Shown: positions 1 to 53,473 of the stretch, piece by piece
Numbering within the stretch: the stretch's first letter is position 1
Layout of the letters: the number at the start of each line of letters is the position of its first letter
Source: Alphaproteobacteria bacterium
GTDB taxonomy: Bacteria > Pseudomonadota > Alphaproteobacteria > Rs-D84
NCBI GenBank assembly: GCA_017554665.1
Contig: JAFZHX010000038.1
Coordinates: forward strand, 1-53,473
Length of the DNA stretch: 53,473 bases
Reading direction: 5' to 3'
The notes under the pieces: generated by a model
Seen by the model: the letters and a program-made list of their open reading frames with translations, nothing else
Told to the model about the DNA's origin: nothing
Databases searched by the model: none
Translations under genes and position numbers: made by a program

Positions 1-112
1 GCTTTGGAGCTGGAGTTGGCGCTGGAACTGTATCCTTTACAACTGGCTTTGGAGCTGGAGTTGGCGCTGGAACTGTATCCTTTACAACTGGCTTTGGAGC
101 TGGAGTTGGCGC
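1..112. repeat. 45-bp tandem repeat, about 2.5 copies; coding, 15-aa unit PAPTPAPKPVVKDTV on the minus strand
   Basis: Positions 1-45 and 46-90 are identical, and 91-112 is a diverged partial copy. The period is a multiple of 3 and lies in frame within the 1..412 CDS. Confidence 0.9.
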
Positions 113-412
113 AGGTTTAGGAGTTGGCTTAACCTGTTTTTTGTTACCACAACCTCTTAGAACTATTTTTTTATCATTTTGTACAACAATATTATCTTCT
201 TCTACAACAACACTTGTTTCGCTTTCGACAGAAGAACCATTAGCAAAAATCACTGTATCGCCACTAACGACTTCGATTTTCGGCATTTTTGCTTCTTCTT
301 TTGACTGTACATAAGTATCAACAGAATACATATCTACACAAAACAATATAGTAAAAACAACCACAGAAACTGATGCTGTTATCAACGCAATATCTCTTAC
401 TTTATTAGCCAT
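1..412 (-). CDS. Membrane-anchored proline-rich repeat protein; 3' end runs off the window (TonB-like architecture only)
   Basis: This ORF is not in the ORF track because it has no in-window stop. Manual minus-strand translation from the ATG at 412, preceded by AAGGAT, gives MANKVRDIALITASVSVVVFTILFCVDMY... That is an N-terminal TM helix, followed by the PAPTPAPKPVVKDTV repeats. The frame stays open to position 1. Confidence 0.55.
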   Translation of the reverse strand, partial: MANKVRDIALITASVSVVVFTILFCVDMYSVDTYVQSKEEAKMPKIEVVSGDTVIFANGSSVESETSVVVEEDNIVVQNDKKIVLRGCGNKKQVKPTPKPAPTPAPKPVVKDTVPAPTPAPKPVVKDTVPAPTPAPK

Positions 413-499
413 AATTCAATCCTTTTGTTTAAATTACACTAAACAATATAGACAAATAACAGTATTTTGTCAAGCATTATTTAGCAATTGTTTTTTTCT

Positions 500-529
500 T
501 TGCACTACAGCCCCAAATTATGATATAAT
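500..529 (+). promoter_or_regulatory. Sigma70-like promoter with extended -10 for the Cys-rich operon
   Basis: TTGCAC (500-505), an 18-nt spacer containing TG at 521-522, then TATAAT (524-529). It lies about 20 nt upstream of the GAGAGA SD and the ATG at 549. Confidence 0.5.
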
Positions 530-548
530 CAGCTAGAACAGAGAGAAT

Positions 549-1409
549 ATGAAAGCACGACTATTATTTTTATCACTAATTATAACGGCCTATCCTGTAT
601 TATCAGATGCCGCGTCCAGTTGTTCACGCGCAAATCTCACAAAATGTTTAGATTCTGCCTGTGCGATTGGTATCTCTTCCAACCCGTCTGCGCGCTGTCA
701 ATACTGTGGTTCGACCAGTGCTGGCACACCTCCTAAAAACGTTATGAAAGCAATATCAGCCGGCGCATCTGCTAAATACAACATATCTGACAAAGATTTA
801 AAAAACGCTCCCAGCGATCCTGGCGAACGTTATGTGTGGGCAACAAAACAATGTATCGCCAAGGTTACAGGCTGCACACCTGACGATGTAACAGACACAT
901 ATGACAAGCTTATTGAACAGTCTTGTACAGCTGCTGGTGTTTCCGCAAAAATGGCAAAGTTGCAAGAAAAAGCAAAAAAGACCCGCACAAAATCCGACTG
1001 CGAATCGGAAATCACAGCTTGTTTAATAGAAGACAAGGCTTGCAGCTCTGATTATAGAAAATGCGAAGCGGATGCAAGCTTTAACAATTTCTTCTCGGCC
1101 TGTGGCGCCCAAGCTGCTGGTTGCGACAACTTTATATCAGAAATACGCGATGAATTAATCGCCGCTCGCGATAGCGCAATTAAGAACGCCGACAGCATAC
1201 TGGCAAAAATCGTTGCTTCATATCAGAACACGCGCGAAAACAAGCTAACCGAAACACTTAACGGTTGCCAAGACAACAAAAAATTCGACACCTGCGTAGA
1301 AACAGTATGTCAAAATAACATGCCAGACAAGTGCAACAGTCAGACAGAAAAAATCTCAGCTGCTCTGTTATGTAAATTCCACAAAACAGCTTGCGCTACT
1401 CTGGAATAA
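549..1409 (+). CDS. Secreted cysteine-rich protein A (286 aa), first gene of a 4-gene operon
   Basis: Signal peptide MKARLLFLSLIITAYPVLSDA. I counted about 20 Cys by eye. Motifs present are KCLDSAC and ACLIEDKACSSDYRKC, which are shared with the paralogs at 1434, 44903 and 47930. Confidence 0.85.
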   Translation: MKARLLFLSLIITAYPVLSDAASSCSRANLTKCLDSACAIGISSNPSARCQYCGSTSAGTPPKNVMKAISAGASAKYNISDKDLKNAPSDPGERYVWATKQCIAKVTGCTPDDVTDTYDKLIEQSCTAAGVSAKMAKLQEKAKKTRTKSDCESEITACLIEDKACSSDYRKCEADASFNNFFSACGAQAAGCDNFISEIRDELIAARDSAIKNADSILAKIVASYQNTRENKLTETLNGCQDNKKFDTCVETVCQNNMPDKCNSQTEKISAALLCKFHKTACATLE

Positions 1410-1433
1410 CGAAACAAAGGTAAAAACAAACAA

Positions 1434-3209
1434 ATGTCAAACGCATCAACAATTTTTAAAAGCAAATTCCTAACATCTATGTTTGGATGCCTGATTGCGT
1501 TATGCACATTATCGGTTTCACTAACAACAGCAAGAGCAGAAGATTATGACATCGCAATAAAGTCTTCTCAATTTGACGAAATATTAGGCGATTCAAACGA
1601 AGACACAACAACTGCAAGCGACAGCGCGCTTGCCGAAAAGATACGCAAACAGCGCGCCGCACTAAATGCCCAATCTGCCAAAGAAGCATCTACAAACAAG
1701 GCAAAATCAAGTGCTGCATCTGGCAAAAACGATTGCGACCAAAAATTACGCGCATGTATGAAGTCAAAATGTGGCGAAGATTACTCTAAATGTTCTGGCG
1801 ACACCGACACAACATGGGGCGACAAAATGGATACATGCCGTCGCGACACAACATGTACAGGTGAAGAATACAGACTATTCACAGCTGAAATCAAAGCCGA
1901 TCGCGACATGAATTCGAAATTATCATCATATACATCTATCATAGATTGCGGTGACAAATACAACGATTGCATAATAAAGGAATGCGGTCAAACATTTACA
2001 AAATGCCTCGGCAAATCAGCAGGCGACAAAGTTGTTCAAAAATGTTCAAAAATCGCCAACCAATGCAAAGAACAAGACAGCGGCCTTGCCTCACGCGCGA
2101 TGGAGGTATTTGCCAACCTGCGCCAAGAAGCAGAAAAATTAATCATACGCGATGAAAAGCGCTTATATGAATTACGCGACAAAATGCGCAACACATGCGA
2201 CCGTTTGGGTGCATTGTTTGACGAACGAACACTTGATTGTGTCTATAGTGTTGAATTATACGCAGGCGAAGACAACACCCTGCTTTCCTCCAAGAAAACA
2301 TATGCAGGTGGCACCTTTAATTGCCACCAAGACTGGTTCGGTGTTGATGTAACCACATTTAAAGAAAACGCATTCCGTCTAACTAAATCTCAAACATCCG
2401 CATCATCTGCAGCTTTGGGTGCAGGTGTTGGCGTTGGCGTTGGCGCATTAACATCTGGCGCACTTGATCGCGCCATAGACAGATCCAAATCTGAACGTGC
2501 ATTAGGCCAAGAACTGTGCGAATCAACTGGCGGCAAGTGGCAAAAAGCAATAAATAAATGTAAATGCGAAAGCACAAAGTCATTTGACGAAGAAACAGGT
2601 TGCCAAACAGACGACAAAAAAACAGAAAAAGAAGAAAATAAAAAATCGCGCGACAAGCAGAAAGAAGATAAAGCTAACGATAAAAACGCAAAGAAAGAAC
2701 TATGCGAACAAGCCGGCAAATGGGTTGGCGCTGTATGTTACTGCAACGATAAAACACATTCTTTTGACGATGTAAATGGTTGCACCGAAAACGCAAACAA
2801 GAAAAAGAGAGCTGACAACAAAGCAGAAAGACAAGAACAAAACGAATTAAACAAACTCAAAAAAAACAGCCAAGCTGAACAAGAGGCGCGTGACAAAAAA
2901 CTGTGCGAACTTAACGGCAAAGGAAAATGGAAGAACGGCACTTGCAAATGCACAACAGAAGGCGAAACTTACGACAAAGGCTCTGGCATTTGCACATCCG
3001 CACACAACACAGAACGTAAAGAAAACACAAAAGAAGATCAAGCTTCTATTGACAGAAAAAAACAATTATGTGATACATATAACGGCAAATGGACAGGCAA
3101 TACATGCGACTGTGGCGTTGGCAAAGACTGGGATGACAAGCTTAATATGTGCAAAAATAAATTTGCTGACATGAAAATAGAAGCGCCTGAAATAAAATTA
3201 TCACTATAA
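1434..3209 (+). CDS. Secreted cysteine-rich modular protein B (591 aa)
   Basis: It starts 24 nt after gene A. It has a signal/anchor sequence ending ARA|ED and the motifs ACMKSKCGEDYSKC and DCIIKECGQTFTKC. A glycine-zipper-like segment ALGAGVGVGVGALTSGAL follows. The C-terminus has four 4-Cys Trp-containing modules separated by K/E-rich linkers. Confidence 0.85.
   Translation: MSNASTIFKSKFLTSMFGCLIALCTLSVSLTTARAEDYDIAIKSSQFDEILGDSNEDTTTASDSALAEKIRKQRAALNAQSAKEASTNKAKSSAASGKNDCDQKLRACMKSKCGEDYSKCSGDTDTTWGDKMDTCRRDTTCTGEEYRLFTAEIKADRDMNSKLSSYTSIIDCGDKYNDCIIKECGQTFTKCLGKSAGDKVVQKCSKIANQCKEQDSGLASRAMEVFANLRQEAEKLIIRDEKRLYELRDKMRNTCDRLGALFDERTLDCVYSVELYAGEDNTLLSSKKTYAGGTFNCHQDWFGVDVTTFKENAFRLTKSQTSASSAALGAGVGVGVGALTSGALDRAIDRSKSERALGQELCESTGGKWQKAINKCKCESTKSFDEETGCQTDDKKTEKEENKKSRDKQKEDKANDKNAKKELCEQAGKWVGAVCYCNDKTHSFDDVNGCTENANKKKRADNKAERQEQNELNKLKKNSQAEQEARDKKLCELNGKGKWKNGTCKCTTEGETYDKGSGICTSAHNTERKENTKEDQASIDRKKQLCDTYNGKWTGNTCDCGVGKDWDDKLNMCKNKFADMKIEAPEIKLSL
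2511..3165 (+). repeat. Four copies of a roughly 30-aa 4-Cys module (C-x6-8-W-x4-6-C-x-C-x8-11-C) with charged linkers, coding
   Basis: The four copies are LCESTGGKWQKAINKCKCESTKSFDEETGC, LCEQAGKWVGAVCYCNDKTHSFDDVNGC, LCELNGKGKWKNGTCKCTTEGETYDKGSGIC and LCDTYNGKWTGNTCDCGVGKDWDDKLNMC. Confidence 0.85.
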
Positions 3210-3262
3210 CTGTCTAAGTAAAAATAGCTTATACACATTTCAAAACACCGCACAATAAGCGC

Positions 3263-3291
3263 TTGCACAAACATCAAAAAAATGCTAAAAT
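3263..3291 (+). promoter_or_regulatory. Possible internal promoter upstream of gene C
   Basis: TTGCAC (3263-3268), a 17-nt spacer with TGC, then TAAAAT (3286-3291). It sits in the 108-nt gap before the GTG start at 3318, which is preceded by AGAGAGA. Confidence 0.4.
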
Positions 3292-3317
3292 CATCTATAA
3301 TAGAGAGAAACTAAATC

Positions 3318-5192
3318 GTGTATCGTTTTTTGAATATTTTTATCGCATTAACATTATTTGCCCTGCCCGCATTCGGCGCTGCATATGCTACTACCTCTAC
3401 AAAAAAAGAAGAACCAGCAAAATCTGAAAATCAAGAATTTATATTCAAAGTCTCTGGTAAATTCATCGGTTACACAGGCTTGGATCCATCGGGGCTTAGT
3501 GTAAAAATCATTTCCCCAAAAAATTGTGTATTTATAGCACACAGGCAACAAATAATGAATCAGCTACCAGGTGCCTTAATTAACGACAGTATCTCATGCC
3601 CTACTGGTACAGCCAGTATTACACTGGAATTCAACATAGACAATAAAGGTAATGTCACTCACAAATACCAGATAAACAAAGCCAGCAAAATGGCCACTAT
3701 CAAGCTGTCCAAAACTAAAAAGAATTATAAGTTATCGGACATTGTATTAGAACCACTAACAGCTAGCTCGAAAGCACTGGAAGCAGCAAAAGCAAACAAA
3801 CCATCAGCGAACAACGCAAAATCAGCAACAACTACTGTCGGTCAAAAACCAAACAGCACAGTAAAACAAGAACAAACAACTAAAGAAAAATCAGGATCAG
3901 ACAAGACAGCAGAAACAGTTGTTCGCAACAATGAAATAGCAGATACAACACTTTTGTTAAATCCTGACGATACTTCTCCTTTCTCTGCTAACAGTGATGC
4001 CGATAATAACAAAGACGAAGACAAAGACACAAAGGTAGCACCTGCTCCTCAGGAAAAACAATCAACAGCTTCAACTGGTGGATATGAAGAAACTGATGCA
4101 GGAACCAAAGCAACATTAGAAACAAACGGTTTAAAAAAGTTTTGCTCGGATGAAGGTTATATAACAACAGACTCTTCTTCTGTCTATGGTATAGTAAAAG
4201 CAAATTGTAAAAAAGATACAAAAAGCGAAATAACATTTGTTTGCTACAAGTACAAAGCCGTCGCAATACCAAAACAAGCAATTAGCAAACACTTTGCAAA
4301 CTATTGTTTTAAAAAAGAAACAAATTCTGTAAAGTTTGAAACAGCAAATCGACCAAGCACTCATAGCAAAGGGAAAAAATGTCCAAATGTTACACCAGCT
4401 TGGAAAAAACAAAACAACGCTAATGCCGGCGCATGCGACCCACAAACTGGCGAACTATATATAACAGAATGTAAAGCTGATTATGTCGGCACAACTCGCG
4501 GTATCAGCAAAGACGGATACAAGTCCTGTAATTCAACTTCAAACACAACAGGAAACAATGATAACGAATTGAAAAAATTGTGCACAAAAGGCGGTGCTGG
4601 CTCTTGGGAAAACGATAACTGTATCTGCAAAAATACAACACATTCTTTTGACTCTGAGAAAGGCTGTGTCCAAGACAACGAAAAAACAGAAGAATTAAAG
4701 AAAAAATGTACCACTCCAAACACTTGGAATGAAAAACTGAAACAGTGTGAGTGCGAAAACAAAAAACAAAAATTTGACGAAAAAGCTGGAAAATGTGTTG
4801 ATACAGACGCAGAAACAGAAACAAACAACAATGACGGATCAGAAGCATTGTGTACAAAGGACGGTGCTGGCTCTTGGGCAGACGGCAAATGCACATGCAC
4901 AGACGAAACACATTCTTTCGACTCCAAGAAAGGCTGTATCCTGGACAAAAAGAAAGCAAAAGCTAAAAAAACAGAAGACTTAAAAAACAAGTGCAAAGCT
5001 CCAAACACTTGGAACGAAAAACTGAAAAAATGTAAGTGCGAAAACAAAAAACAAGAATTTGACGAAGAAGCTGGAACTTGCGTTGATGTAGCTGCTGATT
5101 ATAAAAACGCAGTTTCAAAACTGGAACAGCTTAAACAACAGCTGGATACAAAATTGGAAGAATTAAATAAAGAAGATGGCGAAAACGAATAA
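3318..5192 (+). CDS. Secreted cysteine-rich modular protein C (624 aa, GTG start)
   Basis: Signal peptide MYRFLNIFIALTLFALPAFGAAYA. It has a Ser/Thr/Lys/Asp-rich spacer, a Cys-rich middle region, and four copies of the 4-Cys W module also seen in gene B. The tail is coiled-coil-like (LEQLKQQLDTKLEELNKE). Confidence 0.85.
   Translation: MYRFLNIFIALTLFALPAFGAAYATTSTKKEEPAKSENQEFIFKVSGKFIGYTGLDPSGLSVKIISPKNCVFIAHRQQIMNQLPGALINDSISCPTGTASITLEFNIDNKGNVTHKYQINKASKMATIKLSKTKKNYKLSDIVLEPLTASSKALEAAKANKPSANNAKSATTTVGQKPNSTVKQEQTTKEKSGSDKTAETVVRNNEIADTTLLLNPDDTSPFSANSDADNNKDEDKDTKVAPAPQEKQSTASTGGYEETDAGTKATLETNGLKKFCSDEGYITTDSSSVYGIVKANCKKDTKSEITFVCYKYKAVAIPKQAISKHFANYCFKKETNSVKFETANRPSTHSKGKKCPNVTPAWKKQNNANAGACDPQTGELYITECKADYVGTTRGISKDGYKSCNSTSNTTGNNDNELKKLCTKGGAGSWENDNCICKNTTHSFDSEKGCVQDNEKTEELKKKCTTPNTWNEKLKQCECENKKQKFDEKAGKCVDTDAETETNNNDGSEALCTKDGAGSWADGKCTCTDETHSFDSKKGCILDKKKAKAKKTEDLKNKCKAPNTWNEKLKKCKCENKKQEFDEEAGTCVDVAADYKNAVSKLEQLKQQLDTKLEELNKEDGENE
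4575..5090 (+). repeat. Internal tandem duplication of about 270-285 bp, each unit encoding two 4-Cys modules
   Basis: ggtgctggctcttggg occurs at 4593 and 4863, and ccaaacacttggaa at 4716 and 5001. At protein level, LCTKGGAGSWENDNCICKNTTHSFDSEKGC plus KCTTPNTWNEKLKQCECENKKQKFDEKAGKC is duplicated as LCTKDGAGSWADGKCTCTDETHSFDSKKGC plus KCKAPNTWNEKLKKCKCENKKQEFDEEAGTC. Confidence 0.9.
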
Positions 5193-5204
5193 AAAGCATA
5201 ATAA

Positions 5205-7097
5205 ATGAAAAAACTGTTTATAACATCTTTACTAACAATATTAACTTTACCTGCATTTGCAGAAAATGCGGCTAACCCTTTTGATAATGCTACAACAAAA
5301 GAAGAAGCTTGGACAATCTTTGAAGATAAAGCTTCGGCTATTTTAAAAGAATCTAAAGCAAAGTTGAAAAATTCTGAATATTCCAAATTGGAAAAACAGT
5401 ATAAAAATATGCTTGAAGACAAAAACGAAAAAACAAGCAAAAAAGATAAAAAGAAAAAAGACGAAGAACAAAATAAAAAGAAGTTATCGCCAGAAGAACA
5501 AGAACAAAAAATCTCGGAACTGCGCGACAATGCCGAAGCCATGAAGGAAAAAGAACAGTCCTTTGAAAACAAAGCGTTGGGTGCAGCAGCTATTGGCACA
5601 ACTGGTATGGGCGCGATGGAGCTAGCATCCGGACTTGCAGAAAAAACTGCAGACGAAGATGCAGAACGTTCAATGAAGGCTTATCTTGCTACATTTACTT
5701 GCAAATATGGCGACAAACGCGTCAAAGGCGGCACAATGAATGTAGAACTGCCTGGCGGAAACGAACTGATTAACCTGTACAGCGAATATGTAACATTAGC
5801 AAATGATTTGAAAGTTCGTAAAAACGCACTGGGCATGTTGCCAGGTATTGAGTCAGAATCTATCTTGGACAAATCTACAAGTGGATTGTATGACGATGTA
5901 AATATTGGTAAAACAGGTGGCGCATATACATCTTTGGCTCGCGCACTGATGGACCCAACTGGCGAAGATGCACAAAAATGGAATGCAGAAAAACAAGCTT
6001 CTGCTGACAAGGTGAAAAAAGGCGCAACAGCTGCTGGCCTTGGCGCAATTGGTGGCTTGATTGGAAACTTGGCTATCAATGGAAAATCTCCAAAAGAACG
6101 CTCGGAAGAAATAAATAAAAAATATGAACCTTTGAAAAAAGAATTCACAGAAGTTCAAGAAGAAATAGAAGAAAAACACAAAGAAAAACTCACCAAAGAA
6201 ACTTGCGCCAAATATGACGCAGTCGGTGAAAATATCGAAAGCAGTTGCTCTTGCTCTGATGAAAACAGTTATTGGGATTCTAACAATATACAATGCACAT
6301 CTTGTGAAGAAGATCAGATTGTTAACGAAGACAAAACAAGCTGCATACCAAAACCTGGACCAAGTTGCGAATTACAACCCGGCAATTTAACAGATGAAAA
6401 TTGCGCATGTATAAACGAAGCTGAAAAAGATGAAAATAATGCTTGTGTTTGTAATTTAACTGGCACATTTAATGCAAACTCATGCGAATGCAACGAACAT
6501 TCAACTAAGAATGGTAACGCATGTGCATGCGATTCGAATTACAAGCCTGACCCAAAAGCTCCTACTACTTGCATTCCAGAAGTAGCCGAAGTAGTAGCTG
6601 CTGAAGAACCAATACAAACATTCTCTTTCCCTTCGGATACATTCTTTGATGTTGGCAAAGCTACACTAAAAGACGATGCAGGTAGCCTGCTTAAAAAAAT
6701 AACAGATGTGATAAAACAAAAATATCCAGATAAAGCTGCTGAAATACTTGCATCATCATGCTTTACAATCAACGGATATGCAGACAGAACCGGCAATTAC
6801 AAAAAAAATCAAACCTTATCTGAAAGCCGCGCTCACTCGGTTGCAAAAGCATTGGTTACAGCTTCTGGTGGCAAGATAACAAACAATAGCTATGTAGTAT
6901 CTGGCAAAGGCGATACAGAATGCACAAGAACAGATTATCCAAAAAAAGCAGACCTCGCAAAATGTCGTCGTGTTGACATAGTGCTAAACTCAGGTTCTTG
7001 TTCCGCCCCTGTCGCAGAATCAGGCGATGGTGCAGCCAATAAAGCAAACACAATAGAAACAGCCACAAAAGTAGTGACAGGCATAATAAAAAAATAA
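5205..7097 (+). CDS. Secreted modular protein D (630 aa): K/E-rich coiled region, glycine-zipper segments, CxC-rich module, C-terminal OmpA-type peptidoglycan-binding domain
   Basis: It starts 12 nt after gene C. Signal peptide MKKLFITSLLTILTLPAFA. Glycine-zipper-like segments are ALGAAAIGTTGMGAMELASGLA and ATAAGLGAIGGLIGNLAI. CxC motifs occur repeatedly (CSC, CAC, CVC, CEC, CAC). The C-terminus carries the OmpA_C hallmarks FFDVGKATL, INGYADRTGNYKKNQTLSESRAHSVAKAL, SGKGD and CRRVDIVL. Confidence 0.85.
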   Translation: MKKLFITSLLTILTLPAFAENAANPFDNATTKEEAWTIFEDKASAILKESKAKLKNSEYSKLEKQYKNMLEDKNEKTSKKDKKKKDEEQNKKKLSPEEQEQKISELRDNAEAMKEKEQSFENKALGAAAIGTTGMGAMELASGLAEKTADEDAERSMKAYLATFTCKYGDKRVKGGTMNVELPGGNELINLYSEYVTLANDLKVRKNALGMLPGIESESILDKSTSGLYDDVNIGKTGGAYTSLARALMDPTGEDAQKWNAEKQASADKVKKGATAAGLGAIGGLIGNLAINGKSPKERSEEINKKYEPLKKEFTEVQEEIEEKHKEKLTKETCAKYDAVGENIESSCSCSDENSYWDSNNIQCTSCEEDQIVNEDKTSCIPKPGPSCELQPGNLTDENCACINEAEKDENNACVCNLTGTFNANSCECNEHSTKNGNACACDSNYKPDPKAPTTCIPEVAEVVAAEEPIQTFSFPSDTFFDVGKATLKDDAGSLLKKITDVIKQKYPDKAAEILASSCFTINGYADRTGNYKKNQTLSESRAHSVAKALVTASGGKITNNSYVVSGKGDTECTRTDYPKKADLAKCRRVDIVLNSGSCSAPVAESGDGAANKANTIETATKVVTGIIKK

Positions 7098-7127
7098 AAA
7101 AATCCCCAATTTGGGGATTTTTATTTT
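7098..7127. terminator. Bidirectional rho-independent terminator (operon A-D / grpE)
   Basis: aaaaaatcccc-aattt-ggggatttttatttt. An A-run and a T-run flank a GC stem, and the element lies between convergent genes. Confidence 0.8.
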
Positions 7128-7636
7128 GCAACAATAACCATCGCACTTCGCAAAACAGTATCACCAAACAGATATCCCGCTTGCATCTCTTCTACAATAA
7201 TATTCGAACCGTGTTCTGCTGATTCAATTACTTGAATTGCGTTATGATAATTCGGATTTAACTGTTGTCCAACAGAAGCAATCCTTGTTATACCAATATC
7301 ATTAAATGCAGATTCCAAAGCCATAGACATAGATTTAATACCTTCGTCATCTGGACTATGCTTCAAAGCCATATCAACCGCATCCATAACAGGCAAAATC
7401 TTTTGCGCAACAGACATTGCACGATGTCTGGCACGCGATTCTGCATCCAGCGCACTGCGACGACGCGTATTTTCCAATTCAGCAGCTAAACGCAAATATT
7501 TATCGTTCATATCTGCCAGTAGCGATTTTAACTGTTCTACTTCAGAATTTTGTTCGCTTGCATCAACATCTGCTACATTTTCTGCGTCTTTGATTGATAC
7601 TTCTTCTACTTTTACTTCTTTTTTTTCGTCTGTCAT
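7121..7636 (-). CDS. grpE: Nucleotide exchange factor GrpE
   Basis: LKSLLADMNDKYLRLAAELENTRRRS and a C-terminal beta domain (GYLFGDTVLRSAMVIV) are typical of GrpE. Confidence 0.92.
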   Translation of the reverse strand: MTDEKKEVKVEEVSIKDAENVADVDASEQNSEVEQLKSLLADMNDKYLRLAAELENTRRRSALDAESRARHRAMSVAQKILPVMDAVDMALKHSPDDEGIKSMSMALESAFNDIGITRIASVGQQLNPNYHNAIQVIESAEHGSNIIVEEMQAGYLFGDTVLRSAMVIVAK

Positions 7637-7668
7637 AATCTATATCCATATTTTTTTACACTATAAAA

Positions 7669-8373
7669 CTATTTTACACTGATTATTATAGGTATGAAAT
7701 CATCGCTTTTCAAGGACGCACCTCCAACCAATACACCATCAACATGTGGTATCGACATTATCGCCAATGCATTAGCCCCCTTTACCGATGCCCCATATAA
7801 TATAGGAGTGCCACCCAACCCCATACTATACAATGTTTTTGCAATCAAAGTATGAACTTCAGCAATTTCTGCATCCGTAGGTGTAATCCCTGCTCCAATC
7901 GCCCAACGAGGTTCATAAGCAATTATAATATCAGACTTAACATCTACTGGCACAGACTCACGAACACCAGACTCTATTATTTCCATAGTTTTTCCAGCCT
8001 GTTTTTCTTCCATTGTTTCGCCAACACATATAATAGGTGTTAAACCGTTTGCCAGAGCCAAAGCTGCTTTGGCGCAAACAGTTGCATTTGTGTCCCCATG
8101 ATAAGCACGACATTCGCTATGTCCAACCAAAGTATATTTCGCACCACACGCAGCAACCATTGATGCAGATACTTCACCAGTATAGGCCCCGCGTTCATAT
8201 TGGCTTACATCTTGCGCCCCCAAAGCTATACAGCCAGACTCTGTACATAACATAGTATAAGGCACACATAAAATTACTTTGTTTTGTGTTTCCAAAGACG
8301 ACAAATCTTTTATCATCTGATTTAAATTTTCATGTGAACCATTCATCTTCCAATTACCAGCTATAATTTTCAT
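7669..8373 (-). CDS. tpiA: Triosephosphate isomerase
   Basis: MKIIAGNWKMNG, GAYTGEVS, VGHSECR and AYEPRWAIG are present. I moved the start to the ATG at 8373, which is preceded by GGGGAA; the ORF track extends to 8430. Confidence 0.93.
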   Translation of the reverse strand: MKIIAGNWKMNGSHENLNQMIKDLSSLETQNKVILCVPYTMLCTESGCIALGAQDVSQYERGAYTGEVSASMVAACGAKYTLVGHSECRAYHGDTNATVCAKAALALANGLTPIICVGETMEEKQAGKTMEIIESGVRESVPVDVKSDIIIAYEPRWAIGAGITPTDAEIAEVHTLIAKTLYSMGLGGTPILYGASVKGANALAIMSIPHVDGVLVGGASLKSDDFIPIIISVK

Positions 8374-8441
8374 GAATTTTCCCCTTTTTTTCGTTGCTTT
8401 TATATAATTTGTTTTGCTATGGTAACGCAAAAGGGGAACAA

Positions 8442-9857
8442 ATGCTAGAATATTTAAGAAATGCGTCTGAAAAACCAGTCGCGAAAATTTTGATTAGTAT
8501 ATTGGCTTTTTCATTCGTGGGATGGGGGGTCGCAGAATGGATTTTTGGCGGAACAGTTGGCGACAACACAGTGATGCACATCGGTAAAGCCGATATTTCT
8601 GTACAACAGTATAACTCTGAAAAATCACGTGAATTGGCGCTTATGACACGTGAACAGCAACGCGCTGTTTATGCAGATGCCGAAGCACAAAATGATTTTT
8701 CACAACAAGTATTAACAAAAATTGCAACACAGCAGATGGTGCACAATCATGCAAACGAATTGGGCTTTGCTGTCAGCGAAAAACGAATCGCACAAGAAAT
8801 ACGTGATTTTCCTGACTTCCAAGTAAATGGCAAATTCTCCACTGTTGCATTTGACAACATCTTGAACAACTCCGGTTATTCCGAAGCTGAATTTGCAAAT
8901 GTTCTGCGTGGTCAGATTTTACGTTCTATGGTTTTAGGCTCTGTGTCTGCACCAGTATCTGTATCAGAATTTGCAGTTCAAGCCGCATATAATGCCAGAT
9001 ATGGCAAACGCGACATTGAATACACTACTGTAAAGTTTGCAGACTTCAAGGTTTCAGAACCAACTGACAAACAACTACAAGAATTTTACAAGCAAAACCC
9101 ACAAACATTACCTGAAACAAGGGCTGTTTCATATGTATTCATAGAAACAGATATGTCGCAACCAGATAAATATGATGCGGGTTATGCTACTGCAGTCAAA
9201 ATCGAAGACGATATCATCGCTGGCGAAACAATGAAAGACGCTGCAAAAAAACACGGCGCAAAATATGTTTCTTTAAAGTCATTTGATCGCGATCATCGTC
9301 CTGTTGATACACTGCTAACCGATTCGATGGTTACAAAAATCTTTGACATGGAACCACAGCTAGAAAGCGAAATGATAGAAACCAAAAACGGTTTTGTGTT
9401 CGTTCGTGTTGATGAAGTAAAACCTGCACACACAGCAGAATTCGACACAGTGAAAAAATCACTAACAAACGATTGGAAAAAAGCAGAACAAAAAAAGCAA
9501 GCTTATGTACATGCAAACGAACTGCTGGTTAACCTGAACAAAAAAGGCGGCAGTCTTGCTAATAAAAAAGTTGCTACTGTTTCTCGTGCAGAAGGCGCAC
9601 CAGCAGAACTTTTAGTACCTGCTTTCCGCAATAAAATCGGTCAAAACTCTATCGAAAATGGCACAGATTCTTTCTATATATTAAGCATCAAGAAAGCAAC
9701 TGCACCAAAAGTAGAACAACGCAAAATGGACAACCTGCGCAAAGAATTGCAAAACATGTCCGCTACAGGATTACAAGAAGACTTTAATTCTTTCTTGAAA
9801 CGTGAATATCCTGTAAAAATAAACGAAAAAGTTTATAATCGTGTATTCGGAAAATAA
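8442..9857 (+). CDS. PpiD-like periplasmic chaperone (SurA N-terminal domain type), membrane anchored
   Basis: MLEYLRNASEKPVAKILISILAFSFVGWGVAEWIF is the typical PpiD N-terminal anchor. The start is the ATG at 8442 after AAGGGGAA. Confidence 0.75.
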   Translation: MLEYLRNASEKPVAKILISILAFSFVGWGVAEWIFGGTVGDNTVMHIGKADISVQQYNSEKSRELALMTREQQRAVYADAEAQNDFSQQVLTKIATQQMVHNHANELGFAVSEKRIAQEIRDFPDFQVNGKFSTVAFDNILNNSGYSEAEFANVLRGQILRSMVLGSVSAPVSVSEFAVQAAYNARYGKRDIEYTTVKFADFKVSEPTDKQLQEFYKQNPQTLPETRAVSYVFIETDMSQPDKYDAGYATAVKIEDDIIAGETMKDAAKKHGAKYVSLKSFDRDHRPVDTLLTDSMVTKIFDMEPQLESEMIETKNGFVFVRVDEVKPAHTAEFDTVKKSLTNDWKKAEQKKQAYVHANELLVNLNKKGGSLANKKVATVSRAEGAPAELLVPAFRNKIGQNSIENGTDSFYILSIKKATAPKVEQRKMDNLRKELQNMSATGLQEDFNSFLKREYPVKINEKVYNRVFGK

Positions 9858-9885
9858 AAAATCCCCCGTTTGGGGGATTTTTTTT
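9856..9885. terminator. Bidirectional rho-independent terminator
   Basis: aaaaatccccc-gttt-gggggatttttttt, located between convergent genes. Confidence 0.8.
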
Positions 9886-10845
9886 CTAAACAACCTCTGT
9901 AACCGCACGCAAAGCACCATCGCGCGACAATTGCACAACCCTGATTTTCTTTCTCATTTCTTCGATTAAATCTGCACGATTATATGCCGGCTGAGTATGC
10001 AATATTCTATCTGCAAACGCAGCATATGCAGCTTCTGCGCTTTCCGCATGAATCGTTGTATAAAAGTGGTCATGCCCTGTTCCCAACATTTCCCATAAAA
10101 CAGACGCATTATCCGTTGAAATTTCACCACCAATAATTACATCAGGTGTCATACGAACAACCAAGTCTAATAACCTAGCATAATTAAAATCATTTGTTTG
10201 CTCTGTACGCGACAAAATAAAATGTAAACGATTCGCCTGAGGTACACGAATTTCACGTGCGTCTTCAACAGTAATAACACGACTATTTTTATCAATCAAT
10301 GTCAGCATATGATTTAAAAATGTTGTTTTTCCCGTTGCCGTAGCACCACTAATCAATATCGGACTACCATCATTAATAGCAGACATCAATCTTTCATAAG
10401 GGTCATCAGGCCGAATATTTTCACGCGGCTTTACCTTTAACAACTGATGTCCTTTACGCAAATGATAATTTTCAAAACTTGTTTCATGGGCGCCACCACC
10501 ACGGATATTCAGTGCAACACCACCTGTAATATCGCGTTCATCATACTGAACATTAGGGCCCGCAATCGCAGTAAAACGATGATTTCCTGGCAAAGTAGCA
10601 TATACAACCGGAATACCATGCACAGGATCAAATGGTCGTTCATAAATATTCGCAACAGTATGAATTAAATCTACTAAGTACTGTTTACTTAAAACTTCAG
10701 CCTGATAAGAAACCCATGGAACACGTGCACCATGCAAGCGCATCCATACTTCACCAGCATGATTAATTGCGATCTCTTCTACGAACGAAGGCTTGTAGAA
10801 TTCTTCCAAAGGTTTCAATAAAGATTCTAGAACAACATTTGACAT
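9886..10845 (-). CDS. VirB11/PilT-class secretion ATPase (orphan)
   Basis: Walker A is ISGATATGKTTFLN, the Asp box is ITVEDAREI, Walker B is MTPDVIIGGEI, and the His box is GTGHDHFYTTIHAES. The start is ambiguous: ATG at 10845 (MSNVVLESLL) or TTG at 10881 as in the ORF track. Confidence 0.8.
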   Translation of the reverse strand: MSNVVLESLLKPLEEFYKPSFVEEIAINHAGEVWMRLHGARVPWVSYQAEVLSKQYLVDLIHTVANIYERPFDPVHGIPVVYATLPGNHRFTAIAGPNVQYDERDITGGVALNIRGGGAHETSFENYHLRKGHQLLKVKPRENIRPDDPYERLMSAINDGSPILISGATATGKTTFLNHMLTLIDKNSRVITVEDAREIRVPQANRLHFILSRTEQTNDFNYARLLDLVVRMTPDVIIGGEISTDNASVLWEMLGTGHDHFYTTIHAESAEAAYAAFADRILHTQPAYNRADLIEEMRKKIRVVQLSRDGALRAVTEVV

Positions 10846-10926
10846 CAATACAATTTTATCATAAATCGTGGCTTGAATCAAAACTGTTTATTTGATAAAA
10901 TAAAAAAAAAGTAAGAGAGAAATATT

Positions 10927-11487
10927 ATGAAAAAATCATTTTTATTTATCAGTTTGTGTGCAATTGCATTGTGTGGCTGTATGTCTGGCAGCAACCCATA
11001 TAACGAACGCGACTTTGCACAGGGCGGTCCAGATGCTCCACTCTACAACGAACGCACCAGCGGTTTTATGCAGGCTGACAATCAATACTCAAACATTGAT
11101 TCGTTCAAACCAAAAACATCTGCAGAAAAAGAACAAGCCAATAATCGTTGGAACACTTCCAGAAAAGATACTCGCTGGCAAGAATACAAAGGCGCAATGG
11201 TTCGCGTAGAAGTATTACTTGGCAACACCGATTTAAGAGAAATGAGATTACGTTTAATGCAAAACGCAGACGGTATGGATATCGATGGCGACATTCGTTC
11301 TATATTGGCCAATGTTGCAGATTATGAAATGAAACGAATTTGTGGTCGTAACGCAGAAAGTATTGTCATGATATATGATACACCTTCATTTGATGTTATG
11401 CGTCCAACACCATATTTCGACTACAGAATCGAAGCCGAAGGAACAACTATGCGCGAATACGGCTTTAGATGTGTTTACAACAATTAA
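10927..11487 (+). CDS. Hypothetical lipoprotein (186 aa)
   Basis: Lipobox LCGC in MKKSFLFISLCAIALCGCMSG. An SD (AGAGAG) lies upstream. I recognise no family. Confidence 0.7.
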   Translation: MKKSFLFISLCAIALCGCMSGSNPYNERDFAQGGPDAPLYNERTSGFMQADNQYSNIDSFKPKTSAEKEQANNRWNTSRKDTRWQEYKGAMVRVEVLLGNTDLREMRLRLMQNADGMDIDGDIRSILANVADYEMKRICGRNAESIVMIYDTPSFDVMRPTPYFDYRIEAEGTTMREYGFRCVYNN

Positions 11488-11505
11488 TTAACCAAGGGGA
11501 AAACT

Positions 11506-11838
11506 ATGAAAAAATTTGCATCTATCATGGGGGTATTAGCTATGGTCGGACTAACAGCATGTGACAAAACACCACAAACAGCACAAAATGGCGACACAGT
11601 CATTATTAATTACGCGGGCTTTTTAGACGGCGTACAATTTCCAGGTGGAACAGCAGAAAACTATCCTTTGGAACTAGGCAGTGGCTCATTTGTTCCAGGC
11701 TTTGAAGAACAGCTGGTTGGCATGGCACAAAATGAAGAACGCGATATTAACATCACATTTCCAAAACCATATGTCGAAGGCCTAGAAGGTAAAGATGTGA
11801 TATTCAAAGTAAAAATTGTTGATATCTTGAAAAAATAA
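11506..11838 (+). CDS. FKBP-type peptidyl-prolyl cis-trans isomerase, lipoprotein form (110 aa)
   Basis: Lipobox LTAC. GDTVIINYAGFLDGVQFPGGTAENYPLELGSGSFVPGFEEQLVGM resembles the trigger-factor/FKBP PPIase core. Confidence 0.8.
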   Translation: MKKFASIMGVLAMVGLTACDKTPQTAQNGDTVIINYAGFLDGVQFPGGTAENYPLELGSGSFVPGFEEQLVGMAQNEERDINITFPKPYVEGLEGKDVIFKVKIVDILKK

Positions 11839-11864
11839 AAAATCCCCAAACGGGGATTTTTTTT
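11837..11864. terminator. Bidirectional rho-independent terminator
   Basis: aaaaatcccc-aaac-ggggatttttttt, located between convergent genes. Confidence 0.8.
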
Positions 11865-13587
11865 ATATCATCATACGCATTCTAATTTGTTGCTGAACAT
11901 ACGCATCTTCGCTGTTATACAGAGGCCAATTTCCATGCGCCAACTCTTGCATCGAAGTCAACGGCTGATTCAATCTGGCACGATATAACCACAAATTAGA
12001 CATAACGCGTTTTATATAACTGCGTGTTTCATATGCAGGAAAACTTTCTATATACAACAAAGGGTCATATGTATAAAACGACTTTTCAAATTTCACCATT
12101 GTACCCATACCTGCATTATAAGCAGCTAGCATTTTAATAATATTGTTTTCTATATTTTGATGTTGCAACAAATCTACTATATACTGCTGTCCCAAGAACA
12201 TATTATGTTCTGGGTTTGACATATCCATTTGCGACAAATCAACATTATTTGCACGTGCGACACGTTTTGCAGTACTTGGCATAATTTGCATAACACCGTT
12301 TGCCCCTGCCCCAGATTTTGCAGTCGTTCTGAAATTACTTTCTTGTTTAGTAATAGCCAGCAACAAAGCCCTATCAATTGACCAGCCACCAAGAGGTTCC
12401 CAATCATGCAAAGGATATTTTGCAGAATAAATAATATCATCATCAATTTCCAAAATACCTCTATCCTTGATAACACCAGCAGATAAAATTGACACACGTG
12501 GCAAGCCATATTTAGAAGCAATAGAATTTACCGCGTGCAATGTTCTATCTGAAATTTTTGGGGTTATCATATACTTTAAGTATTCTTCTGCCCTATCTTT
12601 GCGTCCAACTTGCAACAAAGCCAGCGCAATTTTTCCATACTTTGTATTAACCAATTCTACTACATCTTCATCTGTCGCTTCGTTTTCAAAGAATTCATAT
12701 TTTGGCTGTTGGCCCAACATTATCGCAGACAAAGCACCATAAAACGCCATCGGATAAGTAGCTGCAATTCGCCAATAACGCTTTGCATTTTCACGATCCC
12801 CCTTAAAGTCTGCTGCACGACCTGCCCAAAAAGCAGCTTCTGTCTTGCGAGCATTGTTAATTTGAGGCAATTCTAAAATACGGCTAAAATACTTTTGCGA
12901 TTCAATATAGTTTTCTTCTTTAAAGTACAGCAAACCCATCGCCCACAAGCCATATTCGGACTTTGCATCGGATGCAACAAATCCCCACTTTTTTGCCAAT
13001 TCCATTTCACCATTGGTATAATACAAATAAGACAAACGCCCTGCCAAGCGACCATAATCAGATTCTGTTAACTTGCTTTTGAACAGCCTATCTTCCAGAA
13101 TTTGTCGTGCAACCTTTGTAGAACCACTGCGTATAGCGCGTTTAAATTCAGTTATTTTTTTATCTGCAACACCAGAATATTTTTTTTCTGTCCAAGTTTC
13201 AGATTGCGCAGTTTCGATTGACTCAGAACCACTTATAATATTTGGCACAGCAGCCTTGCGAACATTAGCTTGTTTTAATTTCGCTAATTTTTCCATCCGC
13301 TTTGCACCCGGCATGTTATAATAATTATTCATCCATTCTGCGATTTCTTTGCCACGAGTATGGTAAGTGTCAGAAAAATAGCGTTGATATAAAACTTCAT
13401 TCATCAACAGTCTATCTGCGATTTGATTTTGTACATTTATTGCCACATTGATTTTTTCTTTATCCTGCAAAACAAAAATTTGTTTATACAAGCTGGCATC
13501 TATATCAGTCAAAATCTGAGGCAAATCAGATCCCAGCACAAGTTGCGGTATAATCAATGCGATAAAAAATGCGAAAATTTTTTTCAT
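11863..13587 (-). CDS. slt: Soluble lytic murein transglycosylase (Slt70-like)
   Basis: It has a signal peptide and a superhelical N-terminal region. The SLT catalytic motif is ITKQESNFRTTAKSGAGANGVMQIMPSTA ... AAYNAG. Confidence 0.85.
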   Translation of the reverse strand: MKKIFAFFIALIIPQLVLGSDLPQILTDIDASLYKQIFVLQDKEKINVAINVQNQIADRLLMNEVLYQRYFSDTYHTRGKEIAEWMNNYYNMPGAKRMEKLAKLKQANVRKAAVPNIISGSESIETAQSETWTEKKYSGVADKKITEFKRAIRSGSTKVARQILEDRLFKSKLTESDYGRLAGRLSYLYYTNGEMELAKKWGFVASDAKSEYGLWAMGLLYFKEENYIESQKYFSRILELPQINNARKTEAAFWAGRAADFKGDRENAKRYWRIAATYPMAFYGALSAIMLGQQPKYEFFENEATDEDVVELVNTKYGKIALALLQVGRKDRAEEYLKYMITPKISDRTLHAVNSIASKYGLPRVSILSAGVIKDRGILEIDDDIIYSAKYPLHDWEPLGGWSIDRALLLAITKQESNFRTTAKSGAGANGVMQIMPSTAKRVARANNVDLSQMDMSNPEHNMFLGQQYIVDLLQHQNIENNIIKMLAAYNAGMGTMVKFEKSFYTYDPLLYIESFPAYETRSYIKRVMSNLWLYRARLNQPLTSMQELAHGNWPLYNSEDAYVQQQIRMRMMI

Positions 13588-13596
13588 ATCTTATTA

Positions 13597-14097
13597 TCAG
13601 AACAGCGAAGTTTTTGGCAGTTTACAAACAACTGCATCATCGTCATCTTCTGGTATTTTATCGATAATCTTCTTAAAATCAGAAACGCGAGAGAATTTAC
13701 GATACACAGAAACAAAACGAACGAACGCAATTGGGTCCAAATTCAGCAAAGAATCAGACACCATTTGACCGACCAAAGCACTGCTAACTGTATCATCTGC
13801 TGTTTCCGTTTCCAGGCGACGATGAATCGAAGTAACTAGCTTTTCTATTTGTTCATCACCTACTTCACGATTTCGGCAAGCCAGCTTGATACTGCGACGC
13901 AGTTTTTCACGATCAAAAGCTTCTGTTTTTCCGCTATTTTTACGCACCATCAAATCACGCATTTGAATACGTTCAACGGTTGTAAACTTAGCCCCACATT
14001 GTTCACAAACACGACGACGACGAATAATCGCGTCTTCTGTATCTGGACGTGAGTCTGTTACACGGCTATCTGTAGAATTACAATATGGACATCTCAT
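13597..14097 (-). CDS. nrdR: Transcriptional repressor NrdR
   Basis: MRCPYCNSTDSRVTDSR...CEQCGAKFTT is the zinc ribbon, followed by an ATP-cone. I placed the start at the ATG at 14097; the ORF track uses an upstream TTG at 14115. Confidence 0.93.
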   Translation of the reverse strand: MRCPYCNSTDSRVTDSRPDTEDAIIRRRRVCEQCGAKFTTVERIQMRDLMVRKNSGKTEAFDREKLRRSIKLACRNREVGDEQIEKLVTSIHRRLETETADDTVSSALVGQMVSDSLLNLDPIAFVRFVSVYRKFSRVSDFKKIIDKIPEDDDDAVVCKLPKTSLF

Positions 14098-14266
14098 GAT
14101 GATATAGGTTAGCAATCAATTCAAATATTGGCAAGCATAATTTAAGCCATAAAAAAAATCACTTTTTATAAAAATCAAGTGTTTTATTTCAAAAATTTAA
14201 TTTCCACGGTAAATTTTTATACCTAAAAATATGATAAAATATGTATTACAGGGACGTAATGGAGAG

Positions 14267-15367
14267 ATGGAAAAATACTTAAACCAAATTTTGCTCGGTG
14301 ATTGTATTGAAATGATGCGTGGCATTCCAGACGCATCAGTCGATGCAGTATTTGCGGACCCTCCATACAACCTACAACTAGGCAGCAAAACATTATACCG
14401 TCCCGAAGACCAAACTGCTGCACGCGCTGTTCGTGACTCTTGGGACAGCTTTGAATCTTCTGAACAATACGATGAATTTACTCGTCAATGGCTGGCAGAA
14501 TGCAAACGCGTTCTAAAGCCAAATGGCGCAATGTGGACAATTGGCAGTTATCATAACATTTTCCGTGTTGGCTCTATTCTACAAGACATGGGCTTTTGGA
14601 TTTTAAATGACGTTGTTTGGGTTAAAACAAATCCAATGCCAAACTTTCGTGGCACTCGCTTTACAAACGCACACGAAACCTTAATCTGGGCGACACCGAC
14701 AAAAACAGGCAAATACACATTTAACTATGAAACTATGAAAAAGTTAAATGGTGGCAAGCAAATGCGTTCTGATTGGGATTTAAATATATGCTTGGGCGAA
14801 GAACGCGTCAAAGATGCAGACGGCAAAAGCCTGCATAACACACAAAAGCCACTGGATTTATTACATCGTGTAATACTGGCTTCAACCAAACCAGGCGATA
14901 TTATTCTTGACCCATTTATGGGCTCTGGCACAACGGCTGCTGCCGCTGTTGAATTGGGTCGTAAATTTATAGGTATTGAACGCGAACAAACCTATGTAGA
15001 AGCAGCCCGCCAACGCATTGCAAATGTAAAACCAATCGATTTAACAGACATAGAAGTTACAAAGCCAAAACGCGATGAAGTTCGTGTTGCTTTCAAAGAA
15101 TTAATTGAAGCAGGCTTGTTATACACAGGACAAACATTGGTCAGCCCACGTGGCGAACGTGTAATGATAACCCAAGACGGACAATTAACTCATCAGCTGT
15201 ATGGCAAAGCATCTATTCATGTTATGGCTGCGAAACTGCAACGCAGTGTCAGCTTTAACGGTTGGGATTATTGGTCTGCACAAAAACAAGACGGCTCTTT
15301 GGTACCAATTGACGAGCTACGCAAATACATACGCAATATCAAAGCAAATATTAAACAAGCCGCATAA
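14267..15367 (+). CDS. ccrM: CcrM-like N6-adenine DNA methyltransferase (beta class)
   Basis: LLGDCIEMM, FADPPYNL (motif IV), ILDPFMGSGTTAAAA (motif I) and a CcrM-type C-terminal extension are present. The start is the ATG at 14267 after GGAGAG. Confidence 0.85.
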   Translation: MEKYLNQILLGDCIEMMRGIPDASVDAVFADPPYNLQLGSKTLYRPEDQTAARAVRDSWDSFESSEQYDEFTRQWLAECKRVLKPNGAMWTIGSYHNIFRVGSILQDMGFWILNDVVWVKTNPMPNFRGTRFTNAHETLIWATPTKTGKYTFNYETMKKLNGGKQMRSDWDLNICLGEERVKDADGKSLHNTQKPLDLLHRVILASTKPGDIILDPFMGSGTTAAAAVELGRKFIGIEREQTYVEAARQRIANVKPIDLTDIEVTKPKRDEVRVAFKELIEAGLLYTGQTLVSPRGERVMITQDGQLTHQLYGKASIHVMAAKLQRSVSFNGWDYWSAQKQDGSLVPIDELRKYIRNIKANIKQAA

Positions 15368-15376
15368 AGAAAAAAA

Positions 15377-15407
15377 CAAATCCCCCAAACGGGGGATTTA
15401 TTTTTTT
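15377..15407. terminator. Bidirectional rho-independent terminator
   Basis: aaatccccc-aaac-gggggatttattttttt, located between convergent genes. Confidence 0.8.
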
Positions 15408-18400
15408 AGAACTGGCTACGGAATTTAAACATACCTGTTTGTGAAGTATATGCTTCGTGTACGTCCAAATCATACATTACGCTAAATTCTAAGCCCTTGT
15501 ATTCAGCAGTCAAGCCAATACCAACTTCACCACCGAACGCAGAGATACTTTCGCCATCAACATTATATGATGCACCAATACCTGGGATAGAAACAGTAGC
15601 GCGTTCACCATCTCTGATAACATCGTATGTCAAAGCTGCACGCATTTCAGGACGGAACTTTAACATATCTTCTGTTTCAACATAGAACGAATATCTCAAT
15701 CCGATTGTGTTTGTCAGGAAATTTGTATTCTGTTCTGCAATTGTGTTAACACCATTATCATATTCGTCTTGTACGATATGCAAATAGCGGAAGCCAATTT
15801 CAGGTGTAAGACCTGTTGCAAAATCATAACCCAACTTCATTTGTGCACCAAAAGCAGTTGAATCATATGTACTTTCGACAACAACACCAAATGGATCTGC
15901 ATTTTCTGTATGTTCAGCCATTGTATATGCCAATGTTGTGTTCAAGAACCATTTGCTTGGCTTATACTGACCATACAAGAACAATGTTTGACTATCGATT
16001 TCTGTATCACGTGTTCCAGAAGAAACTTCTGTATTATTGCATGCAAAACCTGCACCCAATGTATAAACACCATCAATCAGAGTATCAGCACCCAAGGCAA
16101 ATCCGCGTGTGTCGCCACTAAATGCGCTGCCAGATTTTGATTTGTTATACAAACCTTGTGCCCAGAAGCCATTTTCCTGTGGTTTATCACCACCTGCACG
16201 ACCAACATGTGTTGTTGCGCCTGCCATACGACCAGATGTCAAAGTCAACACTTGGTTATTAACTGTAGAAGCAACAGATGTTGTAACAGGTTTATCTTCT
16301 GGATTCAATTTTGCTGTTTCTTGTTCGATTTTTGCAATCGCGTCAGCATCATCAGAGTTCAACAACTTTTGTGCAGCCAAAGAAACCATTTGAATATTTC
16401 TATTGGTTGAATTTGCCAAACTATTGATTGCGCCAGCAGCTTGTTGTGAAATACCTGTATCTGCAGTCAATGTTTCAACAGACTTCATTTCGATAACAAC
16501 ACCATCTTTACCGTTGTTTGTTACAGTATATGCTTTACCAGCATCAATTGTGATATTATTATCACTGTTAAACATTTTGTAAGTACCAGCAGAGCCAACA
16601 TTCAAGTTGATAGTTCCATTACCTGAAACATTACCAAACAATTTAGCAAATGTTCCACTGTCTGAAACTCTGGTATTTTCGTTCTGTTCACCTCTATCAA
16701 TATAAGAAGTATTTGCTGCAGTCAAAACATCAGCATAAACAGTACCGTCCAAAACAATTTCTGATTGGATAATACTTGATGCACCCATATTCAGCACAGC
16801 ACCATTTTCCAAAGTGAACTTACCATCACCTGTAATACCACCTGTCAAAGACATTGTGCCACCAGATACAGTTATTGTACCCAAGTTGTGGATATCATTA
16901 TAATGTTTGCCAGCCTTGTTGTTCACAAAAGTATTTGTACCACTAAAGTCCATAACACCCTTGACATCGTTATAGATAGCACCACCGTTTACACCCGCAA
17001 TATTATCTTCAAATGTGTTCGAACCTGTAAAGAATACTTTACCATCACCAGTTGAAGCAGTTGGAGTAGAACCACCACCATAGTTAGGTGCAGAACCGTT
17101 AAATATTGCACCACCATTAACTTTTGCAACATTTGAAGTAAATTCAGTAGATTCTATTTCTACTTTACCTGCATAAACATTTGCAATTGCGCCACCAACT
17201 GAATAAGAAATATTTTCATCAAATTCAGACTTAATTATTTTCAATGTTTCATCTGCATAATGACGCGCTGCAATCGCACCACCACGAACACCAGAAACAT
17301 TGTCTTCAAAGTGAGCATTTGTCAATGTTGCGCTAGCATATTGTCCCAAATGAATAGCACCACCACCGTCAGCTTCTACAATATCTTCTGCTTTAAAAAC
17401 ATTTTTGTAAGCAACCGCAGCAGTATTTCCTTCGAACCAAACATTTGTCAGCTCGGAAACTGCATTGTTAAAGATACCCAAAGCACCAGCATCAGTCAAA
17501 GCATGGTTGTTTTTAAATACAGTGTATTCAATATCCATACCTTCGTTTGTGTATCTGGAACCATATATAGCACCACCAGCATAAGCTACGTTATTTTCAA
17601 AGGCTACTTTATCGAATTTTGTACCATTGATTTCTAACTTACCATAGTCAAAAATCGCACCCGCATAACCGCCGTCTGACCAAGCATCCTTACTTGCAAT
17701 GTTGTTTTTGAAGTTACCGCCATTGATGCTCAACACGCCTTCATTAAATATAGCACCACCATCAACAACAGATTTGTTTCCAACAAAGTCAGCACCAACA
17801 ATATTCAAAGAACCCGCATTATAAATTGCACCACCTTCTATTGCTGCGATATTGTCTTTGTATTCACCACCAACAATCTTCATAGAAGCTTTGTTATCTT
17901 TCTTATCCAATTCACCATTGTTATAGATAGCACCGCCCCTGTTAGCTTTGTTTGAAGTAAAATTAGATTTTTCTATATACACAGAATTTTTTTCATTCAA
18001 ACTGTCATAAAATGTTGAATAGATAGCACCACCATGTTCTTTTGCAACATTAGATGTAAAGTTTGTTTTAATAATATCTAAGTCAGCTGCACTATTATCA
18101 CCATCTGCTGCACCACGCATAGCAATCGCGCCACCATGATACATAGATTCATTTTCTTCAAATGTAGCATTTTCTATCAATACAACCGATTCGGAACCTA
18201 ATGCAATAGCACCGCCACCCATTTGTTCTGTATTGTTTTCAAAATCAGTCTGTGCTTTATTTTTTCTAAATATGGCACTATCCACATTTAAATATCCAAA
18301 ATTAGCAATTGCACCACCGTCAAAACGTACAACATTGTTTTCAAATAAAACATCCTTGCCTACATTCAATGTGGACTTATCACCTTTGCTAGTTGTAGAA

Positions 18401-18678
18401 AAAATACCAACATCAGCCTTGTTATTTGTAAATTCAGCTCCAGTGTTTAGAGTTAAAGTATTTCCAGCCAAAATGTAAAAGACTGAATCCAAACCACCGA
18501 ACGCTGTTGTAGATGTATCTACCCAAGAAAAAGAATCTTCTGCACCATAAATAGTATCTGCAGAAATTACTTGCTCTGACTGTTTTTGATATTCGTCTGC
18601 AAAAGCAGGCACAACCGCAAAAACCGGCAAGATACTGCAAACTTTTACCAAGTCTGCCAAATGTTTTATATTGGACAT
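15406..18678 (-). CDS. Autotransporter with Pmp-type (polymorphic membrane protein) GGA[IL]/FxxN repeats (1090 aa)
   Basis: AAGGAG SD and a signal peptide ending PAFADEY. There are more than 15 paired motifs, for example FTSNVAKEHGGAIY, FTSNKANRGGAIY, FVGNKSVVDGGAIF, FENNVAYAGGAIY, FEDNVSGVRGGAIA and FEDNIAGVNGGAIY. The C-terminus is a beta-barrel with alternating aromatic residues, ending FKFRSQF. Confidence 0.85.
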   Translation of the reverse strand: MSNIKHLADLVKVCSILPVFAVVPAFADEYQKQSEQVISADTIYGAEDSFSWVDTSTTAFGGLDSVFYILAGNTLTLNTGAEFTNNKADVGIFSTTSKGDKSTLNVGKDVLFENNVVRFDGGAIANFGYLNVDSAIFRKNKAQTDFENNTEQMGGGAIALGSESVVLIENATFEENESMYHGGAIAMRGAADGDNSAADLDIIKTNFTSNVAKEHGGAIYSTFYDSLNEKNSVYIEKSNFTSNKANRGGAIYNNGELDKKDNKASMKIVGGEYKDNIAAIEGGAIYNAGSLNIVGADFVGNKSVVDGGAIFNEGVLSINGGNFKNNIASKDAWSDGGYAGAIFDYGKLEINGTKFDKVAFENNVAYAGGAIYGSRYTNEGMDIEYTVFKNNHALTDAGALGIFNNAVSELTNVWFEGNTAAVAYKNVFKAEDIVEADGGGAIHLGQYASATLTNAHFEDNVSGVRGGAIAARHYADETLKIIKSEFDENISYSVGGAIANVYAGKVEIESTEFTSNVAKVNGGAIFNGSAPNYGGGSTPTASTGDGKVFFTGSNTFEDNIAGVNGGAIYNDVKGVMDFSGTNTFVNNKAGKHYNDIHNLGTITVSGGTMSLTGGITGDGKFTLENGAVLNMGASSIIQSEIVLDGTVYADVLTAANTSYIDRGEQNENTRVSDSGTFAKLFGNVSGNGTINLNVGSAGTYKMFNSDNNITIDAGKAYTVTNNGKDGVVIEMKSVETLTADTGISQQAAGAINSLANSTNRNIQMVSLAAQKLLNSDDADAIAKIEQETAKLNPEDKPVTTSVASTVNNQVLTLTSGRMAGATTHVGRAGGDKPQENGFWAQGLYNKSKSGSAFSGDTRGFALGADTLIDGVYTLGAGFACNNTEVSSGTRDTEIDSQTLFLYGQYKPSKWFLNTTLAYTMAEHTENADPFGVVVESTYDSTAFGAQMKLGYDFATGLTPEIGFRYLHIVQDEYDNGVNTIAEQNTNFLTNTIGLRYSFYVETEDMLKFRPEMRAALTYDVIRDGERATVSIPGIGASYNVDGESISAFGGEVGIGLTAEYKGLEFSVMYDLDVHEAYTSQTGMFKFRSQF

Positions 18679-18845
18679 GTGTTCTCCTTTTTTGACCCCA
18701 CATCATTTACTGGGTTATGCTTTTATTCGTAGCACATATATTTACTTTATCAACAAAAACTTTTTTTATTTTTTTGAAAATTCAAAGAAACCGTGAACAT
18801 CAACAAAACCAAAGGTTAAACAAAAAATTATTAAAAATAATTTGT

Positions 18846-18877
18846 AAAAAAAATGTCCCGTTTGGGACATTTTTTTA
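18846..18877 (-). terminator. Rho-independent terminator after the giant autotransporter
   Basis: aaaaaaatgtccc-gttt-gggacattttttt. Confidence 0.75.
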
Positions 18878-21800
18878 AAAACGATACGAACCTGATACTT
18901 TTATATTATGCAATTGTACATTTTCATTATACTGGTATCTATAATCTACACCAACTTGCATTCCGCGTGCGGACAAGAACTCAACACCACCGCCAATATT
19001 TGCCCACAAAGGATTTATTTCGATATCGTATTCAGAATACTTTGTTGTTGTTGCGAATTTATATTCTACAGAATTATTTATACCCAGCACATCATATTCA
19101 GCACCAATACTTGCATAAGGACGAATTTGGAACGAAGCTGATGGATAAATTCTTTTCTGTGCTGTCAAAGAATATCCCGCAGTAGCAACCGAATATCCGT
19201 CTAAATTCATCTCCATATATTCACTACCTGCTGCATCTTCTGTAATGCTCATACCAGAGTTGTATCCAACACGACCATATACATTACCAACAAAGTATTG
19301 ATTTAACAGATTATGCATCCAACCAAATTCAGACATCAAGCTAACCGCCGCACCAGAACCTTCTATTGTATCAACAAAAGACTGATCACGTTGTACATTT
19401 ACCACATGTATATCAGCAAACAAATTACCATACACACGATTATCTTCATTAAATGTCTTCATAAAATATCCACCCAACCCGATATTTGTATCAGAAACTT
19501 GGCTATCGATATTTCCATACTGTGTAACTGTGCCATAACTTAAATCAACCTCTTTGTCCAAGAGAGATGTAGAGTGTGTGATATGACCTGTAAAACCTAA
19601 AATCAAGTCTTCAGATTCTTGCCAGTCAAAACCACCAGAAATACTAAATCTATCACCGTCTATATGATTACCAGCAATTGTATTTTGATAGAACATGCCG
19701 AAATCTACATCCATCCAAGACTTTTTCAAGCTACGTCCACGATTCCATATAAATTCATCGAACATTCTATCTTCAAAAGAACGGAATACTGTATGTTCAT
19801 TCAAAGCCATAGTTGTAGCAATCTGTTCTATTTCATAAGCTTCAAACAAGCTACTAAATCTTGTCAAAGCTTCTCCATTACGTTCTACGATATAGCTTTC
19901 CATACGATTATACAGTTCCGAAGCAACCTGTGATAAGTTTGTTCCCTTGAACACAGTTGGTATAACTTCGATAGGAGTTCTGTTATAGAACTTTTTAGCT
20001 TCTAAACGACCCGCTATCATATTATCCAAAGCGTCTGCTGCTGCAGATTCAGAAGTAGTACTTTTTTGCTCACGACTAACAATCGGATGAATATCGAACA
20101 CCTGTACAGGGCCACCGAACTGATTATCAAACACGATATACACACTATCTGCCTGACCATCGTTATTTGTATCACGAACAGTCGCATACGCAGGCAAGCC
20201 ATCTGGGTTATTTTCATCCAAATCATTAAAGTAAGGAACACAAACAGAACCATCTGCATTACAGAACTTAATATTCATATTACGGATATTTGTATCAAAG
20301 TTATAAACCCCGCCTTCTGCATACAACAACCAAACAGCCTTATTTGCATCAACTATATCAAACAAGCTAACACCAAACTGTCCATCTTCTAATACCGGAG
20401 AATCAACGCTACCCAAATCACCTATACTTAAGTCGGCAACAAATTTACCACCAACATTAATCAAAGCACTTGCGTCCGAAGTATGTACAATCTTGCCGTA
20501 ACTATCATCATCATTCAGACTAATGCTTCCCCAATAATTAACATCTGTTGTATTCATACCAGAGCCTGCCGCATAAGGCAAAACCGCAACATTAAGAGCA
20601 CTGTTTTCATTAAAGGTATAGTTATTACCAATAAACATTTTTTCTAAACCAATAAAATCAACATTACCCGAAACATCACCGCCTACTACAACATTCATCC
20701 AGTTATTTACAGGACTTGCTGCAATTCGCAAATCAGATGCAACAATATCGCCGTCAATTTGAACGTCACTAGAGTTGATTACCAAAGAACCACTTTGCGC
20801 AATACCACCAACATGAACATTACCCAAATTCATAACATAGTCAGCATTATTAATGATAACCGAAGCATCAGCTACCTCCTGCCCTAAAACACCATTAGAA
20901 TAGAACATACCAGCAGTACTTAAACCTGTACTTGTAAAGATTATGTTACCACCATTTACAGCAACAGAATCTACCGCAATTTCATTTGCCCCTGAATCAA
21001 GTTCCAGCAATCCTGCATCGTTAACAATGGCACCAGACAAAGAGATTCCATTATCAGCGACAATATTTGTATAACCGCTATTTAACAAATCGTTTGCTAC
21101 AAATTTATTTGCAACATCAAATTCTACAAAAGTACTTCCTGCAATATTTAAATCACCTGTCAAATTAACATCCGAAGCAATTTTATACAGCATATCGCCA
21201 GTTTCTGCGAACATATTTCCTGTAACAATCAAATTATCTACAACCAGCTCATCCATATTTAGCAGGTTCAAGTTTCCAGAAACACCACCCTGTGAAACAT
21301 TTCCTGCTACATACAAATCATTATTAGCAAGAGACATACTTGGCGCATAAAGATTTACATTGCCACCATAAACGCTTATTCCCTGTGCGCTAATTGTATC
21401 TGCATACAAATCCATATTACCTGAATTATTCACAATAGCCCCTGCTACATCCAATTTATCAATAGCAGTACCAGAATCTACATAAGCTATTTTAAAGTTA
21501 CCACTATTCGTTATAGAGTTCACAGACACATTGTCAAAAACCAGTACATTTACAGTTCCATTGACCGCATTAGTAATATTTTGCAATGTAACACTTTGAG
21601 TATTTAGACTAAGCACTCCAGAATTGCTTATCGAACCAGCGATATCAATTGTATTTTCTGCGCTTAACACCAAAGTTCCAGCACTAGTAATATCGCTTGA
21701 TACAGAAAGATCTTTTTCAGACTCTACATACAAAGTCTTTGCTGTTTTTACATCAATTCCGTCCAAGAAAACATCATAGTTCGCATTGTCTGACTTTAAT

Positions 21801-24004
21801 GTAAACATAGGAGTATCTAACAAAGAAATTCCCGCACCAGTTGTAACAACATCATCAAATCTAAGCATGCCATTGACATTAATATCACTATCAGTTACAA
21901 TCAAAGAAGAGCCGTGTCCTCTTATTAAACCTTGATTATCCAAAACGCTAATATTGGCCAAGCTTGAATAAATTTCAAACACACCGTCCGAGCTAACACT
22001 TACTGTATCTGTAACATTCAGCACAGAAGCCACACTAGAAGTTTCATCACCAAAAGCAACACGACTGCCAACAATATTAACATTATTTACATTAACATCA
22101 TCAGACGCCAGCTGTAAAGAATATCCAGAGTTAGTTGCATCAATATTATCTAAATTAACCGAGCCATCAGCGCCAAAAACAAGGCTGGTCGACCCTACAT
22201 TAATATTACCCGCAACATTTGCCGTACCGCCCAGCACAATATTATTAGCAGTTACATCACCACCAGCTAACAACAGAGCAAGTTTATTTGAAAGATTTAA
22301 TACACCATTACCAACAGTTACCCCATATGTAACCGTAGCACCCGAAGTTGCACTAAGATTAACAGCGCCACCCTCTACATTAAGTCTGCCAGCAGCCACA
22401 GTAGAACCAGAAACATTAAAATCACCGGATTTATTATTTAATTCACCTGTAACACTTATATTTTTAGCATTTAATATCAAGTTTCCTGTATCATTAGTTA
22501 TATTACCACCAATTAATACACTACCCAAACCATCCATAGGCGAACCAATTTTCAACACCGAGCCAGCACCACTATTTGCAACATCTTGCAGTTCCAAACT
22601 AGATGCACTCAGATTCAAATTTCCTTGATTTGTTACCAAAGCACCTGCTTTCAAAGAATTAGATGCAGAAATTATTGAAGATGCACCATTAACAACTTCT
22701 ATTGCTGCGCTAACCCCATCTATATTTTGACCACCCAACACAATATTATTGGCAGAAACTTTCATTGTATTATCAGTTCCTGTTACAGTCGCATTATCCG
22801 AAATATAATCAGCAGACAAAGTTCCAGAAACATTCAATAACATTCTAGAAGTGCTGTTTTCATTTACAATTACCGAAGCTTCTAAATCACCATCTGTTAC
22901 ATTCAGCTTAAAATCCGTCAAGCTATTTAACAGTGCTTTATTTGCACCCAAATTCATCTGCCCAGTAGTCAGCGAGAACACACCACCAGTCAAACTCCAT
23001 CCAGAAGCCAAGCTTGTCAGACCTGTAACATTAGCTACAAAATCATTAGAGCTAACAAAAGAATAACCATCTGCCCCTATTCCCAAAACTTGCCAAGATT
23101 GCAAATTTTGCAATACCATTTTTCCAGTATCTGAATCGTGCTTCATAGTACCAGCAACACTCAAAGCACCGTTACTTATAACCATAGACAAACCAGAATT
23201 TTCTAGTCCGCCGCCTATTGTAATATCACCGGCTGCCGACAACAAAACAGAAGAAGTCTGAGAATTATTCTGCACACCACATGTAATTTCCATATCTCCA
23301 GCTGCAACAACACTAGCTGTTCCGTCCAACACAGTCAGACCACCAAGACCGACATCACCACCTGTAGTAGCACCGCCTCCCTGATCCAACAAAGCTGTTT
23401 TCAAATTTAAAATACCACTCGAGTTAACATTACCAACAGTTATACTGCCTACATTATCTGCTTTAAAGGCAGCCGAAGAAGCAATCGATACTGCACCATT
23501 AACTTTTACATCTTTCAAATTCAAAAAACACAAAGACGAATCGGCACCAACAAGCCCTACACTTCCCGCAGAAAAAGAAGCATCAAGAACACCAGTAGCA
23601 GTATTCTCTGAACCTAAGACAGACAAACTCCAACCATCCAGAACCTGTAACAAAGAGCCGATAGAAACCCCACGCACAGATGAAATCTCAAAGCTTTTAT
23701 TGGCATTCGCTACATCCATAATATACAAATTACCACTGGTTCCCAACCCTGATTCAGATGCCTGACCAACAACCATATTATTCGAAAAAGTTATACCATA
23801 ATCACCAATTGCCTGAACATCATTCAAAGAGCTTCCAGCATTAATCTGTACCGTCTGCCCATTTTCAACAGCATTCTGCCAAACAGATAAATTAGTAAAA
23901 ACAATACCATCCGAAGACACATTGCTATCTTCAATCTTAACAACATCAGCCACGGCACCCATTGGCAACACACAGCACAACAAAGAAATTATCTTTTTAA
24001 ACAT
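18875..24004 (-). CDS. Giant autotransporter/adhesin-like protein (about 1709 aa)
   Basis: Signal peptide MFKKIISLLCCVLPMGAVA. I placed the start at the ATG at 24004; the ORF track extends to 24061. The long G/N/S/V/L-rich passenger is beta-helix-like. The C-terminal barrel ends VSGSYRF. Confidence 0.8.
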   Translation of the reverse strand: MFKKIISLLCCVLPMGAVADVVKIEDSNVSSDGIVFTNLSVWQNAVENGQTVQINAGSSLNDVQAIGDYGITFSNNMVVGQASESGLGTSGNLYIMDVANANKSFEISSVRGVSIGSLLQVLDGWSLSVLGSENTATGVLDASFSAGSVGLVGADSSLCFLNLKDVKVNGAVSIASSAAFKADNVGSITVGNVNSSGILNLKTALLDQGGGATTGGDVGLGGLTVLDGTASVVAAGDMEITCGVQNNSQTSSVLLSAAGDITIGGGLENSGLSMVISNGALSVAGTMKHDSDTGKMVLQNLQSWQVLGIGADGYSFVSSNDFVANVTGLTSLASGWSLTGGVFSLTTGQMNLGANKALLNSLTDFKLNVTDGDLEASVIVNENSTSRMLLNVSGTLSADYISDNATVTGTDNTMKVSANNIVLGGQNIDGVSAAIEVVNGASSIISASNSLKAGALVTNQGNLNLSASSLELQDVANSGAGSVLKIGSPMDGLGSVLIGGNITNDTGNLILNAKNISVTGELNNKSGDFNVSGSTVAAGRLNVEGGAVNLSATSGATVTYGVTVGNGVLNLSNKLALLLAGGDVTANNIVLGGTANVAGNINVGSTSLVFGADGSVNLDNIDATNSGYSLQLASDDVNVNNVNIVGSRVAFGDETSSVASVLNVTDTVSVSSDGVFEIYSSLANISVLDNQGLIRGHGSSLIVTDSDINVNGMLRFDDVVTTGAGISLLDTPMFTLKSDNANYDVFLDGIDVKTAKTLYVESEKDLSVSSDITSAGTLVLSAENTIDIAGSISNSGVLSLNTQSVTLQNITNAVNGTVNVLVFDNVSVNSITNSGNFKIAYVDSGTAIDKLDVAGAIVNNSGNMDLYADTISAQGISVYGGNVNLYAPSMSLANNDLYVAGNVSQGGVSGNLNLLNMDELVVDNLIVTGNMFAETGDMLYKIASDVNLTGDLNIAGSTFVEFDVANKFVANDLLNSGYTNIVADNGISLSGAIVNDAGLLELDSGANEIAVDSVAVNGGNIIFTSTGLSTAGMFYSNGVLGQEVADASVIINNADYVMNLGNVHVGGIAQSGSLVINSSDVQIDGDIVASDLRIAASPVNNWMNVVVGGDVSGNVDFIGLEKMFIGNNYTFNENSALNVAVLPYAAGSGMNTTDVNYWGSISLNDDDSYGKIVHTSDASALINVGGKFVADLSIGDLGSVDSPVLEDGQFGVSLFDIVDANKAVWLLYAEGGVYNFDTNIRNMNIKFCNADGSVCVPYFNDLDENNPDGLPAYATVRDTNNDGQADSVYIVFDNQFGGPVQVFDIHPIVSREQKSTTSESAAADALDNMIAGRLEAKKFYNRTPIEVIPTVFKGTNLSQVASELYNRMESYIVERNGEALTRFSSLFEAYEIEQIATTMALNEHTVFRSFEDRMFDEFIWNRGRSLKKSWMDVDFGMFYQNTIAGNHIDGDRFSISGGFDWQESEDLILGFTGHITHSTSLLDKEVDLSYGTVTQYGNIDSQVSDTNIGLGGYFMKTFNEDNRVYGNLFADIHVVNVQRDQSFVDTIEGSGAAVSLMSEFGWMHNLLNQYFVGNVYGRVGYNSGMSITEDAAGSEYMEMNLDGYSVATAGYSLTAQKRIYPSASFQIRPYASIGAEYDVLGINNSVEYKFATTTKYSEYDIEINPLWANIGGGVEFLSARGMQVGVDYRYQYNENVQLHNIKVSGSYRF

Positions 24005-24042
24005 TTTTTCTTCTTTTATTCCATTCCTAAATATGGTTATAA

Positions 24043-25377
<1,335 letters not shown>

Positions 25378-25396
25378 TCGCACCAGGAAGAAGAAT

Positions 25397-25424
25397 TGGG
25401 GGGCCGTGCAAACGCCCCCTTTTC
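25397..25424 (+). terminator. Hairpin plus T-run after eno
   Basis: gggggc-cgtgcaaac-gccccc followed by tttt. Confidence 0.55.
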
Positions 25425-25433
25425 AATATAAAA

Positions 25434-25640
25434 ATGATTGATATAACTACAATTTTACTATTCGCAAAATACGCAGTCTGCGTATTGATTTTAATCGCCA
25501 TAATATTGGCACCCGCTTGGATTGCCCGCCAAAACGGCAAAGGCAAACCAGACATGCACGCCGTCCGTCTTGGCAGTTGGGTTTTTGGTTGGTCTATTAT
25601 CGGTTGGTTATGGTCTGTTTTTTGGGCAACACGCAAATAA
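25434..25640 (+). CDS. Small membrane protein resembling the superinfection-immunity (Imm-like) family (68 aa)
   Basis: It has two TM helices. The ILAPAWIARQNGKG...GSWVFGWSIIGWLWSVFWA pattern resembles that family from memory. This is unverified. Confidence 0.5.
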   Translation: MIDITTILLFAKYAVCVLILIAIILAPAWIARQNGKGKPDMHAVRLGSWVFGWSIIGWLWSVFWATRK

Positions 25641-25648
25641 CCACAAAT

Positions 25649-26032
25649 TTACATTTTCTCGACATAATCCACATCAATTTGTGTTTTAAAAATTCCCCTA
25701 TCAACTTCACCGTATAATTTCACAGTATCTGTCGGAGCAACAGTTTGACCACGCCAATCTTCATTATCTATTTCTACTGTGATAGACCCTGTATTATCTT
25801 CGAACAAATATTTTTCATTTCCGATTCGTTGCAAGATACGCCCTTTTACAATAACAGGAACATCATCACGCATTTCATTCACTTGTTTTACGGTAACAAT
25901 AGTCTCTTCTCCGGCAACAAAACCACCACTTGGATTTGCCACCTGCTCTACCACTACCACCTCTTCAAAGTCTGCAAAAGCAGAGCCACACATTAACACT
26001 GCACTTAATACTGATATAGAAATTTTTTTCAT
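25649..26032 (-). CDS. YgiW/BOF-family periplasmic OB-fold protein
   Basis: Signal peptide MKKISISVLSAVLMCGSAFA. TVKQVNEMRDDVPVIVKGRILQRIGNEKYLFEDNTGSITVEIDNEDW is typical of the YgiW family. The start is the ATG at 26032. Confidence 0.75.
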   Translation of the reverse strand: MKKISISVLSAVLMCGSAFADFEEVVVVEQVANPSGGFVAGEETIVTVKQVNEMRDDVPVIVKGRILQRIGNEKYLFEDNTGSITVEIDNEDWRGQTVAPTDTVKLYGEVDRGIFKTQIDVDYVEKM

Positions 26033-26111
26033 ATTCTTCCCCTTTGGTTGTTTCCGTAAATTCATCATAACATCCCCCTGCAAACTTTTGTTTAGGAACC
26101 TTTGCTAAACA

Positions 26112-26139
26112 TTGACAAACTGCGTATTTGTATTATATT
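26112..26139 (+). promoter_or_regulatory. Candidate promoter for the S8 autotransporter
   Basis: TTGACA (26112-26117), a 16-nt spacer, then TATATT (26134-26139). The ATG at 26144 is only 4 nt downstream, which implies a very short leader or none. Confidence 0.35.
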
Positions 26140-26143
26140 AATA

Positions 26144-28024
26144 ATGTGTGGGTATGTTACCTGCCAAGCATGGAGAAAACGATTGAGTTCATATAGAACA
26201 TTTTTGTCAGCATTTATTAGTTGTGCAATTATGATTGCACCTGCTGTTGCAGCTCAAAACAAATGTAGCAATGATATGTACCGTCTTTCAAATCCTGAAA
26301 AATGCTCTAATACAAATCACTTGTCTTTTGCAACCAGCACAACAGTTGCTGGTGGTGGCCTGGTTTTAATTGGCGGCGCACTAGCTTTGTTTAGCAGTAC
26401 ATCCAGCAGCAATTCGACCGCCACCCCATCAAAAGCGACAACAACTCGCACTTCTTATGACGAAGTTGGCAACGACATCGACTATTCTCGTTATGCCAGC
26501 GCAATCGGTCAAAACTCATATACACGAAACGCAGTTCAATACGATGAAATTCGTTTAGGCTATTCTTTGGCACGTGGTTACACTGGGAAAAATTCAACTA
26601 TTGCTGTATTTGACTCTGGCATTGATACACCTCACGGCAACGCAGTTGTACACATTGCAACAGACCAAGTTGCACCTGATGCAAAAGTCGAATTGTACGA
26701 AGTATCAGATTCAAAAGACAAATTTAAATCATTTTATGAAATCGGCAACATTATTTCTTCTGCCCAAGGTGCTAACATTTATAATTTCAGCTGGGCTGAT
26801 ACAAGCTCTTTTGCGAACGAAGTTTATTCTCGTTCTCAATTTGAATATATGACCGACCCACATTTTGTAGAGTCTTTAACACAAGCCGCCACACAACACG
26901 ATGCTATTTTCGTTTGGGCAGCCGGCAATGAATACAATTATCAATCAAGTTCTTTATCTGCGATGCCACGCGTTATTCCAGAATTAAAAGGCCACTTTGT
27001 AAATGTAGTTGCATGGGACAGCGAAACACAATCTTTGGCAACATTTAGTAATGCGTGTGGTGTTACTATGAACTATTGTATAACAGCACCTGGCACAGAC
27101 CTAAAATCAAGCCAATCAAACAAAGACTTGAATGGCACCAGCTTTGCAGCACCAATTGTATCCGCAGCGATTGCAGTTATTCGCGAAGCATTTCCATACA
27201 TGAAATCAAGTGAAATCACAAACTTGCTATTCACTACAGCTCGCGATTTAGGCGATATCGGTGTTGATAAAATATACGGTCATGGCATGCTGGATATGGA
27301 GCGCGCTACCCGCCCTGTTGGCGCAACAACTGTTCCTTTGGCAGACGGCTCTAATATCGCCATGCAGAACTCTCGCTTGGGAAGCACAATCGGTAATCAA
27401 ATAAAAGCAAGAAATATCAAATTGTCTTTTGTTGACAGCTTTGGTCGTGCTTTTGAAACGAACTTGAACGACAATATCACCATCAAAAATCGCGGCATTG
27501 GTTTTGAAAGACTAAAAGACAACAACATCAACAATGTAAAAATTGGCAACATTGAAATTGGCTTTAAGCAAACAGACATGTTAAATGCCAGCGGCATTTT
27601 ACAGACAAAATCACACGACATTTTAAGTTTTATTGGTTTCCAAGACAAAATCAACCTGGGTCAAATTACTTTATCATACCGCACAACATTTGGCACAATG
27701 AACCCAGAAACCACACCAGAATCTATTATATCCGATTTTTCTAGCATATACACAGCATCTGCGAACATTGCTATCCAGTATAAAGATTTCAGTTTTTCAG
27801 TTGGCACCCCAAACACAATTATTGGTGGCGACATGCAATTACACACCCTATCAAGTCGCAATGCTAATGGAGACTATGTATTTAGCGACCACACAATTGA
27901 TATGGTTTCCACACCGTCAATAGAATACAGCGCTTCATACAAATCTGTAACTATGGGCTTTGTTGACAATCCTTATGGCACAGACGAGTTTTATATTTTA
28001 ACTAAAACAAACATTCGCTTCTAA
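26144..28024 (+). CDS. Subtilisin-like (S8) serine protease autotransporter
   Basis: The extended signal peptide ends AVAA|Q. The catalytic motifs are AVFDSGID (Asp), TPHGNAVV (His) and NGTSFAAPIVSAA (Ser). The C-terminal ~250 aa look like a beta-barrel and end TNIRF. The ORF track starts at the TTG at 26102; the ATG at 26144 is more likely. Confidence 0.8.
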   Translation: MCGYVTCQAWRKRLSSYRTFLSAFISCAIMIAPAVAAQNKCSNDMYRLSNPEKCSNTNHLSFATSTTVAGGGLVLIGGALALFSSTSSSNSTATPSKATTTRTSYDEVGNDIDYSRYASAIGQNSYTRNAVQYDEIRLGYSLARGYTGKNSTIAVFDSGIDTPHGNAVVHIATDQVAPDAKVELYEVSDSKDKFKSFYEIGNIISSAQGANIYNFSWADTSSFANEVYSRSQFEYMTDPHFVESLTQAATQHDAIFVWAAGNEYNYQSSSLSAMPRVIPELKGHFVNVVAWDSETQSLATFSNACGVTMNYCITAPGTDLKSSQSNKDLNGTSFAAPIVSAAIAVIREAFPYMKSSEITNLLFTTARDLGDIGVDKIYGHGMLDMERATRPVGATTVPLADGSNIAMQNSRLGSTIGNQIKARNIKLSFVDSFGRAFETNLNDNITIKNRGIGFERLKDNNINNVKIGNIEIGFKQTDMLNASGILQTKSHDILSFIGFQDKINLGQITLSYRTTFGTMNPETTPESIISDFSSIYTASANIAIQYKDFSFSVGTPNTIIGGDMQLHTLSSRNANGDYVFSDHTIDMVSTPSIEYSASYKSVTMGFVDNPYGTDEFYILTKTNIRF

Positions 28025-28098
28025 AAAAAACTTGCTTTTTAACATCATAATTGCTCAAATAAATCATAGAAAAAAAACAATTAACAAAGGAAGCGATT

Positions 28099-28551
28099 AT
28101 GGCAGGAAGTATAAATAAGGTTATTTTAGTTGGAAACATTGGCCAAGAACCTCAGGTTCGCACAATGGGCAATGGTCAAAAAGTTGTCAGTTTTTCATTA
28201 GCAACATCTGACCGTTGGCGCGATCGTGCAACAGGCGAACAGAAAGAACAAACAGAATGGCATCGCGTTGTTATTTTTAATTCTAACTTGGTCGAAGTTG
28301 CAGAACGCATGTTGCAAAAAGGCACAAAACTATATCTAGAAGGTTCATTACGCACACGCAAATGGCAAAATCAATCTGGCGCAGATATGTTCACAACCGA
28401 AGTTGTATTGAATCAATTTGCGGGTCAAATGGTCATCTTGTCTGGTGCAAAAACAGTTGAAGGTGGCGACTATGGTTCCAGCGCACCAGCAGCACTACAG
28501 CCACGCGAAGAAATATCAGTTTCTGAAATCGGTGACGATATCCCATTTTAA
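28099..28551 (+). CDS. ssb: Single-stranded DNA-binding protein
   Basis: [26 protein letters not shown] and the acidic tip DDIPF are present. Confidence 0.95.
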
Positions 28552-28579
28552 AAACCGCCCTAAACGGGGCGTTTTTTTT
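28551..28579. terminator. Bidirectional rho-independent terminator
   Basis: aaaaccgccc-taaac-ggggcgtttttttt, located between convergent genes. Confidence 0.75.
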
Positions 28580-28604
28580 ACATAAAACACAACTTTGCAA
28601 AAAC

Positions 28605-29702
28605 TTATTCCTCACACAATTCTACTGCATAGAATTCATCGGAAGACATAAGGTTAGCAGAACCACAATAAACACGATAATTACATGTGCGTTCTGGTTT
28701 TCCTAATAATTTCCATGACGCCAGTGGCACAACATTTATCAAGCAATAACCATCCTGAACATATTGTTGCGCTTCATTCACAGACAAAAACTTTGCATTT
28801 GCGGGTTTATTTGTAATCTTATACAAATCTTCAGTTGCAGGCACACGTATCAAAAAGTCTTTTCTTTTACCTTCTGCCAAAACAGCAGCACATTCATCTC
28901 CACAATCTTTTATAGCCTGACGCACAGTTTGAACTGCTTTCGAGTCAGAATAGATAAACTGATTTATTTTATACAAAACTTCGCAAGCATCTTTTTCATG
29001 ATCTTCTATTACTCCATCGTTTTGATATAGCTTCATATTGGAATAATCCCAATTTTGTGAAAGCAACAAAGCATCTTTCTGGGTCAGCACAATATGTTCA
29101 ACACCAATCTGCAATGCTAACTGATTACATTGAGTATTCATACAATATATTTTTTTAGTAATATCATTTATGCATCTTTCTATTTTATTTGGCATTTTAT
29201 AATTATGATTAAAAGGTACTTTAGCACTCCAATTTCTACCTATATATTCTTCTTTCACAGGCTGACAAAAATGCCCTATGCTATATTCTCTACCTTCTGC
29301 ATTAGTTGTTTTTTCTCCTATAAAATTAAGGTCATACTGCAAAATTTGCTTATCAGCGATATCGGCATAAATACTCAACAACGCAGTTCTTTCAGAACCA
29401 GGGAAATTACCTTTATAAGATAGACGAACATATCCAAATTCACCGTGATCTTTAGCTTCTATAACTTTTTCAAATACGGTTGTTATATTATCTACTGTAA
29501 CTTTCGCATAATCTTCATAAGTAGTAACTTTCACATTTATTTTTGTATCATTTGTATCAAAATCTCCATAAGCATTTTTTAAATACAAAGCATTTACATT
29601 CGACCAATATTTATCCACTTCACAAGACAACTCCACATCAGAAGTCGCACTGTCGCATCCAGCAAGTGCAATAACAGGCAATAAAAACAACATTTTTTTC
29701 AT
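28605..29702 (-). CDS. Hypothetical Cys-containing lipoprotein (about 365 aa)
   Basis: Lipobox LAGC in MKKMLFLLPVIALAGCDS. The start at 29702 follows GGGAGAG. There are about a dozen Cys. I recognise no family. Confidence 0.7.
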   Translation of the reverse strand: MKKMLFLLPVIALAGCDSATSDVELSCEVDKYWSNVNALYLKNAYGDFDTNDTKINVKVTTYEDYAKVTVDNITTVFEKVIEAKDHGEFGYVRLSYKGNFPGSERTALLSIYADIADKQILQYDLNFIGEKTTNAEGREYSIGHFCQPVKEEYIGRNWSAKVPFNHNYKMPNKIERCINDITKKIYCMNTQCNQLALQIGVEHIVLTQKDALLLSQNWDYSNMKLYQNDGVIEDHEKDACEVLYKINQFIYSDSKAVQTVRQAIKDCGDECAAVLAEGKRKDFLIRVPATEDLYKITNKPANAKFLSVNEAQQYVQDGYCLINVVPLASWKLLGKPERTCNYRVYCGSANLMSSDEFYAVELCEE

Positions 29703-29806
29703 AGACTCTCTCCCTTTTATTCCAGACAAAGACATTATACCATAAAAAATAACACTTGTACAAACAATCCTATTTTTATAAAATTCTAATAACCAAGGAG
29801 ACAACA

Positions 29807-30184
29807 ATGAAAAAATTATTTATTTTATCTGCCCTATTATGCTTATGCGCATGCGATAACAACACCGAAGCTACCGCAGCTTCTGGTTTGTGTCTCAGAA
29901 ATGCAAAAACAATTACTACAACAGAACAAAATGGCGAAGTTGTCAAAACAACAACCACAGAATTATTCTTATGCAAATGTTTTACAAACAAAGATTCTTT
30001 TATGATGCCACAAGATGAATTTGCATTTGAAGTCAGTACCACAGATACAGCCAACGGAATCGAACCATCTGTTGAATATACAGAACACACCAAAACAGAA
30101 ACTTTTGCAGAATCAACCACAAAACAAAGCGTTCACAGCGACTGCGATAAAAGTTGTACAAAAGCATGTCAAAAAAAGCTGTAA
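29807..30184 (+). CDS. Small hypothetical lipoprotein (125 aa) with a Cys-rich tail
   Basis: AAGGAG SD and lipobox LCACD. It is Thr-rich and its C-terminus reads CDKSCTKACQKKL. Confidence 0.65.
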   Translation: MKKLFILSALLCLCACDNNTEATAASGLCLRNAKTITTTEQNGEVVKTTTTELFLCKCFTNKDSFMMPQDEFAFEVSTTDTANGIEPSVEYTEHTKTETFAESTTKQSVHSDCDKSCTKACQKKL

Positions 30185-30196
30185 ACAACATTTGCA

Positions 30197-30226
30197 CAAA
30201 AAACCGCCCCAAATGGGGCGTTTTTT
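30197..30226. terminator. Bidirectional rho-independent terminator
   Basis: aaaaaaccgcccc-aaa-tggggcgtttttt. Confidence 0.75.
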
Positions 30227-30247
30227 ATAGAATCAATTTATCTGCAA

Positions 30248-30991
30248 CTATTTAATATTGGACTTGTTCCAGCTTAGTGCATTTCGCAAATAGTTACGAG
30301 CCAGCTCTATATCAAATGCCCCTGCGCGTCGCAATTGACCTTCAGCATCAATCCAAGTCTTATATTCTTTTTGCAAGTTTCCAGATATTTTATCCAAGTT
30401 ACATTTTACATTATCAGGCGACAGGCCACCAGCATAACCAAATTCAATATCGTCATACACAGGCATATCCCAACGCTCTGGCAATTTACCAACACCATAA
30501 GAGCCATCAAACAACAATTTAAAATTCTTGTTATATTTTCTTAACAAATCAATTTGAGGCTTTACTTTTTGATTAAACGGAAATATAAATTCACGATCAG
30601 GAAAACACCTAAGCAGCCCGACAATCTTATACATCTCAAAAGTTGTCGTTTCATCACCAATATTTAATTGAATACGTTGTATCAAAGGCTTATTTGTTTT
30701 TGTGTTTTTACGTGCCAACCAGCCAGCTATTTCACTTGGGACCAACCCCTCAGCCATATAATCACACCATTCATAATTTACATGCAGTGCAATATTAGGC
30801 TGATTTTTTAACCCTTCAACAGCATCCAGCAAACGATTCATCCAACCATTACGAGGCAACCCAAGCGACATCGCACTTGGGTGTGCTTGAACGCCCAATT
30901 CCGCCAACGGCGACATATGCAATAAATCTATTGTTTTTTCTATAGATAAATTTTCACGTGGATCCGACATAGTTATATAACGCAACTGCAT
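30248..30991 (-). CDS. Hypothetical protein with weak resemblance to a phosphoribosylanthranilate-isomerase (TrpF)-like TIM barrel
   Basis: AAGGAT SD. LLFDGSYGVGK ... FGYAGGLSPDNV ... IDAEGQLR is reminiscent of the C-terminal half of TrpF (LDS..GGTG / AGGLNPENV / VDVSSGVE). There are no neighbouring trp genes. Confidence 0.35.
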   Translation of the reverse strand: MQLRYITMSDPRENLSIEKTIDLLHMSPLAELGVQAHPSAMSLGLPRNGWMNRLLDAVEGLKNQPNIALHVNYEWCDYMAEGLVPSEIAGWLARKNTKTNKPLIQRIQLNIGDETTTFEMYKIVGLLRCFPDREFIFPFNQKVKPQIDLLRKYNKNFKLLFDGSYGVGKLPERWDMPVYDDIEFGYAGGLSPDNVKCNLDKISGNLQKEYKTWIDAEGQLRRAGAFDIELARNYLRNALSWNKSNIK

Positions 30992-31049
30992 ACAAACATC
31001 CTTTTACTTTTATGATAAATTACTGTAACACAAATAATTAAAAAAACAA

Positions 31050-31080
31050 AAAAAATGTCCCATCGGGACATTTTTATTTT
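31050..31080 (-). terminator. Rho-independent terminator downstream of tRNA-Gln
   Basis: aaaaaaatgtccc-atc-gggacatttttatttt. The stem is the same type as the terminator at 18853. Confidence 0.7.
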
Positions 31081-31084
31081 ATCT

Positions 31085-31158
31085 TGGTTGGGGCAGCTGG
31101 ATTCGAACCAACACTGACGGAGTCAGAGTCCGGAGTTCTACCATTAAACTATGCCCCA
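31085..31158 (-). tRNA. tRNA-Gln (anticodon CUG), CCA encoded
   Basis: My manual fold of the minus strand is UGGGGCA-UA-GUUU-AAUGGUA-GAAC-U-CCGGA-CUCUGAC-UCCGU-CAGU-GUUGG-UUCGAAU-CCAGC-UGCCCCA-A-CCA. The 7-bp acceptor stem is perfect, the T-loop is UUCGAAU, and U33 precedes CUG. There is one C-U mismatch at 27:43. Confidence 0.85.
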
Positions 31159-31168
31159 AGCACCGCGG

Positions 31169-31197
31169 ATTATAAGGCTTTTTTATTTTCAATGCAA
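31169..31197 (-). promoter_or_regulatory. Near-consensus sigma70 promoter for tRNA-Gln
   Basis: The minus strand reads TTGCAT, a 17-nt spacer, then TATAAT. The -10 ends about 10 nt upstream of the mature tRNA 5' end. Confidence 0.7.
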
Positions 31198-31213
31198 GCG
31201 GAAAGTTTTTTCT

Positions 31214-31289
31214 ATGTAAAAAATATGTAAAATTTTTTGCAAAACGAAAGCACTTTTACACATGTAAAATATGTATTTAATATGTACAA
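31214..31289. repeat. Array of (A)TGTAAAA-like motifs upstream of the tRNA-Gln promoter
   Basis: ATGTAAAA occurs at 31214, 31225 and 31262. An inverted TTTTACA lies at 31254, forming ttttaca-ca-tgtaaaa. Variants are ATGTATTT at 31271 and ATGTACAA at 31282. The spacing is 9-11 nt. Confidence 0.6.
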
Positions 31290-31415
31290 AAACAACTGCC
31301 ATCGCCTTGATTTTACATTAAAACCGCCACTTTTCCAACACTTTTAATTTTTCCAGACCATTGTTCCGCTAGTCCGCCGGTCTGGAAAATACTCAAAAGA
31401 ACACTACTTTTTAAT

Positions 31416-31439
31416 AAAAAAGACGACCAAAAGGTCGCC
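31416..31439 (-). terminator. valS terminator
   Basis: The minus strand reads ggcgacc-tttt-ggtcgtc followed by tttttt, about 20 nt after the valS stop. Confidence 0.7.
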
Positions 31440-31457
31440 TTTCATATTGTTTTCTTA

Positions 31458-34064
31458 TTATTTTTTTATCTGAACAAAATCCATATCAAGTACAATATCA
31501 GATGTCGCAAATTCAGGCGCATCTACATATTTTATACCCGATGGGACAACACTACCCACATTTATCAAATCTGTTTCGCCTGTACGTAAGATATCACAGA
31601 TTTGTGCTGGTGCAGATATTGTTATGGATAATACAGGTGTTTTCTGAGATTTGCCATTTTCAGATTTTGCACCACGAATATCTGAAACAACTTTTACTGT
31701 TGAATCATATAAAACACTATCATCTGCGGTTATGCCAACAAAGTCTTCTTCCATAATCCACGACTGGTTGTGTAAAGATTTTTCACTTGTTCCCCATGGT
31801 CTAGATTGAAAGATTTCTTCGGTAATAAACGGACAGAATGGTGCAAAATGCTTTACAAATACATCAATCGTGAACATCAGTGTCGCAATTGCAGAAGAAC
31901 TATCATCTGAATACGCACGGGTCTTTACTATTTCTAAATAGTTATCACAAAAATTCCAAAAACGTGATTCCATTACATCCAACGCGGTTGCATAATCATA
32001 ATCATTGAATGCACGTGTTGCCGTTGCAGACGCATCCGCCACAGTATGCAACCAAGACTTATCCATTGGGTTTGTGATATATTTCTTATAGTCAGATTCT
32101 GCAACAACAGAACTATTGCCGACTATACCGAACACAAATCTACTGGCATTAAACAATTTGACGATAAACTTATGCCCCTGTGACATCATTTTTTCATCAA
32201 ATGCAGTATCCATACCCAAACGCGCCTTGGCCGCCCAATACCGAACCGCATCTGCAGAATATTGGTCTATCAAGTGTGCAGGTGTCACCACATTGCCTTT
32301 GGACTTACTCATTTTCTTTCTATCTGGGTCCAAGATAAAGCCACTTATCAAAGCATTGTACCATGGCAATTTATTTTCATGTAATAGTGCTTTGGCTACG
32401 GTATAAAATGCCCACGTCCGGATAATTTCGTGCGCCTGTGGTCTGATATCCATTGGCAAAGACAAATCCGACCCCTTTGGCGCAATAGACATTGCCAACT
32501 GTGGTGTCAATGAACTGGTTGCCCAAGTATCCATAACATCTGGGTCACCGATAAACCCACCATTTTTTCCGCGCATATCTTCTGTATAACCACGTGGTGC
32601 CATACTCATTGGGTCAACAGGCAACTGGTCTAAATCTGCAATAATTGGATTATCAAAATCTGGGTTGCCAGCATTATCTAACTTATACCAAACAGGGAAC
32701 GGCACACCAAAAAATCTTTGACGACTGATACACCAATCTTGATTCAAATTCTTTGCCCAATCAACAAAACGCGCCTGCATAAAAGATGGTTTCCAGTTGA
32801 TTTTCATACCTGCATCAACTAATTCATCTTTATGTTCCAACAGTTTTATAAACCATTGGCGCGAAGATACAAATTCTAATGGAAAATTGCCTTTTTCATA
32901 AAACTTTACAAAATGCTTGATTGGTCGTGGTTCGCCTAACAAAGCACCATCAGCACGTAATAACTCAACGATTTTACGTTTTGCATCTGCGGCAGACAAT
33001 CCCGTCAACTGAGAATAATTTTTATTGGCTTTATCTTCGTTTAATGTTTCAAATGCATCTTCGCCAAATTTAACATCCATCAAATGACCATCTAGTCCAA
33101 TAATTTGTTTAATTGGCAAGCCAGATTGTTTCCACCACGCAACGTCTGCGGCATCACCAAATGTGCAGACCATCATAATACCTGTACCTTTATCTTTTTC
33201 TGCATGTTCAGATGGTACAATAGGAACAATCACATCAAACAATGGAACTATCGCATTTTTACCAAATAAATCCGCATATCTTTCATCATCTGGATGTGCA
33301 ACAATTGCAATACAAGCAGGTAATAATTCTGGTCTTGTTGTTGCAATAACAAATGTTTTATCTGATCCTTGAACTTTGAATTCCAAGTCATGAAAAAAAC
33401 CATCAACTTCGCGGTCTTCAACCTCTGCCTGTGCAATCGCAGACCTAAAAGTCACATCCCACATTGTTGGCGCATAAACAGAACGTGTATGTCCTTTATT
33501 AAACAAATCAATAAACGATGCCTGTGATAATTTAATTGCCTCGTCACTAATTGTTGAATATTTCAAGTTCCAATCATAAGAATGCCCAATTCTACGGAAT
33601 AAATCTTCAAAAACCTTTTCATCTTGTTCGGTCAATATTTTACAAGCCTCTATAAAATTGCGGCGTGAAACCTCGCGACGTGGCGATTTATCATCTGGAT
33701 TATGCGCTGGGGTAAAATCCGGATCATAAGGCAGTTTTGGATTACATGCGATATTATAGTAATTTTGAACGCGTCTTTCTGTTGGCAAACCATTATCATC
33801 CCAACCGATTGGATAAAATACGGATTTGCCACACATGCGCTGAAAGCGCGTAATTAAATCTGTTTGTGTATAACTAAAAATATGCCCGACATGTAAAGAA
33901 CCAGATACGGTTGGTGGTGGAGTATCGACGACAAAAGAATTGACGCGAGAAGCAGTTGCATCGTATGCATACGTGTTCGTATTCTCCCAGAAATTTGCGC
34001 ATCTATTTTCAATTGCGCAAATATCTAGGCGGCTGTCTAATTCTTTTTGTGTTTTGTATTTCAT
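31458..34064 (-). CDS. valS: Valine--tRNA ligase (868 aa)
   Basis: The HIGH region is DTPPPTVSGSLHVGH, the KMSKS region is KKMSKSKGN, and an editing-domain-sized insertion is present. AGGTGG SD. There is no long C-terminal coiled coil. Confidence 0.93.
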   Translation of the reverse strand: MKYKTQKELDSRLDICAIENRCANFWENTNTYAYDATASRVNSFVVDTPPPTVSGSLHVGHIFSYTQTDLITRFQRMCGKSVFYPIGWDDNGLPTERRVQNYYNIACNPKLPYDPDFTPAHNPDDKSPRREVSRRNFIEACKILTEQDEKVFEDLFRRIGHSYDWNLKYSTISDEAIKLSQASFIDLFNKGHTRSVYAPTMWDVTFRSAIAQAEVEDREVDGFFHDLEFKVQGSDKTFVIATTRPELLPACIAIVAHPDDERYADLFGKNAIVPLFDVIVPIVPSEHAEKDKGTGIMMVCTFGDAADVAWWKQSGLPIKQIIGLDGHLMDVKFGEDAFETLNEDKANKNYSQLTGLSAADAKRKIVELLRADGALLGEPRPIKHFVKFYEKGNFPLEFVSSRQWFIKLLEHKDELVDAGMKINWKPSFMQARFVDWAKNLNQDWCISRQRFFGVPFPVWYKLDNAGNPDFDNPIIADLDQLPVDPMSMAPRGYTEDMRGKNGGFIGDPDVMDTWATSSLTPQLAMSIAPKGSDLSLPMDIRPQAHEIIRTWAFYTVAKALLHENKLPWYNALISGFILDPDRKKMSKSKGNVVTPAHLIDQYSADAVRYWAAKARLGMDTAFDEKMMSQGHKFIVKLFNASRFVFGIVGNSSVVAESDYKKYITNPMDKSWLHTVADASATATRAFNDYDYATALDVMESRFWNFCDNYLEIVKTRAYSDDSSSAIATLMFTIDVFVKHFAPFCPFITEEIFQSRPWGTSEKSLHNQSWIMEEDFVGITADDSVLYDSTVKVVSDIRGAKSENGKSQKTPVLSITISAPAQICDILRTGETDLINVGSVVPSGIKYVDAPEFATSDIVLDMDFVQIKK

Positions 34065-34104
34065 TTTTTTCCACCTAGTTTTTTAATTGTTAAACTGCTT
34101 GTCT

Positions 34105-34132
34105 TTTATACCATATTTTTATCAAAGGTCAA
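34105..34132 (-). promoter_or_regulatory. Candidate valS promoter
   Basis: The minus strand reads TTGACC, a 16-nt spacer, then TATAAA, about 40 nt upstream of the ATG. Confidence 0.45.
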
Positions 34133-34168
34133 TTGTTTGTTGATATAAAATAAAGCCCAAAATTTGTG

Positions 34169-34185
34169 TGTAAAAATATGTAAAA
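34169..34185. repeat. Two more TGTAAAA motifs upstream of the valS promoter
   Basis: tgtaaaa-at-atgtaaaa, the same word as the 31214-31289 array. Confidence 0.5.
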
Positions 34186-34320
34186 CTGAAACCATATACA
34201 AACCAACTTAAACCAACCTAGATGCAGTGACATGCACAAATGTTAAACGGCCATTTTTGCCCGTAATTCAGACTGTATTATGCGGAAATCTGGGATTTTT
34301 TGTTGTGTAGCATATGGGCT

Positions 34321-34356
34321 GTCAGAGTCCGGAGTTCTACCGTTAAACTATGCCCC
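34321..34356 (-). pseudogene. Fragment of tRNA-Gln (5' half, tRNA positions 2-37), direct repeat of 31122-31157
   Basis: The 36-nt segment gtcagagtccggagttctaccGttaaactatgcccc is 35/36 identical to 31122-31157 in the same orientation. It stops exactly at the 3' side of the anticodon loop. There is no T-arm or acceptor 3' strand, so it is not functional. Confidence 0.8.
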
Positions 34357-34417
34357 TATACGGGGCGCGCTATACGCATCTTATTTTTATTTTGAAATTA
34401 ATTTTTTAAAAAATTTG

Positions 34418-34426
34418 TGATATAAT
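34418..34426 (+). promoter_or_regulatory. Extended -10 element (TGaTATAAT) placed for a leaderless transcript
   Basis: The TATAAT at 34421-34426 ends 7 nt before the ATG at 34434. There is no SD in between. Confidence 0.5.
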
Positions 34427-34433
34427 TCCTGTT

Positions 34434-34970
34434 ATGTCAATACCCATCGAAACTATTAACGAATTTCATCTTAAGCGCACACAAGCGCATATAGATTGCT
34501 TGAACTATCATGCTGCCTTATTGGGCTATCATTTTCCAGAGCATGATAATGATAAAAATTCCGGTCCAATGATGATTGCTTATTCATACACGAACTATGC
34601 AAGATATCATCCAGAATATAATATTCCAGAAACATATATCGAGTTTTGCCGAACAATGCGTGCAGAACATCACGCAACCCAAGCCCATCATCTTGAGCAT
34701 TATGCCGATGTTTCAGAAATAAGTAATCTCACATTAATAGAAATGGTCTGCGACTGGTTCAGCGCCAGTTTTGAACAAAGATACATTACACACGAAGATC
34801 CAAACGATTATACAGTACAAGAATTTTTTGATACTTTATTGCGTAACAACCCTGAATACAAGTGGTCAAATGAACAAATAGAGCTTATTTGTTCTACAAT
34901 AGATTTTCTTGAAATGTATGCAAACCACGATGAAATTATGAAAATTTATACCCCTTTGCTTTCTATGTAG
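34434..34970 (+). CDS. His-rich hypothetical protein, possibly metal-binding (178 aa)
   Basis: His clusters include HFPEHDNDK and AEHHATQAHHLEH, followed by EMVCDW. It loosely recalls phage-associated HD-like DUF proteins, but this is unverified. Confidence 0.55.
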   Translation: MSIPIETINEFHLKRTQAHIDCLNYHAALLGYHFPEHDNDKNSGPMMIAYSYTNYARYHPEYNIPETYIEFCRTMRAEHHATQAHHLEHYADVSEISNLTLIEMVCDWFSASFEQRYITHEDPNDYTVQEFFDTLLRNNPEYKWSNEQIELICSTIDFLEMYANHDEIMKIYTPLLSM

Positions 34971-35038
34971 TTAGCAAAACGTACCTAGTGCAAAATCCCC
35001 TGAAAGTATAAATAATTTCTATCAAAGGGGGAAGCACT

Positions 35039-36118
35039 ATGAAAAAAGCATTATTTTTCACAACATTATCTCTTTGTGTTGCATTGGCACAAAATGCCAG
35101 CGCATGCACAGGGATAACACTAAAATCCAAAGACAACTCTACTGTTGTTGCGCGCACAATGGATTGGTCTGGCGCAGAAATGAACAATCTGTACACAATC
35201 GTACCACGCGGTTACACTCAGCAGTCTTTATTGCCAGACGGCACAATGGACGGTCTGACTTTTATATCACTGTATGGTTACGCAGGTATATCTGTTGACC
35301 AACCCGAATTTGTAGTCGATGGCACAAACGAAGCAGGACTATCTGCTGCCCTATTCTACTTTCCAAACTATGGCAAATACCAACAATATAACGAAAAAAG
35401 CAAAGATATATCACTGGCGGACTTTCAAGTCGTATCATGGATATTATCTCGTTTTTCAAGCATCGACCAAGTCAAAGCAGCTATCAACGATGTACGCATA
35501 ATAAATATAGATCCAACAGCTTCGACTGTTCATTGGAGAATTACAGAACCATCAGGTCGCCAAGTAGTCCTAGAAATTGTTGACGGCAAACCAAACTTTT
35601 ACGAAAACGAAATCGGAGTTCTAACAAACTCTCCTGGTTTTCCATGGCACATGACCAACCTTAACAACTATGTCAATCTACATCCAGGCACTGCAGGACC
35701 AACTCCTTTTGGTCCAATAACACTGCGAGCATTTGGTTCAGGTTCTGGCCTGCGCGGATTGCCTGGCGACTTTACACCACCATCTCGTTTTGTTCGTGCA
35801 GCGTTTTTGAAAACATTTGCGCTAGAACAGCCAACCGGAGAAAAATCAGTTGAACAGGCATTTCACATTTTAAACAATGTAGATGTTCCATCAGGTGTTC
35901 AATTTGCAGTTGGCAAATCTCCAACAGACATGCCTGCTGCGACTCAATGGACTGTCGCAACAAACTTAAAGAACAAAATTATTTATTATCATACGATGTA
36001 CAACAGAACGATTCGCAGTATCGACATGAGTAAAATCGATTTTGCAAAAATAAACTTCCAATATCACCCTCTGGATTCTATAAAACAGCAAACGATATTT
36101 TCTGTAAGAATAGACTAA
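35039..36118 (+). CDS. Secreted Ntn hydrolase of the choloylglycine hydrolase / penicillin V acylase family
   Basis: AGGGGGAA SD. The signal peptide ends NASA|CTGITLKS, which exposes the nucleophile Cys. The family core is conserved (RTMDW, NEAGL, LTNSP). Confidence 0.85.
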   Translation: MKKALFFTTLSLCVALAQNASACTGITLKSKDNSTVVARTMDWSGAEMNNLYTIVPRGYTQQSLLPDGTMDGLTFISLYGYAGISVDQPEFVVDGTNEAGLSAALFYFPNYGKYQQYNEKSKDISLADFQVVSWILSRFSSIDQVKAAINDVRIINIDPTASTVHWRITEPSGRQVVLEIVDGKPNFYENEIGVLTNSPGFPWHMTNLNNYVNLHPGTAGPTPFGPITLRAFGSGSGLRGLPGDFTPPSRFVRAAFLKTFALEQPTGEKSVEQAFHILNNVDVPSGVQFAVGKSPTDMPAATQWTVATNLKNKIIYYHTMYNRTIRSIDMSKIDFAKINFQYHPLDSIKQQTIFSVRID

Positions 36119-36126
36119 ACAAAAAA

Positions 36127-36158
36127 CAACCCCATAAATAAAATTATGGGGTTTCTTT
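36127..36158 (+). terminator. Rho-independent terminator
   Basis: ccccataa-ataaaa-ttatgggg followed by tttcttt. Confidence 0.65.
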
Positions 36159-36185
36159 GACAAATTATGCTTTATGTCTTATAAT
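36157..36185 (+). promoter_or_regulatory. Consensus sigma70 promoter placed for a leaderless transcript
   Basis: TTGACA (36157-36162), a 17-nt spacer, TATAAT (36180-36185), then 7 nt to the ATG at 36193. There is no SD. Confidence 0.6.
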
Positions 36186-36192
36186 ATATCTT

Positions 36193-37632
36193 ATGAAACT
36201 AAGAAAATTGTTATTACCGCTAACTTTTTTAGGCTTATCCCCTACTGCACACGCTGCGGGTCAGCATTCAGGCGATACAATTCCACAGACAAAAAAGACC
36301 ACGACATATTCGCCTAATAAAAAAACACCAGCGAAAACGATTCAGTATAACGACACAGACAAAGACATATACAACAAGCTTATAAAAAGTTACAACAAAA
36401 ACCCATCCAAGCATAATATCCAAAATGTTGTACAGTTAATGACAATAATGGAAAACCCTTTATATATGTATGAAAGTTTATGCTTATCCATTTCAGATGC
36501 CCAATACTTGGCAAAACATATATCTCCTACACTGCAAAAAAAGCTAAACATAGCAGACAAAGAAGATATTATATTTACTGCCATTAACAAACGCACCAAT
36601 GAAATATCTGACACAGTTGCATTTAACTTTGTAGCGACACACAGCAATCTGACAAAATTAAAATATCCTGTTGAAATACTAACCAAAGCTTTACGCGTTG
36701 CGCTATCTGACACGGCCAAAATTGGCAAATCGCAAACACATATCAATTGTATTTCTAATTTTATGAACTTTGCGCAGCAATATCAAAACAATCACGAGAT
36801 AACAAAATTATACTCTTCTATATTTGTAGCAACCGCTAATATGATTCGTGATTACAACAATCAAAAGACTCACTTTCAGTCTATCAACATACTAACCACA
36901 TTGATTAACAACTTTAACAATCACATTATATCTGGTTCCGTAATTGATAAAGAGATTCAAATTAAGCAACCACAAGATTATGTTATTCAAGAATACAAAA
37001 ACATTTCTGCGCGCGTAAATTTAGCAATGGTATATAATCGTGCATATTTATGTTTTGTATCCCGCACACATAAATCACATCCTAAACAATACAATCATAA
37101 ATACACACAACAGCTGTTTCAAAACTATGTAGAAGCAATCGAAATACAGTACCTGCATCGCAAACAAGAAGCAACCAAAGAACAACTACAAAGACTAGAA
37201 ACACTAATAAAAAAACATCCAGAAATATATTTATTCGAGCCTTACTTTTGCAACATATATTTGAGCACAGCAGAATACAACAAAATTCTACTTTTTATGA
37301 CAAATGTAAAAATTGCAAACGACAACAAGGCACACAATGTACCAAAAAACATTTTAAACATAGTGAACAAGTGCAATAAAAACGCAGACAAGCAACAAGA
37401 ATACATATCGAAACACATGATTAATGTGCCACAAATATCAATGGCATTACCAAGCAAAATGTCATTACAACAGATAAGGAAATCTGTTTTAATACCATTA
37501 AACATCAGCAATATCGTTACAGCAGAGTTAGAAAAACAACTAGACAACCTAGAAATAAAAATAGACGCGATGGAAAAAATTATAAAAAACAACCCTATAC
37601 ACAGCATGCAAATGCAACAAAATTCCAAATAA
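36193..37632 (+). CDS. Hypothetical secreted N/K/I/Q-rich protein (479 aa)
   Basis: Signal peptide MKLRKLLLPLTFLGLSPTAHA. The composition is very AT-rich and I recognise no family. The ORF track starts at the TTG at 36157, which is actually the -35 box. Confidence 0.65.
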   Translation: MKLRKLLLPLTFLGLSPTAHAAGQHSGDTIPQTKKTTTYSPNKKTPAKTIQYNDTDKDIYNKLIKSYNKNPSKHNIQNVVQLMTIMENPLYMYESLCLSISDAQYLAKHISPTLQKKLNIADKEDIIFTAINKRTNEISDTVAFNFVATHSNLTKLKYPVEILTKALRVALSDTAKIGKSQTHINCISNFMNFAQQYQNNHEITKLYSSIFVATANMIRDYNNQKTHFQSINILTTLINNFNNHIISGSVIDKEIQIKQPQDYVIQEYKNISARVNLAMVYNRAYLCFVSRTHKSHPKQYNHKYTQQLFQNYVEAIEIQYLHRKQEATKEQLQRLETLIKKHPEIYLFEPYFCNIYLSTAEYNKILLFMTNVKIANDNKAHNVPKNILNIVNKCNKNADKQQEYISKHMINVPQISMALPSKMSLQQIRKSVLIPLNISNIVTAELEKQLDNLEIKIDAMEKIIKNNPIHSMQMQQNSK

Positions 37633-37660
37633 AAAAATCCCCGAACGGGGATTTTTATTT
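37631..37660. terminator. Bidirectional rho-independent terminator
   Basis: aaaaaaatcccc-gaac-ggggatttttattt. Confidence 0.8.
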
Positions 37661-38824
37661 GTCTTCCAGTATTGCAATTCCTGGCAATGTACGACCTTCT
37701 ATAAACTCCAAGAAAGCACCGCCCCCAGTAGAAACATAAGTAATATCATCTTTTACACCACATGCTTCTAATGCAGCAACAGTATCACCACCGCCAATAA
37801 CACTATCCAGCTTACCTGCACGTGTTTGTTCAGCAATAGTTTCTGCCAACGCAAAAGAACCAAAAGACCAAACAGGTTGCCACTCTGCCATACCGACAGT
37901 ACCATTCCAAATAACAGTTTTAGCCTGTCTGATAGCCTCTGTATCACGTTCCGTAGTTGCAATACCAGCATCGATAATAACATCATCTGCTTCTATTTGA
38001 GTGAAATCTTTATTAAAGCGTTGTGCATCACGCGCAAATTCTTTTGCCACCCCTTTGTCCAAAGGCAACAATACTTCACAGTTATTTTGTTTTGCAAATT
38101 CCAATATTTCCAACGCAGTATCTTTTTGCTCTGCTTCGTACAAAGAGTTACCAACTTTTGCACCCATTGCATAATTAAAAGTAGTTCCCAATGCACCACC
38201 AATAATCAAAGTATCTGACAATTTTGCCAAAGCTTTTAAAACACCGATTTTTGTAGAAACCTTGCTACCCGCAACAATAGACAACATTGGACGTTTCGGA
38301 TTTTCCATAACAGCTGTCAGATGTTTTATTTCGTCTGCCAACAACTTGCCAGCATACGAAGGTAATATTTCTGCAACACCAACTGTACTTGCATGCGCAC
38401 GATGCGACACAGCGAACGCATCATTAACGAACAAGTCAAACCTTTTGGCTAATTCAGCTACAAATTCTGGACTATTTTTTTCTTCACCCTCATAAAAGCG
38501 AACATTTTCCAACAGTACAACATCACCATTTTGCATAGAACTTAAAAAATCTTTATCTAAACAATCTGGAATCAAAGGAACATTCATATAATCTGCGATT
38601 GGTTGCAAAGTATATTCCATATTTCGCTGTCCTTTTGGACGTCCACGATGCGCAACAATAGCAATCTTGGCACCTGCATCACGCAAAGCTTTTATCGTAG
38701 GCATACTTTGTTCGATACGAAAAGCATCTGTAATTTTCCCATCAACTATCTGCACATTAAAGTCATCACGCAACAGTACAAACTTTCCACAAACATCAAC
38801 ATGTTCAATTGTGCGAATTTTCAT
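37655..38824 (-). CDS. pgk: Phosphoglycerate kinase
   Basis: LLRDDFNVQ..GKITDAFRI, VAHRGRPKG and the GGGDTVAA motif are present. Confidence 0.95.
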   Translation of the reverse strand: MKIRTIEHVDVCGKFVLLRDDFNVQIVDGKITDAFRIEQSMPTIKALRDAGAKIAIVAHRGRPKGQRNMEYTLQPIADYMNVPLIPDCLDKDFLSSMQNGDVVLLENVRFYEGEEKNSPEFVAELAKRFDLFVNDAFAVSHRAHASTVGVAEILPSYAGKLLADEIKHLTAVMENPKRPMLSIVAGSKVSTKIGVLKALAKLSDTLIIGGALGTTFNYAMGAKVGNSLYEAEQKDTALEILEFAKQNNCEVLLPLDKGVAKEFARDAQRFNKDFTQIEADDVIIDAGIATTERDTEAIRQAKTVIWNGTVGMAEWQPVWSFGSFALAETIAEQTRAGKLDSVIGGGDTVAALEACGVKDDITYVSTGGGAFLEFIEGRTLPGIAILEDK

Positions 38825-39431
38825 TTTTTATCCTTTCCTTTACTGGTCCAAAGCTTTTTCTATAATGCTCATTTATACCATAGATTTCGATTGCCTGTAA
38901 ATGAGATTTTGTTGGATACCCTGCATTTTTATCCCACATATACTGTGGAAATTGTTTTGCCAAATCATGCATTAATCTATCGCGTGTTTCCTTGGCCAAA
39001 ATAGAGGCAGCAGCAATCGACAAAGACTTTGCATCACCTTTGACGACACCTTGACCGTTCAGTCCCTCGGGCACCCTATTTCCATCAATTAAACAATATT
39101 GCGGTTTAACAGACAATTTTTCCACAGCGCGCTTCATTGCCAACATCGAAGCCCATAAAATATTAAGTTCATCAATTTCAGCAGGCGAGCATTCCGCCAC
39201 TGCCCAAACAGTATTTTCAACAATCCAATCATAAGCCACAGCGCGTTGTCGTGCTGTCATTTGTTTTGAATCACGAATTATCACAGGGATATCGACATTA
39301 TGATTTTTAAATATAACAGCAGCAGCAACCACGGGCCCACACAAAGGTCCGCGTCCTGCCTCATCTACACCTGCAACAAAATCACTATTTACAGCGACTT
39401 CTAAACTAAAATCAGGAATATCTTTTTTCAT
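38805..39431 (-). CDS. rnhB: Ribonuclease HII
   Basis: VAGVDEAGRGPLCGPVVAAAV and DSKQMT are present. It overlaps the pgk start by 20 nt. Confidence 0.92.
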   Translation of the reverse strand: MKKDIPDFSLEVAVNSDFVAGVDEAGRGPLCGPVVAAAVIFKNHNVDIPVIIRDSKQMTARQRAVAYDWIVENTVWAVAECSPAEIDELNILWASMLAMKRAVEKLSVKPQYCLIDGNRVPEGLNGQGVVKGDAKSLSIAAASILAKETRDRLMHDLAKQFPQYMWDKNAGYPTKSHLQAIEIYGINEHYRKSFGPVKERIKNENSHN

Positions 39432-39467
39432 AAGTGAAAAATATCACTTACAAAATAAATTTACCAA

Positions 39468-39495
39468 TAAAAAATCCCCCGTTGGGGGATTTTTT

Positions 39496-39497
<2 letters not shown>
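39468..39497. terminator. Rho-independent terminator
   Basis: aaaaatccccc-gtt-gggggatttttttt. Confidence 0.8.
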
Positions 39498-41727
<2,230 letters not shown>

Positions 41728-41818
41728 TTAATCCTCCCTTGAAATATCTCTTATACTATAACATAAAAAACATTATAAAAAAAGCAATTTTTACATATTT
41801 ACTTATATTTATTTAGCA

Positions 41819-41846
41819 TTGACAAAATAAAAGCATTGTCTATAAT
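41819..41846 (+). promoter_or_regulatory. Consensus sigma70 promoter placed for a leaderless transcript
   Basis: TTGACA (41819-41824), a 16-nt spacer, TATAAT (41841-41846), then 6 nt to the ATG at 41853. There is no SD. Confidence 0.6.
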
Positions 41847-41852
41847 GTTTTT

Positions 41853-42758
41853 ATGAGCAAAATAATTAACTTTTTCAAAAACCACAAGCACTTTGTAAAC
41901 TGGACAGTGTGTTACACAGCAGCCGTATGGTCTTTATTGTATTTTATGTTTGGTTTCAACATATTCAAAGGACATCACTGGCACATATTATCACACGCTC
42001 ACCTCCACGGTTTCATAGGTTTTGTCTTTGGAGCATTACTACTCTCTATTCTCCCGATATACCTATCAACAAGCACGATTATCATACGCACAAAAAAACC
42101 ATTAATTACGATTCCGCTACCTAAACTAGGCAAAAAATCAGAAGAACCAAAAAAACAAGAAGACTCCAAAGAAAATAAAGAAGACGAAAAAGCAGAGGAT
42201 TTTTCCCACATACCTTTGGAAATACGTCCTGCATTTGCGCGTGCAAAAAACCATCCCTTGGACATACAAATAAAATCTCCAACTTCTATCGCTTCAAATT
42301 CTGAAGCAACAGAACAAGAAACCGAGCTACCTATCCCTACAGATTTCGACATTTCTTTCTCGCCCGAAGAAATAGAAGACATCCAAGAAGAAAGCATGCC
42401 TATATTCAAAGACTTTAACTTTGAAGACAGCACAACAGACACACAAACAAACAGCATTACCGAACACCTAGACAAAGCCGGCATCAAATACTCTACTGTT
42501 AACGGCCTTATTGTTACAGACACTCAGGCAATAGCAGTCCACAACGATTCGGATTTTTGGGTTACAGACAATGAAAATTGGTTTGCGACCGGCAAAAGCA
42601 TTCCATCTCCTATTAATTCTGTAAAAGAAATTGCTGCACAGTTCAAAGTAACCCCTGTATTATACTTGGCGGAACAAAACATTATGGACATTGAAACTTT
42701 GATTCCACAGTGGGAATCCGAAGGCATAAAAGTCATCCAAGACCTATCTGAATTATAA
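41853..42758 (+). CDS. Hypothetical membrane protein (301 aa)
   Basis: It has two N-terminal TM helices, an acidic K/E/D-rich linker and a C-terminal globular region. I recognise no family. Confidence 0.65.
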   Translation: MSKIINFFKNHKHFVNWTVCYTAAVWSLLYFMFGFNIFKGHHWHILSHAHLHGFIGFVFGALLLSILPIYLSTSTIIIRTKKPLITIPLPKLGKKSEEPKKQEDSKENKEDEKAEDFSHIPLEIRPAFARAKNHPLDIQIKSPTSIASNSEATEQETELPIPTDFDISFSPEEIEDIQEESMPIFKDFNFEDSTTDTQTNSITEHLDKAGIKYSTVNGLIVTDTQAIAVHNDSDFWVTDNENWFATGKSIPSPINSVKEIAAQFKVTPVLYLAEQNIMDIETLIPQWESEGIKVIQDLSEL

Positions 42759-42790
42759 AAAAAAGACCACTACTCGGCGGTCTTTTTTTA
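42757..42790. terminator. Bidirectional rho-independent terminator
   Basis: aaaaaaaagaccac-tactc-ggcggtcttttttt, located between convergent genes. Confidence 0.7.
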
Positions 42791-42809
42791 TCAATTGGAA
42801 TAATAAATA

Positions 42810-43679
42810 TTAGCCCAACATTTTTGCAACTTCGTCAGCCAAGTTGTCTTCACGTTTTTGGATACCTTCACCCAAAACGAAGCATGCGAATCCAGCCAAT
42901 TTACCGCCAGCTTCTGCAACAACATCTTTAACTGATTTAGAAGGGTCCATAACAAATGGTTGTTCTTCCAAAACGCTTTCGCCATAGTATTTTTTAATAC
43001 GGCCTTCGATCATTTTTTCGACAACATTTTCTGGTTTGCCAGCAGTTGCGCCAGATTCGATAAAAACTTTCTTTTCGCGTTCTACAGCAACTGGATCAAC
43101 ATCAGCAACTGTCATAAATTCTGGTTTATTAGCAGCTACGTGCATAGCAACTTTTGTACCGACTTCATCGATTTTATCATCTGAACCGTTGATAGCAACG
43201 ACGACACCGATTTGCCCCATACCTGGAACCAATGCATTGTGGATATAAGTATAGATTTTATCGCCATTAACTTTTGCGATACGGCGCAAGTTCATATTTT
43301 CACCAATTGTTGAGATTGTTGCAGCGATATCATCTTTCACAGCTTCCATAGTAGCATCGAAATCGCCTTGCAATTCAGCAGCTTTGGCAGCAACATCTGC
43401 GACCAACTTTTGGAATTTTTCATTTTTAGCAACAAAGTCTGTTTCTGCATTTAATTCAACAACGCAACCCATATTACCGTTTTTAACGACAGTAACCAAA
43501 CCTGATGCAGCGACGCGGCCAGCTTTAGAAGCAGCTTTTACGATACCTTTTTGGCGCAACCAATCAGCAGCAGCTTGGATATCGCCATCATTTTCCATCA
43601 AGGCTTTTTTACAATCCATCATACCGGCGGATGTTTTTTCACGCAATTCTTGAATTAATTTTGCTGTAATTTCTGCCAT
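42810..43679 (-). CDS. tsf: Elongation factor Ts
   Basis: MAEITAKLIQELREKTSAGMMDCKKAL. The start at 43679 follows GGGAGAA. Confidence 0.95.
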   Translation of the reverse strand: MAEITAKLIQELREKTSAGMMDCKKALMENDGDIQAAADWLRQKGIVKAASKAGRVAASGLVTVVKNGNMGCVVELNAETDFVAKNEKFQKLVADVAAKAAELQGDFDATMEAVKDDIAATISTIGENMNLRRIAKVNGDKIYTYIHNALVPGMGQIGVVVAINGSDDKIDEVGTKVAMHVAANKPEFMTVADVDPVAVEREKKVFIESGATAGKPENVVEKMIEGRIKKYYGESVLEEQPFVMDPSKSVKDVVAEAGGKLAGFACFVLGEGIQKREDNLADEVAKMLG

Positions 43680-43716
43680 TGTAATTTCTCCCATCTTTGT
43701 TATAAAGAATTCTTTT

Positions 43717-43740
43717 GTGCAGGGGAAAAGCCCCCTGCAC
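43717..43740 (-). other. 9-bp GC-rich hairpin in the rpsB-tsf spacer
   Basis: gtgcagggg-aaaagc-cccctgcac. There is no T-run after it on the transcribed strand, so it is not a simple terminator. Confidence 0.45.
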
Positions 43741-43765
43741 GATTTAATCAGATAAAATCAGATAA

Positions 43766-44617
43766 TTATTTATCTGCTTTGTCAGCCAATTTGCTGCGGC
43801 GTTCTGCACGAGCAGCTGTTGTTTTTGATTTAACTTTGGCTTCTTTTTCTTTGATTTCATCTTCCAGTTCATCGGCTGCATCTGCCATATTTTCAGATGC
43901 CATTTTTTTACCTGCGACACCGCCCAAGCGTTTTTCGATACCAGACAAGATAGCATCTACGAACAAGTCGCAATACAACTGAGTTGCGCGAGCAGCATCA
44001 TCATTACCTGGAACTGGGTAATCAACCATTTCTGGATTTGCATTTGTATCGCAGATAGCAATTGTTGGGATATCCAAATTTTTTGCTTCGCGAACTGCAT
44101 TCATTTCACGTGGAACGTCAATAATAACGATAGCCTGTGGAGTTCCATGCATTTCCATAATACCGCCGAAAATACCGCGTAGTTTTTCAACTTCTTTGGT
44201 CATTACACCGACTTCTTTTTTTGTCAGGCCTAATTTTTCAGCGTTTTCGACATCAGCTTCCATTTTTTTCAAGCGACGGATAGATTGAGAAACTGTAGTC
44301 CAGTTAGTCAACATACCACCCAACCAGCGGTTATTTACATAGAATTGACCGCAACGTTCAGCAGCATCTTTTACGATATCTTTTGCTTGATGTTTAGTAG
44401 CAACGAACAGAACCTTACCACCAGCAGCTGCGATAGCTTCCAATGCGACCAAAGAACGGTGCAACAATGGTGCAGTTTTATTCAAATTGATAATATGAAT
44501 TTTATCTTTAACGCCATAAACATATGGAGTCATCAAAGGGTTCCAGCGACGAGTATGGTGACCGAAATGAACACCAGCTTCCATCAACTGTTTCATAGTA
44601 AATGTTGGCAATGCCAT
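43766..44617 (-). CDS. rpsB: 30S ribosomal protein S2 with a K/E/A-rich C-terminal tail
   Basis: MALPTFTMKQLMEAGVHFGHHTRRWNP. The start at 44617 follows AAGGAT; the ORF track extends to 44731. Confidence 0.95.
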   Translation of the reverse strand: MALPTFTMKQLMEAGVHFGHHTRRWNPLMTPYVYGVKDKIHIINLNKTAPLLHRSLVALEAIAAAGGKVLFVATKHQAKDIVKDAAERCGQFYVNNRWLGGMLTNWTTVSQSIRRLKKMEADVENAEKLGLTKKEVGVMTKEVEKLRGIFGGIMEMHGTPQAIVIIDVPREMNAVREAKNLDIPTIAICDTNANPEMVDYPVPGNDDAARATQLYCDLFVDAILSGIEKRLGGVAGKKMASENMADAADELEDEIKEKEAKVKSKTTAARAERRSKLADKADK

Positions 44618-44862
44618 GATTTTATCCTTTTTTGTGTTGTTATCCTCGCCACCTGCGGTCAGACCAGAAATACATCTGGACACAAATTTTGCAGAGTGGT
44701 TGTGTTCTTCGCACCAAGGTGCGTGCCCCAATAATACCCCAGCAACATTAAAAAATCAAGTAAAAAGAATAAAATTTATTCCACTATTGTCGGGACAGTC
44801 ACCACACAAATCAAGCCCCCAAGACAAACAAGACAAGTTTTATTTTATTCCGTACCACAGCG

Positions 44863-44889
44863 AAAAAACCCGCGGAATAACCGCGGGTT
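44863..44889 (-). terminator. Rho-independent terminator after gene F
   Basis: The minus strand reads aacccgcgg-ttatt-ccgcgggtt followed by tttttt. Confidence 0.75.
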
Positions 44890-44902
44890 AATTTATCTAC
44901 CC

Positions 44903-47900
44903 TTACATTTGTAATGTTGTACATTGCGGACTCGAAGACTCATCCCAAGTTTCACAATATTGCTCACCAAACATAGGAGCTTTGGTTTTCTTACAATGAG
45001 AATAAACAACGCATTTTTCACATGTTAAATCAGTTGGATTAAACACAGTTGTAATATCTTCTTTGTAATTCCAATATTCAACTTTGTATTCACCACGAAG
45101 TTTTTGCGTTTCTGCGTACTCAAAAGCTTCTGAAGCAGCCGAATTTGCAACAGCAATACCTGTCGCCAAACCAGCCGACACAGCTGCACCAACAGAACCA
45201 ATAACAGCAGCAGAAATTCCTGCAGCAACCACAGAAGCTGAAGTAGCTGCCGTAGCCGCTGCCGCTGTAGCGAATGAAGCTGCAACGGAAGCCGCAAAAC
45301 CACCGGTAGTAGCAGCGAATGAAGCTGTAGCAGCGGCGGTAGCAGCAGCGGCGGCTGTAGAAGTAGCAGCAGCCTGTGCAGCACCCAGCCCACCAACAGA
45401 AGCTAACGACGCAGCACCACCAACCCCAAACGTACAAACAGTAACCGCAGTAATCGCCAATGCAAGTATAATACCCAAAAATATTCCACCACCAACACTA
45501 GCCGGAGGGGTTGTAGATTTTGGCATAGCAGAACCTTCTGCCAAATTCACACAAGACTGACGTGCCAATTCACGATGTCTATCTTTAAAGTTTTCACCCG
45601 CTATTTCCGCCTGACGTTCTGAAATTTTTATATAATCTTGCAAGGAACGTTCTGTCAAGCTATCGTATTTGGCATAATAATTACTCTTTGCTTTTTGCAA
45701 TAATTTTGCTGCCATAATTGTACGGGTCTGCTTGGTCAGATTTGGGAAACGCGCAACCTTTTCAGTATTAAGACCTGAAACCTTGCGTCCTTCCATACAT
45801 GCTGCAACCGTAACATCAGATTCAATAGAATCCATAACGCTATCCAATGACTTTTTAAACACACTAAATTCATTGTTCAAACGTTCTTTCTGCTTGTCTG
45901 TCATAAATAGTTTACGATCTTCCAGCTTTTGCATATAATCATCCAAGCCTTCAAAATTACCATCTACACCAACAGAAATAGATTCCCAATAAATAGGCAC
46001 ATCAATCAACACAGCATAAGGTGTTACAGGCCCCAATTCACCAGACACTGAATTTTCCACACGTCCCAAATCTTTATCTGGAATCATAGACTGTTCTGCG
46101 AAACAATGATCTGTTAACACAAAACCATCTTGATACAATTGGTATTCGCAAATTTTATATTCCAACGAAGTTGTACCAAACGTATTCAAATCTATCAGAC
46201 TTGCGCAATCCATATTTTCGCCACAAACGCGTTTAGTTGCAGTTTCCAATGCAGCTTCACAAGTTGCCAACATTTCGTTATCGATATTCAAGATAATACC
46301 TTGAACCATCTTATTCAAATTATCATAAACTTCATTAGATGTCAGTTTTTTATCATGAACACTTTGACAACCAGTCAGTTTATCATATGGGCACATTCTG
46401 ATAATTTGTTCTGTACTTAGACCAACACACTGAGAATAATCAGCACCACATCTATCTTCCGAACTTAAACATTCTTTTAATTCATTAGTACAAGCATCAA
46501 CTTTCATCGCAGCCAGTCTTGCCAACACATAATCCCAAATGCTAGACTCACGCGCTTTTACAGGGTCCGAGCTATTGATACCACAAGCATCCAACTGCAC
46601 CTTACAAACATTCAGCATTGTTTCTGGTCTGGACAAGCACATATCATAAGAACCATCTGGATCATTTGGATCCATATGATCTTTACATGCATTTCTAAAG
46701 CAGTCAGAAACATTACCGATACAATCTTTTCTCATATTATCTTCGGCAATCGTTTCAGCTAATTTTAATTGCGGAGCCACATCTTTTACAAAAACATCAA
46801 AGACCTGATCTGCTACCTTGGTACACTGTTTAAAAACTGCTTCACACAAAGGCTTTTTTGCAACCAAAATATCATAAGTAGAAGCAGAAATTTCTATATT
46901 AGAAACAGCCCCCTGAATTTTATAAGTAGTTTGTTTTTTATCCTTCTCTCTGCTATTAGTAGCACTAATGGCAGAAACAGAGGCGCACTTTGAAAAATCA
47001 TTACCACAACCTGCTGTTGTTTGCATACATTCTTTAAATGCTGTTGTACATTGCCCCAAATCAAACTTATTTGCATTTTTCGCATTATCAAAAGCAACTG
47101 TACGCAAAGCACCTTCGACTTGACGTTTTTTTGCCTTTGCATCACTAAGTTGTTTTTTCAAAGCATTATTATATGCAGCACAGTCAGAGTTAATTGCCCC
47201 GTCATACACCGAAGACATAAAAGACAATTTATCGCCACATTGTGTAATTCTTTCTGCACAAACTTCATGTGCCTTTCTCTTTAACTGAGCACCAATTTCA
47301 CCATCGGACCAAGCCTGTTTGATAGATATTCTATTTGCACTAACTTCGCTGGTAAAGTTGACTTCCGTTTCACCCGACAACGCGGCTTCAATTGTTTTTT
47401 CACCCAAATTAGCAATTTTAAATGCTTCTTGATCAATCTCTTCAATTTCTGCAAGCAATTTATCAAATGAACGGTATTTATCACTGCACACACAGCGACC
47501 ACCGCTAAAGTTTTCAATTACACAGAAAGAGTCCATACAACCGTTATAAATCTGCTTACAATCATCACTAACAACTACATTTTCAGCAGCACCCGCAACT
47601 TTGGTTCCTGTACTCACAACCTTTTGAGTAGAGGCAGCACGCGCTGAAACCGTTGGTACCTTTGAAGCAGCAGGCACACCACCACCACGCACAGCTGTTG
47701 TACGACCACCAGTTTTACCAGCTGCAGGAGCAGCTGCCTGTGACGCAGTCTTAGCGTTTGTTGCCGCACGTGCAGACACCCCCCCTTTTTTTGGCGCAGC
47801 TGATACAGCAGCATTACCCCTTTGCACATTTCCCCTGCGTGCAGGTGCGCAAAATGCACCATTAATTACGGTGCATAATGCTAAAGTTACGATTGATATA

Positions 47901-47914
47901 TTTTTTCCACACAT
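44903..47914 (-). CDS. Secreted cysteine-rich protein F (1003 aa) with a long Ala/Gly-rich hydrophobic region
   Basis: It has a signal peptide and a basic A/R/G/P/T/K tract (VSARAATNAKTA..AAGKTGGRTT). Motifs are GCMDSFC, ECMQTTAGCGNDFSKC and ECLSSEDRCGADYSQC. An Ala/Gly/Ser/Thr hydrophobic stretch of about 130 aa precedes a Cys-rich C-terminus. Confidence 0.85.
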   Translation of the reverse strand: MCGKNISIVTLALCTVINGAFCAPARRGNVQRGNAAVSAAPKKGGVSARAATNAKTASQAAAPAAGKTGGRTTAVRGGGVPAASKVPTVSARAASTQKVVSTGTKVAGAAENVVVSDDCKQIYNGCMDSFCVIENFSGGRCVCSDKYRSFDKLLAEIEEIDQEAFKIANLGEKTIEAALSGETEVNFTSEVSANRISIKQAWSDGEIGAQLKRKAHEVCAERITQCGDKLSFMSSVYDGAINSDCAAYNNALKKQLSDAKAKKRQVEGALRTVAFDNAKNANKFDLGQCTTAFKECMQTTAGCGNDFSKCASVSAISATNSREKDKKQTTYKIQGAVSNIEISASTYDILVAKKPLCEAVFKQCTKVADQVFDVFVKDVAPQLKLAETIAEDNMRKDCIGNVSDCFRNACKDHMDPNDPDGSYDMCLSRPETMLNVCKVQLDACGINSSDPVKARESSIWDYVLARLAAMKVDACTNELKECLSSEDRCGADYSQCVGLSTEQIIRMCPYDKLTGCQSVHDKKLTSNEVYDNLNKMVQGIILNIDNEMLATCEAALETATKRVCGENMDCASLIDLNTFGTTSLEYKICEYQLYQDGFVLTDHCFAEQSMIPDKDLGRVENSVSGELGPVTPYAVLIDVPIYWESISVGVDGNFEGLDDYMQKLEDRKLFMTDKQKERLNNEFSVFKKSLDSVMDSIESDVTVAACMEGRKVSGLNTEKVARFPNLTKQTRTIMAAKLLQKAKSNYYAKYDSLTERSLQDYIKISERQAEIAGENFKDRHRELARQSCVNLAEGSAMPKSTTPPASVGGGIFLGIILALAITAVTVCTFGVGGAASLASVGGLGAAQAAATSTAAAAATAAATASFAATTGGFAASVAASFATAAAATAATSASVVAAGISAAVIGSVGAAVSAGLATGIAVANSAASEAFEYAETQKLRGEYKVEYWNYKEDITTVFNPTDLTCEKCVVYSHCKKTKAPMFGEQYCETWDESSSPQCTTLQM

Positions 47915-47929
47915 CTTCTAAAGCTCTAA

Positions 47930-50900
47930 TTAATATTGTGTATCTGTACATTCTTCTACTGGATCTTCCCATGCTTTACAATAACGAGAGTCTATCTTAC
48001 AACAGTCTTTATATCCTCTCTTATCTGTACAGTTTTGTTTACGGACACACTTTCTACATACCAAAGTCGATGTATTAAATGTAATAGTTGTTGTTTCTTT
48101 AAAGTAAGGTTCATCGTTCGAGCTGGTTGCAGAGTATTCACCCTGAATATCACCACCCGAACCATCTATAGAGATCGCTTGCCCCAAGCAAGAAGCTGCC
48201 AAAACAGGAATCTTGTCTTTTAGTTCCTGAGCCTTGCGAACTTCAACAATACGTTGTGCCAACTTTACATTCTCTTCCGAAATCTTGGTTTGCAGTTCTT
48301 TATACTTCTTATCATAGTTCGCTTGTGCTTTACGCAAAGCAGTCTGTGCGATAATTGTTTTCAAAGAATCTGTCAACCCTGGGAAGCGACCTTCTTCCAA
48401 TTCTTCGCCATCAGTGTTTTCAGAAGTAATCTTCTTTCCCTTATCCAATCCCTGTACTTTGCGACCAGTCATACAGTACTGAACCTGTGGGTCATTTTCA
48501 ATTGATTGAATAGTAGCCATAATCGCATTTTTCAACGACCCCAAGTCAGAAGCAATCGCATCAGCTTTATCGCTAGAGATTGCTGTACCCACTGCCGAAG
48601 ACAAACCTGTCGCACACAAATGTTTTTGCGTTTTGTTATTATTGGCAACATCCAAAGTAATTTCACAGTTCGCATCTGGTTGTTCCAACGAGAAAGTAAT
48701 CTTATTCCATTTTATGGTACCATCAATAACACCCGAGAACATAGGAGGACCATCATAAGTAACAACCCTGTGCGCTTTTGATCTGTTCTCCATAGCTTTC
48801 GCCATCATAAGTTTAACTTCTCCACTCAAAGTTTCTCCATTATCAATCAAATCAGCTGCTTCTTTTCTATATTTGTCTGCCAGGTCTAGATAACTCTGAG
48901 AAGCATCATCTAATGTTGCTTCACCTAATAAAACCTTGTCAGAAATCAATGAAATATCCTGCACACAAGCGGAATAGTTACCACTTCCATCATCCTGACA
49001 AATCTTGTATTCCAAAGCATGCTGACCAACACCATTTGGCAAAGACATCGATTCGCAAGAATCTGTAGAACCACACGTCTTAATCATAGCTTTGTTCACA
49101 GCTTCCTGACACTGTTCAATCATTTTGTTATCAATATTCAATATCAACCCCTGAGCAACAGAATATATATATTCTTCTTGCTCTGTTACGGTGTCTCCAT
49201 ATGAAGAAGAATAACATGCTGTCAACTTATCGCGATGACACATCCCCATAATTGTATATGTATCCAAACCAATACAGTTAGTATAATCTTTACCACAAAC
49301 ATCCTCTGACTGTATACAATCTCTAACTTCTGTTGAACATGCGTCAACTCTCATAGCATTAAGTCTTGCTACAATAAATCCCCAAATCGGACTTGCCATA
49401 GCAGCAGTTTTGCTCTCTGCATTAATAGCACAGTTATTCAAAGGAACCTTACAAGCGAACAACATTGTTTCTGGTCTGGACAAACACATGTCATAAGAGC
49501 CGTCTGGGTCATTTGGATCCATGTTATCTTTACATGCTTTTTTAAAGCAGTCAGAAACATTACCAATACAGCTTTGTCTTGATTTGTCTTCTGCAATTAA
49601 TTCAGCAGATTTTAATTGCGGAGCAACTTCACGCATAAACACATCCCAAACTTGATCTGCAACCTTGGTACATTGTTTCAACACAGTTTCACACAAAGGT
49701 TTTTTCGCCATCAAAGCATCATAAGTAGATGCAGAAACTTCTATACTAGAAACCGCACCCCTAATCTGATAGTTTTTGGCTGCTTTACTTGTACTACGTA
49801 CTGTACTTGTTGAATCCAACGCAGATATAGTTGCACAACCCGAAAAATCTGTACCACAACCTGCAGTTGTCTGCATACATTCTTTAAATGCGATTGTACA
49901 CTGACCTAAGTCAAACTTGTTTGCATTCTGTTCTTTTTCAAATGCAGTTTCACGTAAAGCCTTTTCTGCAGCTTGCAACTTCTGAGCACTTTGCGTCTTT
50001 TTCTGCTTCATAACATTTTCATATGCTGTACAGTCTGACTTAATTCTTTGAACATACATCATCTGCAACATATTTATATCTTTTTCACATTCAGGCATCT
50101 GAGCTTTACACAATTTAGCAGCAGCTTTCTGCAACTCATCACCCTGCTTGCCATCAATTGGATCTACATAAGTTTCAACTTCTGCAAATGCATCTTCTTC
50201 ATCATCTTCAAAACTCATAGGTGTAGTCCACAAGCTCAAATCCAAAGTCTTTTTTTTCTTGGTTTCTTCCTTGACTGCTGGCTTATTGCTATCCTTAATC
50301 GAATTAACGACTTCATTTACCTTAGCAATCGCAGCATCCGCATCTTCACCCATTTCCAGCTTTTCAACACCCAAAGTTGCCATTTGATACGACAAATCAT
50401 CTAATTTCTCAATTTCTAACAAAATAGCATCTAATTCTACATTCCTATCACTACAAAGACATCTACCACCACTTTCATTGTCTAGCATACAGAAAGAGTC
50501 CATACAACCTTCATACTTGTTACGACATTCTTCACTAACAACCGTGTTTTGAGTTGCTTCTTGCACCTTGGTTCCAGTACTAATAACACTTTGCTTTTTA
50601 GCAGCACGCGCAGAAACAGCAGGCGCACCAGTCTTTGGCGCAGCTTTGGTATTAGCCGCAGGCGCATTAGGAGTTGTACCACTGCGCGCAGATGTCGTAC
50701 GACCACCTGTCTTACCAGCAGCAGGAGCACCAGCCTTTGGCGCTGTCTTGGCATTAGTCGCAGCACGCGCGGACACCGGCTTAGAAGCAGTAGTTTTCGC
50801 ATTCGAACCAGCCGAAGTCGCAGGCGCAGCACCACCCCTACCAGCAGGACGACCAGCACGAGCAGCAGCCGAAACCCCAGTCGTATCAAGCGTTGCATAC

Positions 50901-50935
50901 AATAAACCAAGTGTTAAAAATAGTATTTTTTTCAT
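47930..50935 (-). CDS. Secreted cysteine-rich protein G (1001 aa), tandem paralog of F
   Basis: It lies 15 nt upstream of F. It has the same basic N-terminal tract plus GCMDSFC, ECMQTTAGCGTDFSGC and DCIQSEDVCGKDYTNC. The block DPNDPDGSYDMCLSRPETML is identical to that in F. Confidence 0.85.
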   Translation of the reverse strand: MKKILFLTLGLLYATLDTTGVSAAARAGRPAGRGGAAPATSAGSNAKTTASKPVSARAATNAKTAPKAGAPAAGKTGGRTTSARSGTTPNAPAANTKAAPKTGAPAVSARAAKKQSVISTGTKVQEATQNTVVSEECRNKYEGCMDSFCMLDNESGGRCLCSDRNVELDAILLEIEKLDDLSYQMATLGVEKLEMGEDADAAIAKVNEVVNSIKDSNKPAVKEETKKKKTLDLSLWTTPMSFEDDEEDAFAEVETYVDPIDGKQGDELQKAAAKLCKAQMPECEKDINMLQMMYVQRIKSDCTAYENVMKQKKTQSAQKLQAAEKALRETAFEKEQNANKFDLGQCTIAFKECMQTTAGCGTDFSGCATISALDSTSTVRSTSKAAKNYQIRGAVSSIEVSASTYDALMAKKPLCETVLKQCTKVADQVWDVFMREVAPQLKSAELIAEDKSRQSCIGNVSDCFKKACKDNMDPNDPDGSYDMCLSRPETMLFACKVPLNNCAINAESKTAAMASPIWGFIVARLNAMRVDACSTEVRDCIQSEDVCGKDYTNCIGLDTYTIMGMCHRDKLTACYSSSYGDTVTEQEEYIYSVAQGLILNIDNKMIEQCQEAVNKAMIKTCGSTDSCESMSLPNGVGQHALEYKICQDDGSGNYSACVQDISLISDKVLLGEATLDDASQSYLDLADKYRKEAADLIDNGETLSGEVKLMMAKAMENRSKAHRVVTYDGPPMFSGVIDGTIKWNKITFSLEQPDANCEITLDVANNNKTQKHLCATGLSSAVGTAISSDKADAIASDLGSLKNAIMATIQSIENDPQVQYCMTGRKVQGLDKGKKITSENTDGEELEEGRFPGLTDSLKTIIAQTALRKAQANYDKKYKELQTKISEENVKLAQRIVEVRKAQELKDKIPVLAASCLGQAISIDGSGGDIQGEYSATSSNDEPYFKETTTITFNTSTLVCRKCVRKQNCTDKRGYKDCCKIDSRYCKAWEDPVEECTDTQY

Positions 50936-51025
50936 ATTTTATCCCTTCCATTTTTTTCCATTTTATCATAGAAAAAAAAATATTAAAAGTACTTTTTATG
51001 TTTTTATGAAAAATTTAATGAATTT

Positions 51026-51056
51026 AAAAAAAAGTCCTCTAACCAGAGGACTTTTT
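51026..51056 (-). terminator. rplQ terminator
   Basis: agtcctct-aacc-agaggact flanked by A- and T-runs. Confidence 0.75.
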
Positions 51057-51076
51057 ATCAAATCGCATTACAGAAA

Positions 51077-51520
51077 TTATTCTGCTTGTTCAGTAGCTGT
51101 TGTTTCAGCAACTGGTTCTGCTTCTACAACTGGTGCAGATGCTTTCTTTGCGTTCACATCACGATCAACCAATTCGATGATAGCCATTGGTGCAGCATCA
51201 CCATAACGGAAACCAGCTTTCAAAACGCGTGTATAACCACCTGGACGGTTAGCATAGCGTTTACCCAAAACATCAAACAACTTTTTAACAGTTGCTGCAG
51301 AAGAATTACCCAATTCAGATGCTGTCAAACGACGATTTGCAACTGTATCAACCTTTGCGCGAGTAATCAGTTTTTCAACGACACTGCGTAAATCTTTTGC
51401 TTTTGGCAAAGTTGTTTTAATCTGTTCTTTTTCAATCAAGTTTTTTGCCAGACCAATAAACAAGGCCTTGCGTGCATTTGTGTCGCGATTAAAAGTACGA
51501 CCTGCTTTCATATGTCTCAT
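51077..51520 (-). CDS. rplQ: 50S ribosomal protein L17
   Basis: [21 protein letters not shown]...[18 protein letters not shown]. Confidence 0.95.
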
Positions 51521-51622
51521 CGATTACTCCTTTTTGTTGTTTCAGCCCTACTCTACTGAGCGGGATTTTTTGAGACTTCACAACCCGAATTAATCAGTAT
51601 TGTGAGATTTAAATTCTGCTCT

Positions 51623-51650
51623 ATTTTATACTAAATTCTTACATTTGCAA
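51623..51650 (-). promoter_or_regulatory. Candidate promoter in the rpoA-rplQ spacer
   Basis: The minus strand reads TTGCAA, a 16-nt spacer, then TAAAAT, about 100 nt upstream of the rplQ ATG. Confidence 0.4.
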
Positions 51651-51776
51651 GAAATTTATAAATTACCCCCAGCAGTCCAAGAAATTAAAAAATAATATTA
51701 CTGGAAGCGTTTGACGGTCGCAGTATAGTTGACCTACACAAAAACCGACAAACGCAACAAGAATCATATTTTTAAT

Positions 51777-52805
51777 TTATTTATACGGGTCTTCGTATTT
51801 CTTTGCCAATTCAGCAATGTTTTCTGGTGGCCAACCTGGAACTTCCATACCCAAGCCCAGCCCCATAGCTTCTAATTGAACTTTGATTTCATTCAAAGAC
51901 TTGCGGCCAAAATTTGGTGTCTTCAACATATCAGCTTCTGTCTTTTGAACCAATTCGCCCAACCAGTTAATCTTGTCGTTCTTCAAGCAGTTATTTGCAC
52001 GAACTGACAATTCCAATTCATCAACATGCTTTAACAATTTTGGATCAAATGGCAATGCATCTTTTGCAGCTTCTTCATCGTTCACAGAACCAATCTGTGC
52101 TGGATCTTCAAAGTTAATAAAGACAACCAATTGATCTGTCAAAATACGTGCTGCAAATGCAATTGCATCTTCTGGAGATACAGCACCGTTTGTTTTAACT
52201 GTCAATTCCAATTTGTCATAGTCTGTTGACTGACCAACACGTGTTTCAGAAACAGCGCTCGCTACATTCAGAATTGGAGAGAAAATAGAATCAACCGGCA
52301 TTACACCCAATGGCAAGCCATCCGCATGTTGAGATGCAGGAACATAGCCACGACCTGTTGCCAATGTGATTTCCATATCCAAAGATGCACCTTTGTCCAA
52401 TGTGCAAATTTCTGCATCTTTATTCATAACTTCGACACCACCAGAAGTTTCAATCATACCTGCTGTAACAACTGCTGGGCCTTTAACTTTCAAATAAGCT
52501 TTGTGTTGACCTTCGGTCAAGGCTTTGAAATATACACCCTTTAAGTTCAAAATGATATCTGTAACATCTTCACGAACACCAGAGATGCTAGAAAATTCGT
52601 GCTGTACACCATCAATTTTGATATAGATAGGAGCGCAACCTTGTAAAGAAGACAACAATACACGACGCAACGCGGTACCCAATGTCAAACCGAAACCTTT
52701 TTCCAATGGTTCAGCGATTAAAGTTGCAACGTTTGGATTATGTTCATCAACTTTGACAGTCAATTTTTTTGGCTTAATCAAAGTCATCCAGTTCTTTTCA
52801 ATCAT
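51777..52805 (-). CDS. rpoA: DNA-directed RNA polymerase subunit alpha
   Basis: [20 protein letters not shown] and the C-terminal domain motif [13 protein letters not shown] are present. Confidence 0.96.
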
Positions 52806-52904
52806 ATTTTTTCCTTTTAGCTTAGTTTATTATTTTCGCCAAATAGCCGCACATACATCGTATGACGCAGGGGAAATTTTATATTACAAATACAAAAAAG
52901 TCAA

Positions 52905-52929
52905 TAAAAAACCGCCCAATCGGGCGGTT
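52905..52929 (-). terminator. Rho-independent terminator after gene H
   Basis: accgccc-aatc-gggcggt with a T-run on the minus strand. Confidence 0.75.
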
Positions 52930-52930
52930 A

Positions 52931-53473
52931 TTATTTCATTTGACACGCCATACCGGCTTCTTCTATTACAGAAGTATTCGCTGGTCCTAAATCCGCTGTC
53001 CAAGACTTTTGAACACCTTTGTTACAATTGGCACGACAATATCCATCAGAGTTTCCTTTTTTATTAAGAACCAAGTATTTTCCTTCTGGACAAGATCTAG
53101 CTATACATTTTCCTTTGTATATCCAAGAAGTTGCAACAGAAGCATTTCCTGGATTATCTTTTTTATATTCCTCCGGTGTACACTTGTCATGATGCTTACG
53201 TTGATTCTTGGCTTTCAAAGGAACATCATCCCATGTCAGTGGAAGCGCTGGAGTTGTTTCTACAACAGATGGAGTTGTTTCTACAACAGATGGAGTTGTT
53301 TCTACAACAGATGGAGTTGTTTCTACAACAGATGGAGTTGTTTCTACAACAGATGGGGTTGTTTCTACAACAGATGGAGTTGTTTCTACAACAGATGGAG
53401 TTGTTTCTACAACAGATGGGGTTGTTTCTACAACAGATGGGGTTGTTTCTACAACAGATGGGGTTGTTTCTAC
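52931..53473 (-). CDS. Repeat-containing protein H with a Cys-rich C-terminal domain; 5' end off-window
   Basis: The frame stays open from the window edge through the (PSVVETT)n repeats into ...PALPLTWDDVPLKAKNQRKHHDKCTPEEY... The C-terminal domain has 6 Cys. The ORF-track start at 53218 is only an internal TTG. Confidence 0.75.
   Translation of the reverse strand, partial: VETTPSVVETTPSVVETTPSVVETTPSVVETTPSVVETTPSVVETTPSVVETTPSVVETTPSVVETTPSVVETTPALPLTWDDVPLKAKNQRKHHDKCTPEEYKKDNPGNASVATSWIYKGKCIARSCPEGKYLVLNKKGNSDGYCRANCNKGVQKSWTADLGPANTSVIEEAGMACQMK
53249..53473. repeat. 21-bp tandem repeat, about 10.7 copies; coding, heptad PSVVETT on the minus strand
   Basis: The unit is tggagttgtttctacaacaga. 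The only variation is A/G at one position (ggagtt vs ggggtt), which is synonymous (ACT vs ACC, Thr). Confidence 0.9.

Follow-up and report, generated by a model that had tools for sequence, protein, structure and literature searches.

The eight exported, cysteine-rich proteins encoded by the 53,473-nucleotide stretch of DNA analyzed here (the window) are, as judged from their sequences, several undescribed mosaic families and not one. Together with a membrane protein that the preliminary description had overlooked (g41853), they are proposed to constitute a lineage-specific envelope cluster. We give roughly even odds (about 0.5) to the reading that this cluster would build a disulfide-stapled, peptidoglycan-tethered scaffold or coat.

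The source of the window is a Candidatus Enterousia-type alphaproteobacterium of the order Rs-D84, a gut bacterium from a group with genomes of <1 Mb, and the titles of the related loci are those of Ca. Enterousia or Alphaproteobacteria gut MAGs. The biology of Rs-D84 has been covered previously: its members are reported to be without respiratory chains, aerobic and anaerobic respiration both being missing, to have a predicted dependence on partners, and to have kept RodA/MreB (PMC12306168).

Gene content of the window

All eight cysteine-rich ORFs were found where the preliminary description had placed them, and their summed length of 15,198 bp amounts to 28.4% of the 53,473 bp. The cysteine contents of g549, g1434, g3318, g5205, g39496, g44903, g47930, and g52931 are 7.0, 5.6, 4.2, 3.3, 3.4, 4.2, 4.2, and 3.3%, respectively (i.e., 3.3–7.0%), compared to 0–1.6% in most other window genes. 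Each of the seven visible N-termini has a Sec-like signal peptide in which a basic n-region and a hydrophobic core precede an AxA-like cleavage site, and the orthologues of the truncated g52931 also begin with a signal peptide. The view of these proteins as lineage-specific, exported and cysteine-rich is supported. Composition is uniform, and a foreign origin is not indicated.

Two recurring units are distinguished below. The first, module A, is helical and has Cys at heptad spacing (C-x6-C-x4/6-C-x6-C); the second, module B, is a repeat of ~32 residues with 4 Cys (C-x11-13-C-x-C-x12-13-C). The features are:

g549, 549..1409, + strand: exported, all-helical protein of 286 aa, 20 of them Cys; the minimal module-A carrier
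g1434, 1434..3209, + strand: 591-aa mosaic; the signal peptide is followed by two module-A units (aa 101-211), by a segment combining F-x-C-x2-D-x-FG with a glycine zipper (aa ~291-345) and by four module-B copies (aa 362-575)
g3318, 3318..5192, + strand: 624-aa accessory protein with signal peptide, N-terminal domain, low-complexity linker and four module-B repeats
g5205, 5205..7097, + strand: 630-aa protein with signal peptide, Lys/Glu-rich region, glycine-zipper segments, C-x-C-rich region and C-terminal OmpA-type peptidoglycan-binding domain
Terminator-like hairpin, 39476..39489, − strand: after g39496
g39496, 39496..41727, − strand: 743-aa exported protein with Gly-rich spacer, a Cys-containing domain of ~230 aa that is very conserved, and two glycine-zipper segments
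Sigma-70-like promoter, 41819..41846, + strand: perfect TTGACA-16-TATAAT, a consensus match only, ending 7 nt upstream of the start codon of g41853
g41853, 41853..42758, + strand: polytopic membrane protein of 301 aa whose single Cys is not conserved, with His-rich TM region, acidic linker and conserved C-terminal domain
Terminator-like hairpin, 44867..44889, − strand: after g44903, before rpsB
g44903, 44903..47914, − strand: 1003-aa family-A paralogue with C-proximal hydrophobic Ala/Gly-rich hairpin (aa ~805-915)
g47930, 47930..50935, − strand: 1001-aa family-A paralogue; after the signal peptide come ~120 aa of basic disordered sequence, then a helical heptad-Cys region (aa 137-660) and a C-terminal beta domain
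Terminator-like hairpin, 51029..51056, − strand: between rplQ and g47930
Terminator-like hairpin, 52910..52929, − strand: directly after g52931
g52931, 52931..53473, − strand: 180 aa from the C-terminus of a protein rich in Cys, whose stalk consists of VETTPS(V) tandem repeats; the gene runs past the window end

Three autotransporters had also been proposed for the window. One (15406-18678), which has Chlam_PMP repeats and lies outside the cluster, was recognized by Pfam, while the other two are without Pfam confirmation. None of the eight proteins matches the autotransporter model (PF03797); only this unrelated neighbor does.

Modules and families of the cysteine-rich proteins

Module A is found in g549, g1434, g44903, and g47930, and its core, whose Cys are invariant in orthologues, carries a conserved D[YF]. 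Every motif string quoted in the preliminary description is present in the window. The pattern C-x6,7-C-[LM]-x-S-x-C occurs 4 times vs. 0.003 expected from composition-preserving shuffles, and C-x5,7-C-x2-D[YF]-x2-C occurs 5 times vs. 0.007; the shuffles never reached the observed counts. It should be noted that both patterns were drawn up after the data had been seen, so that independent support rests on the conservation of the motif Cys, none of which varies among 121 members of family A or 34 orthologues of g549. The spacing C-x6-C occurs 6–12 times per module-A protein, compared to ~1 expected. Cross-family comparison of module A gave hhalign E-values of 9.5e-6 to 3e-4, while those of reversed controls were at least 0.1, and HMMER cross-hits of 3.8e-7 to 1e-2 with no off-family match among 9,486 ORFs. 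The g549 HMM recovered the g1434 family (3.8e-7) as well as 24 family-A members (1e-4 to 1e-2); in hhalign, g1434 matched family A at 4e-5 and g549 at 9.5e-6. The heptad-Cys module shared by g549, g1434, and g44903/g47930 is ~25–45 residues long. A joint MAFFT alignment of g549 and family-A sequences placed 17 of 20 Cys columns in register, but 11–15 were still in register in reversed or block-permuted controls, and collinearity of the full g549 and family-A domains is therefore unproven.

The motifs had been said to link five genes. This holds for the four module-A carriers but not for g39496, whose “looser variant” has no significant profile match. C-x6-C occurs only 3 times in g39496 (P=0.03) and is absent from g3318, g5205, and g52931; searches for module A in these four proteins yielded no cross-family HMM match and hhalign probabilities of ≤2%. 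What g1434 and g39496 have in common is only a glycine-zipper-proximal module (hhalign 5e-6 over aa 291-364), and the profiles of g39496, g5205, and g41853 match their own orthologues only. Module B is common to g1434 and g3318, where it lies in the C-terminal half of each; g3318 has four module-B matches and is similar to the g1434 C-terminus (BLASTP E 5e-8). With a 21-bp repeat in 10.7 copies and orthologues in the related loci L073 (9023-10915, 51% identity) and L016 (2344-4866), g52931 belongs to a separate mosaic family and is linked only to g3318, and transitively. HMMER and hhalign join only g549, g1434, and g44903/g47930 by way of module A, and the earlier notion of one family of eight gives way to several mosaic families.

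Within these families the cysteines are strongly conserved. All 20 Cys of g549 are invariant in its 34 orthologues, and the g1434 N-domain has 15 invariant Cys in a family of 725 homologues, none of them named. Across 121 family-A members of 43–60% identity, 38 Cys columns are invariant, all of them being common to g44903 and g47930, which are true paralogues with 41% identity over ~900 aa. Some 21 conserved Cys columns were identified among 50 g39496 sequences, in which numerous aromatic and charged positions are also invariant, and 14 conserved Cys were found in g5205. Family A is otherwise rich in indels (1519 alignment columns for ~1000 aa) and low in copy number, usually with 1–2 genes per locus. 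Additional distant paralogues exist in some genomes (L012, L014, L024, L041, L049, and L053). A first search with g47930 returned 916 homologues, and a profile search returned 909 cluster representatives among 1.84 billion.

That the proteins are undescribed was borne out by Pfam and NCBIfam searches, which gave no match at E ≤ 1 except OmpA in g5205. PDB-sequence and Foldseek searches found nothing for the cluster proteins, including a PDB fold search with g549, Foldseek and PDB searches with g47930, and Pfam and PDB searches with g39496 and g41853. The AF2 models, which are only moderately confident (pLDDT 65–69, pTM 0.33–0.38), are all-helical for g549 (pLDDT 69) and mostly of long helices for g47930 (pLDDT 65.5). 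Aa 480-573 of g5205 belong to the OmpA family (PF00691, 1.2e-12, 48.5 bits vs. a cut-off of 27.2), and orthologues combine CarboxypepD_reg with OmpA (PF00691). Its best NCBIfam match is YiaD_Gzip_OmpA (3.5e-15), but assignment as a YiaD glycine-zipper/OmpA lipoprotein (NF053611) was rejected, as the score of 56.3 bits is below the equivalog cut-off of 175 and the signal peptide ends in AFA followed by E, with no lipobox Cys. For module B, an EGF-like or curated Cys-repeat domain was likewise rejected, since it has 4 Cys and not the 6 of EGF and no significant Pfam/NCBIfam match. Among phage and defense proteins (PHROGs, PADLOC), the only matches were OmpA/MotB-like ones in g5205 and two marginal, unrelated PHROGs (E 3e-4 and 6e-3).

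Glycine-zipper or hydrophobic segments are found in g1434, g5205 (a hydrophobic Gly-rich segment at 273-291), g39496, and g44903, the last having its hydrophobic segment in 28 of 30 orthologues. GxxxG-rich hydrophobic segments are present, and the sole Pfam glycine-zipper signal is a weak one (E 0.092, Gly-zipper_YMGG) in one g39496 orthologue.

Gene order and divergence in related loci

The eight genes lie at four places within the window, which had been taken as a dispersed expansion among core genes and not a single island. Most Rs-D84 relatives, however, have one cluster beside rpoA-rplQ, usually in the order rpoA-rplQ-famA-g41853-g39496-g5205-g1434-g549. Given this single cluster in most related loci, the ancestral state would be one cluster, and by gene order the arrangement in the window is a broken-up version of a cluster that is intact in most relatives. 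Among the 45 related loci that span 20 kb or more, g39496 and g41853 lie within 10 kb of family A in 35, g1434 is carried in 35, and all of them occur together with family A in 27. g41853, with TM segments at 19-71, is a conserved member of the cluster: it adjoins g39496 in 51 loci, and in other genomes the two are always divergently paired. g3318 has a homologue in only 1 of 79 related loci (L016, upstream of rpoA), and relatives are without it between g1434 and g5205. The cluster genes have their own terminator-like hairpins, two of which (51029-51056 and 44867-44889) are predicted to bracket a bicistronic g47930-g44903 unit.

Median identity to the window is 39–58% for the cluster proteins, compared to 91–97% for RpoA, RplQ, RpsB, and Tsf (rpoA, rplQ, rpsB, and tsf) of the same loci. 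Such fast divergence outside the Cys is compatible with exposed proteins that may be built on a fixed disulfide scaffold.

Proposed envelope role and cysteine chemistry

In the proposed scaffold or coat, Sec-exported mosaic proteins would be assembled from a few private modules, and disulfides between their Cys would staple helices together within each molecule. The proteins may reside in the periplasm or outer envelope with glycine-zipper hairpins as anchors, and the OmpA domain of g5205 could tether them to peptidoglycan. Together they would provide a stable, protease-resistant structure for envelope upkeep and/or partner-cell contact in an auxotrophic bacterium. No lipobox, beta-barrel or recognizable secretion-system signal was found in the cluster proteins, so surface exposure is unproven and the periplasm is the default location. 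Several points weigh against this reading. Homology ties none of the cluster proteins to a function or location, synteny in small genomes can last without functional coupling, the AF2 models are only moderate, the invariant Cys of the g1434 N-domain are odd in number, and the usual quinone-dependent DsbB/VKOR oxidation route may be missing, given that Rs-D84 is reported to be without respiratory chains (PMC12306168).

The twin-CX9C/CHCH proteins of the mitochondrial intermembrane space are helical hairpins with a fixed Cys periodicity and paired inter-helix disulfides. By analogy, the proteins studied here may likewise place Cys at a fixed helical periodicity on consecutive helices in an extracytoplasmic compartment, but their spacing is x6 (i/i+7), not x9 or x3, their 4–6-Cys units are concatenated into proteins of 286–1000 aa, and there is no sequence or Foldseek similarity between the two groups. 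The chlamydial cysteine-rich proteins OmcB/OmcA, with MOMP, are comparable as Sec-exported, Cys-rich (4–7%) envelope proteins of an obligately partner-dependent bacterium with a reduced genome, whose conserved Cys are thought to brace the envelope by disulfides. The Enterousia proteins, in contrast, are largely helical with heptad-spaced Cys, and their lineage retains a peptidoglycan apparatus (the window encodes SLT and OmpA; RodA/MreB per PMC12306168). Membership in the OmcB/OmcA families was rejected, since none of the eight matched their Pfam models at E ≤ 1. Like OmpA/Pal/YiaD-type anchors, g5205 has an OmpA_C domain preceded by glycine-zipper-like segments; unlike them, it is without a lipobox and has extra coiled-coil and C-x-C-rich regions, and it is the sole member of this type in the set. 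Giardia VSP/HCMP and ciliate immobilization antigens are also abundant exported Cys-rich proteins, occur in a protease-rich gut and keep a Cys framework while the rest varies. These protist coats are, however, CXXC-rich, eukaryotic and drawn from large, antigenically switching multigene families, whereas the Enterousia proteins are syntenic, occur in 1–2 copies, are nearly devoid of CXXC and carry bacterial Sec signals.

It is possible, though somewhat unlikely, that the proteins are secreted or surface adhesins or effectors acting on a partner cell (host epithelium, protist or other bacterium), in which the Cys scaffold would steady binding domains and variable loops would give specificity. 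The fast divergence outside the Cys, the indel-rich regions and extra distant paralogues of family A, the repeat-rich, stalk-like g3318 and g52931 (VETTPS x10.7) and the predicted partner dependence of the lineage (PMC12306168) are consistent with such a role. The core members, however, are single- or dual-copy, syntenic order-wide and next to housekeeping operons, neither a secretion-system signal nor a dedicated transporter is visible in the cluster, and the OmpA and glycine-zipper features favor envelope residence.

Less probable still is that the invariant Cys are metal ligands or redox-active thiols and not disulfides, for instance in periplasmic metal storage or buffering or as Fe-S or Zn sites, in an anaerobe without classical oxidative folding. 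The reported absence of respiration in Rs-D84 (PMC12306168) and the reducing habitat of the gut lumen would suit this explanation, as would the finding of no Dsb-like gene either in the window itself or among related loci amounting to ~1.6 Mb, a sample that represents no more than a few per cent of any single genome and is too small to decide the matter. Against it are the Sec signals, the even numbers of invariant Cys in g549 (20) and family A (38), and the near absence of CxxC and His ligand motifs, the main spacing on the helices being i/i+7, which is typical of helix-helix staples and not of metal clusters.

A single paralogue family, expanded and dispersed among core genes, is largely refuted and very improbable: the two true paralogues, the presence of module A in four genes and the four places in the window speak for it, but three profiles that match only their own orthologues, three proteins devoid of C-x6-C and the contiguity of the genes in most relatives, with one or two copies each, speak against it. 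Chance similarity of low-complexity Cys-rich sequence, which the MAFFT controls might suggest, is refuted for the ~25–45-residue core module by motif counts that shuffles never equaled, hhalign/HMMER values of 1e-4 to 4e-7 with clean controls, and motif residues invariant across orthologues.

A further, distinctly speculative possibility is that the heptad-Cys scaffold, glycine-zipper anchors, OmpA tether and dedicated membrane partner g41853 form a novel, order-defining, disulfide-stapled envelope or contact apparatus. Through it, these ultra-small alphaproteobacteria of the gut, which do not respire, would attach to partner cells or obtain metabolites from them. If this is true, the many invariant extracytoplasmic Cys (20 in g549, 38 in family A and more elsewhere), in a lineage that is apparently without quinone-linked respiration, would also imply that an anaerobe can fold proteins oxidatively by an unrecognized route.

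Gene order in related loci

A search of 185,579 species-representative genomes found relatives of the largest Cys-rich protein of the window at 338 places, and the comparisons made here rest on the best 79 of those 338 loci, onto which the window proteins were mapped. Nearly all of these 79 loci were from gut MAGs titled 'Candidatus Enterousia', 'Alphaproteobacteria bacterium' or 'uncultured Rickettsiales', and one was a circular genome, OZ007020.1, of 958,618 bp. One locus with the Enterousia-type rpoA-rplQ-family A arrangement (L020, CAVGNU010000007.1) was deposited as Bacteroides fragilis, which probably reflects faulty binning or contamination of that assembly.

With genes named by their start coordinates in the window, the commonest order was rpoA - rplQ - (DUF3419-like gene) - family A - g41853 (opposite strand) - g39496 - g5205 - g1434 - g549, in which family A (g44903, g47930 and their homologues) was represented by one or two tandem genes. 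This order was found, for example, in L009, L015, L023, L031, L034, L066, L070, L076 and L080, the last on a 914-kb contig. Among the 45 loci of at least 20 kb, to which the proximity counts were restricted, g39496 and the polytopic membrane protein gene g41853 were together found within 10 kb of family A in 35, as was g1434, while all three genes were near family A in 27. Adjacency of g41853 and g39496 was observed in 51 loci, and g549 adjoined g1434 in all 34 loci that had g549. In the window, as in L001, L003, L016 and L057, which are its closest relatives, rpsB-tsf was inserted between family A and g41853, and the g549-g5205 block of the window lay about 32 kb away, beside grpE-tpiA. Because g5205 directly follows g1434 elsewhere, g3318 is an insertion peculiar to the window genome. 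The preliminary description had regarded the four loci as a dispersed family wedged between core genes; the gene order of the relatives shows them instead to be fragments of a single ancestral cluster, to which g41853, overlooked in that description, also belongs. The eight Cys-rich genes and g41853 total about 16 kb in the window, and the intact cluster takes up about 12 kb in L080, or about 1.3% of its contig.

The DUF3419-like gene (weak Pfam match, about 250-290 aa) was found in the rplQ/family A or tsf/g41853 interval of about 45 related loci; tblastn gave no match to it in the window. Two examples are:

L080, 9092-9838, minus strand: DUF3419-like gene
L001, 16822-17646, plus strand: DUF3419-like gene

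We also noticed that, a few kb away from the main family A copy, L012, L014, L024, L041, L049 and L053 carried a second group of two to four highly divergent paralogues (22-38% identity), which indicates that family A has expanded in parts of the lineage.

Terminator-like hairpins were found 3' of g52931, rplQ, g44903 and g39496, so the Cys-rich genes are likely transcription units of their own and not passengers of the ribosomal operon. The following element, whose -10 box ends 7 nt ahead of the g41853 ATG (41853), suggests a leaderless or near-leaderless transcript:

41819-41846, plus strand: perfect TTGACA-16-TATAAT promoter consensus

Exported Cys-rich proteins and a proposed envelope scaffold

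All eight Cys-rich ORFs (g549, g1434, g3318, g5205, g39496, g44903, g47930 and g52931) were present as previously described, with a summed length of 15,198 bp (28.4% of the window), a Cys content of 3.3-7.0% compared with 0-1.6% in most other window proteins, and a Sec-like signal peptide at each of the seven visible N-termini. The eighth gene, g52931 (52931-53473, minus strand), is the 3' portion of a gene that continues beyond the window end, and its full-length orthologues also have a signal peptide. The minus-strand gene at 28605-29807, which lay outside the original list, codes for another exported product that resembles a lipoprotein, contains 14 Cys (3.5%) and has no Pfam match.

In the alignment of 121 full-length family A members (43-60% identity), 38 Cys columns were conserved, of which 37 were invariant and one was 99% conserved. 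Likewise, none of the 20 Cys of g549 varied among 34 orthologues or in a second alignment of 49 sequences, and conserved Cys were also found in the g1434 N-domain (15, invariant), g39496 (about 21) and g5205 (14). The cluster proteins were 39-58% identical to the window copies, compared with 91-97% for rpoA, rplQ, rpsB and tsf of the same loci, and despite this divergence the Cys were unchanged. Cys pairs with i/i+7 spacing, of which about one was expected, numbered 6 in g549, 5 in g1434, 11 in g44903 and 12 in g47930, and this spacing is a strong signature of the group of proteins that share the helical heptad-Cys unit, module A. Three were found in g39496 (P=0.03) and none in g3318, g5205 or g52931.

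The signal peptide of family A is followed by a basic Ala/Pro/Gly/Arg-rich region of about 120 aa (AF2 pLDDT <50), a long helical region that bears most of the Cys, a variable middle part and a small C-terminal beta domain containing Cys. A C-proximal hydrophobic Ala/Gly-rich hairpin is found in g44903 and most family A orthologues and is absent in g47930. The AF2 model of g549 is all-helical. Glycine-zipper-like segments are present in g1434, g5205, g39496 (two) and the g52931 orthologues, and the C-terminal end of g5205 is an OmpA peptidoglycan-binding domain. No Cys is conserved in the 301-aa g41853, which has three N-terminal hydrophobic segments and a His-rich TM region. Two tandem repeats lie at the window ends:

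53249-53473: 21-bp repeat, 10.7 copies, 98% identity, coding for the VETTPS(V) stalk of g52931
1-112: 45-bp repeat, 2.5 copies, 100% identical, coding for PAPTPAPKPVVKDTV repeats in a partial minus-strand protein (window 1-400)

The near-identity of the 21-bp copies suggests recent expansion or copy-number variation. The partial minus-strand protein starts near nt 400 with an N-terminal hydrophobic anchor.

The export signals, the invariant Cys, the modules common to several proteins, the OmpA domain and the gene cluster are all observed. Following Sec export, the helical modules would be locked by intramolecular disulfides joining heptad-spaced Cys on adjoining helices; several of the proteins may be anchored in the membrane through glycine-zipper hairpins, and g5205 would link the assembly to peptidoglycan. 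The result would be an envelope scaffold or coat, stable and resistant to proteases, in a bacterium that depends on close association with other cells. As an alternative, the same exported proteins may serve as partner-directed adhesins or effectors, a possible role that we consider about one chance in four. Metal or thiol chemistry in place of disulfides is doubtful and a good deal less probable than an adhesin role; the Cys counts are even in g549 and family A.

Shared modules and the limits of a single family

The eight proteins were compared all-against-all by BLASTP, and profiles were made from orthologue alignments of the related loci. By BLASTP, g44903 and g47930 were paralogues (41% identity over about 900 aa), g1434 and g3318 were related in their C-terminal parts (E 5e-8), and g47930 aa 533-624 were matched by g1434 aa 101-187 (E 1.7e-5). 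Among 9,486 ORFs, the g549 HMM matched g1434-family members at 3.8e-7 and 24 family A proteins at 1e-4 to 1e-2, with no false matches. Pairwise hhalign comparisons linked the same three groups:

g1434 - g549: E 9.5e-6
g549 - family A: E 2.8e-5 and 3e-4, two module copies
g1434 - family A: E 4.4e-5 and 1e-4
Reversed profiles (controls): E >= 0.1

Module A has a core of 25-45 residues, C-x6-C-x4/6-C-x6-C, with D[YF] two residues past the third Cys. Over the entire g549 (aa 25-282), the spacing of the Cys parallels that in family A aa 137-502, and 17 of 20 Cys columns were in register in the co-alignment; given that 11-15 were already in register in reversed and block-permuted controls, we do not claim full-length collinearity as proven, and hhalign -glob of g549 against the family A N-half gave only a meaningless 6-column alignment. 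Module B, a 4-Cys repeat of about 32 aa, C-x(n)-W-x(n)-C-x-C-x(n)-[FYW][DN]-x(n)-C, occurred four times in the C-terminal half of g1434 and as often in that of g3318, and was weakly present in two g5205 orthologues. In addition, an F-x-C-x2-D-x-FG motif with a glycine zipper after it was common to g1434 aa 291-364 and g39496 aa 323-392 (hhalign 86%, E 5e-6). The g3318-g52931 link was solely transitive, via a mosaic protein in locus L016, and the g39496, g5205 and g41853 profiles had no matches beyond their own orthologues. The proteins therefore form a mosaic network with at least four private modules and not one paralogous family, and the single expanded family of eight proposed in the preliminary description is improbable, even though some of its members are true paralogues. 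Every string quoted for that family was located in window proteins, and the two motifs drawn from them occurred four and five times, compared with 0.003 and 0.007 expected from shuffles. As these motifs were chosen after inspection of the data, the Cys conservation is the stronger evidence, and chance similarity of the strings is very unlikely indeed.

A lineage-specific cluster in a reduced genome

That the Cys-rich proteins were undescribed in Pfam and NCBIfam was borne out, with no model at E<=1 besides OmpA (g5205). Scans of all the proteins with Pfam, NCBIfam, PHROGs and PADLOC returned only OmpA/MotB in g5205, the 21 g39496 orthologues scanned with Pfam gave only low-complexity noise, profiles of family A, g549, g41853 and g39496 found nothing below E 0.1 among PDB sequences, and Foldseek searches of the PDB with AF2 models of g47930 and g549 gave no match at E<1. 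All database homologues were unnamed or 'hypothetical protein'. The family A profile matched just 909 cluster representatives among 1.84 billion, which makes the family narrow. No paper on these proteins was found in the literature, only general genome descriptions of Enterousia/Rs-D84. The nearest analogies, which are functional and not evolutionary, are the chlamydial Cys-rich outer-membrane complex, the twin-CXnC helical hairpins and the Cys-rich coats of gut protists. A horizontal-transfer island was rejected on the uniform GC, a phage or defence origin because PHROGs and PADLOC gave nothing relevant, and autotransporter passengers by the Pfam scan.

The three proteins previously called autotransporters fared differently. 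The one at 15406-18678 was confirmed by Pfam (PF03797 and Chlam_PMP repeats). The other two were not: the 1728-aa protein (18875-24061) had no Pfam match and the S8 subtilase (26102-28024) none except the protease domain, and both have beta-strand-like C-termini (...SYRF and ...NIRF). By a rough count, about 34 kb (about 63%) of the window codes for proteins with a signal peptide, lipobox or membrane anchor, compared with the 47% exported share estimated earlier.

The window is a uniform stretch of bacterial chromosome (about 39% GC) with the housekeeping genes grpE, tpiA, nrdR, eno, ssb, leuS, pgk, rnhB, tsf, rpsB, rplQ and rpoA. Two further genes are both kept despite a genome of <1 Mb:

14231-15367, plus strand: CcrM-type N6/N4 DNA methylase with RAMA domain
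35039-36118, plus strand: choloylglycine (bile-salt) hydrolase family protein with signal peptide

CcrM-type methylases are typical of Alphaproteobacteria. Rs-D84/Ca. Enterousia are widespread gut bacteria of humans, livestock, poultry and termites, and we know of no route by which they acquire the metabolites that the cell does not make. Members of the order Rs-D84 have genomes of <1 Mb, lack the TCA cycle, the respiratory chain and standard uptake transporters, and were inferred to be obligate symbionts or parasites (PMC12306168). No Dsb-like gene was seen with approximate E. coli DsbA/DsbB queries and a CxxC regex in the window and about 1.6 Mb of related loci, but this covers too little of any one genome for the negative to carry weight. 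Given that the lineage reportedly lacks respiration, the means by which dozens of invariant Cys would be oxidised in an apparently non-respiring anaerobe becomes a puzzle.

The Cys-rich cluster is thus real and undescribed, although it had been mis-framed. Several new Cys-scaffold families of an ultra-small gut alphaproteobacterium make up a lineage-specific cluster that is conserved among relatives and fragmented in this genome. Lineage-specific exported 'hypotheticals' are expected in such organisms. With about 1.3% of a contig conserved in exported proteins without relatives elsewhere, the cluster is a prime candidate for a lineage-defining envelope or partner-contact structure. Proteomics, cryo-ET and structure determination on recombinant protein could start from g549 (286 aa, the minimal module), the highly conserved core domain at aa 108-340 of g39496 and the membrane partner g41853, and annotation pipelines gain several family definitions covering hundreds of present 'hypothetical proteins'. 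The cluster gives a practical entry point to envelope biology and partner contact in an uncultured lineage that is widespread.

Follow-up and report, generated by a model that had tools for sequence, protein, structure and literature searches.

EGF-like domains, such as cbEGF of fibrillin, EGF2 of factor Xa and I-EGF of integrin beta, are 30–40 residues long and comprise two consecutive beta-hairpins, the second strand bearing a CxC, after which come an aromatic residue and the final cysteine. They contain six cysteines and occur in tandem arrays within extracellular proteins. The fibronectin type I (finger) module has four cysteines, in the order C...aromatic...CxC...C, and small beta-sheets. 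Single alpha-helix (SAH) domains of the ER/K type, as in myosin VI/X and caldesmon, are stiff spacers. Here we analyze a stretch of 53,473 nucleotides (the window) from Candidatus Enterousia, an uncultured gut bacterium with a small genome, that contains the gene cluster A-B-(C)-D. The cluster can be likened to chlamydial OmcA/OmcB, as a Cys-rich secreted envelope cluster in a reduced-genome diderm, but as a functional analogy only, no sequence relationship between OmcA/OmcB and A–D being detected. Coordinates are those of the window, and all features except a terminator-like hairpin are on the + strand.

The repeat unit and its predicted fold

A regular expression applied to the translated + strand ORFs found four units of the form C-x5-7-W-x4-6-C-x-C-x11-13-C in each of the proteins encoded by gene B (1434..3209; 591 aa, the database form beginning at Met16) and gene C (3318..5192; 624 aa, GTG start). 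This confirms the claim of the sequence-only reading that two adjacent proteins carry four copies each, and all eight fall within the span it had given, 2511-5090. Its written core motif also held, but not the last loop of x8-11 in its heading, which measures x11-13; its linker length of 15-40 aa comes close to the measured 13–40 aa (Cys4-to-Cys1 spacers: B, 33, 40 and 25 aa; C, 13, 18 and 18 aa). Residue shuffles (n = 2000) gave a mean of 0.017 pattern matches in B and 0.0015 in C, against the four observed in each; the four-unit repeat is real and far above chance. A unit HMM, trained in part on the B and C units themselves, found domains in B (4) and C (4) only when run against all six frames of the window. 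Alignment of the eight units shows no variation at the first three cysteines, at the Trp or at the Asp of [FYW]-D; Cys4 is present in 8/8 by the regular expression but does not occupy one single alignment column.

The units of B, each supported by the regular expression, the unit HMM and the structural model, are CESTGGKWQKAINKCKCESTKSFDEETGC (unit 1, 2517..2603, aa 362-390; i-E 3.5e-12 and a four-strand model), CEQAGKWVGAVCYCNDKTHSFDDVNGC (unit 2, 2703..2783, aa 424-450), CELNGKGKWKNGTCKCTTEGETYDKGSGIC (unit 3, 2904..2993, aa 491-520) and CDTYNGKWTGNTCDCGVGKDWDDKLNMC (unit 4, 3069..3152, aa 546-573). Those of C, supported by the regular expression and the unit HMM, are CTKGGAGSWENDNCICKNTTHSFDSEKGC (unit 1, 4581..4667, aa 422-450), CTTPNTWNEKLKQCECENKKQKFDEKAGKC (unit 2, 4707..4796, aa 464-493), CTKDGAGSWADGKCTCTDETHSFDSKKGC (unit 3, 4851..4937, aa 512-540) and CKAPNTWNEKLKKCKCENKKQEFDEEAGTC (unit 4, 4992..5081, aa 559-588). 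Units 1+2 of C match units 3+4 as a tandem duplication of a two-unit block (4540..5098), with nucleotide identities of 73% between 4540-4692 and 4810-4962 and 83% between 4681-4813 and 4966-5098, and the C array is the product of a recent two-unit duplication. B unit 2 and C unit 1 share 77% nucleotide identity over 47 nt.

An AlphaFold model of the single unit, with C unit 1 as its first sequence, has a pLDDT of 93.8 and shows a helix (2-9) followed by strands at 11-14, 17-20, 25-28 and 32-35; the mini-domain is thus recurrent and predicted to fold alone. The four-strand pattern returns in 4/4 units of the full-length B model, each with Cys1 within the helix before it, Cys2 in the second strand, Cys3 in the same strand or just beyond it and Cys4 within the fourth strand, a layout consistent across the four copies. 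Cys1 would accordingly sit on the last turns of the alpha-helix ahead of the unit, the CxC within or at the end of strand two in the first beta-hairpin, and Cys4 on the last strand of the second hairpin, with the near-invariant Trp and the [FYW]-D predicted to fill a small core. We infer two disulfides per unit, putatively paired 1-2/3-4 as an analogy to EGF would suggest.

Architecture of B, C and D

Over 725 homologs of B were found; no functional name is attached to any of them, and those that are named read 'hypothetical protein'. B itself consists of a signal peptide, a conserved Cys-rich helical N-domain (~65% identity across the group, with 15 invariant cysteines), a Gly-zipper-like stretch and a variable tail that carries the four units. 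The Gly-zipper-like segment (2370..2459, ~aa 313-342, SASSAALGAGVGVGVGALTSGAL) marks the boundary between N-domain and tail; its Gly columns are invariant in homolog alignments, its pLDDT in the model is <50, and its only match, a weak one, is to GvpT. A predicted helix (2460..2525, aa 343-364; H328-349 of the model in P0001 numbering), in a region with block-mean pLDDT of ~79–95, leads into unit 1. Further modeled helices lie between units 1 and 2 (2613..2708, aa 394-425; a charged helix in a spacer that is 67% charged and contains no Pro or Gly), units 2 and 3 (2793..2909, aa 454-492; charged, 39 helical residues) and units 3 and 4 (3030..3077, aa 533-548).

The sequence-only reading had pictured flexible K/E linkers in a beads-on-a-string layout. 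For B this picture did not survive: the spacers are 44–67% charged, lack Pro and Gly and are modeled as continuous helices (109 residues in total) that extend into Cys1 of the following unit with pLDDT >90, although AlphaFold usually scores charged helices high and such values are no proof of a stable single helix. Tail pLDDT is mostly 85–95, dipping to ~49–73 between unit 3 and the next helix, and with a pTM of just 0.34 for full-length B the overall rod geometry is a prediction and not established. The B spacers resemble SAH domains in being 25–40 aa long, charged, free of Pro and Gly and predicted as isolated helices; they differ in that they are short, capped by units that would be disulfide-bonded, and part of a secreted bacterial protein. 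Median spacer length among B homologs is 33 aa, with 50% charged residues and 1.4% Pro+Gly, compared with 11 aa, 26% and 11% in other unit-bearing proteins. Beyond the Gly zipper the B tail can be as short as 42 or as long as 653 aa, and this wide variation disfavors a role as a fixed-length ruler.

Protein C is lineage-specific, with 6 homologs only. Its signal peptide is followed by a two-Cys N-terminal region, an S/T/N/K-rich low-complexity region, a 10-Cys region, the four units and a C-terminal amphipathic helix; alignment with P0155 from residue 1 and GAGAGAGA upstream both support the GTG start and the signal peptide. No outer-membrane translocator or anchor is recognizable in B or C.

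The 630-aa product of gene D (5205..7097) combines a signal peptide with charged helices, two segments that resemble Gly zippers and a CxC ladder, and carries at its C-terminus an OmpA-like peptidoglycan-binding domain (6642..6923, aa 480-573; Pfam PF00691, E = 1.2e-12, 48.5 bits against a cut-off of 27.2). In its OmpA-like end and Gly-zipper-like stretches D is like the YiaD Gly-zipper/OmpA family, its best NCBIfam match (E = 3.5e-15 over the OmpA part), but it scores 56 bits against that model's cut-off of 175, and YiaD lacks the long charged helices and CxC ladder of D; B and C have no OmpA domain. The ladder (6204..6572, aa 334-456, by regular expression) contains 16 cysteines, with six CxC and one CxxC. 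These CxC pairs had been noted before as a related run; the pairs are there, but we reject their identity with the B/C unit, because the ladder lacks the Trp and the spacers and has no unit-HMM match even at E<=10. It has no Pfam match either.

Distribution and kinship of the unit

A adjoins B in 80/80 related loci, and D comes after B in most of them. The gene A product (549..1409; 286 aa, 20 Cys) contains no units and has no Pfam match, and shares with B the motif C-x6-C-x4-6-C-x6-C (E = 0.004). Within these loci the units are accessory modules: B has 0–3 of them and any at all in 24/80, ORFs in the C slot have 1–6, and D has units in 4/58. Searching 1.84 billion representative proteins with a profile of the unit returned 356 carriers only. 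Many begin with signal-peptide-like or lipoprotein-like N-termini, and carriers, where identified, are secreted proteins or lipoproteins, among them a cluster of Patescibacteria proteins named 'Ig-like domain-containing protein' with a Big_1 domain upstream of the units. A eukaryote-like origin, raised in the sequence-only reading, is not borne out, the full-length matches checked being bacterial; the one eukaryotic match looked up, a moth mucin-like protein, has its best stretch in the C-terminal half of the unit only. The unit would be a modest new domain family, sparse and bacterial.

The unit does not map to any curated domain model searched: Pfam and NCBIfam gave no match to B or C, and none of the eight window units significantly matches EGF, TNFR or other Cys-rich models. 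It is an unnamed module in the libraries searched, at most remotely EGF-like. The fibronectin type I module resembles it in its four cysteines and their order, but has a first loop ~12 residues longer; the FN1 pattern matches neither A–D nor 120 B homologs, and no FN1 structure is among the Foldseek matches listed. Pfam DUF5874 (PF19202) matches the densely packed C...W-N-G...CxC repeats of P0135 (E = 1e-24), a protein retrieved by the unit profile. It has no match in A, B, C or D, is absent among the matches listed (25 of 30 families) for 65 aligned units, and we found no mention of it in the literature.

In an EGF-like domain it is the C-terminal two-thirds that the ~30-residue unit resembles, the two having in common the pair of hairpins, the CxC, aromatic and final Cys, and the tandem arrangement. 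That the unit truly belongs to the EGF-like superfamily as a divergent member, with the C1-C3 disulfide lost and perhaps acquired from a eukaryotic host, nevertheless strikes us as quite improbable. Part of the earlier remark that the spacing recalls EGF stands, since some homologous units match EGF_Teneurin (7e-5), cEGF (1e-4), EGF_3, EGF_2 and I-EGF_1, some carry CxCxxGY...C and reach 1e-4 to 1e-5 with EGF models, and 11/120 B homologs have units that fit the EGF_2-type signature CxCxx[GP][FYW]x4-8C. Fibrillin cbEGF is the best PDB sequence match of the unit profile (E = 0.18), and EGF domains head the Foldseek list, integrin I-EGF with a local rmsd of 1.9–2.0 Å over 22–24 columns. The likeness is weak, however: at E<=10, 0/8 window units match an EGF model, comparison of the unit profile with a canonical EGF alignment in hhalign gives 5.5% probability over 10 columns, and all Foldseek E-values are >1. 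The unit has four cysteines and not six, an N-terminal helix bearing Cys1 in place of the EGF N-terminal loop, a near-invariant Trp in loop 1 and a longer last loop (11–13 residues). Checkable carriers are bacterial apart from the partial insect match, and the GC content across the region (0.37–0.41) agrees with that of the remaining window. Membership of the EGF family is not demonstrable. Four invariant cysteines within ~30 residues, and a weak zf-UBR match from one unit (E = 0.06), would also suit a zinc knuckle or ribbon with no disulfides, but we regard metal binding as very improbable indeed. The signal peptides on all cluster carriers imply exposure to the oxidizing periplasm, the C...CxC...C spacing lacks paired CxxC knuckles, neither His nor extra ligands are conserved, and the closest structural neighbors by Foldseek are disulfide-rich extracellular domains.

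A proposed role for the unit in the envelope

Taking the model and the exported setting together, we think it rather likely that the unit is a ~30-residue extracytoplasmic two-disulfide mini-domain that forms, with charged helices, a disulfide-stapled stalk or spacer in the envelope. Each B unit would cap one helix and begin the next, the units alternating with highly charged, Pro/Gly-free helices of the ER/K type, and the B tail would therefore be a semi-rigid rod and not a string, in which the model gives ~16 nm of helix and four beads. A, B, C and D, all four with signal-peptide-like N-termini in the translated ORFs, would be exported by Sec and oxidized in the periplasm; no Dsb or VKOR gene was found within the window. 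For B and C we infer the following location and function. A conserved module of A, the B N-domain and D would be held in the envelope, with D binding peptidoglycan through its OmpA domain and the Gly-zipper-like segments of B and D possibly lying in the outer membrane. The variable tails of B and the C-slot protein would be length-adjustable stalks or spacers, keeping something at a distance or offering a binding surface.

The stalk may also be adhesive, and this overlaps with a further reading in which B and C are on the cell surface, the units are the binding part of an adhesin (for glycan, mucin or a partner cell wall) and the helices give reach only; here function would be in the beads and location outside. 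We hold it to be unlikely, though less so than kinship with EGF. Such an adhesin would suit the partner-dependent way of life presumed for Enterousia: genomes of the order Rs-D84, to which it belongs, are described as reduced and without standard sugar, amino acid and peptide transporters, with metabolites possibly acquired from a partner organism (PMC12306168). The tail varies strongly in copy number and sequence between species while the N-domain is conserved about as well as housekeeping proteins, the unit sits at the far C-terminal end of the Patescibacteria proteins, whose Big_1 domain is of the invasin type, and also occurs in proteins with lipoprotein-like N-termini, and CBM14 appears in the Foldseek list (E = 3.6). 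Small Cys-rich domains that bind carbohydrate commonly have conserved aromatics of the exposed type (W, F/Y/W), but in a domain of 30 residues such aromatics are probably core and not binding site. B and C have no evident route across the outer membrane, and the analogous Cys-rich ladder of D directly precedes the peptidoglycan-binding domain and is therefore probably periplasmic.

Transcription and surroundings of the cluster

A putative promoter and ribosome-binding site for gene A were read by eye at 500..546, with TTGCAC at 500-505, a spacer of 18 nt, an extended -10 element TGaTATAAT at 521-529 and GAGAGA at 541-546 as the putative ribosome-binding site; the consensus scan did not list this promoter because its -35 element matches at 3/6 positions only. 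At the other end, a GC-rich, terminator-like hairpin (7098..7122; 11 pairs, A/T runs on both sides) lies between the stop codons of D and the convergent grpE, and is probably a two-way terminator that closes the A–D transcription unit. An autotransporter with Chlamydia PMP repeats is encoded in the same window.

Organization of the A-D gene cluster

Within the first 7.1 kb of the window, genes A (549-1409, 286 aa), B (1434-3209, 591 aa), C (3318-5192, 624 aa) and D (5205-7097, 630 aa) follow one another on the + strand with intergenic gaps of 24, 108 and 12 nt. The stop codon of D is separated from that of the convergent grpE by a strong hairpin (7098-7122) with A/T runs on either side. The four translations all begin with a signal-peptide-like sequence of the basic-hydrophobic-AxA type, as expected of exported proteins. 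C starts with GTG, and its public call (P0125, 500 aa) begins at the internal Met125 (region 3318-3689) and so loses the signal peptide and ~100 further residues. GAGAGAGA stands upstream of the GTG at 3318, and an alignment with a C homolog, P0155, starts at residue 1 of the long form, which was therefore used here.

Searches of Pfam and NCBIfam with A-D, the eight isolated repeat units described below, the cysteine-rich CxC ladder of D and the 10-Cys region of C gave a single match and none in B or C: an OmpA-like peptidoglycan-binding domain (PF00691) in D alone, at aa 480-573, whose score of 48.5 bits exceeds the gathering cut-off of 27.2. Full-length B returned no structural match for its N-terminal domain when compared with the PDB using Foldseek, and a search for Dsb genes within the window found none. 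We also considered C as a fragment or relative of D, and rejected this as the BLAST similarity between them was cysteine-rich noise only.

A four-cysteine unit is repeated in B and C

The sequence-only reading had proposed that B and C each carry four copies of a ~30-aa mini-domain, and a pattern search finds exactly four in each, all on the + strand: at nt 2517-2603, 2703-2783, 2904-2993 and 3069-3152 in B and at nt 4581-4667, 4707-4796, 4851-4937 and 4992-5081 in C. Residue shuffles yield far fewer matches, 0.017 for B and 0.0015 for C against 4 observed in each, and an HMM of the unit run over all six frames of the window gives matches in B and C only. The measured pattern is C-x5-7-W-x4-6-C-x-C-x11-13-C, in which the core arrangement first described is retained, with a last loop that slightly exceeds the x8-11 originally given. 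Alignment of the eight window units reveals invariant columns for the first three cysteines, the tryptophan and the aspartate of [FYW]-D; the fourth cysteine is present in 8/8 units, though the alignment does not put it in one column. A related run of motifs had also been ascribed to D. The ladder of D (aa 334-456) does contain six CxC pairs but has no tryptophan, no spacers and no unit-HMM match, and at the level of sequence its resemblance to the unit is only loose. We rejected D as a carrier of the B/C unit, given that the HMM is silent on this protein.

The predicted fold of the unit and its likeness to EGF domains

AlphaFold2 modeling of C unit 1, for which 65 distinct units were aligned, gave a confident fold (pLDDT 93.8), in which a helix (residues 2-9) holds Cys1, a hairpin (11-14/17-20) carries the CxC at positions 18 and 20, and a second hairpin (25-28/32-35) carries Cys4 at position 33. 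In full-length B, modeled from 112 aligned sequences (mean pLDDT 75, pTM 0.34), this four-strand pattern recurs in all four units with the cysteines on the same elements in every copy, and the predicted placement of the cysteines is consistent between the two models. The tail of B is mostly modeled at a pLDDT of ~85-95, but falls to ~49-73 after unit 3, ahead of the helix that follows.

The spacing of the unit had been said to recall EGF-like or other small disulfide knots. None of the eight window units significantly matches EGF, TNFR, granulin or TIL models, even at E ≤ 10, and together with the Pfam and NCBIfam results this agrees with the earlier view that the unit has no clean counterpart among known domains. 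An EGF-like domain has six conserved cysteines, which pair in three disulfides (C1-C3, C2-C4 and C5-C6), whereas the unit has exactly four in every copy, and the four-Cys pattern is seen in 512 distinct units of the homologs. The EGF signatures C-x-C-x2-[GP]-[FYW]-x4-8-C (EGF_2-type) and C-x-C-x5-G-x2-C have 0 matches in A-D. Of 120 B homologs, 11 contain the EGF_2-type pattern, and homolog units containing CxCxxGYxLxGxxC match EGF_Teneurin (7e-5), cEGF (1e-4) and others, all below threshold. The best PDB sequence match of the unit profile is a fibrillin cbEGF (E = 0.18), and when hhalign compared this profile with a manually entered canonical EGF alignment, the probability was 5.5%, over 10 columns around the CxC.

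The EGF-like order of two sheets, a major two-stranded one followed by a minor two-stranded one at the C terminus, is also predicted for the unit, and is repeated four times in the model of B. Foldseek of the unit against the PDB, with a 36-residue query that gives little statistical power, produced no significant hit (best E = 1.1, TM 0.3-0.45), but its list is led by EGF domains, those of factor Xa (EGF2), LDLR, integrin (I-EGF), PvRipr and agrin/LRP4; the integrin I-EGF superposes with an rmsd of ~2 Å over 22-24 columns. With full-length B the factor Xa EGF pair ranks first, again at a non-significant E of 1.6, and a search of the viral structure library BFVD with the unit returned nothing. 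In our reading, the unit has the architecture that EGF-like domains show in their C-terminal part, two hairpins with the order CxC, aromatic, Cys. It departs from that family in the defining traits of cysteine number, profile match and signature, and should be treated as an unnamed relative or a convergent form.

The fibronectin type I pattern, C-x6-8-[LFY]-x5-[FYW]-x-[RK]-x8-10-C-x-C-x6-9-C, has no match in A-D or in 120 B homologs. DUF5874 (PF19202) matches none of the window proteins and only P0135, a distant unit carrier, and no relevant paper emerged from literature searches on DUF5874 or on EGF-like surface repeats of bacteria, Patescibacteria among them. Taken together, the unit is a real and small module, putatively of the disulfide type, absent from the libraries and papers searched, loosely EGF-like, and part of predicted helical stalks in a conserved envelope gene cluster that lacks annotation and belongs to a little-known gut lineage. 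If the model holds, it adds a compact, confidently predicted two-disulfide fold to the short list of EGF-like modules in bacteria.

Predicted charged helices between the units of B

The units had been pictured as beads on a string, joined by flexible charged linkers. For B this picture is not supported by the predicted spacers, its K/E-rich segments at aa 343-364, 394-425, 454-492 and 533-548, which contain 0 Pro and 0 Gly, are 44-67% charged and are modeled as continuous helices with a pLDDT of >90, although such values for charged helices do not prove a stable single helix. These helices comprise 109 residues in total (~16 nm) and, in the model, lead straight into Cys1 of the next unit. Because the K/E segments are predicted to be continuous helices without Pro or Gly, the layout of B would be better described as beads on a rod. 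By analogy we infer that they resemble ER/K-type single α-helices, a class of long E/K/R-rich helices that have neither helix breakers nor a hydrophobic seam; the B spacers fit this description in their charge, their lack of Pro and Gly and their predicted helicity, and the trend extends across B homologs, whose spacers have a median length of 33 aa, with 50% charged residues and 1.4% Pro+Gly. The corresponding values in other unit-bearing proteins are 11 aa, 26% and 11%, and the spacers of C are shorter, at 13-18 aa. If the model holds, the construction is unusual: disulfide-bonded caps alternate with charged single helices in a stiff stalk of a length that duplication can change.

The units are accessory modules of a conserved cluster

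Within C, units 1+2 and 3+4 are related by tandem duplication of a 270-285-nt block with 73-83% nucleotide identity, and unit 2 of B is 77% identical to unit 1 of C over 47 nt. B itself has >725 homologs, the few source-named ones being called hypothetical protein. Their N-terminal ~340 residues are ~65% identical, contain 15 invariant cysteines and close with an invariant Gly-rich stretch, and the tail that follows is hypervariable (42-653 aa). Several B homologs end in similar short motifs (…KLSL, …TLSL, …NFSL or …QFNLGS; the end of B is at window 3153-3206), and a similar end on tails so variable hints, from sequence, at a conserved docking tip on a tether of variable length.

A scan for B relatives with one genome per species gave 214 stretches, of which 80 loci were kept; at least 214 species-level genomes encode such a relative. 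Those inspected, 80 in number, are from Candidatus Enterousia and related gut Alphaproteobacteria, which are mostly uncultured and have genomes of ~1 Mb or less. Nearly all kept loci are labeled Candidatus Enterousia or uncultured (Alpha)proteobacteria. A and B are adjacent in 80/80 and D follows B in most, whereas a clear C homolog is present in only 3/80, and the databases contain 6 homologs of C. Unit carriage is patchy: A never has units, B has 1-3 in 24/80 loci, open reading frames between B and D have 1-6 in ~11 loci, and D has units in 4 of 58. On account of this distribution, the units are accessory modules that move and multiply within the A-B-D cluster and do not belong to its conserved core. 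The unit marks this conserved A, B, D cluster, whose homologs all lack annotation. Homologs of D elsewhere can be much longer, with open reading frames of up to ~1180 aa (in one related locus, L030), and a 950-aa homolog in the closed 958,618-bp genome OZ007020.1 (L058, 9102-11954) has a CarboxypepD_reg-like β-sandwich upstream of the OmpA domain.

Rs-D84 is the uncultured order that includes Enterousia; its members have reduced genomes (mostly <1 Mb for Enterousia) without a TCA cycle or respiratory chains and may obtain metabolites from a partner organism (PMC12306168). For cell interaction in Enterousia the literature points only to "hypothetical membrane-bound proteins" (PMC12306168).

Searching 1.84 billion representative proteins with the unit profile recovered only 356 carriers at E ≤ 1e-3 and 68 at E ≤ 1e-10. 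With a domain model of the unit, several hundred protein clusters would gain an annotation. Among the listed matches, up to ~15 tandem units were counted by pattern. Those inspected have a consensus near C-E-x-[ST]-G-G-x-W-x3-5-C-x-C-P-x-G-x-x-W-[DN]-x5-C, and many start with signal-peptide-like or lipoprotein-like N termini. Few carriers match Pfam over their units; P0135 matches DUF11 and DUF5874. The taxonomic names for this wider family rest on two cluster look-ups, one of which is a Patescibacteria Ig-like cluster (P0123/P0274/P0275) with a Big_1/invasin domain followed by C-terminal tandem units. Patescibacteria likewise have reduced genomes and are regarded as dependent on partner cells. 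A homolog search with a double-unit alignment gave 54 candidates, none of them significant. A eukaryote-like origin, raised as a possibility at first, is not supported because the one eukaryotic match looked up, a moth mucin-2-like protein, covers no more than the C-terminal half of the unit in its best-scoring stretch. The result is of use and comes as a moderate surprise, but overturns nothing.

Proposed disulfides, location and function

The four cysteines of each unit would form two disulfides in the periplasm, putatively Cys1-Cys2 and Cys3-Cys4 by analogy with C2-C4 and C5-C6 of EGF. Natural units that have lost a cysteine pair could reveal the pairing, but almost all units keep four cysteines, and the only variant seen, with three, is uninformative. 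These disulfides would staple each helix end to the hairpin pair and stiffen the junctions, so that the B tail could serve as a stalk or spacer whose length is altered by unit duplication.

A common architecture is seen in B and D, each of which has a Gly-zipper-like stretch, a charged segment and cysteine modules, in this order. The stretches are at 2370-2459 in B (AALGAGVGVGVGALTSGAL; pLDDT <50 in the B model) and at aa ~125-145 and ~275-297 in D (GATAAGLGAIGGLIGNLAING; ~nt 5577-5639 and 6027-6095), and that of B and the second of D are followed by a charged helix-like segment and then by cysteine-rich modules. In D this putative common order leads to the OmpA domain, which would suggest a bridge from the outer membrane to peptidoglycan. 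A structural stalk is the reading that we consider probable. That the units instead form a ligand-binding surface adhesin seems rather unlikely. The B and C tails may stay in the periplasm or reach the surface: the strong variability of the tail and the Ig-like Patescibacteria carriers speak for an exposed and possibly adhesive role, whereas the lack of any visible translocator and the context of D favor a periplasmic one. A broader extension of the stalk reading is more speculative, and we regard it as doubtful: that the unit is a disulfide-stapled helix cap (C-x-x-x-G-x-W...CxC...[FYW]-D...C) founding an undescribed family and, combined with ER/K helices, builds length-adjustable rigid stalks in the envelopes of bacteria with reduced genomes and a dependence on partners (Enterousia/Rs-D84 and Patescibacteria), where these stalks would mediate cell-to-cell attachment or set its distance.

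The N-terminal domain of B (1434-2459) has an odd number of invariant cysteines, 15, and D (5205-7097) has 21 cysteines in total. Because both counts are odd, each may keep one unpaired cysteine for an intermolecular disulfide, for example between B and D.

Other genes of note in the window

Two adjacent paralogs of ~1000 aa (44903-47914 and 47930-50935, both on the - strand) are 41% identical over 875 aligned positions, cysteine-rich and without a Pfam match. They share C-x6-C-x4-6-C-G-x-D-[FY]-[ST]-x-C with A and the B N-terminal domain (E = 0.002 against B), have an N-terminal VSARAA-type stretch as in many B homologs, and contain a Gly/Ala-rich stretch near the C terminus. Cysteine-rich secreted proteins appear to form an expanded family in this small genome.

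A 1090-aa autotransporter with Chlamydia polymorphic-membrane-protein repeats (15406-18678, -) and an adjoining 1728-aa open reading frame with no Pfam match (18875-24061, -) are further large surface-protein candidates. At the start of the window (1-112), a perfect 45-nt tandem repeat (2.5 copies, 100% identity) lies inside a divergent gene (2-412, -) that runs off the window; we read its product as having a hydrophobic anchor at the N terminus and, after it, proline-rich repeats of the PAPTPAPKPVVKDTV type, and it has no Pfam match. The gene at 35039-36118 (+) encodes a choloylglycine hydrolase family protein of the bile-salt hydrolase type (E = 3.6e-68), consistent with a gut habitat.

Follow-up and report, generated by a model that had tools for sequence, protein, structure and literature searches.

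Chlamydial Pmps serve as adhesins, as do most beta-helical autotransporters of this kind (PMC2997323, PMC9289746). Chlamydial Pmps such as C. trachomatis PmpD and C. pneumoniae Pmp21 have a signal peptide, paired FxxN and GGA(I,L,V) repeats and a PF03797 barrel ending in Phe, as does the Candidatus Enterousia protein described here. Both also share predicted regular beta-helix rungs no shorter than 27 residues, a rung number that varies between homologues and a likely role as an adhesin. Chlamydial Pmps contain multiple cysteines, which are believed to link them to the outer membrane complex of Chlamydia (COMC) (PMC8326573).

The same repeat occurs outside Chlamydiae as a modular beta-helix block, in PF02415 proteins of Methanobrevibacter, Phycisphaerae and Trichomonas (PMC10715098). 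It has been reported that only 443 of 1448 UniProt proteins with PF02415 are chlamydial, and two thirds are non-chlamydial (PMC11166332). In another gut bacterium, Akkermansia glycaniphila, the repeat is also fused to an autotransporter barrel (A0A1C7PBX1; PMC11166332). That protein has 43 rungs and the Enterousia protein has 17, and the two differ in lineage and length too. Many PF02415 relatives are found without an autotransporter domain, unlike the Enterousia protein, and function has been demonstrated in none of the non-chlamydial proteins compared (Akkermansia, Methanobrevibacter, Phycisphaerae, Trichomonas).

The only solved bacterial structure matched by the family profile was Rhombotarget A (RbtA; PDB 9cdu/9cdv; E 2.6e-05), which was also reached via TIGR04212 (E 6e-4) and shares N..GG(A/V)IY-type repeats. 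This similarity covers about 250 residues of the repeat only and lies well under the family thresholds. RbtA is a GlyGly-CTERM/rhombosortase target and therefore not an autotransporter, unlike the protein here. The type Va autotransporters NalP, EspP, BrkA, Hbp, AIDA-I and EstA have the same 12-stranded barrel with a preceding helix, but their translocators are only 12-18% identical to that of the Enterousia protein and the passengers are unrelated in sequence.

In this study, we analysed a 53,473-nucleotide stretch of DNA (the window) from Candidatus Enterousia, an uncultured gut alphaproteobacterium of the order Rs-D84 with a genome of about 0.9 Mb. We conclude, with a probability of roughly 0.7, that the product of its Pmp gene is a classical (type Va) autotransporter, vertically inherited in Rs-D84, exported by the Sec/BAM route and displayed as a beta-helical surface adhesin, not specifically chlamydial and not tied by disulfides.

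A repeat passenger joined to an autotransporter barrel

The Pmp gene begins with ATG and lies in the list of open reading frames exactly where an earlier note on this DNA had placed it (Table 1). It was the only Pmp-motif open reading frame within the window. The earlier note had called for scoring against the two repeat families, and both gave strong matches: PF02415 (Chlam_PMP) with 90.8 bits and E 7.9e-27 (gathering cut-off 20.6), and TIGR01376 (POMP_repeat) with 61.6 bits (cut-off 15). The three peptides it quoted were all present (FTSNVAKEHGGAIY from aa 207, FVGNKSVVDGGAIF from aa 298 and FEDNVSGVRGGAIA from aa 457). GGAI was observed 13 times at a spacing of 25-71 residues (mostly 25-34); 2000 shuffles averaged 0.37 and never exceeded 4. 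FxxN was observed 19 times, 17 of them in the passenger, against a shuffled mean of 5.0 and maximum of 13. The repeats are real, and 17 rung-like units of 25-57 aa each were counted from aa 83 to about aa 640. The earlier count of more than 15 regularly spaced pairs was too generous when taken strictly, since 12 units were canonical pairs (FxxN-x5/6(or x20)-GGAI), one was a YxxN+GGAI variant, and four, beginning at aa 83, 323, 388 and 584, were degenerate.

In the orthologue alignment, conservation was 0.86 at motif residues and 0.47 elsewhere, and indels spanned entire rungs, in units of 28-31 columns, with one further block of 293 columns. Both features agree with published models in which the paired FxxN/GGA motifs are buried and rungs have at least 27 residues (PMC10715098, PMC11166332). 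Within every rung, the FxxN and GGAI residues would make up a buried and stacked skeleton. The passenger would fold as a right-handed beta-helix with about 17 rungs of the Pmp type, with inter-motif loops and rung number varying between species.

Table 1. Positions of the Pmp gene, the parts of its product and nearby features in the window
Feature	Position	Strand	Basis or remark
Complete Pmp-repeat autotransporter coding sequence	15406..18678	-	1090 aa + stop; PF02415, PF03797, TIGR01376
Shine-Dalgarno AGGAG, 5 nt upstream of ATG	18684..18688	-	Read from sequence
Signal peptide, aa 1-27 (MSNIKHLADLVKVCSILPVFAVVPAFA), predicted cleavage after AFA	18598..18678	-	Conservation pattern; cleavage site inferred
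Variable N-terminal passenger cap, aa 28-82	18433..18597	-	Conservation, AF2
Pmp-repeat beta-helix, aa 83-612 (last unit to ~640), 17 rungs	16843..18432	-	Motif register, AF2, conservation
Non-repeat C-terminal passenger part, aa 613-731	16486..16842	-	AF2 strands 620-731
Helical linker, aa 732-836, five predicted helices	16171..16485	-	AF2 secondary structure
12-stranded autotransporter beta-barrel, aa 837-1090, terminal Phe	15409..16170	-	PF03797, AF2, Foldseek
Bidirectional intrinsic terminator, common to convergent ccrM-like gene	15378..15399		Terminator scan, both strands
Hairpin and T-run just past stop of upstream gene (18875-24061)	18845..18870	-	Inspection only; scanner did not report
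SurA-like periplasmic chaperone/PPIase	8394..9857	+	PF13624, PF13623, PF13145
Pair of paralogous Cys-rich exported proteins, ~1000 aa and 42 Cys each	44903..50935	-	41% identical to each other

The AlphaFold2 (AF2) model of the protein (pLDDT 82.1, pTM 0.69) was laid out as a beta-helix (36-731), helices (734-818) and 12 strands (837-1089). The repeat region appeared as periodic short strands with pLDDT mostly >90. The signal peptide, with its basic n-region, hydrophobic core and AFA motif, had a pLDDT <50. It was conserved at the amino-acid level, with a mean pairwise identity of 0.77 compared with 0.42 for the passenger and 0.57 for the helical linker, and conservation collapsed at residue 28. 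The generic Sec route leaves this unusually high conservation unexplained. The N-terminal cap, modelled as short beta strands, was the least conserved part of the protein (0.29-0.36), with a hot spot of insertions (32 columns) following aa 51. Beyond the repeats lies a variable loop of low pLDDT (aa 655-675), of which the segment 656-675 is missing in >50% of orthologues. By analogy with PMC11166332, aa 613-731 are a candidate autochaperone-like base of the helix. The last helix of the linker in the model (aa 798-818) is a candidate pore-spanning helix.

The autotransporter beta-domain PF03797 matched aa 838-1069 with 104.5 bits (cut-off 26), and the barrel was modelled as 12 long strands. Top Foldseek matches were the autotransporter translocators of NalP, EspP, BrkA, Hbp, EstA, AaaA and AIDA-I; isolated beta-domain entries gave target TM-scores of 0.56-0.79, and full-length EstA and AaaA about 0.4. 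The protein ends in ...FKFRSQF, and a C-terminal Phe was found in 119 of 120 orthologues; the barrel ending in Phe had been recognised correctly from the start. These results indicate that sequence and model features of a type Va autotransporter are present, namely the PF03797 barrel, signal peptide, AF2-predicted helical linker and beta-helical passenger, and C-terminal aromatic residue.

Gene unit, proposed export and probable function

The Pmp gene was assembled identically in three independent gut-metagenome runs, and the run search found no match to its sequence in any RNA run. Its Shine-Dalgarno-start consensus across 59 orthologues was AAAGGAGAAAAT-ATG. The upstream hairpin, ATGTCCC-AAAC-GGGACAT followed by TTTTTTT, separates the Pmp gene from the gene before it. 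Read from these signals, the Pmp gene is its own transcription unit, with its own Shine-Dalgarno sequence and terminators. About 30 loci have a SurA-like gene close to the Pmp orthologue, and its product probably assists autotransporter biogenesis. The neighbourhood also holds a subtilase gene whose product has an outer-membrane-type C-terminus.

Export would begin with the 27-residue conserved signal peptide, which would direct passage through Sec and be cut after Ala27. Chaperones in the periplasm, for example the SurA-like one whose gene lies nearby, would then lead the protein to the BAM machinery, where the C-terminal 254 residues are predicted to form the 12-stranded barrel with its terminal Phe. 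As in the family, the helical linker would run through the pore and the passenger would be extruded, folding from its C-terminal end. The exposed rod could then attach the cell to a host surface or a partner cell. Family resemblance makes surface exposure probable, and by analogy with chlamydial Pmps and beta-helical autotransporters the exposed Pmp-repeat rod most likely acts as an adhesin. The sequence suggested no ligand for the passenger.

A beta-helical passenger can have an enzymatic or a cytotoxic function as well. We considered that the passenger is not primarily an adhesin and serves as a protective or structural coat of the surface, a factor for self-association or aggregation, or the bearer of an unrecognised enzymatic or cytotoxic activity directed against a partner cell. 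This would fit a gene that appears to be conserved as one copy in a lineage that presumably draws metabolites from other cells (PMC12306168), and chlamydial Pmps form oligomers and filaments (PMC8326573). Toxins such as VacA are among the beta-helix passengers (PMC9289746), and the subtilase gene, which adjoins the Pmp gene in loci L070 and L074, hints at proteolytic processing or release. However, neither a catalytic domain (Pfam, NCBIfam) nor a conserved cleavage motif was identified in the protein, and the variable loops and rung number are as expected of a binding surface under diversifying pressure. We regard a non-adhesive passenger as unlikely, with perhaps one chance in six, and keep the adhesin as the preferred reading.

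Cysteine-rich exported proteins near the Pmp gene

At least eight open reading frames in the window had signal-peptide-like N-termini and 3.3-7.0% Cys, in keeping with the earlier description of a genome rich in Cys-rich exported proteins. The family of the large pair (the Cys1001 family) had 916 homologues, confined to the same lineage, with 34-43 conserved Cys and about 35 invariant Cys; none of the 120 members listed of these 916 had a Pfam domain. The eight Cys-rich open reading frames had no Pfam match except one OmpA domain, and it is from this lack of any Pfam family match that the lack of a match to OmcA, OmcB or MOMP follows. The OmpA peptidoglycan-binding domain makes at least the one protein that carries it an envelope protein. 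A low-confidence model (pLDDT 63) of a Cys-rich protein was mostly helical with no beta-barrel, and no structural analogue was found. Judged by their sequences, the Cys-rich neighbours are a lineage-specific orphan family unrelated to OmcA/OmcB.

We then compared gene positions among relatives. Of 44 related loci with complete flanks, 25 had a Cys-rich paralogue no more than 10 kb from the Pmp orthologue. These genes, more distant paralogues of the window's large pair, often formed a conserved triplet about 2 kb downstream. In the reciprocal test, starting from orthologues of the window's own Cys1001, no Pmp gene was found within 10 kb. Linkage of Pmp-like and Cys-rich genes, whose co-occurrence the earlier note had raised, was seen from the Pmp side and not from the Cys1001 side. 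The mature Pmp protein had no Cys in 102 and one Cys in 18 of 120 orthologues, and the single Cys of the window's own protein was not at a conserved position. Being essentially Cys-free, the mature protein is not covalently tied into a disulfide-bonded envelope.

The recurrent proximity (25/44 loci) may leave room for a non-covalent functional association. It is conceivable, though improbable, that the Cys-free autotransporter and the Cys-rich exported proteins, which have a paralogue triplet next to the Pmp gene in more than half of the related species, form a dedicated surface module with which the reduced-genome, partner-dependent Rs-D84 attach to, and take up metabolites from, another cell, with the autotransporter held non-covalently in or through a disulfide-stabilised layer. 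If so, a gut alphaproteobacterium without a respiratory chain to drive disulfide formation would have converged in function on the chlamydial envelope.

The earlier note had gone further and proposed a disulfide-crosslinked outer-envelope lattice of the Pmp-like autotransporter and the Cys-rich proteins, either derived from the COMC or convergent with it. The number of exported Cys-rich open reading frames, the invariant Cys of a lineage-confined family, the OmpA domain and the linkage of the genes all speak for it, and the pairing itself does exist in this genome. The crosslinking does not stand, since the 0-1 non-conserved Cys of mature Pmp orthologues excludes covalent incorporation. Among COMC-like envelope features, abundant Cys-rich exported proteins are present, OmcA/OmcB/MOMP homologues were absent from the Pfam matches of the eight open reading frames, and no structural analogue of the predicted helical fold was found. 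Peptidoglycan and rod-shape genes are kept, which speaks against a lattice in place of a reduced or missing sacculus: the window encodes an SLT lytic transglycosylase besides the OmpA domain, and RodA, MreB and MrdA have been reported for Rs-D84 (PMC12306168). Pmp repeats are also widespread in organisms without such an envelope (PMC11166332, PMC10715098 and our passenger-only search). The reciprocal test gave no linkage, and where gene order is conserved in genomes of about 0.9 Mb, closeness by itself counts for little. We consider such a lattice very unlikely.

Descent of the gene and its relation to chlamydial Pmps

More than 1880 homologues of the autotransporter were found. The best 120 were 38-67% identical to it, and almost all had both of its domains. 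The orthologue had 141 confirmed matches in GTDB species genomes, all in gut Alphaproteobacteria/Enterousia except for one mislabelled bin, which bears out the earlier impression of an alphaproteobacterium. Orthologues span the whole order Rs-D84, with conserved termini and partly conserved synteny. Tandem duplicates occurred in 5 of 78 loci; otherwise there appeared to be one conserved copy. The comparison of GC content and codon usage that had been called for gave native values: the GC of the gene was 0.377, and GC, GC3 and codon usage were indistinguishable from those of neighbouring housekeeping genes. On this composition and distribution, the Pmp autotransporter is a vertically inherited orthologue in Enterousia and the wider Rs-D84, not a recent acquisition, and the suggestion of horizontal acquisition is not supported.

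The Enterousia protein differs from chlamydial Pmps in several respects. The PMP_M domain (PF07548) of chlamydial Pmps was absent, with no match in the whole protein at E<=0.01 or in aa 590-840 at E<=10. Chlamydial Pmps have multiple cysteines and 9-21 paralogues, whereas the Enterousia protein has essentially no cysteines and, as counted in the loci surveyed, apparently one conserved orthologue with occasional tandem duplicates. Unlike them, it has a five-helix linker before the barrel and belongs to an extracellular-looking, peptidoglycan-bearing gut alphaproteobacterium, and beyond the repeat itself it has no detectable specific sequence affinity to them. A passenger-only search returned 5228 cluster representatives, some without an autotransporter domain. 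With most PF02415 proteins non-chlamydial, the family is no marker of Chlamydia. Its sequence gives the Pmp autotransporter no specific link to Chlamydia, and the analogy is weak. Acquisition from Chlamydiae or a common donor, as a true member of the chlamydial family, can be set aside as extremely improbable: strong matches to models seeded on chlamydial proteins and the same order of signal peptide, repeats and barrel favour it, but PMP_M is missing, composition is native, orthologues are order-wide, the copy number in the loci surveyed does not appear to be that of the 9-21 member family, and two thirds of PF02415 proteins are non-chlamydial.

Implications for Rs-D84 and the Pmp repeat

The Pmp autotransporter of Enterousia opens no new kind of system. 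It brings in a clear and well-sampled clade of bacteria as further evidence that Pmp repeats are building blocks of beta-helices in general and not a chlamydial hallmark, which should temper annotation-driven inference of Chlamydia-like biology.

Never yet cultured, Enterousia and the wider Rs-D84 occur widely in the guts of humans, ruminants and poultry. These Alphaproteobacteria are fermentative, depend on partners and have genomes of about 0.75-1 Mb. A previous report described Rs-D84 as lacking respiration and standard transporters and proposed that they obtain metabolites from other cells, and it made no mention of autotransporters or adhesins (PMC12306168). The conserved and confidently modelled autotransporter is the most obvious attachment-factor candidate of this lineage. 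As such, it would be of practical use for enrichment by antibodies or display, for localisation by FISH or immunogold, and for finding the partner or host surface.

Identification of the Pmp-Repeat Autotransporter

The earlier note had described one gene of the window as an autotransporter with Pmp repeats, in which FxxN and GGAI motifs are paired, and this gene proved to be real. The Pmp protein matched PF02415 (Chlam_PMP repeat) with 90.8 bits against a Pfam gathering score of 20.6, and TIGR01376 with 61.6 bits against an NCBIfam cut-off of 15. The Pfam autotransporter beta-domain, PF03797, was also above its cut-off (104.5 bits, residues 838-1069), and the C-terminal residue is Phe, as had been claimed for the barrel. 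The three peptides cited in the note were all found in the protein. GGAI occurred 13 times (mean 0.37, maximum 4 in 2000 shuffles) and FxxN 19 times (mean 5.0, maximum 13 in 2000 shuffles). Read in motif register, 17 repeat units of 25-57 residues each span residues 83 to ~640; 12 are canonical FxxN + GGAI units, one is YxxN + GGAI, and four are degenerate. The claim of more than 15 motif pairs agrees with the 17 rung-like units, but it was overstated by the strict canonical count of 12.

The Pmp gene was assembled with zero differences in the three independent gut-metagenome runs that carried it, which excludes an assembly artefact. Apparent variants among the metagenome contigs were mostly in the ccrM gene and came from co-resident relatives, so they are uninformative on strain polymorphism. 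The Pmp gene is a separate unit, with an upstream hairpin and T-run, its own AGGAG 5 nt ahead of the ATG, and a downstream terminator. The hairpin and T-run, which follow the upstream gene, were read by eye from the sequence and are absent from the output of the terminator scanner.

An AlphaFold2 model built from 28 orthologues was confident (mean pLDDT 82.1, pTM 0.69), and its regions are listed in the table. When the model was compared with the PDB using Foldseek, the best matches were the autotransporter translocators AaaA, EstA, NalP, EspP, BrkA, Hbp, and AIDA-I. Target-normalised TM-scores were 0.56-0.79 for isolated beta-domain entries and ~0.4 for full-length EstA and AaaA. Rhombotarget A (9cdu, E 2.6e-05) was the one bacterial protein of solved structure that a sequence-profile search related to the passenger; the search detected no chlamydial Pmp structure.

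Features of the window, regions of the Pmp protein and neighbouring genes
Feature	Position	Strand	Details
Pmp-repeat autotransporter CDS	15406-18678	-	1090 aa, ATG start
Pmp signal peptide	18598-18678	-	27 residues; invariant Leu17, Pro18, Pro24, Ala25, Ala27
Bidirectional terminator	15378-15399	both	common to Pmp gene and convergent ccrM-like gene
Signal peptide, disordered	residues 1-27		AlphaFold2
All-beta region, short periodic strands	residues 36-731		AlphaFold2
Five helices	residues 734-818		AlphaFold2
Twelve long strands	residues 837-1089		AlphaFold2
Orphan Cys-rich exported proteins, overall	549-7097; 28605-29807; 39496-41727; 44903-50935
Cys-rich class, C-x6-C runs	549-1409; N-half of 1434-3209; 39496-41727; 44903-47914; 47930-50935
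Cys-rich class, C-x12-C-x-C-x12-C repeats	C-half of 1434-3209; 3318-5192; 5205-7097
Cys-rich ORF with OmpA peptidoglycan-binding domain	5205-7097
SurA-type protein	8394-9857
T2SSE-family secretion ATPase	9886-10881	-
Small lipoprotein-like ORF	10927-11487	+	Cys-containing N-terminus, no Pfam match
1728-aa ORF	18875-24061	-	C-terminus ...SGSYRF
S8 subtilase	26102-28024	+	Pfam 106.6 bits; ~240 extra C-terminal residues, end ...NIRF
DUF5662 gene	34434-34970	+
Choloylglycine (bile-salt) hydrolase family protein	35039-36118	+	signal peptide; PF02275, 231 bits

Conservation and Distribution of the Pmp Protein

Mean pairwise identity among the 28 orthologues was highest in the signal peptide (0.77), followed by the barrel (0.63) and the linker (0.57), and was 0.42 in both the repeat helix and the non-repeat end of the passenger. 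Within the repeat region, conservation was 0.86 at motif residues versus 0.47 at the remaining residues. Orthologue length changed in whole-rung steps, as shown by 28-column insertions, by one 31-residue rung that is absent from most orthologues, and by a 293-column block in the forms of ~1300 aa. This pattern of conservation and indels is what would be expected if FxxN and GGAI form the skeleton of the rung, while loops and rung number can vary. Chlamydial Pmps have been modelled in two independent studies, both of which reached the same conclusion (PMC10715098, PMC11166332). In the signal peptide, codon positions 1 and 2 were more conserved (0.87) than position 3 (0.66), which indicates selection on the peptide and rules out an RNA-level constraint. 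Because conservation ends sharply after Ala27, cleavage probably occurs after this residue.

The Pmp protein is already annotated publicly as an autotransporter, and its best homologues carry the name 'MAG: autotransporter domain-containing protein [Alphaproteobacteria bacterium]'. When the family alignment was run against GTDB with each species represented by a single genome, 141 relatives were confirmed, and 78 loci were kept. Nearly all of these are from 'Candidatus Enterousia' or from Alphaproteobacteria of the human, ruminant, or chicken gut, and one of the genomes is a closed chromosome of 958,618 bp. The window was likewise found in sequencing runs from gut metagenomes, with no RNA run among them, and bovine gut gave partial matches. 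Enterousia belongs to the order Rs-D84, with genomes of 0.75-1.0 Mb; the order is purely fermentative, has no respiratory chain, standard sugar and amino-acid transporters or flagella, retains rod-shape and peptidoglycan genes including RodA, MreB, and MrdA, and has been proposed to live as an obligate symbiont or parasite drawing metabolites from other cells (PMC12306168). One related contig, L062 (CAVGNU010000011.1), is recorded as 'Bacteroides fragilis' despite the typical Rs-D84 order of DUF5662, CBAH, Pmp orthologue, and Cys-rich triplet; it is therefore almost certainly mis-binned or mislabelled.

Relationship between the Pmp Protein and the Cys-Rich Proteins

The Cys-rich exported proteins to which the earlier note referred are real; in the window, signal-peptide-like N-termini and a Cys content of 3.3-7.0% were found in at least eight ORFs. 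Among these, the largest pair are 41% identical paralogues with 42 Cys each. Their family comprises at least 916 proteins, all 'hypothetical', without a Pfam domain and from the same kind of MAG, and ~35 Cys are invariant across it. In the family model, which has low confidence (pLDDT 63), a disordered N-terminus rich in Ala, Pro, and Lys is followed by mainly long helices. Foldseek with this low-confidence model gave no structural analogue at E<=0.001, and a fold assignment was dropped on both grounds.

We then considered linkage, restricting the count to 44 loci with at least 9 kb on either side of the Pmp orthologue. A Cys-rich family member lay within 10 kb in 25 of them, often as a triplet (-,+,+) ~2 kb downstream. 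These linked genes form a more distant paralogue subgroup (21-38% identity). The reciprocal test used orthologues of Cys1001, the window's own Cys-rich copy adjoining rpoA-rplQ. Seven places had 10 kb or more of far-side flank, and in none of them was a PF02415 gene found within 10 kb; an eighth, L080, has almost no flank on that side. The linkage seen from the Pmp side was not borne out from the Cys1001 side, and neighbourhood is weak evidence in genomes so small and syntenic.

The earlier note had further proposed a disulfide-crosslinked lattice of the Pmp protein and the Cys-rich proteins, as in the chlamydial COMC. Chlamydial Pmps have multiple cysteines, which are thought to bind them into the COMC (PMC8326573, PMC6752827). 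Of 120 mature Pmp orthologues, 102 lacked Cys, and the remaining 18 had one Cys each, which was not conserved. The Cys-rich ORFs of the window had no Pfam match except one OmpA domain, and hence none to the OmcA, OmcB, or MOMP families. Among the products of the window are an SLT lytic transglycosylase and the protein with the OmpA peptidoglycan-binding domain; since these and RodA, MreB, and MrdA are kept, a lattice in place of the sacculus is not called for. Together with the absent reciprocal linkage, these results argue against the disulfide lattice. A non-covalent association of the two kinds of protein is possible.

In L069, the closed 958-kb genome, no Dsb-type gene lies between the Pmp orthologue and the Cys-rich triplet. 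The genes found there are a polysaccharide pyruvyl transferase (PF04230; 13407-14384, + strand) and a 243-aa ORF, which hints that surface-polysaccharide modification genes share this neighbourhood. Any disulfides of the Cys-rich proteins would have to be made in a lineage without a respiratory chain.

Origin of the Pmp Repeat

The evidence says that the Pmp protein is not chlamydial, contrary to the Chlamydia-type reading. The PMP_M middle domain, which is characteristic of chlamydial Pmps (PMC11166332), was detected neither in the full-length sequence at E<=0.01 nor, with the cut-off relaxed to E<=10, in residues 590-840. Fewer than one third of PF02415 proteins in UniProt (443 of 1448) are chlamydial (PMC11166332), and the repeat is known from more than 100 non-chlamydial species (PMC10715098). 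When 1.84 billion cluster representatives were searched with the passenger alone, 5228 matched at E<=1e-3, of which 1378 also did so at E<=1e-10. Many of the matched proteins are 2000-8000 residues long and contain 10-22 matched stretches; the records of these giant proteins read 'hypothetical protein [bacterium]'. Among four of them that were scanned, an autotransporter barrel accompanied the repeat in one, the other three contained nothing but the repeat, and PMP_M was absent from all four. The Pmp repeat is a widespread modular beta-helix unit and, being widespread outside Chlamydiae, is not informative on Chlamydia-like biology. Recent horizontal acquisition was rejected because the GC content (0.377), GC3 (0.248), and codon usage of the Pmp gene are all typical of the window.

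Neighbouring Genes

The 1728-aa ORF immediately upstream of the Pmp gene has an outer-membrane-protein-like C-terminus, and its signal peptide has a C[SC][IV]LP motif in common with the Pmp protein. It gave no Pfam match, no PDB match, and no Pmp motifs, and was rejected as a Pmp paralogue for lack of meaningful similarity. It probably represents another autotransporter-like surface protein that has so far escaped recognition; the fetched flanks contained it in L002 and L003, the relatives closest to the window, and in no others. The S8 subtilase has its best PDB counterpart in an 'extracellular serine protease' of 618 aa (8e7f) and may be a NalP/SphB1-type subtilase autotransporter that processes surface proteins. 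It lies two genes from the Pmp orthologue in L070 and L074.

The DUF5662 gene and the adjoining choloylglycine hydrolase gene are the usual upstream neighbours of the Pmp orthologue in ~37 loci and lie 16 kb away in the window. The hydrolase gene represents an adaptation to the gut within a reduced genome. By far the most conserved neighbourhood gene is the T2SSE-family ATPase, with which the lipoprotein-like ORF is paired; its identity across loci is 84-94%, or 91-94% with one locus set aside, whereas the Pmp protein is only 36-45% identical in the same loci. Loci L081-L086 have a 691-aa ORF without a Pfam match (~17154-19229 in L081) immediately upstream of the convergent ccrM-nrdR-SLT block, and the Cys-rich pair follows a few genes further upstream. 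Because this ORF holds the slot occupied by the Pmp gene in the window and L001, the Pmp orthologue must be located elsewhere in those genomes.

Proposed Mechanism and Significance

Domain order, barrel, beta-helix, motif skeleton, variable loops and rung number, native composition, and orthology were shown or predicted here, and the following steps are modelled on type Va secretion. The Pmp protein would be exported by Sec, its signal peptide cleaved, and the periplasmic intermediate chaperoned by a SurA-type protein such as the one encoded in the window. BAM would insert the barrel, and the passenger would be extruded and folded C-to-N, with the non-repeat segment 613-731 possibly acting like an autochaperone base. 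We estimate that 17 repeat rungs plus caps, at ~4.8 A per rung, would project ~10 nm. The exposed rod is probably an adhesin, as judged from Pmps and other beta-helical autotransporters (PMC2997323, PMC9289746). Given the partner-dependent lifestyle proposed for the lineage, it could bind either to a surface of the host or to another microbe.

The observation in the earlier note is thus confirmed, and its interpretation is partly supported: the Pmp repeats, the autotransporter, and their co-occurrence with Cys-rich proteins stand, whereas the readings as Chlamydia-type, as a disulfide lattice, and as horizontal transfer fall. The orphan Cys-rich family beside the Pmp gene deserves its own study. 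The Pmp protein itself is of modest interest: in a common, uncultured gut lineage with reduced genomes, it is the surface protein that is conserved and best modelled.

Follow-up and report, generated by a model that had tools for sequence, protein, structure and literature searches.

An integrase-less cassette with an accessory valyl-tRNA synthetase gene at the tRNA-Gln locus of a gut alphaproteobacterium

Introduction

Why does a gene for a valine-tRNA ligase (valS) stand between a complete tRNA-Gln gene and a second, almost perfect copy of the 5' part of that gene? The question arises from a 53,473-nt stretch of DNA (the window; on contig C24, GenBank JAFZHX010000038.1) of an alphaproteobacterial genome of the lineage Rs-D84 (GCA_017554665.1, here G000). 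An earlier note on the window had taken the repeats either for att-like scars of an event that delivered or relocated valS, or for the edge of an accessory islet (34434-37632) on the other side of the fragment. Gene trees have revealed that aminoacyl-tRNA synthetases are replaced horizontally; to our knowledge, the vehicle and the intermediate with two enzymes have seldom been seen.

Results

Architecture of the tRNA-Gln locus

The tRNA-Gln gene is the sole tRNA called by ARAGORN in the window (Table 1). A direct copy of its 5' part, which differs by a single mismatch in the D-loop (ccAttaaa versus ccGttaaa), lies further upstream on the minus strand. This second copy breaks off with the final base of the anticodon loop (..CTCTGAC in tRNA orientation), as the earlier note had described. 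Since the second copy is not recognised as a tRNA by ARAGORN, it is a fragment, in the following termed the stub; its position fits the 5'-fragment configuration of Islander. The genome-wide search for further copies that the note had proposed returned only these two in the whole 785-kb assembly (41 contigs; up to 3 mismatches), and a reversed control pattern had no match there. The weaker resemblance between 31180 and 34384, likewise pointed out in the note, proved to be real and corresponds to the −35/−10 spacer of two copies of the tRNA-Gln promoter. The promoter of the intact gene, as read from the sequence, consists of a −35 box TTGCAT (31192-31197), a spacer of 17 nt and a −10 box TATAAT (31169-31174). 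The promoter of the stub is degenerate in G000 and canonical upstream of most stubs in other genomes. The sequence 3' of tRNA-Gln in G000 is also present after tRNA-Gln in the relatives G023, G015 and G005.

In tRNA orientation, the order in G000 is old promoter, stub, R arm, valS, L arm with promoter and working tRNA-Gln, with approximately 3.2 kb of cassette between the stub and the intact gene. The L arm is found at 85-92% identity over 251 nt in other species, beside other cargo. The first four nucleotides of the R arm (34317-34320, AGCC in tRNA orientation) differ among copies, and the TTTTACA tandem motif occurs a second time at the distal end of this arm. The sequence TTTTACATATTTTTTACA is common to the R arm, the L arm and the tail found behind tRNA-Gln in some relatives (see below); at up to two mismatches, it has only two matches in the 785-kb genome, one of which is the L-arm copy. 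The GC content of the cassette (37.6%, 35th percentile) is close to that of the genome (38.3%).

Table 1. Features of the tRNA-Gln locus, in positions of the window.
Feature	Position	Strand	Basis
Terminator-like hairpin and T-run just 3' of tRNA-Gln; native downstream flank	31051..31075	-	terminator scan
Intact tRNA-Gln(CUG) gene, anticodon CTG in the DNA	31085..31158	-	ARAGORN; Rfam RF00005 (tRNA) 64.5 bits
Repeat copy 1: 5' part of the intact tRNA-Gln, position 2 to end of anticodon loop	31122..31157	-	sequence comparison
L arm, conserved, non-coding; carries the promoter of the intact tRNA-Gln	31159..31409	-	
Tandem motif TTTTACATATTTTTTACA in the L arm	31215-31232		
Accessory valine-tRNA ligase, 868 aa, alt_ValS type; cargo	31458..34064	-	NF000540; Pfam tRNA-synt_1 and Anticodon_1
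R arm, conserved, non-coding, ~170 nt, directly after the stub	34147..34320	-	
Stub: repeat copy 2, probably the 5' part of the original tRNA-Gln, left behind by the insertion, 35/36 identical	34321..34356	-	
Region upstream of the stub, probably what is left of the native promoter of the original tRNA-Gln; degenerate here	34357..34433	-	alignment with promoter regions of relatives
Native neighbours DUF5662 (34434-34970) and choloylglycine-hydrolase-family gene CBAH (35039-36118)	34434..36118	+	Pfam

Empty sites and near-identical cassettes in other species

Empty sites, in which an intact tRNA-Gln lies within approximately 600 nt of DUF5662/CBAH and both stub and valS are missing, were found in at least seven genomes of the genus (G024, G014, G005, G020, G018, G017 and contig C4 of G006), and in none of the 26 relatives' loci was a valS detected within 10 kb of tRNA-Gln. 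The architecture of G000 recurs with 98-99% identity over approximately 3160 nt in two other species, represented by G063 and G157. Between G000 and G063, identity is 98.75% over 31084-34356, compared to 75.9% for CBAH and 76.9% for pgk/rnhB, while no match was obtained downstream of tRNA-Gln. Contigs from public runs of three further studies cover approximately 31169-34347 at about 99%, and do not cover the flanks seen in G000. These comparisons indicate that the cassette was exchanged recently between species.

The identity is unevenly distributed, with approximately 8-10 differences per species pair in the 2.6-kb valS coding sequence versus approximately 10-25 per arm bin set. The same valS cargo is joined to different junction tetranucleotides (AGCC in G000, TCCA in G063 and G157) and to different R-arm variants in G000 compared to G063 and G157, which shows that recombination has taken place inside the arms. 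The arm variants around the same valS cargo also fit a route by homologous recombination alone. The D-loop polymorphism is assigned to stub and intact tRNA in swapped fashion in G000 relative to G063; a strict crossover in the loop does not predict this if both cassettes are of one lineage.

With regard to the two readings in the earlier note, delivery of valS is favoured by the empty sites and by the contrast in identity with G063, while relocation of the cell's own ValRS is contradicted by the native enzyme encoded on contig C36 (see below). The islet reading is not supported, since DUF5662 and CBAH adjoin tRNA-Gln as conserved native neighbours in relatives both with and without the cassette and lie outside the latter. 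The note had also regarded an unremarkable local composition as speaking against transfer. The composition is indeed unremarkable, yet this does not count against transfer because the donors are close relatives.

The cargo of the cassette and the native ValRS

As stated in the earlier note, valS is the only gene between the repeats, in that no other open reading frame of at least 100 aa occurs there that is not nested within the span of valS. Its product scores 1096.4 bits with the NCBIfam model NF000540 (alt_ValS; curated cut-off 900) and holds the motifs SLHVGH (HIGH) and KMSKS, which are the signature motifs of class I synthetases. In the tree, it is placed next to enzymes from Rickettsiales and Holosporaceae metagenome-assembled genomes. 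An intact bacterial-type ValRS (802-aa open frame; PRK05729, 1001 bits) is encoded on contig C36 of G000. The cassette valS is a second, accessory ValRS gene, and the cell keeps its own bacterial-type enzyme. The alt type (at least 59% identity) was found in 5 of 61 genomes of the genus, all 61 of which have the native type, and in 6 of 115 genomes of a quality-filtered sample; among the sampled genomes of the genus, about 5-9% have alt_ValS on a cassette. In G157, codon 320 of the cassette gene carries a nonsense change (CAA to TAA). Family score and motifs predict that the cassette gene encodes a ValRS, which appears to be dispensable.

A family of cassettes at the tRNA-Gln site

Matches to the R arm (88-94% identity) were obtained in at least 35 of 251 genus genomes, while 216 of the 251 had no match; decayed remnants are found in G185 and G146. 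Among 20 loci fetched, 11 contain a complete unit of stub, R arm, cargo, L arm and tRNA of 1-5 kb on one contig, one genome harbors an 18-kb island, and two loci (G074 and G170) are tandem arrays. The cargo differs among cassettes, including restriction-modification genes, peptidases, NUDIX proteins and many unknown genes, and is found in both orientations.

All 22 aligned full-length stub-R junctions end at ..CTCTGAC, followed by four variable nucleotides and the R arm (two further stub matches cut by contig ends were left out). A full second tRNA-Gln at this position, which the earlier note had named as a sign of simple decay of a duplicate, was not seen in any relative. In G016, G202, G074 and G233, the intact tRNA and a 143-nt tail are followed by a fragment of the 3' half of tRNA-Gln, which starts in the same anticodon loop. 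Since the 5' fragments end and the 3' fragments begin in the same loop, the two overlap in its 7 nt, as in an att core. A conserved tandem motif lies approximately 110-150 nt to either side of this core, similar to arm-type sites. The stubs are located behind several native promoter types, matching those of relatives with an empty site, which suggests repeated entry at exactly one position. The alignments indicate that one family of cassettes, with conserved arms and interchangeable cargo, occupies the tRNA-Gln site in many species of the genus.

Recombinases and related functions

No match to the integrase family PF00589 was obtained on the contig of the window, in line with the earlier note, and only two are present in G000 (78% complete), encoded on C22 and C35 and of the size of Xer proteins (317 and 306 aa). 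Recombinase Pfam families were not detected in 49 open reading frames in or beside the cassettes, nor in 17 in or beside the 18-kb island. Phage-type integrases were found in all five relatives checked, where they are located at tRNA-Arg, tRNA-Ser, tRNA-Asn or elsewhere, not at tRNA-Gln. The R-arm block had three matches in metagenome contigs and none in viral contigs. The hypothetical junction of tail, core and R arm was absent from 257 genus genomes, and neither an excised nor a circular form of a cassette was seen, contig C5 of G006 not being terminally redundant. G000 has retained ComEC, DprA and RecA. Among nuclease domains, the cargo yielded a single one, of the PD-(D/E)XK type, which lies within a restriction-modification cassette.

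Discussion

With its insertion architecture, empty sites, variable cargo, accessory valS and recent exchange between species, the locus is probably to be read as an approximately 3.2-kb integrase-less cassette that was inserted where the anticodon loop ends on its 3' side. The 36-nt copy would then be the 5' piece which the insertion displaced from the original tRNA-Gln. Such an insertion would have left the old promoter and the old 5' half behind as the stub, while the cassette would have brought a replacement promoter and a replacement 5' half, which would have been joined to the old 3' half to form the working tRNA-Gln. Chances are about even that a tyrosine recombinase of the anticodon-loop class, acting in trans, was responsible for the founding insertions, which would have been of the rare orientation that displaces a 5' fragment. 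Present spread and swapping of cargo probably proceed largely via homologous recombination in the arms and tRNA sequences after DNA uptake.

Homologous recombination might also account for everything, if one ancient accident made the stub-R junction and natural transformation and RecA have spread it since, with the invariant tRNA sequence, the 36-nt stub and the conserved arms as anchors and no site-specific recombinase today. The lack of an integrase in any cassette examined, the restriction of G000 to Xer-like recombinases, the presence of ComEC, DprA and RecA, the mosaic arms around identical cargo and the low identity of genes between species (approximately 74-76%), which leaves only the tRNA and the arms alike enough for RecA, all agree with this explanation. 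It is nevertheless unlikely to be the whole account: the two kinds of fragment meet in the same 7-nt loop, the arrays of G074 and G170 would require that crossovers took place within 36-74 nt of homology and not in the longer arms, the variety of promoters behind which stubs are found implies repeated entry at exactly one position, and the tandem motif on both sides of the core resembles arm-type sites. A nuclease acting in trans, which cuts the anticodon region of tRNA-Gln so that repair copies the cassette together with the replacement tRNA part, would yield the same architecture. This homing-type spread is highly improbable, as the arms hold no open reading frame above 48 aa, the sole nuclease domain in cargo belongs to a restriction-modification cassette and the restored tRNA-Gln would stay a target.

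The stub and the R arm (together approximately 200 nt) could instead be a selected functional RNA gene or leader that starts like tRNA-Gln and beside which variable genes accumulate. Conservation of the R arm exceeds that of the adjacent protein gene CBAH (mean identity 88% versus 73.5%; higher in 45 of 45 pairs) and most stubs are preceded by a canonical promoter, but this explanation is very unlikely given that none of 39 predicted pairs shows a compensatory change in the alignment of 22 copies and that stub and R arm have no match in Rfam. The degenerate stub promoter of G000, the many genus genomes lacking an R-arm match, the decayed remnants and the occurrence of cargo in both orientations also argue against it. 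Decay of a tandemly duplicated tRNA-Gln, with valS merely located between the copies, might be suspected from G015, where two contigs that differ in their flanks each carry a complete tRNA-Gln(CTG) gene, and from G202, where the intact tRNA is followed by a partial copy. This possibility has become barely credible, being largely refuted by the empty sites, by the identity between species of the cassette (approximately 99%) versus its flanks (approximately 76%) and by a junction fixed at one base and continuing into the conserved R arm in every full-length copy.

The preferred reading, a cassette inserted at the anticodon loop, can be compared with several known systems. According to the Islander paper (PMC4383910), whose criteria are applied here, 2083 of the 3919 islands listed belong to the anticodon-centred class and 159 have a displaced 5' tDNA fragment. 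A tDNA island consists of an intact tDNA and a direct-orientation end fragment, a 5' piece lying upstream, as at the tRNA-Gln locus; the crossover is expected in the anticodon loop or at the T-loop/acceptor junction. Fragment, configuration and crossover in the anticodon loop are all seen in G000, and empty sites in related genomes, while a tyrosine integrase inside the element was not found. Further similarities are the variable presence among relatives, the tandem arrays and the restoration of the gene, for which a 5' replacement must bring a promoter, here provided by the L arm. In contrast to Islander islands, the cassettes are very small (1-5 kb), have arms conserved across unrelated cargo and mosaic in a way that points to homologous exchange, and lack an integrase in all cases examined, so that Islander would reject them.

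The cis-mobilizable elements (CIMEs) of streptococci are flanked by attL and attR sites of integrative and conjugative elements (ICEs) and are devoid of recombination and transfer genes; they are thought to depend on the integrase of a related element and may form tandem arrays by accretion. The cassette likewise has att-type repeats on both sides and no genes for integration or transfer. It differs in that, within this genus, no element with a cognate integrase turned up at tRNA-Gln, and also in the 5'-fragment orientation and in its host, a gut alphaproteobacterium with a genome of less than 1 Mb. Integron cassettes share the single fixed site, the many interchangeable, promoter-dependent cargo units and the arrays. 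However, the integron hallmarks of IntI and attC hairpins were not found: the arm has no hairpin support and no covarying pairs, and the only candidate recombinase genes are Xer-sized. The boundaries here are pieces of a tRNA gene and long arms, and a cargo unit may hold several genes.

With respect to the cargo, IleRS of the ileS2/mupA type (PMC4861432) is another accessory second aminoacyl-tRNA synthetase, and both are divergent enzymes, of a phylogenetic type other than that of the housekeeping one, beside which they are encoded on mobile DNA. Unlike ileS2/mupA, the cassette ValRS is not known to be tied to an inhibitor or resistance phenotype, and one copy is already a pseudogene. The archaeal/actinobacterial-like ValRS of Rickettsiales (NF000540, PRK13208) resembles the cassette enzyme, which scores above the NF000540 cut-off, but in the present case the enzyme is encoded additionally, on a cassette, and is not the sole ValRS.

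Tentatively, and at somewhat less than even chances, the genus may possess an integron-like, integrase-less gene-exchange site, at which the tRNA-Gln half and the two arms form a portable docking module for any cargo. Such a module would pass cargo between species into the anticodon loop of tRNA-Gln and, by means of a promoter of its own, restore the tRNA. Island finders for which an integrase is obligatory will overlook cassettes of this kind, and the tRNA fragments involved can be mis-annotated. At the locus described here, a foreign-type ValRS is encoded on a 3-kb cassette beside the native ValRS, approximately 99% identical in three species and decaying in one. If the docking module is real, a vehicle has been caught delivering a foreign-type synthetase, which is the intermediate long implied by replacement phylogenies. 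Gut bacteria with less than 1 Mb of genome, probably Candidatus Enterousia, swap genes for accessory and defence functions at a single tRNA site, with no resident integrase, which bears on the plasticity of reduced genomes.

An insertion in the tRNA-Gln gene

The fragment between valS and DUF5662 (hereafter the stub) was confirmed by sequence comparison to be a direct repeat of the 5' part of the tRNA-Gln gene, with 35 of 36 bases identical and the single mismatch located in the D-loop. It runs from tRNA position 2 to the final base of the anticodon loop (..CTCTGAC) and thus ends at the 3' edge of the loop, as an earlier note had claimed. No tRNA was called at this second copy by ARAGORN, and an Rfam scan of 30500-35000 gave nothing above threshold besides the tRNA. 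Allowing up to three mismatches, a search of the whole assembly of this genome (G000; 784,785 bases in 41 contigs, 78% complete) gave only these two copies of the 36-mer, and the reversed control gave none. The weak resemblance of 31180 to 34384, reported in the same note, is real and represents the spacer of two tRNA-Gln promoter copies. The features are listed in the table below.

Coordinates of the cassette, neighbouring ORFs and related tRNA loci
Feature	Sequence	Position	Strand	Remarks
tRNA-Gln(CTG)	window	31085-31158	minus	sole tRNA of the window; Rfam 64.5 bits
36-mer, tRNA copy	window	31122-31157		
L arm	window	31159-31409		beside intact tRNA
valS	window	31458-34064	minus	868 aa; NF000540 alt_ValS 1096 bits (cut-off 900); also PRK13208
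R arm	window	34147-34320		beside stub
36-mer, stub	window	34321-34356		direct orientation to tRNA copy
ORF, 400 aa	window	28605-29807		no Pfam family; GC 32.7%
ORF, 491 aa	window	36157-37632		no Pfam family; GC 32.3%
tRNA-Arg(TCT), mini-insert	G000:C14	8876-9110		outside window
tRNA-Ser(TGA), mini-insert	G000:C32	4502-4775		outside window
tRNA-His(GTG), mini-insert	G000:C33	8734-9010		outside window
tRNA-Ser(TGA), 5' part	G047:C2 (L087)	8686-8943		
Motif TGTTACATATTTGTTACA	G074:C3 (L196)	10745-10896		

According to Pfam, the window encodes, in this order, an S8 peptidase, ssb, two unknown ORFs, tRNA-Gln, valS, the stub, DUF5662, a choloylglycine-hydrolase-family gene (CBAH), an unknown ORF, pgk and rnhB. 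Synteny was compared by tblastn with the window's proteins in up to ~20 kb around the 36-mer at 26 loci from 24 relatives; at none of them was valS found near tRNA-Gln. An intact tRNA-Gln was seen ~120-600 nt from DUF5662/CBAH in the relatives G024, G014, G005, G020, G018, G017 and G006 (contig C4), on the 5' side of these genes and divergent, at the very spot occupied by the stub in the window (empty sites). On its 3' side, the tRNA of the relatives is followed by orf247, ssb and S8 peptidase genes, matching the window. This synteny gives S8-ssb-...-tRNA-Gln, DUF5662-CBAH as the ancestral order, and the segment 31159-34320 together with one 36-mer copy is an insertion into the tRNA gene that delivered valS, one of the two readings considered earlier. 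The other one, with the stub as the boundary of an islet towards DUF5662, fails since DUF5662 and CBAH are conserved neighbours of tRNA-Gln.

The metagenome-assembled genome (MAG) G015 (79% complete, 3% contamination) harbors two complete tRNA-Gln(CTG) genes with differing upstream and downstream flanks on contigs C37 and C40 (L035 and L036), which could be a true duplicate, a strain mixture or contamination. In the MAG G006, the empty site (C4, L030; intact tRNA-Gln beside CBAH) coexists with a contig ending in cargo, R arm and stub (C5, L031); the pair may be due to an assembly break or to a cassette that is polymorphic for presence and absence in this population.

A cassette family at the tRNA-Gln site

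A blastn search with 31159-34320 against 251 genomes of the genus gave matches in 71, including three full cassettes and ~19 diverged alt-valS genes at other genomic positions. For the R arm (~170 nt beside the stub), a hand tally among the matches listed, with two candidates per genome scored, gave at least 35 of the 251 genomes, the identity being 88-94%, while 77-251 nt of the L arm, beside the intact tRNA, were matched in many genomes. At least one stub with R arm was present in 17 of 20 fetched loci, and in 11 of the 20 a complete unit, from the stub through R arm, cargo and L arm to the intact tRNA-Gln, is located on one contig with a size of 0.96-4.9 kb. In G097, ~18 kb separate the stub from the tRNA, G074 and G170 contain two tandem units joined as L arm-stub-R arm, and G185 and G146 retain decayed R remnants. 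The R-arm block had no match among viral contigs and three among JGI metagenome contigs, of which one is the G063 contig and two have the same architecture, adding nothing new.

Pfam annotation covered 49 ORFs in or beside cassettes and 17 in or beside the large (~18-kb) island. Two DNA methyltransferases and a PD-(D/E)XK protein, forming a restriction-modification set, were identified in four genomes. Other families were histidine phosphatases, S8 and S41 peptidases, glycosyltransferases, GNAT, NUDIX, an ABC transporter and a helicase, and many ORFs in or beside cassettes were without Pfam family. No recombinase family was detected among the 49 or the 17 ORFs. The sequence immediately past the R arm groups by cargo type.

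Junctions and arms

Of 24 stub matches in the scanned loci, 22 were aligned in full length; contig ends cut the other two, of which one (G008) may be an intact tRNA. In all 22, the stub stops at ..CTCTGAC, after which come four variable bases (TCCA in most, AGCC in G000 and three others, also AACC and ACCC) and then CATATGCTACACAAC. The stubs are preceded by several promoter types, the same as those before the intact tRNAs of empty-site genomes. Four genomes (G016, G202, G074 and G233) have a 143-nt tail behind the intact tRNA and, after the tail, a 3' fragment of the tRNA starting within the same loop (..GTC, CTCTGACTCCGTCAG...CCA); no such fragment was found in G000. As 5' fragments end and 3' fragments start in the same loop, they overlap in exactly seven loop bases, as in an att core. 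A tandem motif of 18 nt, TTTTACATATTTTTTACA, is located at the far end of the R arm, in the L arm ~60-75 nt upstream of the tRNA, and in the tail; with up to two mismatches, two matches were obtained in G000, one of them the L arm.

In ten genomes, the R arm showed a mean identity of 88% compared to 73.5% for the adjacent CBAH gene, and it was higher in all 45 pairs. No RNA structure is claimed for the arms, because Rfam returned the tRNA only and RNAalifold on the 22 stub and R copies gave 0 compensatory changes among 39 predicted pairs. The longest ORFs in the arms (37-48 aa) were without support. An island that replaces the 5' part of a tRNA gene must supply a promoter, and the L arm carries one (TTGCAT-17-TATAAT). 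A promoter and terminator scan was uninformative (9 promoter-like sites vs 13.4 expected), and its match TTTACA-16-TATTTT at the end of the R arm is taken as a lead only.

Movement of the valS cassette

The relative G063 has the same order as the window (CBAH, 36-mer fragment, alt_ValS, intact tRNA-Gln). Over 31084-34356, both genomes are 98.75% identical (blastn, 3276 columns), while the flanks reach only 75.9% (CBAH) and 76.9% (pgk/rnhB) and no alignment was obtained downstream of the tRNA. The cassette of G157 is 98% identical to that of G000. In the three-way alignment, ~8-10 coding differences were counted per pair vs ~10-25 in each arm; with fewer differences in its coding region, the cargo is younger than the surrounding arms. 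With a GC content of 37.6%, compared to 38.3% genome-wide, the cassette ranks at the 35th percentile of 682 windows and is unremarkable, as expected if the donors are close kin.

In a k-mer index, at least half of the sampled k-mers were found in 19 public runs from 11 studies. Contigs from three other studies (X4, X9 and X16) cover ~31169-34347 with 12-38 differences and leave the G000 flanks uncovered; these are assembled (Logan) contigs, in which excision or rare forms are not visible. A single joint in X16 ("skips 3346"; depth 4.8, side 45, 90% likeness) was set aside as evidence.

Two further ORFs of the window (491 and 400 aa) have the lowest GC in the neighbourhood, below the 1st percentile of genome windows, and the 491-aa ORF shares only 35% identity with its G063 counterpart.

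A second valyl-tRNA synthetase

The cassette ValRS belongs to the alt_ValS type, scores below the cut-off of the ordinary bacterial NCBIfam models, and has intact HIGH (SLHVGH) and KMSKS motifs in translation. A bacterial-type ValRS (802-aa open frame, PRK05729 1001 bits) is encoded on contig C36 of G000, so the cassette gene is a second ValRS in this genome. Native-type matches (28-30%, ~800 aa) were found in 61 of 61 genus genomes, the alt type at ≥59% identity in only five of them (G000, G063, G044, G047 and G008). By DNA search, ~22 of the 251 genomes carry an alt-type gene. When genomes of the order were sampled with a quality filter, alt_ValS was found in 6 of 115 genus genomes and in 8 genomes from six other genera of the family.

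In a FastTree phylogeny of 31 sequences, selected by hand from search results, the cassette enzyme falls within a clade of gut alphaproteobacterial alt_ValS, distant from the native C36 enzyme. The next neighbours are enzymes of Rickettsiales and Holosporaceae MAGs, then Actinomycetota, Acidobacteriota and others. According to their records, the closest genomes belong to uncultured Alphaproteobacteria sampled from sources such as goat colon and rumen. The G157 copy carries a nonsense codon (CAA to TAA, codon 320). The alt_ValS loci of G044, G047 and G008 are not flanked by tRNA-Gln arms. At the G047 locus, the intact tRNA-Ser(TGA) is preceded at ~117 nt by a 5' part of that gene which stops in the anticodon loop, with 8 nt of the partial copy's own upstream sequence also repeated, and the diverged alt_ValS gene begins 60 nt past the intact tRNA.

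Recombinases and origin of the insertions

Only two PF00589 genes (317 and 306 aa) are encoded in G000. Five relatives have extra integrases (337-579 aa, with tRNA-Arg-linked enzymes of 412-441 aa among them) beside tRNA-Arg(TCT), tRNA-Ser, tRNA-Asn or elsewhere, and none of these is located at tRNA-Gln. A hypothetical circular junction (tail-core-R) was detected in none of 257 genus genomes, and no circular contig was seen; contig C5 of G006 was rejected as a circle, its start having neither L arm nor stub.

Two observations concern other tRNA genes. In G074, TGTTACATATTTGTTACA, with two 7-mers 11 nt apart as in the design of the tRNA-Gln arm motif, is located 58 nt from a tRNA-Arg(TCT) abutting a 418-aa integrase gene, and may serve a related integrase as an arm-type site. 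In G000, three tRNA genes (Arg, Ser and His) are each followed by a mini-insert of ~100-160 nt, behind which the last ~19 nt of the tRNA and part of its terminator are repeated. The mini-inserts share a conserved right end (..GGTTCGAGCCGAAGGCGAA..GGGAATTACA) abutting the T-loop and appear to be a second family of mini-elements lacking an integrase, or scars, of a T-loop site class.

In its architecture, the cassette corresponds to an anticodon-centred genomic island inside a tRNA gene, in the rare orientation displacing the 5' fragment; the counts given for the Islander database are 159 of 3919 islands with a 5' fragment and 2083 anticodon-centred ones (PMC4383910). Decay of a duplicate tRNA is rejected as inconsistent with the fixed junction, the empty sites and the contrast of 99% to 76% identity. 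For the founding insertions, a loop-specific recombinase acting in trans has about an even chance of being responsible. It is favoured by the loop core common to 5' and 3' fragments, by the tandem arrays, by the motif repeated on both sides and by the entry behind different native promoters.

Evidence against a purely site-specific history comes from the same valS cargo being paired with different R-arm variants and junction bases, and from the D-loop SNP, whose variants have changed places between stub and tRNA when G000 is compared to G063; the retention of ComEC, DprA and RecA in G000 also counts against it. The mosaic pattern indicates that cargo and arms are now shuffled by homologous recombination after DNA uptake. 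Homologous recombination as the sole process would fit this mosaic as well, but is considered less likely. Founding by a trans-acting loop recombinase with later homologous shuffling is the reading preferred here.

A limited literature search did not find the cassette family in print, which does not show it to be unpublished; passages of papers on Enterousia contained nothing on tRNA or integrases. The cassettes work like tDNA islands or cis-mobilizable elements (CIMEs); the integrase gene expected of the former is missing, and for the latter no parent element was found.

Follow-up and report, generated by a model that had tools for sequence, protein, structure and literature searches.

A tandem pair of large cysteine-rich, envelope-protein-like paralogs held beside the ribosomal operon of gut Alphaproteobacteria of the order Rs-D84

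Diderm envelopes contain periplasm-spanning helical tethers and spacers, such as Braun lipoprotein Lpp and domain II of TolA, and proteins with helical hairpins bearing twin CX9C or CX3C motifs (the CHCH fold) populate the mitochondrial intermembrane space. Gene conversion drives several families of surface antigens, among them msp2/p44 of Anaplasma, vlsE of Borrelia and pilE/pilS of Neisseria. In chlamydial OmcB (the 60-kDa CRP; Pfam Chlam_OMP6 / DUF11 repeats), an N-terminal basic domain mediates binding to heparan sulfate, and the Cys-rich remainder is structural and under stabilising selection (PMC2229832).

Here we compare with these systems a gene pair, G and F, located in a window of 53,473 nucleotides (the whole stretch of DNA analysed) from an alphaproteobacterium of the order Rs-D84. 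Members of this order are described as strictly fermentative gut anaerobes without respiratory chains, with peptidoglycan and rod-shape genes, genomes below 1 Mb and a predicted dependence on a host or partner (PMC12306168). A sequence-only reading of the window had described G and F as tandem paralogs of about 1000 aa with a shared architecture and a 15-nt gap, and both the predicted ORFs and BLASTP (41% identity over 875 aa, E = 0) bear this out. The parts of the two genes are as follows:

47930..50935, (-) strand: G, the upstream paralog; 1001 aa, ATG start, intact ORF
44903..47914, (-) strand: F, the downstream paralog; 1003 aa, ATG start, intact ORF
47915..47929, (-) strand: G-F spacer; 15 nt, no terminator
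50534..50866, (-) strand: N-terminal polycationic tract of G (~aa 24-134); predicted disordered, four [ST/A]AR[AS][AG] motifs
~47567-47845, (-) strand: equivalent tract of F; two [ST/A]AR[AS][AG] motifs
45140..45511, (-) strand: hydrophobic region of F (aa 802-925); TM-like helix 1 at 802-838, Ala/Thr/Ser/Gly low complexity, second TM-like stretch at ~887-923
47930..48148, (-) strand: C-terminal Cys-containing beta domain of G (aa 930-1001); pLDDT ~85-90
44903-45106, (-) strand: equivalent C-terminal beta domain of F

Both proteins open with a signal peptide and a polycationic [ST]ARAA-repeat tract, continue into a Cys-rich core (42 Cys in each protein) and end in a small beta domain of pattern 'WNYKE..C..KC..C..YC..W..C.D.QF', in which Cys963 and Cys996 co-vary perfectly. 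The strings that had been listed as common to the two (VSARAATNAKTA, AAGKTGGRTT, FDLGQCT.AFKECMQTTAGCG.DFS.CA and (N/H)MDPNDPDGSYDMCLSRPETML) are found in them. By inspection, no lipobox L-[AS]-[GA]-C ends either signal peptide: that of G reads ...TTGVSA/AA and, in that of F (...INGAFCAP), no [GAS] directly precedes the Cys. G is of the anchorless 'first-copy' type, and F, of the 'second-copy' type, adds to a G-like core a hydrophobic hairpin/low-complexity region ahead of its beta domain. This contrast had also been noted earlier and holds: the region of F (~aa 802-925) is uncharged and rich in Ala, Gly, Thr and Ser, whereas G lacks it and carries longer polar inserts in its place. Neither copy is a pseudogene, both ORFs being free of frameshifts and retaining every invariant Cys column of the family.

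The signals around the pair suggest an expression unit of its own:

50960..50968, (-) strand: extended -10 promoter-like element TGATAAAAT upstream of G, a sequence match
50943-50949, (-) strand: RBS-like GGAAGGG, 7 nt upstream of the G ATG
51029..51056, (-) strand: intrinsic-terminator-like hairpin and T-run after rplQ, dividing the ribosomal operon from the G-F unit
44867..44889, (-) strand: intrinsic-terminator-like GC-rich hairpin and T-run just past the F stop codon
51777-52805: rpoA, followed by rplQ, G and F
51077-51520: rplQ, between rpoA and G

The extended -10 element lies exactly where it had been reported (50968->50960), and no hairpin in the G-F interval scores as strongly as the two flanking terminators. 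Since a promoter-like element stands upstream and terminator-like hairpins lie only outside the pair, co-transcription is plausible, and G and F are probably tightly coupled as the bicistron that had been proposed. In most tandem loci of relatives the spacers are likewise ~3-14 nt long or the genes apparently overlap (L011, L020, L035 and L049 being exceptions).

The two protein searches, with G and with F as queries, returned 916 and 845 clusters, all unnamed or 'hypothetical' and all from alphaproteobacterial metagenome-assembled genomes (MAGs), with hundreds of members matched at E = 0 by both queries. At 50% identity the unnamed family forms at least 900 clusters (905 representatives at E<=1e-3); 279 species genomes carry it, their titles naming Candidatus Enterousia or gut Alphaproteobacteria/Rickettsiales MAGs. 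Every informative name points to a gut Candidatus Enterousia / Rs-D84 MAG, and the family is found only in small-genome gut Alphaproteobacteria of this order. No relevant family emerged for F or G from a Pfam scan (E<=1), nor any match from NCBIfam or, for the predicted models, from Foldseek against PDB and BFVD (E<=0.001). The family matches no known family or fold, and the homology searches, which the earlier reading had named as a possible refutation, place F and G in no known toxin or adhesin class. In almost all cases the gene, present once or twice, directly follows rpoA-rplQ, where the S8...SecY...S13-S11-RpoA-L17 cluster ends; this order is held in most of 79 loci and also in L080, and the gene is single-copy in about two-thirds of loci.

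In tandem genomes, first (G-type) copies lack a hydrophobic stretch and second (F-type) copies carry one of 30-140 uncharged residues; most single copies carry a 'PFTGG' hairpin of ~45-55 aa, and the hydrophobic region of F is homologous to this compact 'FGK..PFTGG..GNAGSG' two-helix hairpin, which in F has grown by Ala/Thr/Ser/Gly low-complexity sequence. Some 20 single-copy relatives have no such hairpin, so anchoring is not obligatory. Between the hydrophobic stretches of F lies a loop that bears no charge, an unusual feature if this loop is cytoplasmic. AF2 models of moderate confidence (pLDDT 68 for G and 66 for F; pTM 0.39-0.43) consist mainly of long helices; in them the N-tail is disordered, the C-terminal domain is of beta type and F has a TM helix. 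The localisation of both proteins is predicted from signal peptide and hydrophobicity heuristics.

We give about an even chance to the reading that F and G are Sec-exported, disulfide-stapled helical envelope proteins, an anchored and unanchored pair that arose by old tandem duplication of one conserved, lineage-specific gene. Each protein would begin with a cleavable signal peptide and a polycationic SARAA tail of ~100 aa that is disordered; a mostly helical body of ~700 aa and the beta domain would complete it. Conserved cysteines, 38 in number, would form ~19 disulfide staples between helices. In the ancestral single-copy form and in F, the two-helix hairpin would anchor in the inner membrane with both ends periplasmic, and it would have been lost from G. 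Expressed as one unit from their own promoter just past the rpoA-rplQ operon, anchored F and free G may be stoichiometric partners in a disulfide-stabilised envelope scaffold or tether, in which other lineage-specific Cys-rich envelope proteins, including one with an OmpA domain, could take part. Through the basic tail each protein would touch a layer of polyanions, for example peptidoglycan, LPS or phospholipid; gene conversion would keep the Cys-rich cores alike, and selection would keep the C-terminal thirds distinct. The basic tail could equally serve surface adhesion.

Such proteins would share with Lpp and TolA domain II a core-genome position, a predicted elongated, helix-rich form and possibly an arrangement with a membrane-held end opposite an end suited to contact with the wall or outer-membrane layer. 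They differ from these in being unrelated in sequence, far larger and Cys-rich, and where those proteins use a lipid or TM helix at the N-terminus, the family would be anchored by a hairpin near its C-terminus. For F and G, partners of Tol-Pal type were not identified.

With OmcB the pair shares its occurrence in a small-genome, host- or partner-dependent bacterium, and the order of a Sec signal peptide, a basic tract and then a large body in which many Cys are conserved. In both cases an OmpA-type protein and further Cys-rich envelope proteins are encoded as well, and the body is under stabilising selection. In a first alternative, F and G would be conserved, non-variable OmcB-like surface adhesins, the polycationic N-tail binding host or partner polyanions (sulfated mucins/GAGs or a microbial envelope) and the Cys-rich body acting as a rigid stalk. 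The tract is conserved family-wide after the signal peptide and spans ~100 aa (median charges +13/-2, median number of motifs 2), the basic domain of OmcB binds heparan sulfate, and the predicted host or partner dependence of Rs-D84 and an elaborate surface, with which a nearby PMP-type autotransporter is consistent (ORF 15406-18678; PF03797, 1e-29), also accord with such a role. We nevertheless consider it unlikely: Pfam and NCBIfam yielded no outer-membrane targeting or secretion domain in F or G (beta-barrel, T5SS or T1SS; the Autotransporter C-terminal beta-barrel translocator domain has no match in either), and the alpha-helical hairpin of the F-type and ancestral forms is typical of inner-membrane anchoring. 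An assignment to OmcB itself was rejected, as no Chlam_OMP6 / DUF11 profile matched (Pfam E<=1, NCBIfam) and the fold is predicted to be helical rather than a beta-rich repeat. At about twice the size of OmcB, F and G are modelled as alpha-helical instead of as beta-sandwich repeats, F and the ancestral forms bear a helical membrane hairpin, and the organism, unlike that of OmcB, lives anaerobically in the gut and has genes for peptidoglycan and rod shape. The chlamydial complex is disulfide-cross-linked; what the F and G sequences show is a conserved Cys pattern.

The cysteines themselves bear on a second alternative, in which they would be not structural disulfides but the ligands or thiols of periplasmic metal-binding or redox-buffering proteins, scavenging metals or oxidants in an anaerobe. 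The strictly fermentative metabolism without a respiratory chain (PMC12306168) and the CxxC and closely spaced Cys patterns of F and G are in its favour, as would be the lack of any Dsb-like gene in the ~1.4 Mb examined, a sample too small to be informative. Against this, 38 Cys columns, an even number, are conserved in 83-100% of 100 proteins; many Cys lie seven residues apart on predicted helices (CX6C, with CX6CX6CX6C modules, many per protein), the heptad spacing expected of helix-helix staples; and one Cys pair is gained and lost together across the family. His/Cys metal-site and CxxCH motifs are absent from F and G, and ~1000 aa with long helices suit a structural protein better, all of which makes the metal or redox role quite improbable. 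In their fixed spacing of Cys along helices, of a kind that lets pairs of disulfides staple antiparallel helices in an oxidising compartment outside the cytoplasm, F and G recall the CHCH proteins, from which they differ in their CX6C spacing, in having many modules within 1000 aa, in their bacterial compartment and in the lack of homology.

The sequence-only reading had favoured a pair of diversifying, antigenically variable surface proteins, in which Cys scaffolds carry variable inserts and recombination between the copies creates variation. Tandem paralogs with conserved blocks and divergent inserts invite this interpretation, and some relatives bear extra partial copies near the locus. Recombination between copies does occur: in relatives, tandem copies share tracts of 1714 nt (1 mismatch) and 869 nt (3 mismatches) and an exact run of 503 nt, the last in a closed long-read genome. 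In the window, the core DNA of F and G is 72.6% identical over 729 nt, with 75-nt windows reaching 80-91% and a longest exact run of 22 nt; the block of ~85% identity that had been pointed out is real, but its coordinates were ~8 nt out of register (46660-46730 pairs with ~49508-49578). One segment stands out:

46610..47059, (-) strand: tract of G type (first-copy type) within F, at aa 286-435; G counterpart at ~49457-49906

This segment is 73% identical to G and first copies as against 49% to F's own orthologues, and of its 32 informative columns 22 are T1-like and 4 T2-like; it probably derives from an old G-to-F gene conversion.

What such exchange produces is nonetheless not variation. The identical tracts of relatives, 0.5-1.7 kb long, fall in the Cys-rich core, and conversion, judging by these alignments, homogenises this conserved part rather than shuffling variable ones; in dozens of species the 38 Cys columns and more than 100 others do not vary. 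Each type has its own inserts, which are orthologous between species: on the C-terminal third the F-type clade stands apart from the G-type clade, with 19/22 second copies in one clade of that tree. Orthologue dN/dS is 0.05-0.23 (ten orthologue pairs), so selection is purifying, not diversifying; in the sliding-window scan that the earlier reading had proposed, only two 60-codon windows exceeded 0.8, both with dN and dS of just ~0.02-0.03. In the window no further copies or silent cassettes of the gene were found. Together with the fixed locus after rplQ and the frequency of single-copy loci, the dN/dS and orthology results largely refute diversifying surface variation, which we regard as highly improbable. 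Like msp2/p44, vlsE and pilE/pilS, the family has linked paralogs that exchange tracts by non-reciprocal recombination. Unlike those systems, it has two complete, expressed-looking copies in the window, no silent-cassette arrays there, and tracts that cover the invariant core at low dN/dS. Membership of such an antigenic-variation family was rejected for want of a hypervariable segment under diversifying selection, and the model of silent truncated donor cassettes feeding one expression site because both copies are full-length, with start codon and signal peptide.

We consider it extremely unlikely that the two form a secreted pair of toxins or effectors, for instance a pore-former whose hydrophobic region in F inserts into target membranes. 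That region is glycine-zipper-like and rich in small-xxx-small motifs, and the lack of a match to any known family leaves homology silent on such a function. But the whole order carries the gene, in a fixed housekeeping position and under strong purifying selection; the searches yielded neither a toxin domain nor an immunity gene nor linkage to a secretion system, and many relatives lack the region altogether.

The reading of F and G as disulfide-stapled envelope proteins takes in a conserved neighbourhood of lineage-specific Cys-rich envelope genes, which contains further Cys-rich secreted proteins and a membrane protein:

39496-41727, (-) strand: secreted protein of 743 aa, rich in Cys and Gly; no more than 10 kb from the family gene in 52/81 loci
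41853-42758, (+) strand: 301-aa membrane protein, within 10 kb of the family gene in 51/81 loci
549..7097, (+) strand: four more secreted, Cys-rich proteins in a cluster (286, 591, 624 and 630 aa), adjoining the family gene in many relatives

The 630-aa protein has an OmpA-like peptidoglycan-binding domain, a CX6CX4-6CX6C module is weakly common to the F/G family and the 286- and 591-aa proteins, and other envelope genes of the window (SurA-like chaperone, SLT transglycosylase, autotransporter) fit a diderm context. We put forward, as a tentative and rather doubtful extension, that Rs-D84 builds a disulfide-stapled alpha-helical envelope skeleton with F and G, anchored and free, as its core element and with the Cys-rich and OmpA-domain neighbours as further parts, convergent with the chlamydial Cys-rich outer membrane complex but based on an unrelated new fold.

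What F and G resemble is a pair of cell-envelope components, the one with and the other without a membrane anchor, and not rapidly evolving surface antigens. The Rs-D84 / Enterousia lineage comprises widespread uncultured gut bacteria whose candidate ways of life include those of epibiont, parasite and scavenger. A family gene or pair that takes up 0.3-0.6% of an Rs-D84 genome is likely central to envelope biology or partner contact in these bacteria. It adjoins the ribosomal operon, is conserved order-wide and could be used as the order's signature gene. Subfunctionalisation and concerted evolution may also be seen side by side in this pair, as a clean natural case: an anchored copy and a free one, with cores homogenised by gene conversion and distinct C-terminal thirds. 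So many conserved extracytoplasmic Cys in an organism without respiration pose a puzzle, since the oxidation of ~19 disulfides per molecule would have to be accounted for where respiratory chains are lacking. If the envelope skeleton proved real, its presence in a strict anaerobe without a respiratory chain would imply an unrecognised route of oxidative protein folding, and the concerted evolution of the tandem copies would preserve interaction surfaces.

G and F, the upstream and downstream members of a pair of cysteine-rich, probably exported proteins of roughly 1000 residues, are flanked by rpoA and rplQ upstream and by rpsB and tsf downstream, and the elements of the locus are arranged as follows:

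51056-51029: terminator-like hairpin after rplQ
50968->50960: extended -10 element TGATAAAAT, then GGAAGGG, then the ATG of G
47930-50935, minus strand: G, 1001 aa
44903-47914, minus strand: F, 1003 aa, 15 nt after G
44889-44867: terminator-like hairpin after F
43766-44731, minus strand: rpsB as a mechanical open-reading frame (ORF)

Both family ORFs are intact, each encodes 42 cysteines, and the proteins share 41% identity over 875 residues (BLASTP), forming a real and tightly coupled paralog pair. The interval between G and F contains no terminator hairpin of comparable strength to those flanking the pair, and co-transcription is plausible from this arrangement. The sequence-only reading had proposed a tandem paralog pair, an operon led by the extended -10 element and recombination between the copies, all of which hold, and the peptide strings it quoted were all found in the two proteins. 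At the DNA level, the core shows 72.6% identity across 729 nt, with 75-nt windows reaching 80-91% and a longest exact run of 22 nt; the block of 85% identity reported earlier exists, but the coordinate ranges quoted for it were off register by about 8 nt. The rpsB ORF opens at a TTG that adds about 37 N-terminal residues; the true start is probably the ATG at ~44620 (MALPTFTMKQ...), which would leave about 245 nt of non-coding sequence between the F terminator and rpsB.

Searches of Pfam, NCBIfam and PADLOC with F and G returned nothing relevant, and PHROGs yielded only matches at E>=3e-4 to families of unknown function over short helical stretches, which we took as noise. Neither single-sequence nor profile searches matched any PDB sequence, and Foldseek with the AlphaFold2 (AF2) model of G gave best E values of 1.6 (PDB) and 0.16 (BFVD), with none at E<=0.001. 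F and G appear to represent a new, unnamed family with an apparently new fold. Relatives come only from gut and rumen metagenome-assembled genomes (MAGs) assigned to Candidatus Enterousia or to uncultured Alphaproteobacteria or Rickettsiales, apart from two records under plainly mis-binned names: locus L020 (CAVGNU010000007.1) and protein P0180 carry "Bacteroides fragilis" / "Muribaculaceae bacterium" labels on an alphaproteobacterial rpoA-rplQ-family locus, and probably reflect binning contamination in public MAGs. The closest database matches reach 60% identity to G and 63% to F; the family comprises 916 and 845 clusters in two protein searches (clustered at 90% identity) and 905 representatives at 50% identity (E<=1e-3), with matches in 279 species-level genomes.

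This family is specific to the order, highly constrained and located at a housekeeping locus. Across 79 loci, the family gene lies nearly always 3' of rpoA-rplQ, and what comes next is either rpsB-tsf or the gene for a conserved membrane protein of 300 aa in opposite orientation; on a 914-kb contig it ends the S8-L6-L18-S5-L30-L15-SecY-S13-S11-RpoA-L17 cluster. About one third of the loci carry the gene as a tandem pair, whose members are usually ~3-14 nt apart or apparently overlap, and the remainder hold a single copy. An 84-sequence alignment contains more than 130 invariant columns, and 38 Cys columns are kept in 83-100% of 100 full-length proteins (79 loci plus the window). Cysteines are frequently spaced seven residues apart, and the pair C963/C996 (G numbering) has been gained and lost jointly. 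Two CX6CX6CX6C modules ("CGxDYxxC") repeat each other within the protein and show weak similarity to modules of two further Cys-rich proteins encoded in the window. The most conserved motif, ACKDxMDPNDPDGSYDMCL[ST]RPETML (G aa 468-492, ~49460-49534; F aa 410-434), is an Asp-rich loop between cysteines that looks cation-binding but matches neither the canonical EF-hand nor the DxDxDG pattern.

Family proteins begin with a signal peptide, followed up to the first Cys module by a tract with a median length of ~117 aa, of which 78% is A/G/T/S/P/K/R, with median charges of +13/-2 and 2-5 copies of [ST]ARAA(T), a motif confined in the window to F and G. This tract is predicted to be disordered in both proteins. 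In the AF2 models, the body consists of long helices (G 281-338, 426-471, 583-621 and 856-917) with small beta elements, and ends in a beta domain of ~65 aa modeled with good confidence; overall confidence was moderate (pLDDT 68 and 66, pTM 0.43 and 0.39 for G and F, respectively). The conserved Cys columns are even in number and show heptad spacing, and one pair co-varies, which together suggest that disulfides may staple the helices.

The two copies differ in a hydrophobic hairpin whose presence and absence are complementary between them. In tandem loci, first copies (G-type) have no long uncharged stretch and second copies (F-type) have 30-142 uncharged residues at ~aa 780-880, while most single-copy genes encode a compact segment, [quoted passage not shown], a two-helix hairpin whose flanks would share one membrane side. 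As noted earlier, F has a hydrophobic, uncharged region rich in Ala/Gly/Thr/Ser at ~aa 802-925, whereas G has longer polar inserts instead; the first helix of F matches the single-copy hairpin at 802-838 (AF2 helix 809-828), and is followed by Ala/Thr/Ser/Gly low complexity and a second hydrophobic stretch at ~887-923. A lipoprotein anchor for F, suggested by a Cys in its signal peptide, was rejected for lack of a lipobox. The family proteins would be exported through Sec and reside in the envelope, with F anchored in the inner membrane and both its ends periplasmic; the same C-terminal domain in anchorless G, which would be fully exported, is consistent with this topology. Since some 20 single-copy relatives have no hairpin, anchoring is dispensable in some lineages.

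The family is under purifying selection. Ten close orthologue pairs gave dN/dS of 0.05-0.23, and no informative 60-codon window exceeded 0.8, so the earlier suggestion of diversifying surface proteins does not hold. Between two loci of relatives, L001 and L032, which allow both types to be compared, the F-type gene evolves about 1.8-fold faster than the G-type (dN/dS 0.144 and 0.081).

First and second copies are intermixed in a neighbor-joining (NJ) tree of whole proteins. As conversion makes the cores alike, that tree misleads about how the gene was duplicated, and we replaced it with a tree of the C-terminal third. There, one clade unites 19 of the 22 second copies with a single contig-edge gene, and most anchorless first copies fall into another, pointing to one old duplication and a small number of recent ones (L020, L049). 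The conflict between the trees results from gene conversion between tandem copies, which is homogenising and restricted to the core. Tandem copies share a 1714-nt tract with 1 mismatch in L020, an 869-nt tract with 3 mismatches in L019, and, in L034 (OZ007020.1), an exact run of 503 nt and a further tract of 126 nt interrupted by one mismatch, all within the Cys-rich core (~aa 80-600), while their C-terminal thirds still show 45-78% identity. Assembly artefact is possible in the short-read MAGs L019 and L020, but is rejected as a general cause, given the exact run in L034, a closed long-read chromosome. Inside its first copy (9911-10018), L019 also has 54 nt duplicated in tandem and in perfect register (98% identity), which adds 18 residues to the variable region past the Cys core.

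Within the window, F aa 286-435 (~46610-47059) shares 73% identity with G and with sister-clade first copies but only 49% with F orthologues, and its flanks show the reverse; among 32 informative columns, 22 agree with first copies and 4 with second copies. Accelerated change in the second copies of the sister clade is an alternative account of this pattern. If conversion is responsible, it must be old, as F and G share only ~80% nucleotide identity in the tract. Taking the gene as a whole, where F and G have the same residue they also use the same codon in a fraction of 0.63, versus an orthologue baseline of 0.52-0.58.

Further Cys-rich secreted proteins specific to the lineage are encoded within 10 kb of the family gene in many genomes, a neighborhood that is split in the window:

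549-7097, plus strand: four ORFs in a row for Cys-rich secreted proteins, 286, 591, 624 and 630 aa long (3.3-6.9% Cys), adjoining the family gene in many relatives; the 591- and 624-aa proteins repeat small modules such as "LC...GKW....C.C......FD...G.C", and the 630-aa protein has a C-terminal OmpA peptidoglycan-binding domain
39496-41727, minus strand: secreted protein of 743 aa without a Pfam match; it has 25 Cys and, directly past its signal peptide, a striking GGNGGGGNGGNGGEGGGEGGG tract
41853-42758, plus strand: protein of 301 aa without a Pfam match, combining TM helices at its N-terminus with an acidic linker; a conserved convergent neighbor of the family gene, from which rpsB-tsf separates it here

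Table. Loci with a homologue of each window protein within 10 kb of the family gene
39496-41727: 52/81
41853-42758: 51/81
1434-3209: 31/81
549-1409: 27/81
5205-7097 (OmpA-domain protein): 24/81

At L012, L014, L024, L030, L037, L041, L047, L049 and L053, the 10 kb around the main gene also hold additional Cys-rich ORFs related to the family, shorter or partial (365-784 aa) and in some cases on the opposite strand; the window has none.

The remainder of the window is that of an ordinary small chromosome, encoding GrpE, TIM, a SurA-like chaperone, a VirB11-like ATPase, an SLT transglycosylase, NrdR, a CcrM-like methylase, enolase, PGK, SSB and a class-I tRNA synthetase, together with a PMP-type autotransporter and a choloylglycine hydrolase:

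15406-24061, minus strand: 1090-aa autotransporter with chlamydial PMP repeats (PF02415, PF03797) and, upstream of it, a 1728-aa ORF that has no Pfam match whatever
35039-36118, plus strand: secreted choloylglycine (bile-salt) hydrolase family protein, fitting a vertebrate gut habitat for this bacterium with its reduced genome

Candidatus Enterousia, a member of GTDB order Rs-D84, has fermentative genomes below ~1 Mb that lack respiratory chains and most biosynthesis, retain RodA, MreB and MrdA, and have been proposed to sustain an obligate partner-dependent lifestyle (PMC12306168). The Enterousia papers found deal with metabolism only, and a search combining Rs-D84 with "cysteine-rich" found no papers. 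E. coli DsbA and DsbB had no tblastn match in the window and 81 loci, but these cover only ~1.4 Mb around one locus, too little to be informative.

The family probably belongs to the general kind of disulfide-rich bacterial envelope structural proteins, and its nearest functional analogy is the chlamydial cysteine-rich envelope complex. The two systems share a reduced genome, co-located Cys-rich partners and a protein plan of signal peptide, basic N-tail and Cys-rich body, but F and G do not belong to the chlamydial complex on any count that can be tested: they have no profile match to it and are predicted to be helical where the chlamydial proteins are beta. We infer a scaffold or tether role alongside the neighboring Cys-rich and OmpA-domain proteins, in which the cationic tail would touch a polyanionic layer. 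The main alternative, by analogy with chlamydial OmcB, whose basic tail is used in adhesion (PMC2229832), is that these proteins may be conserved surface adhesins employing the tail in the same way. Antigenic variation is less likely: its families share the gene conversion mechanism with the F/G pair, but F and G have neither their hypervariability nor their donor-cassette architecture. A toxin, or a metal- or redox-binding protein, is also a less likely reading than a structural envelope role. The analysis delineates a well-defined, order-wide family with an apparently new fold and a tidy evolutionary story.
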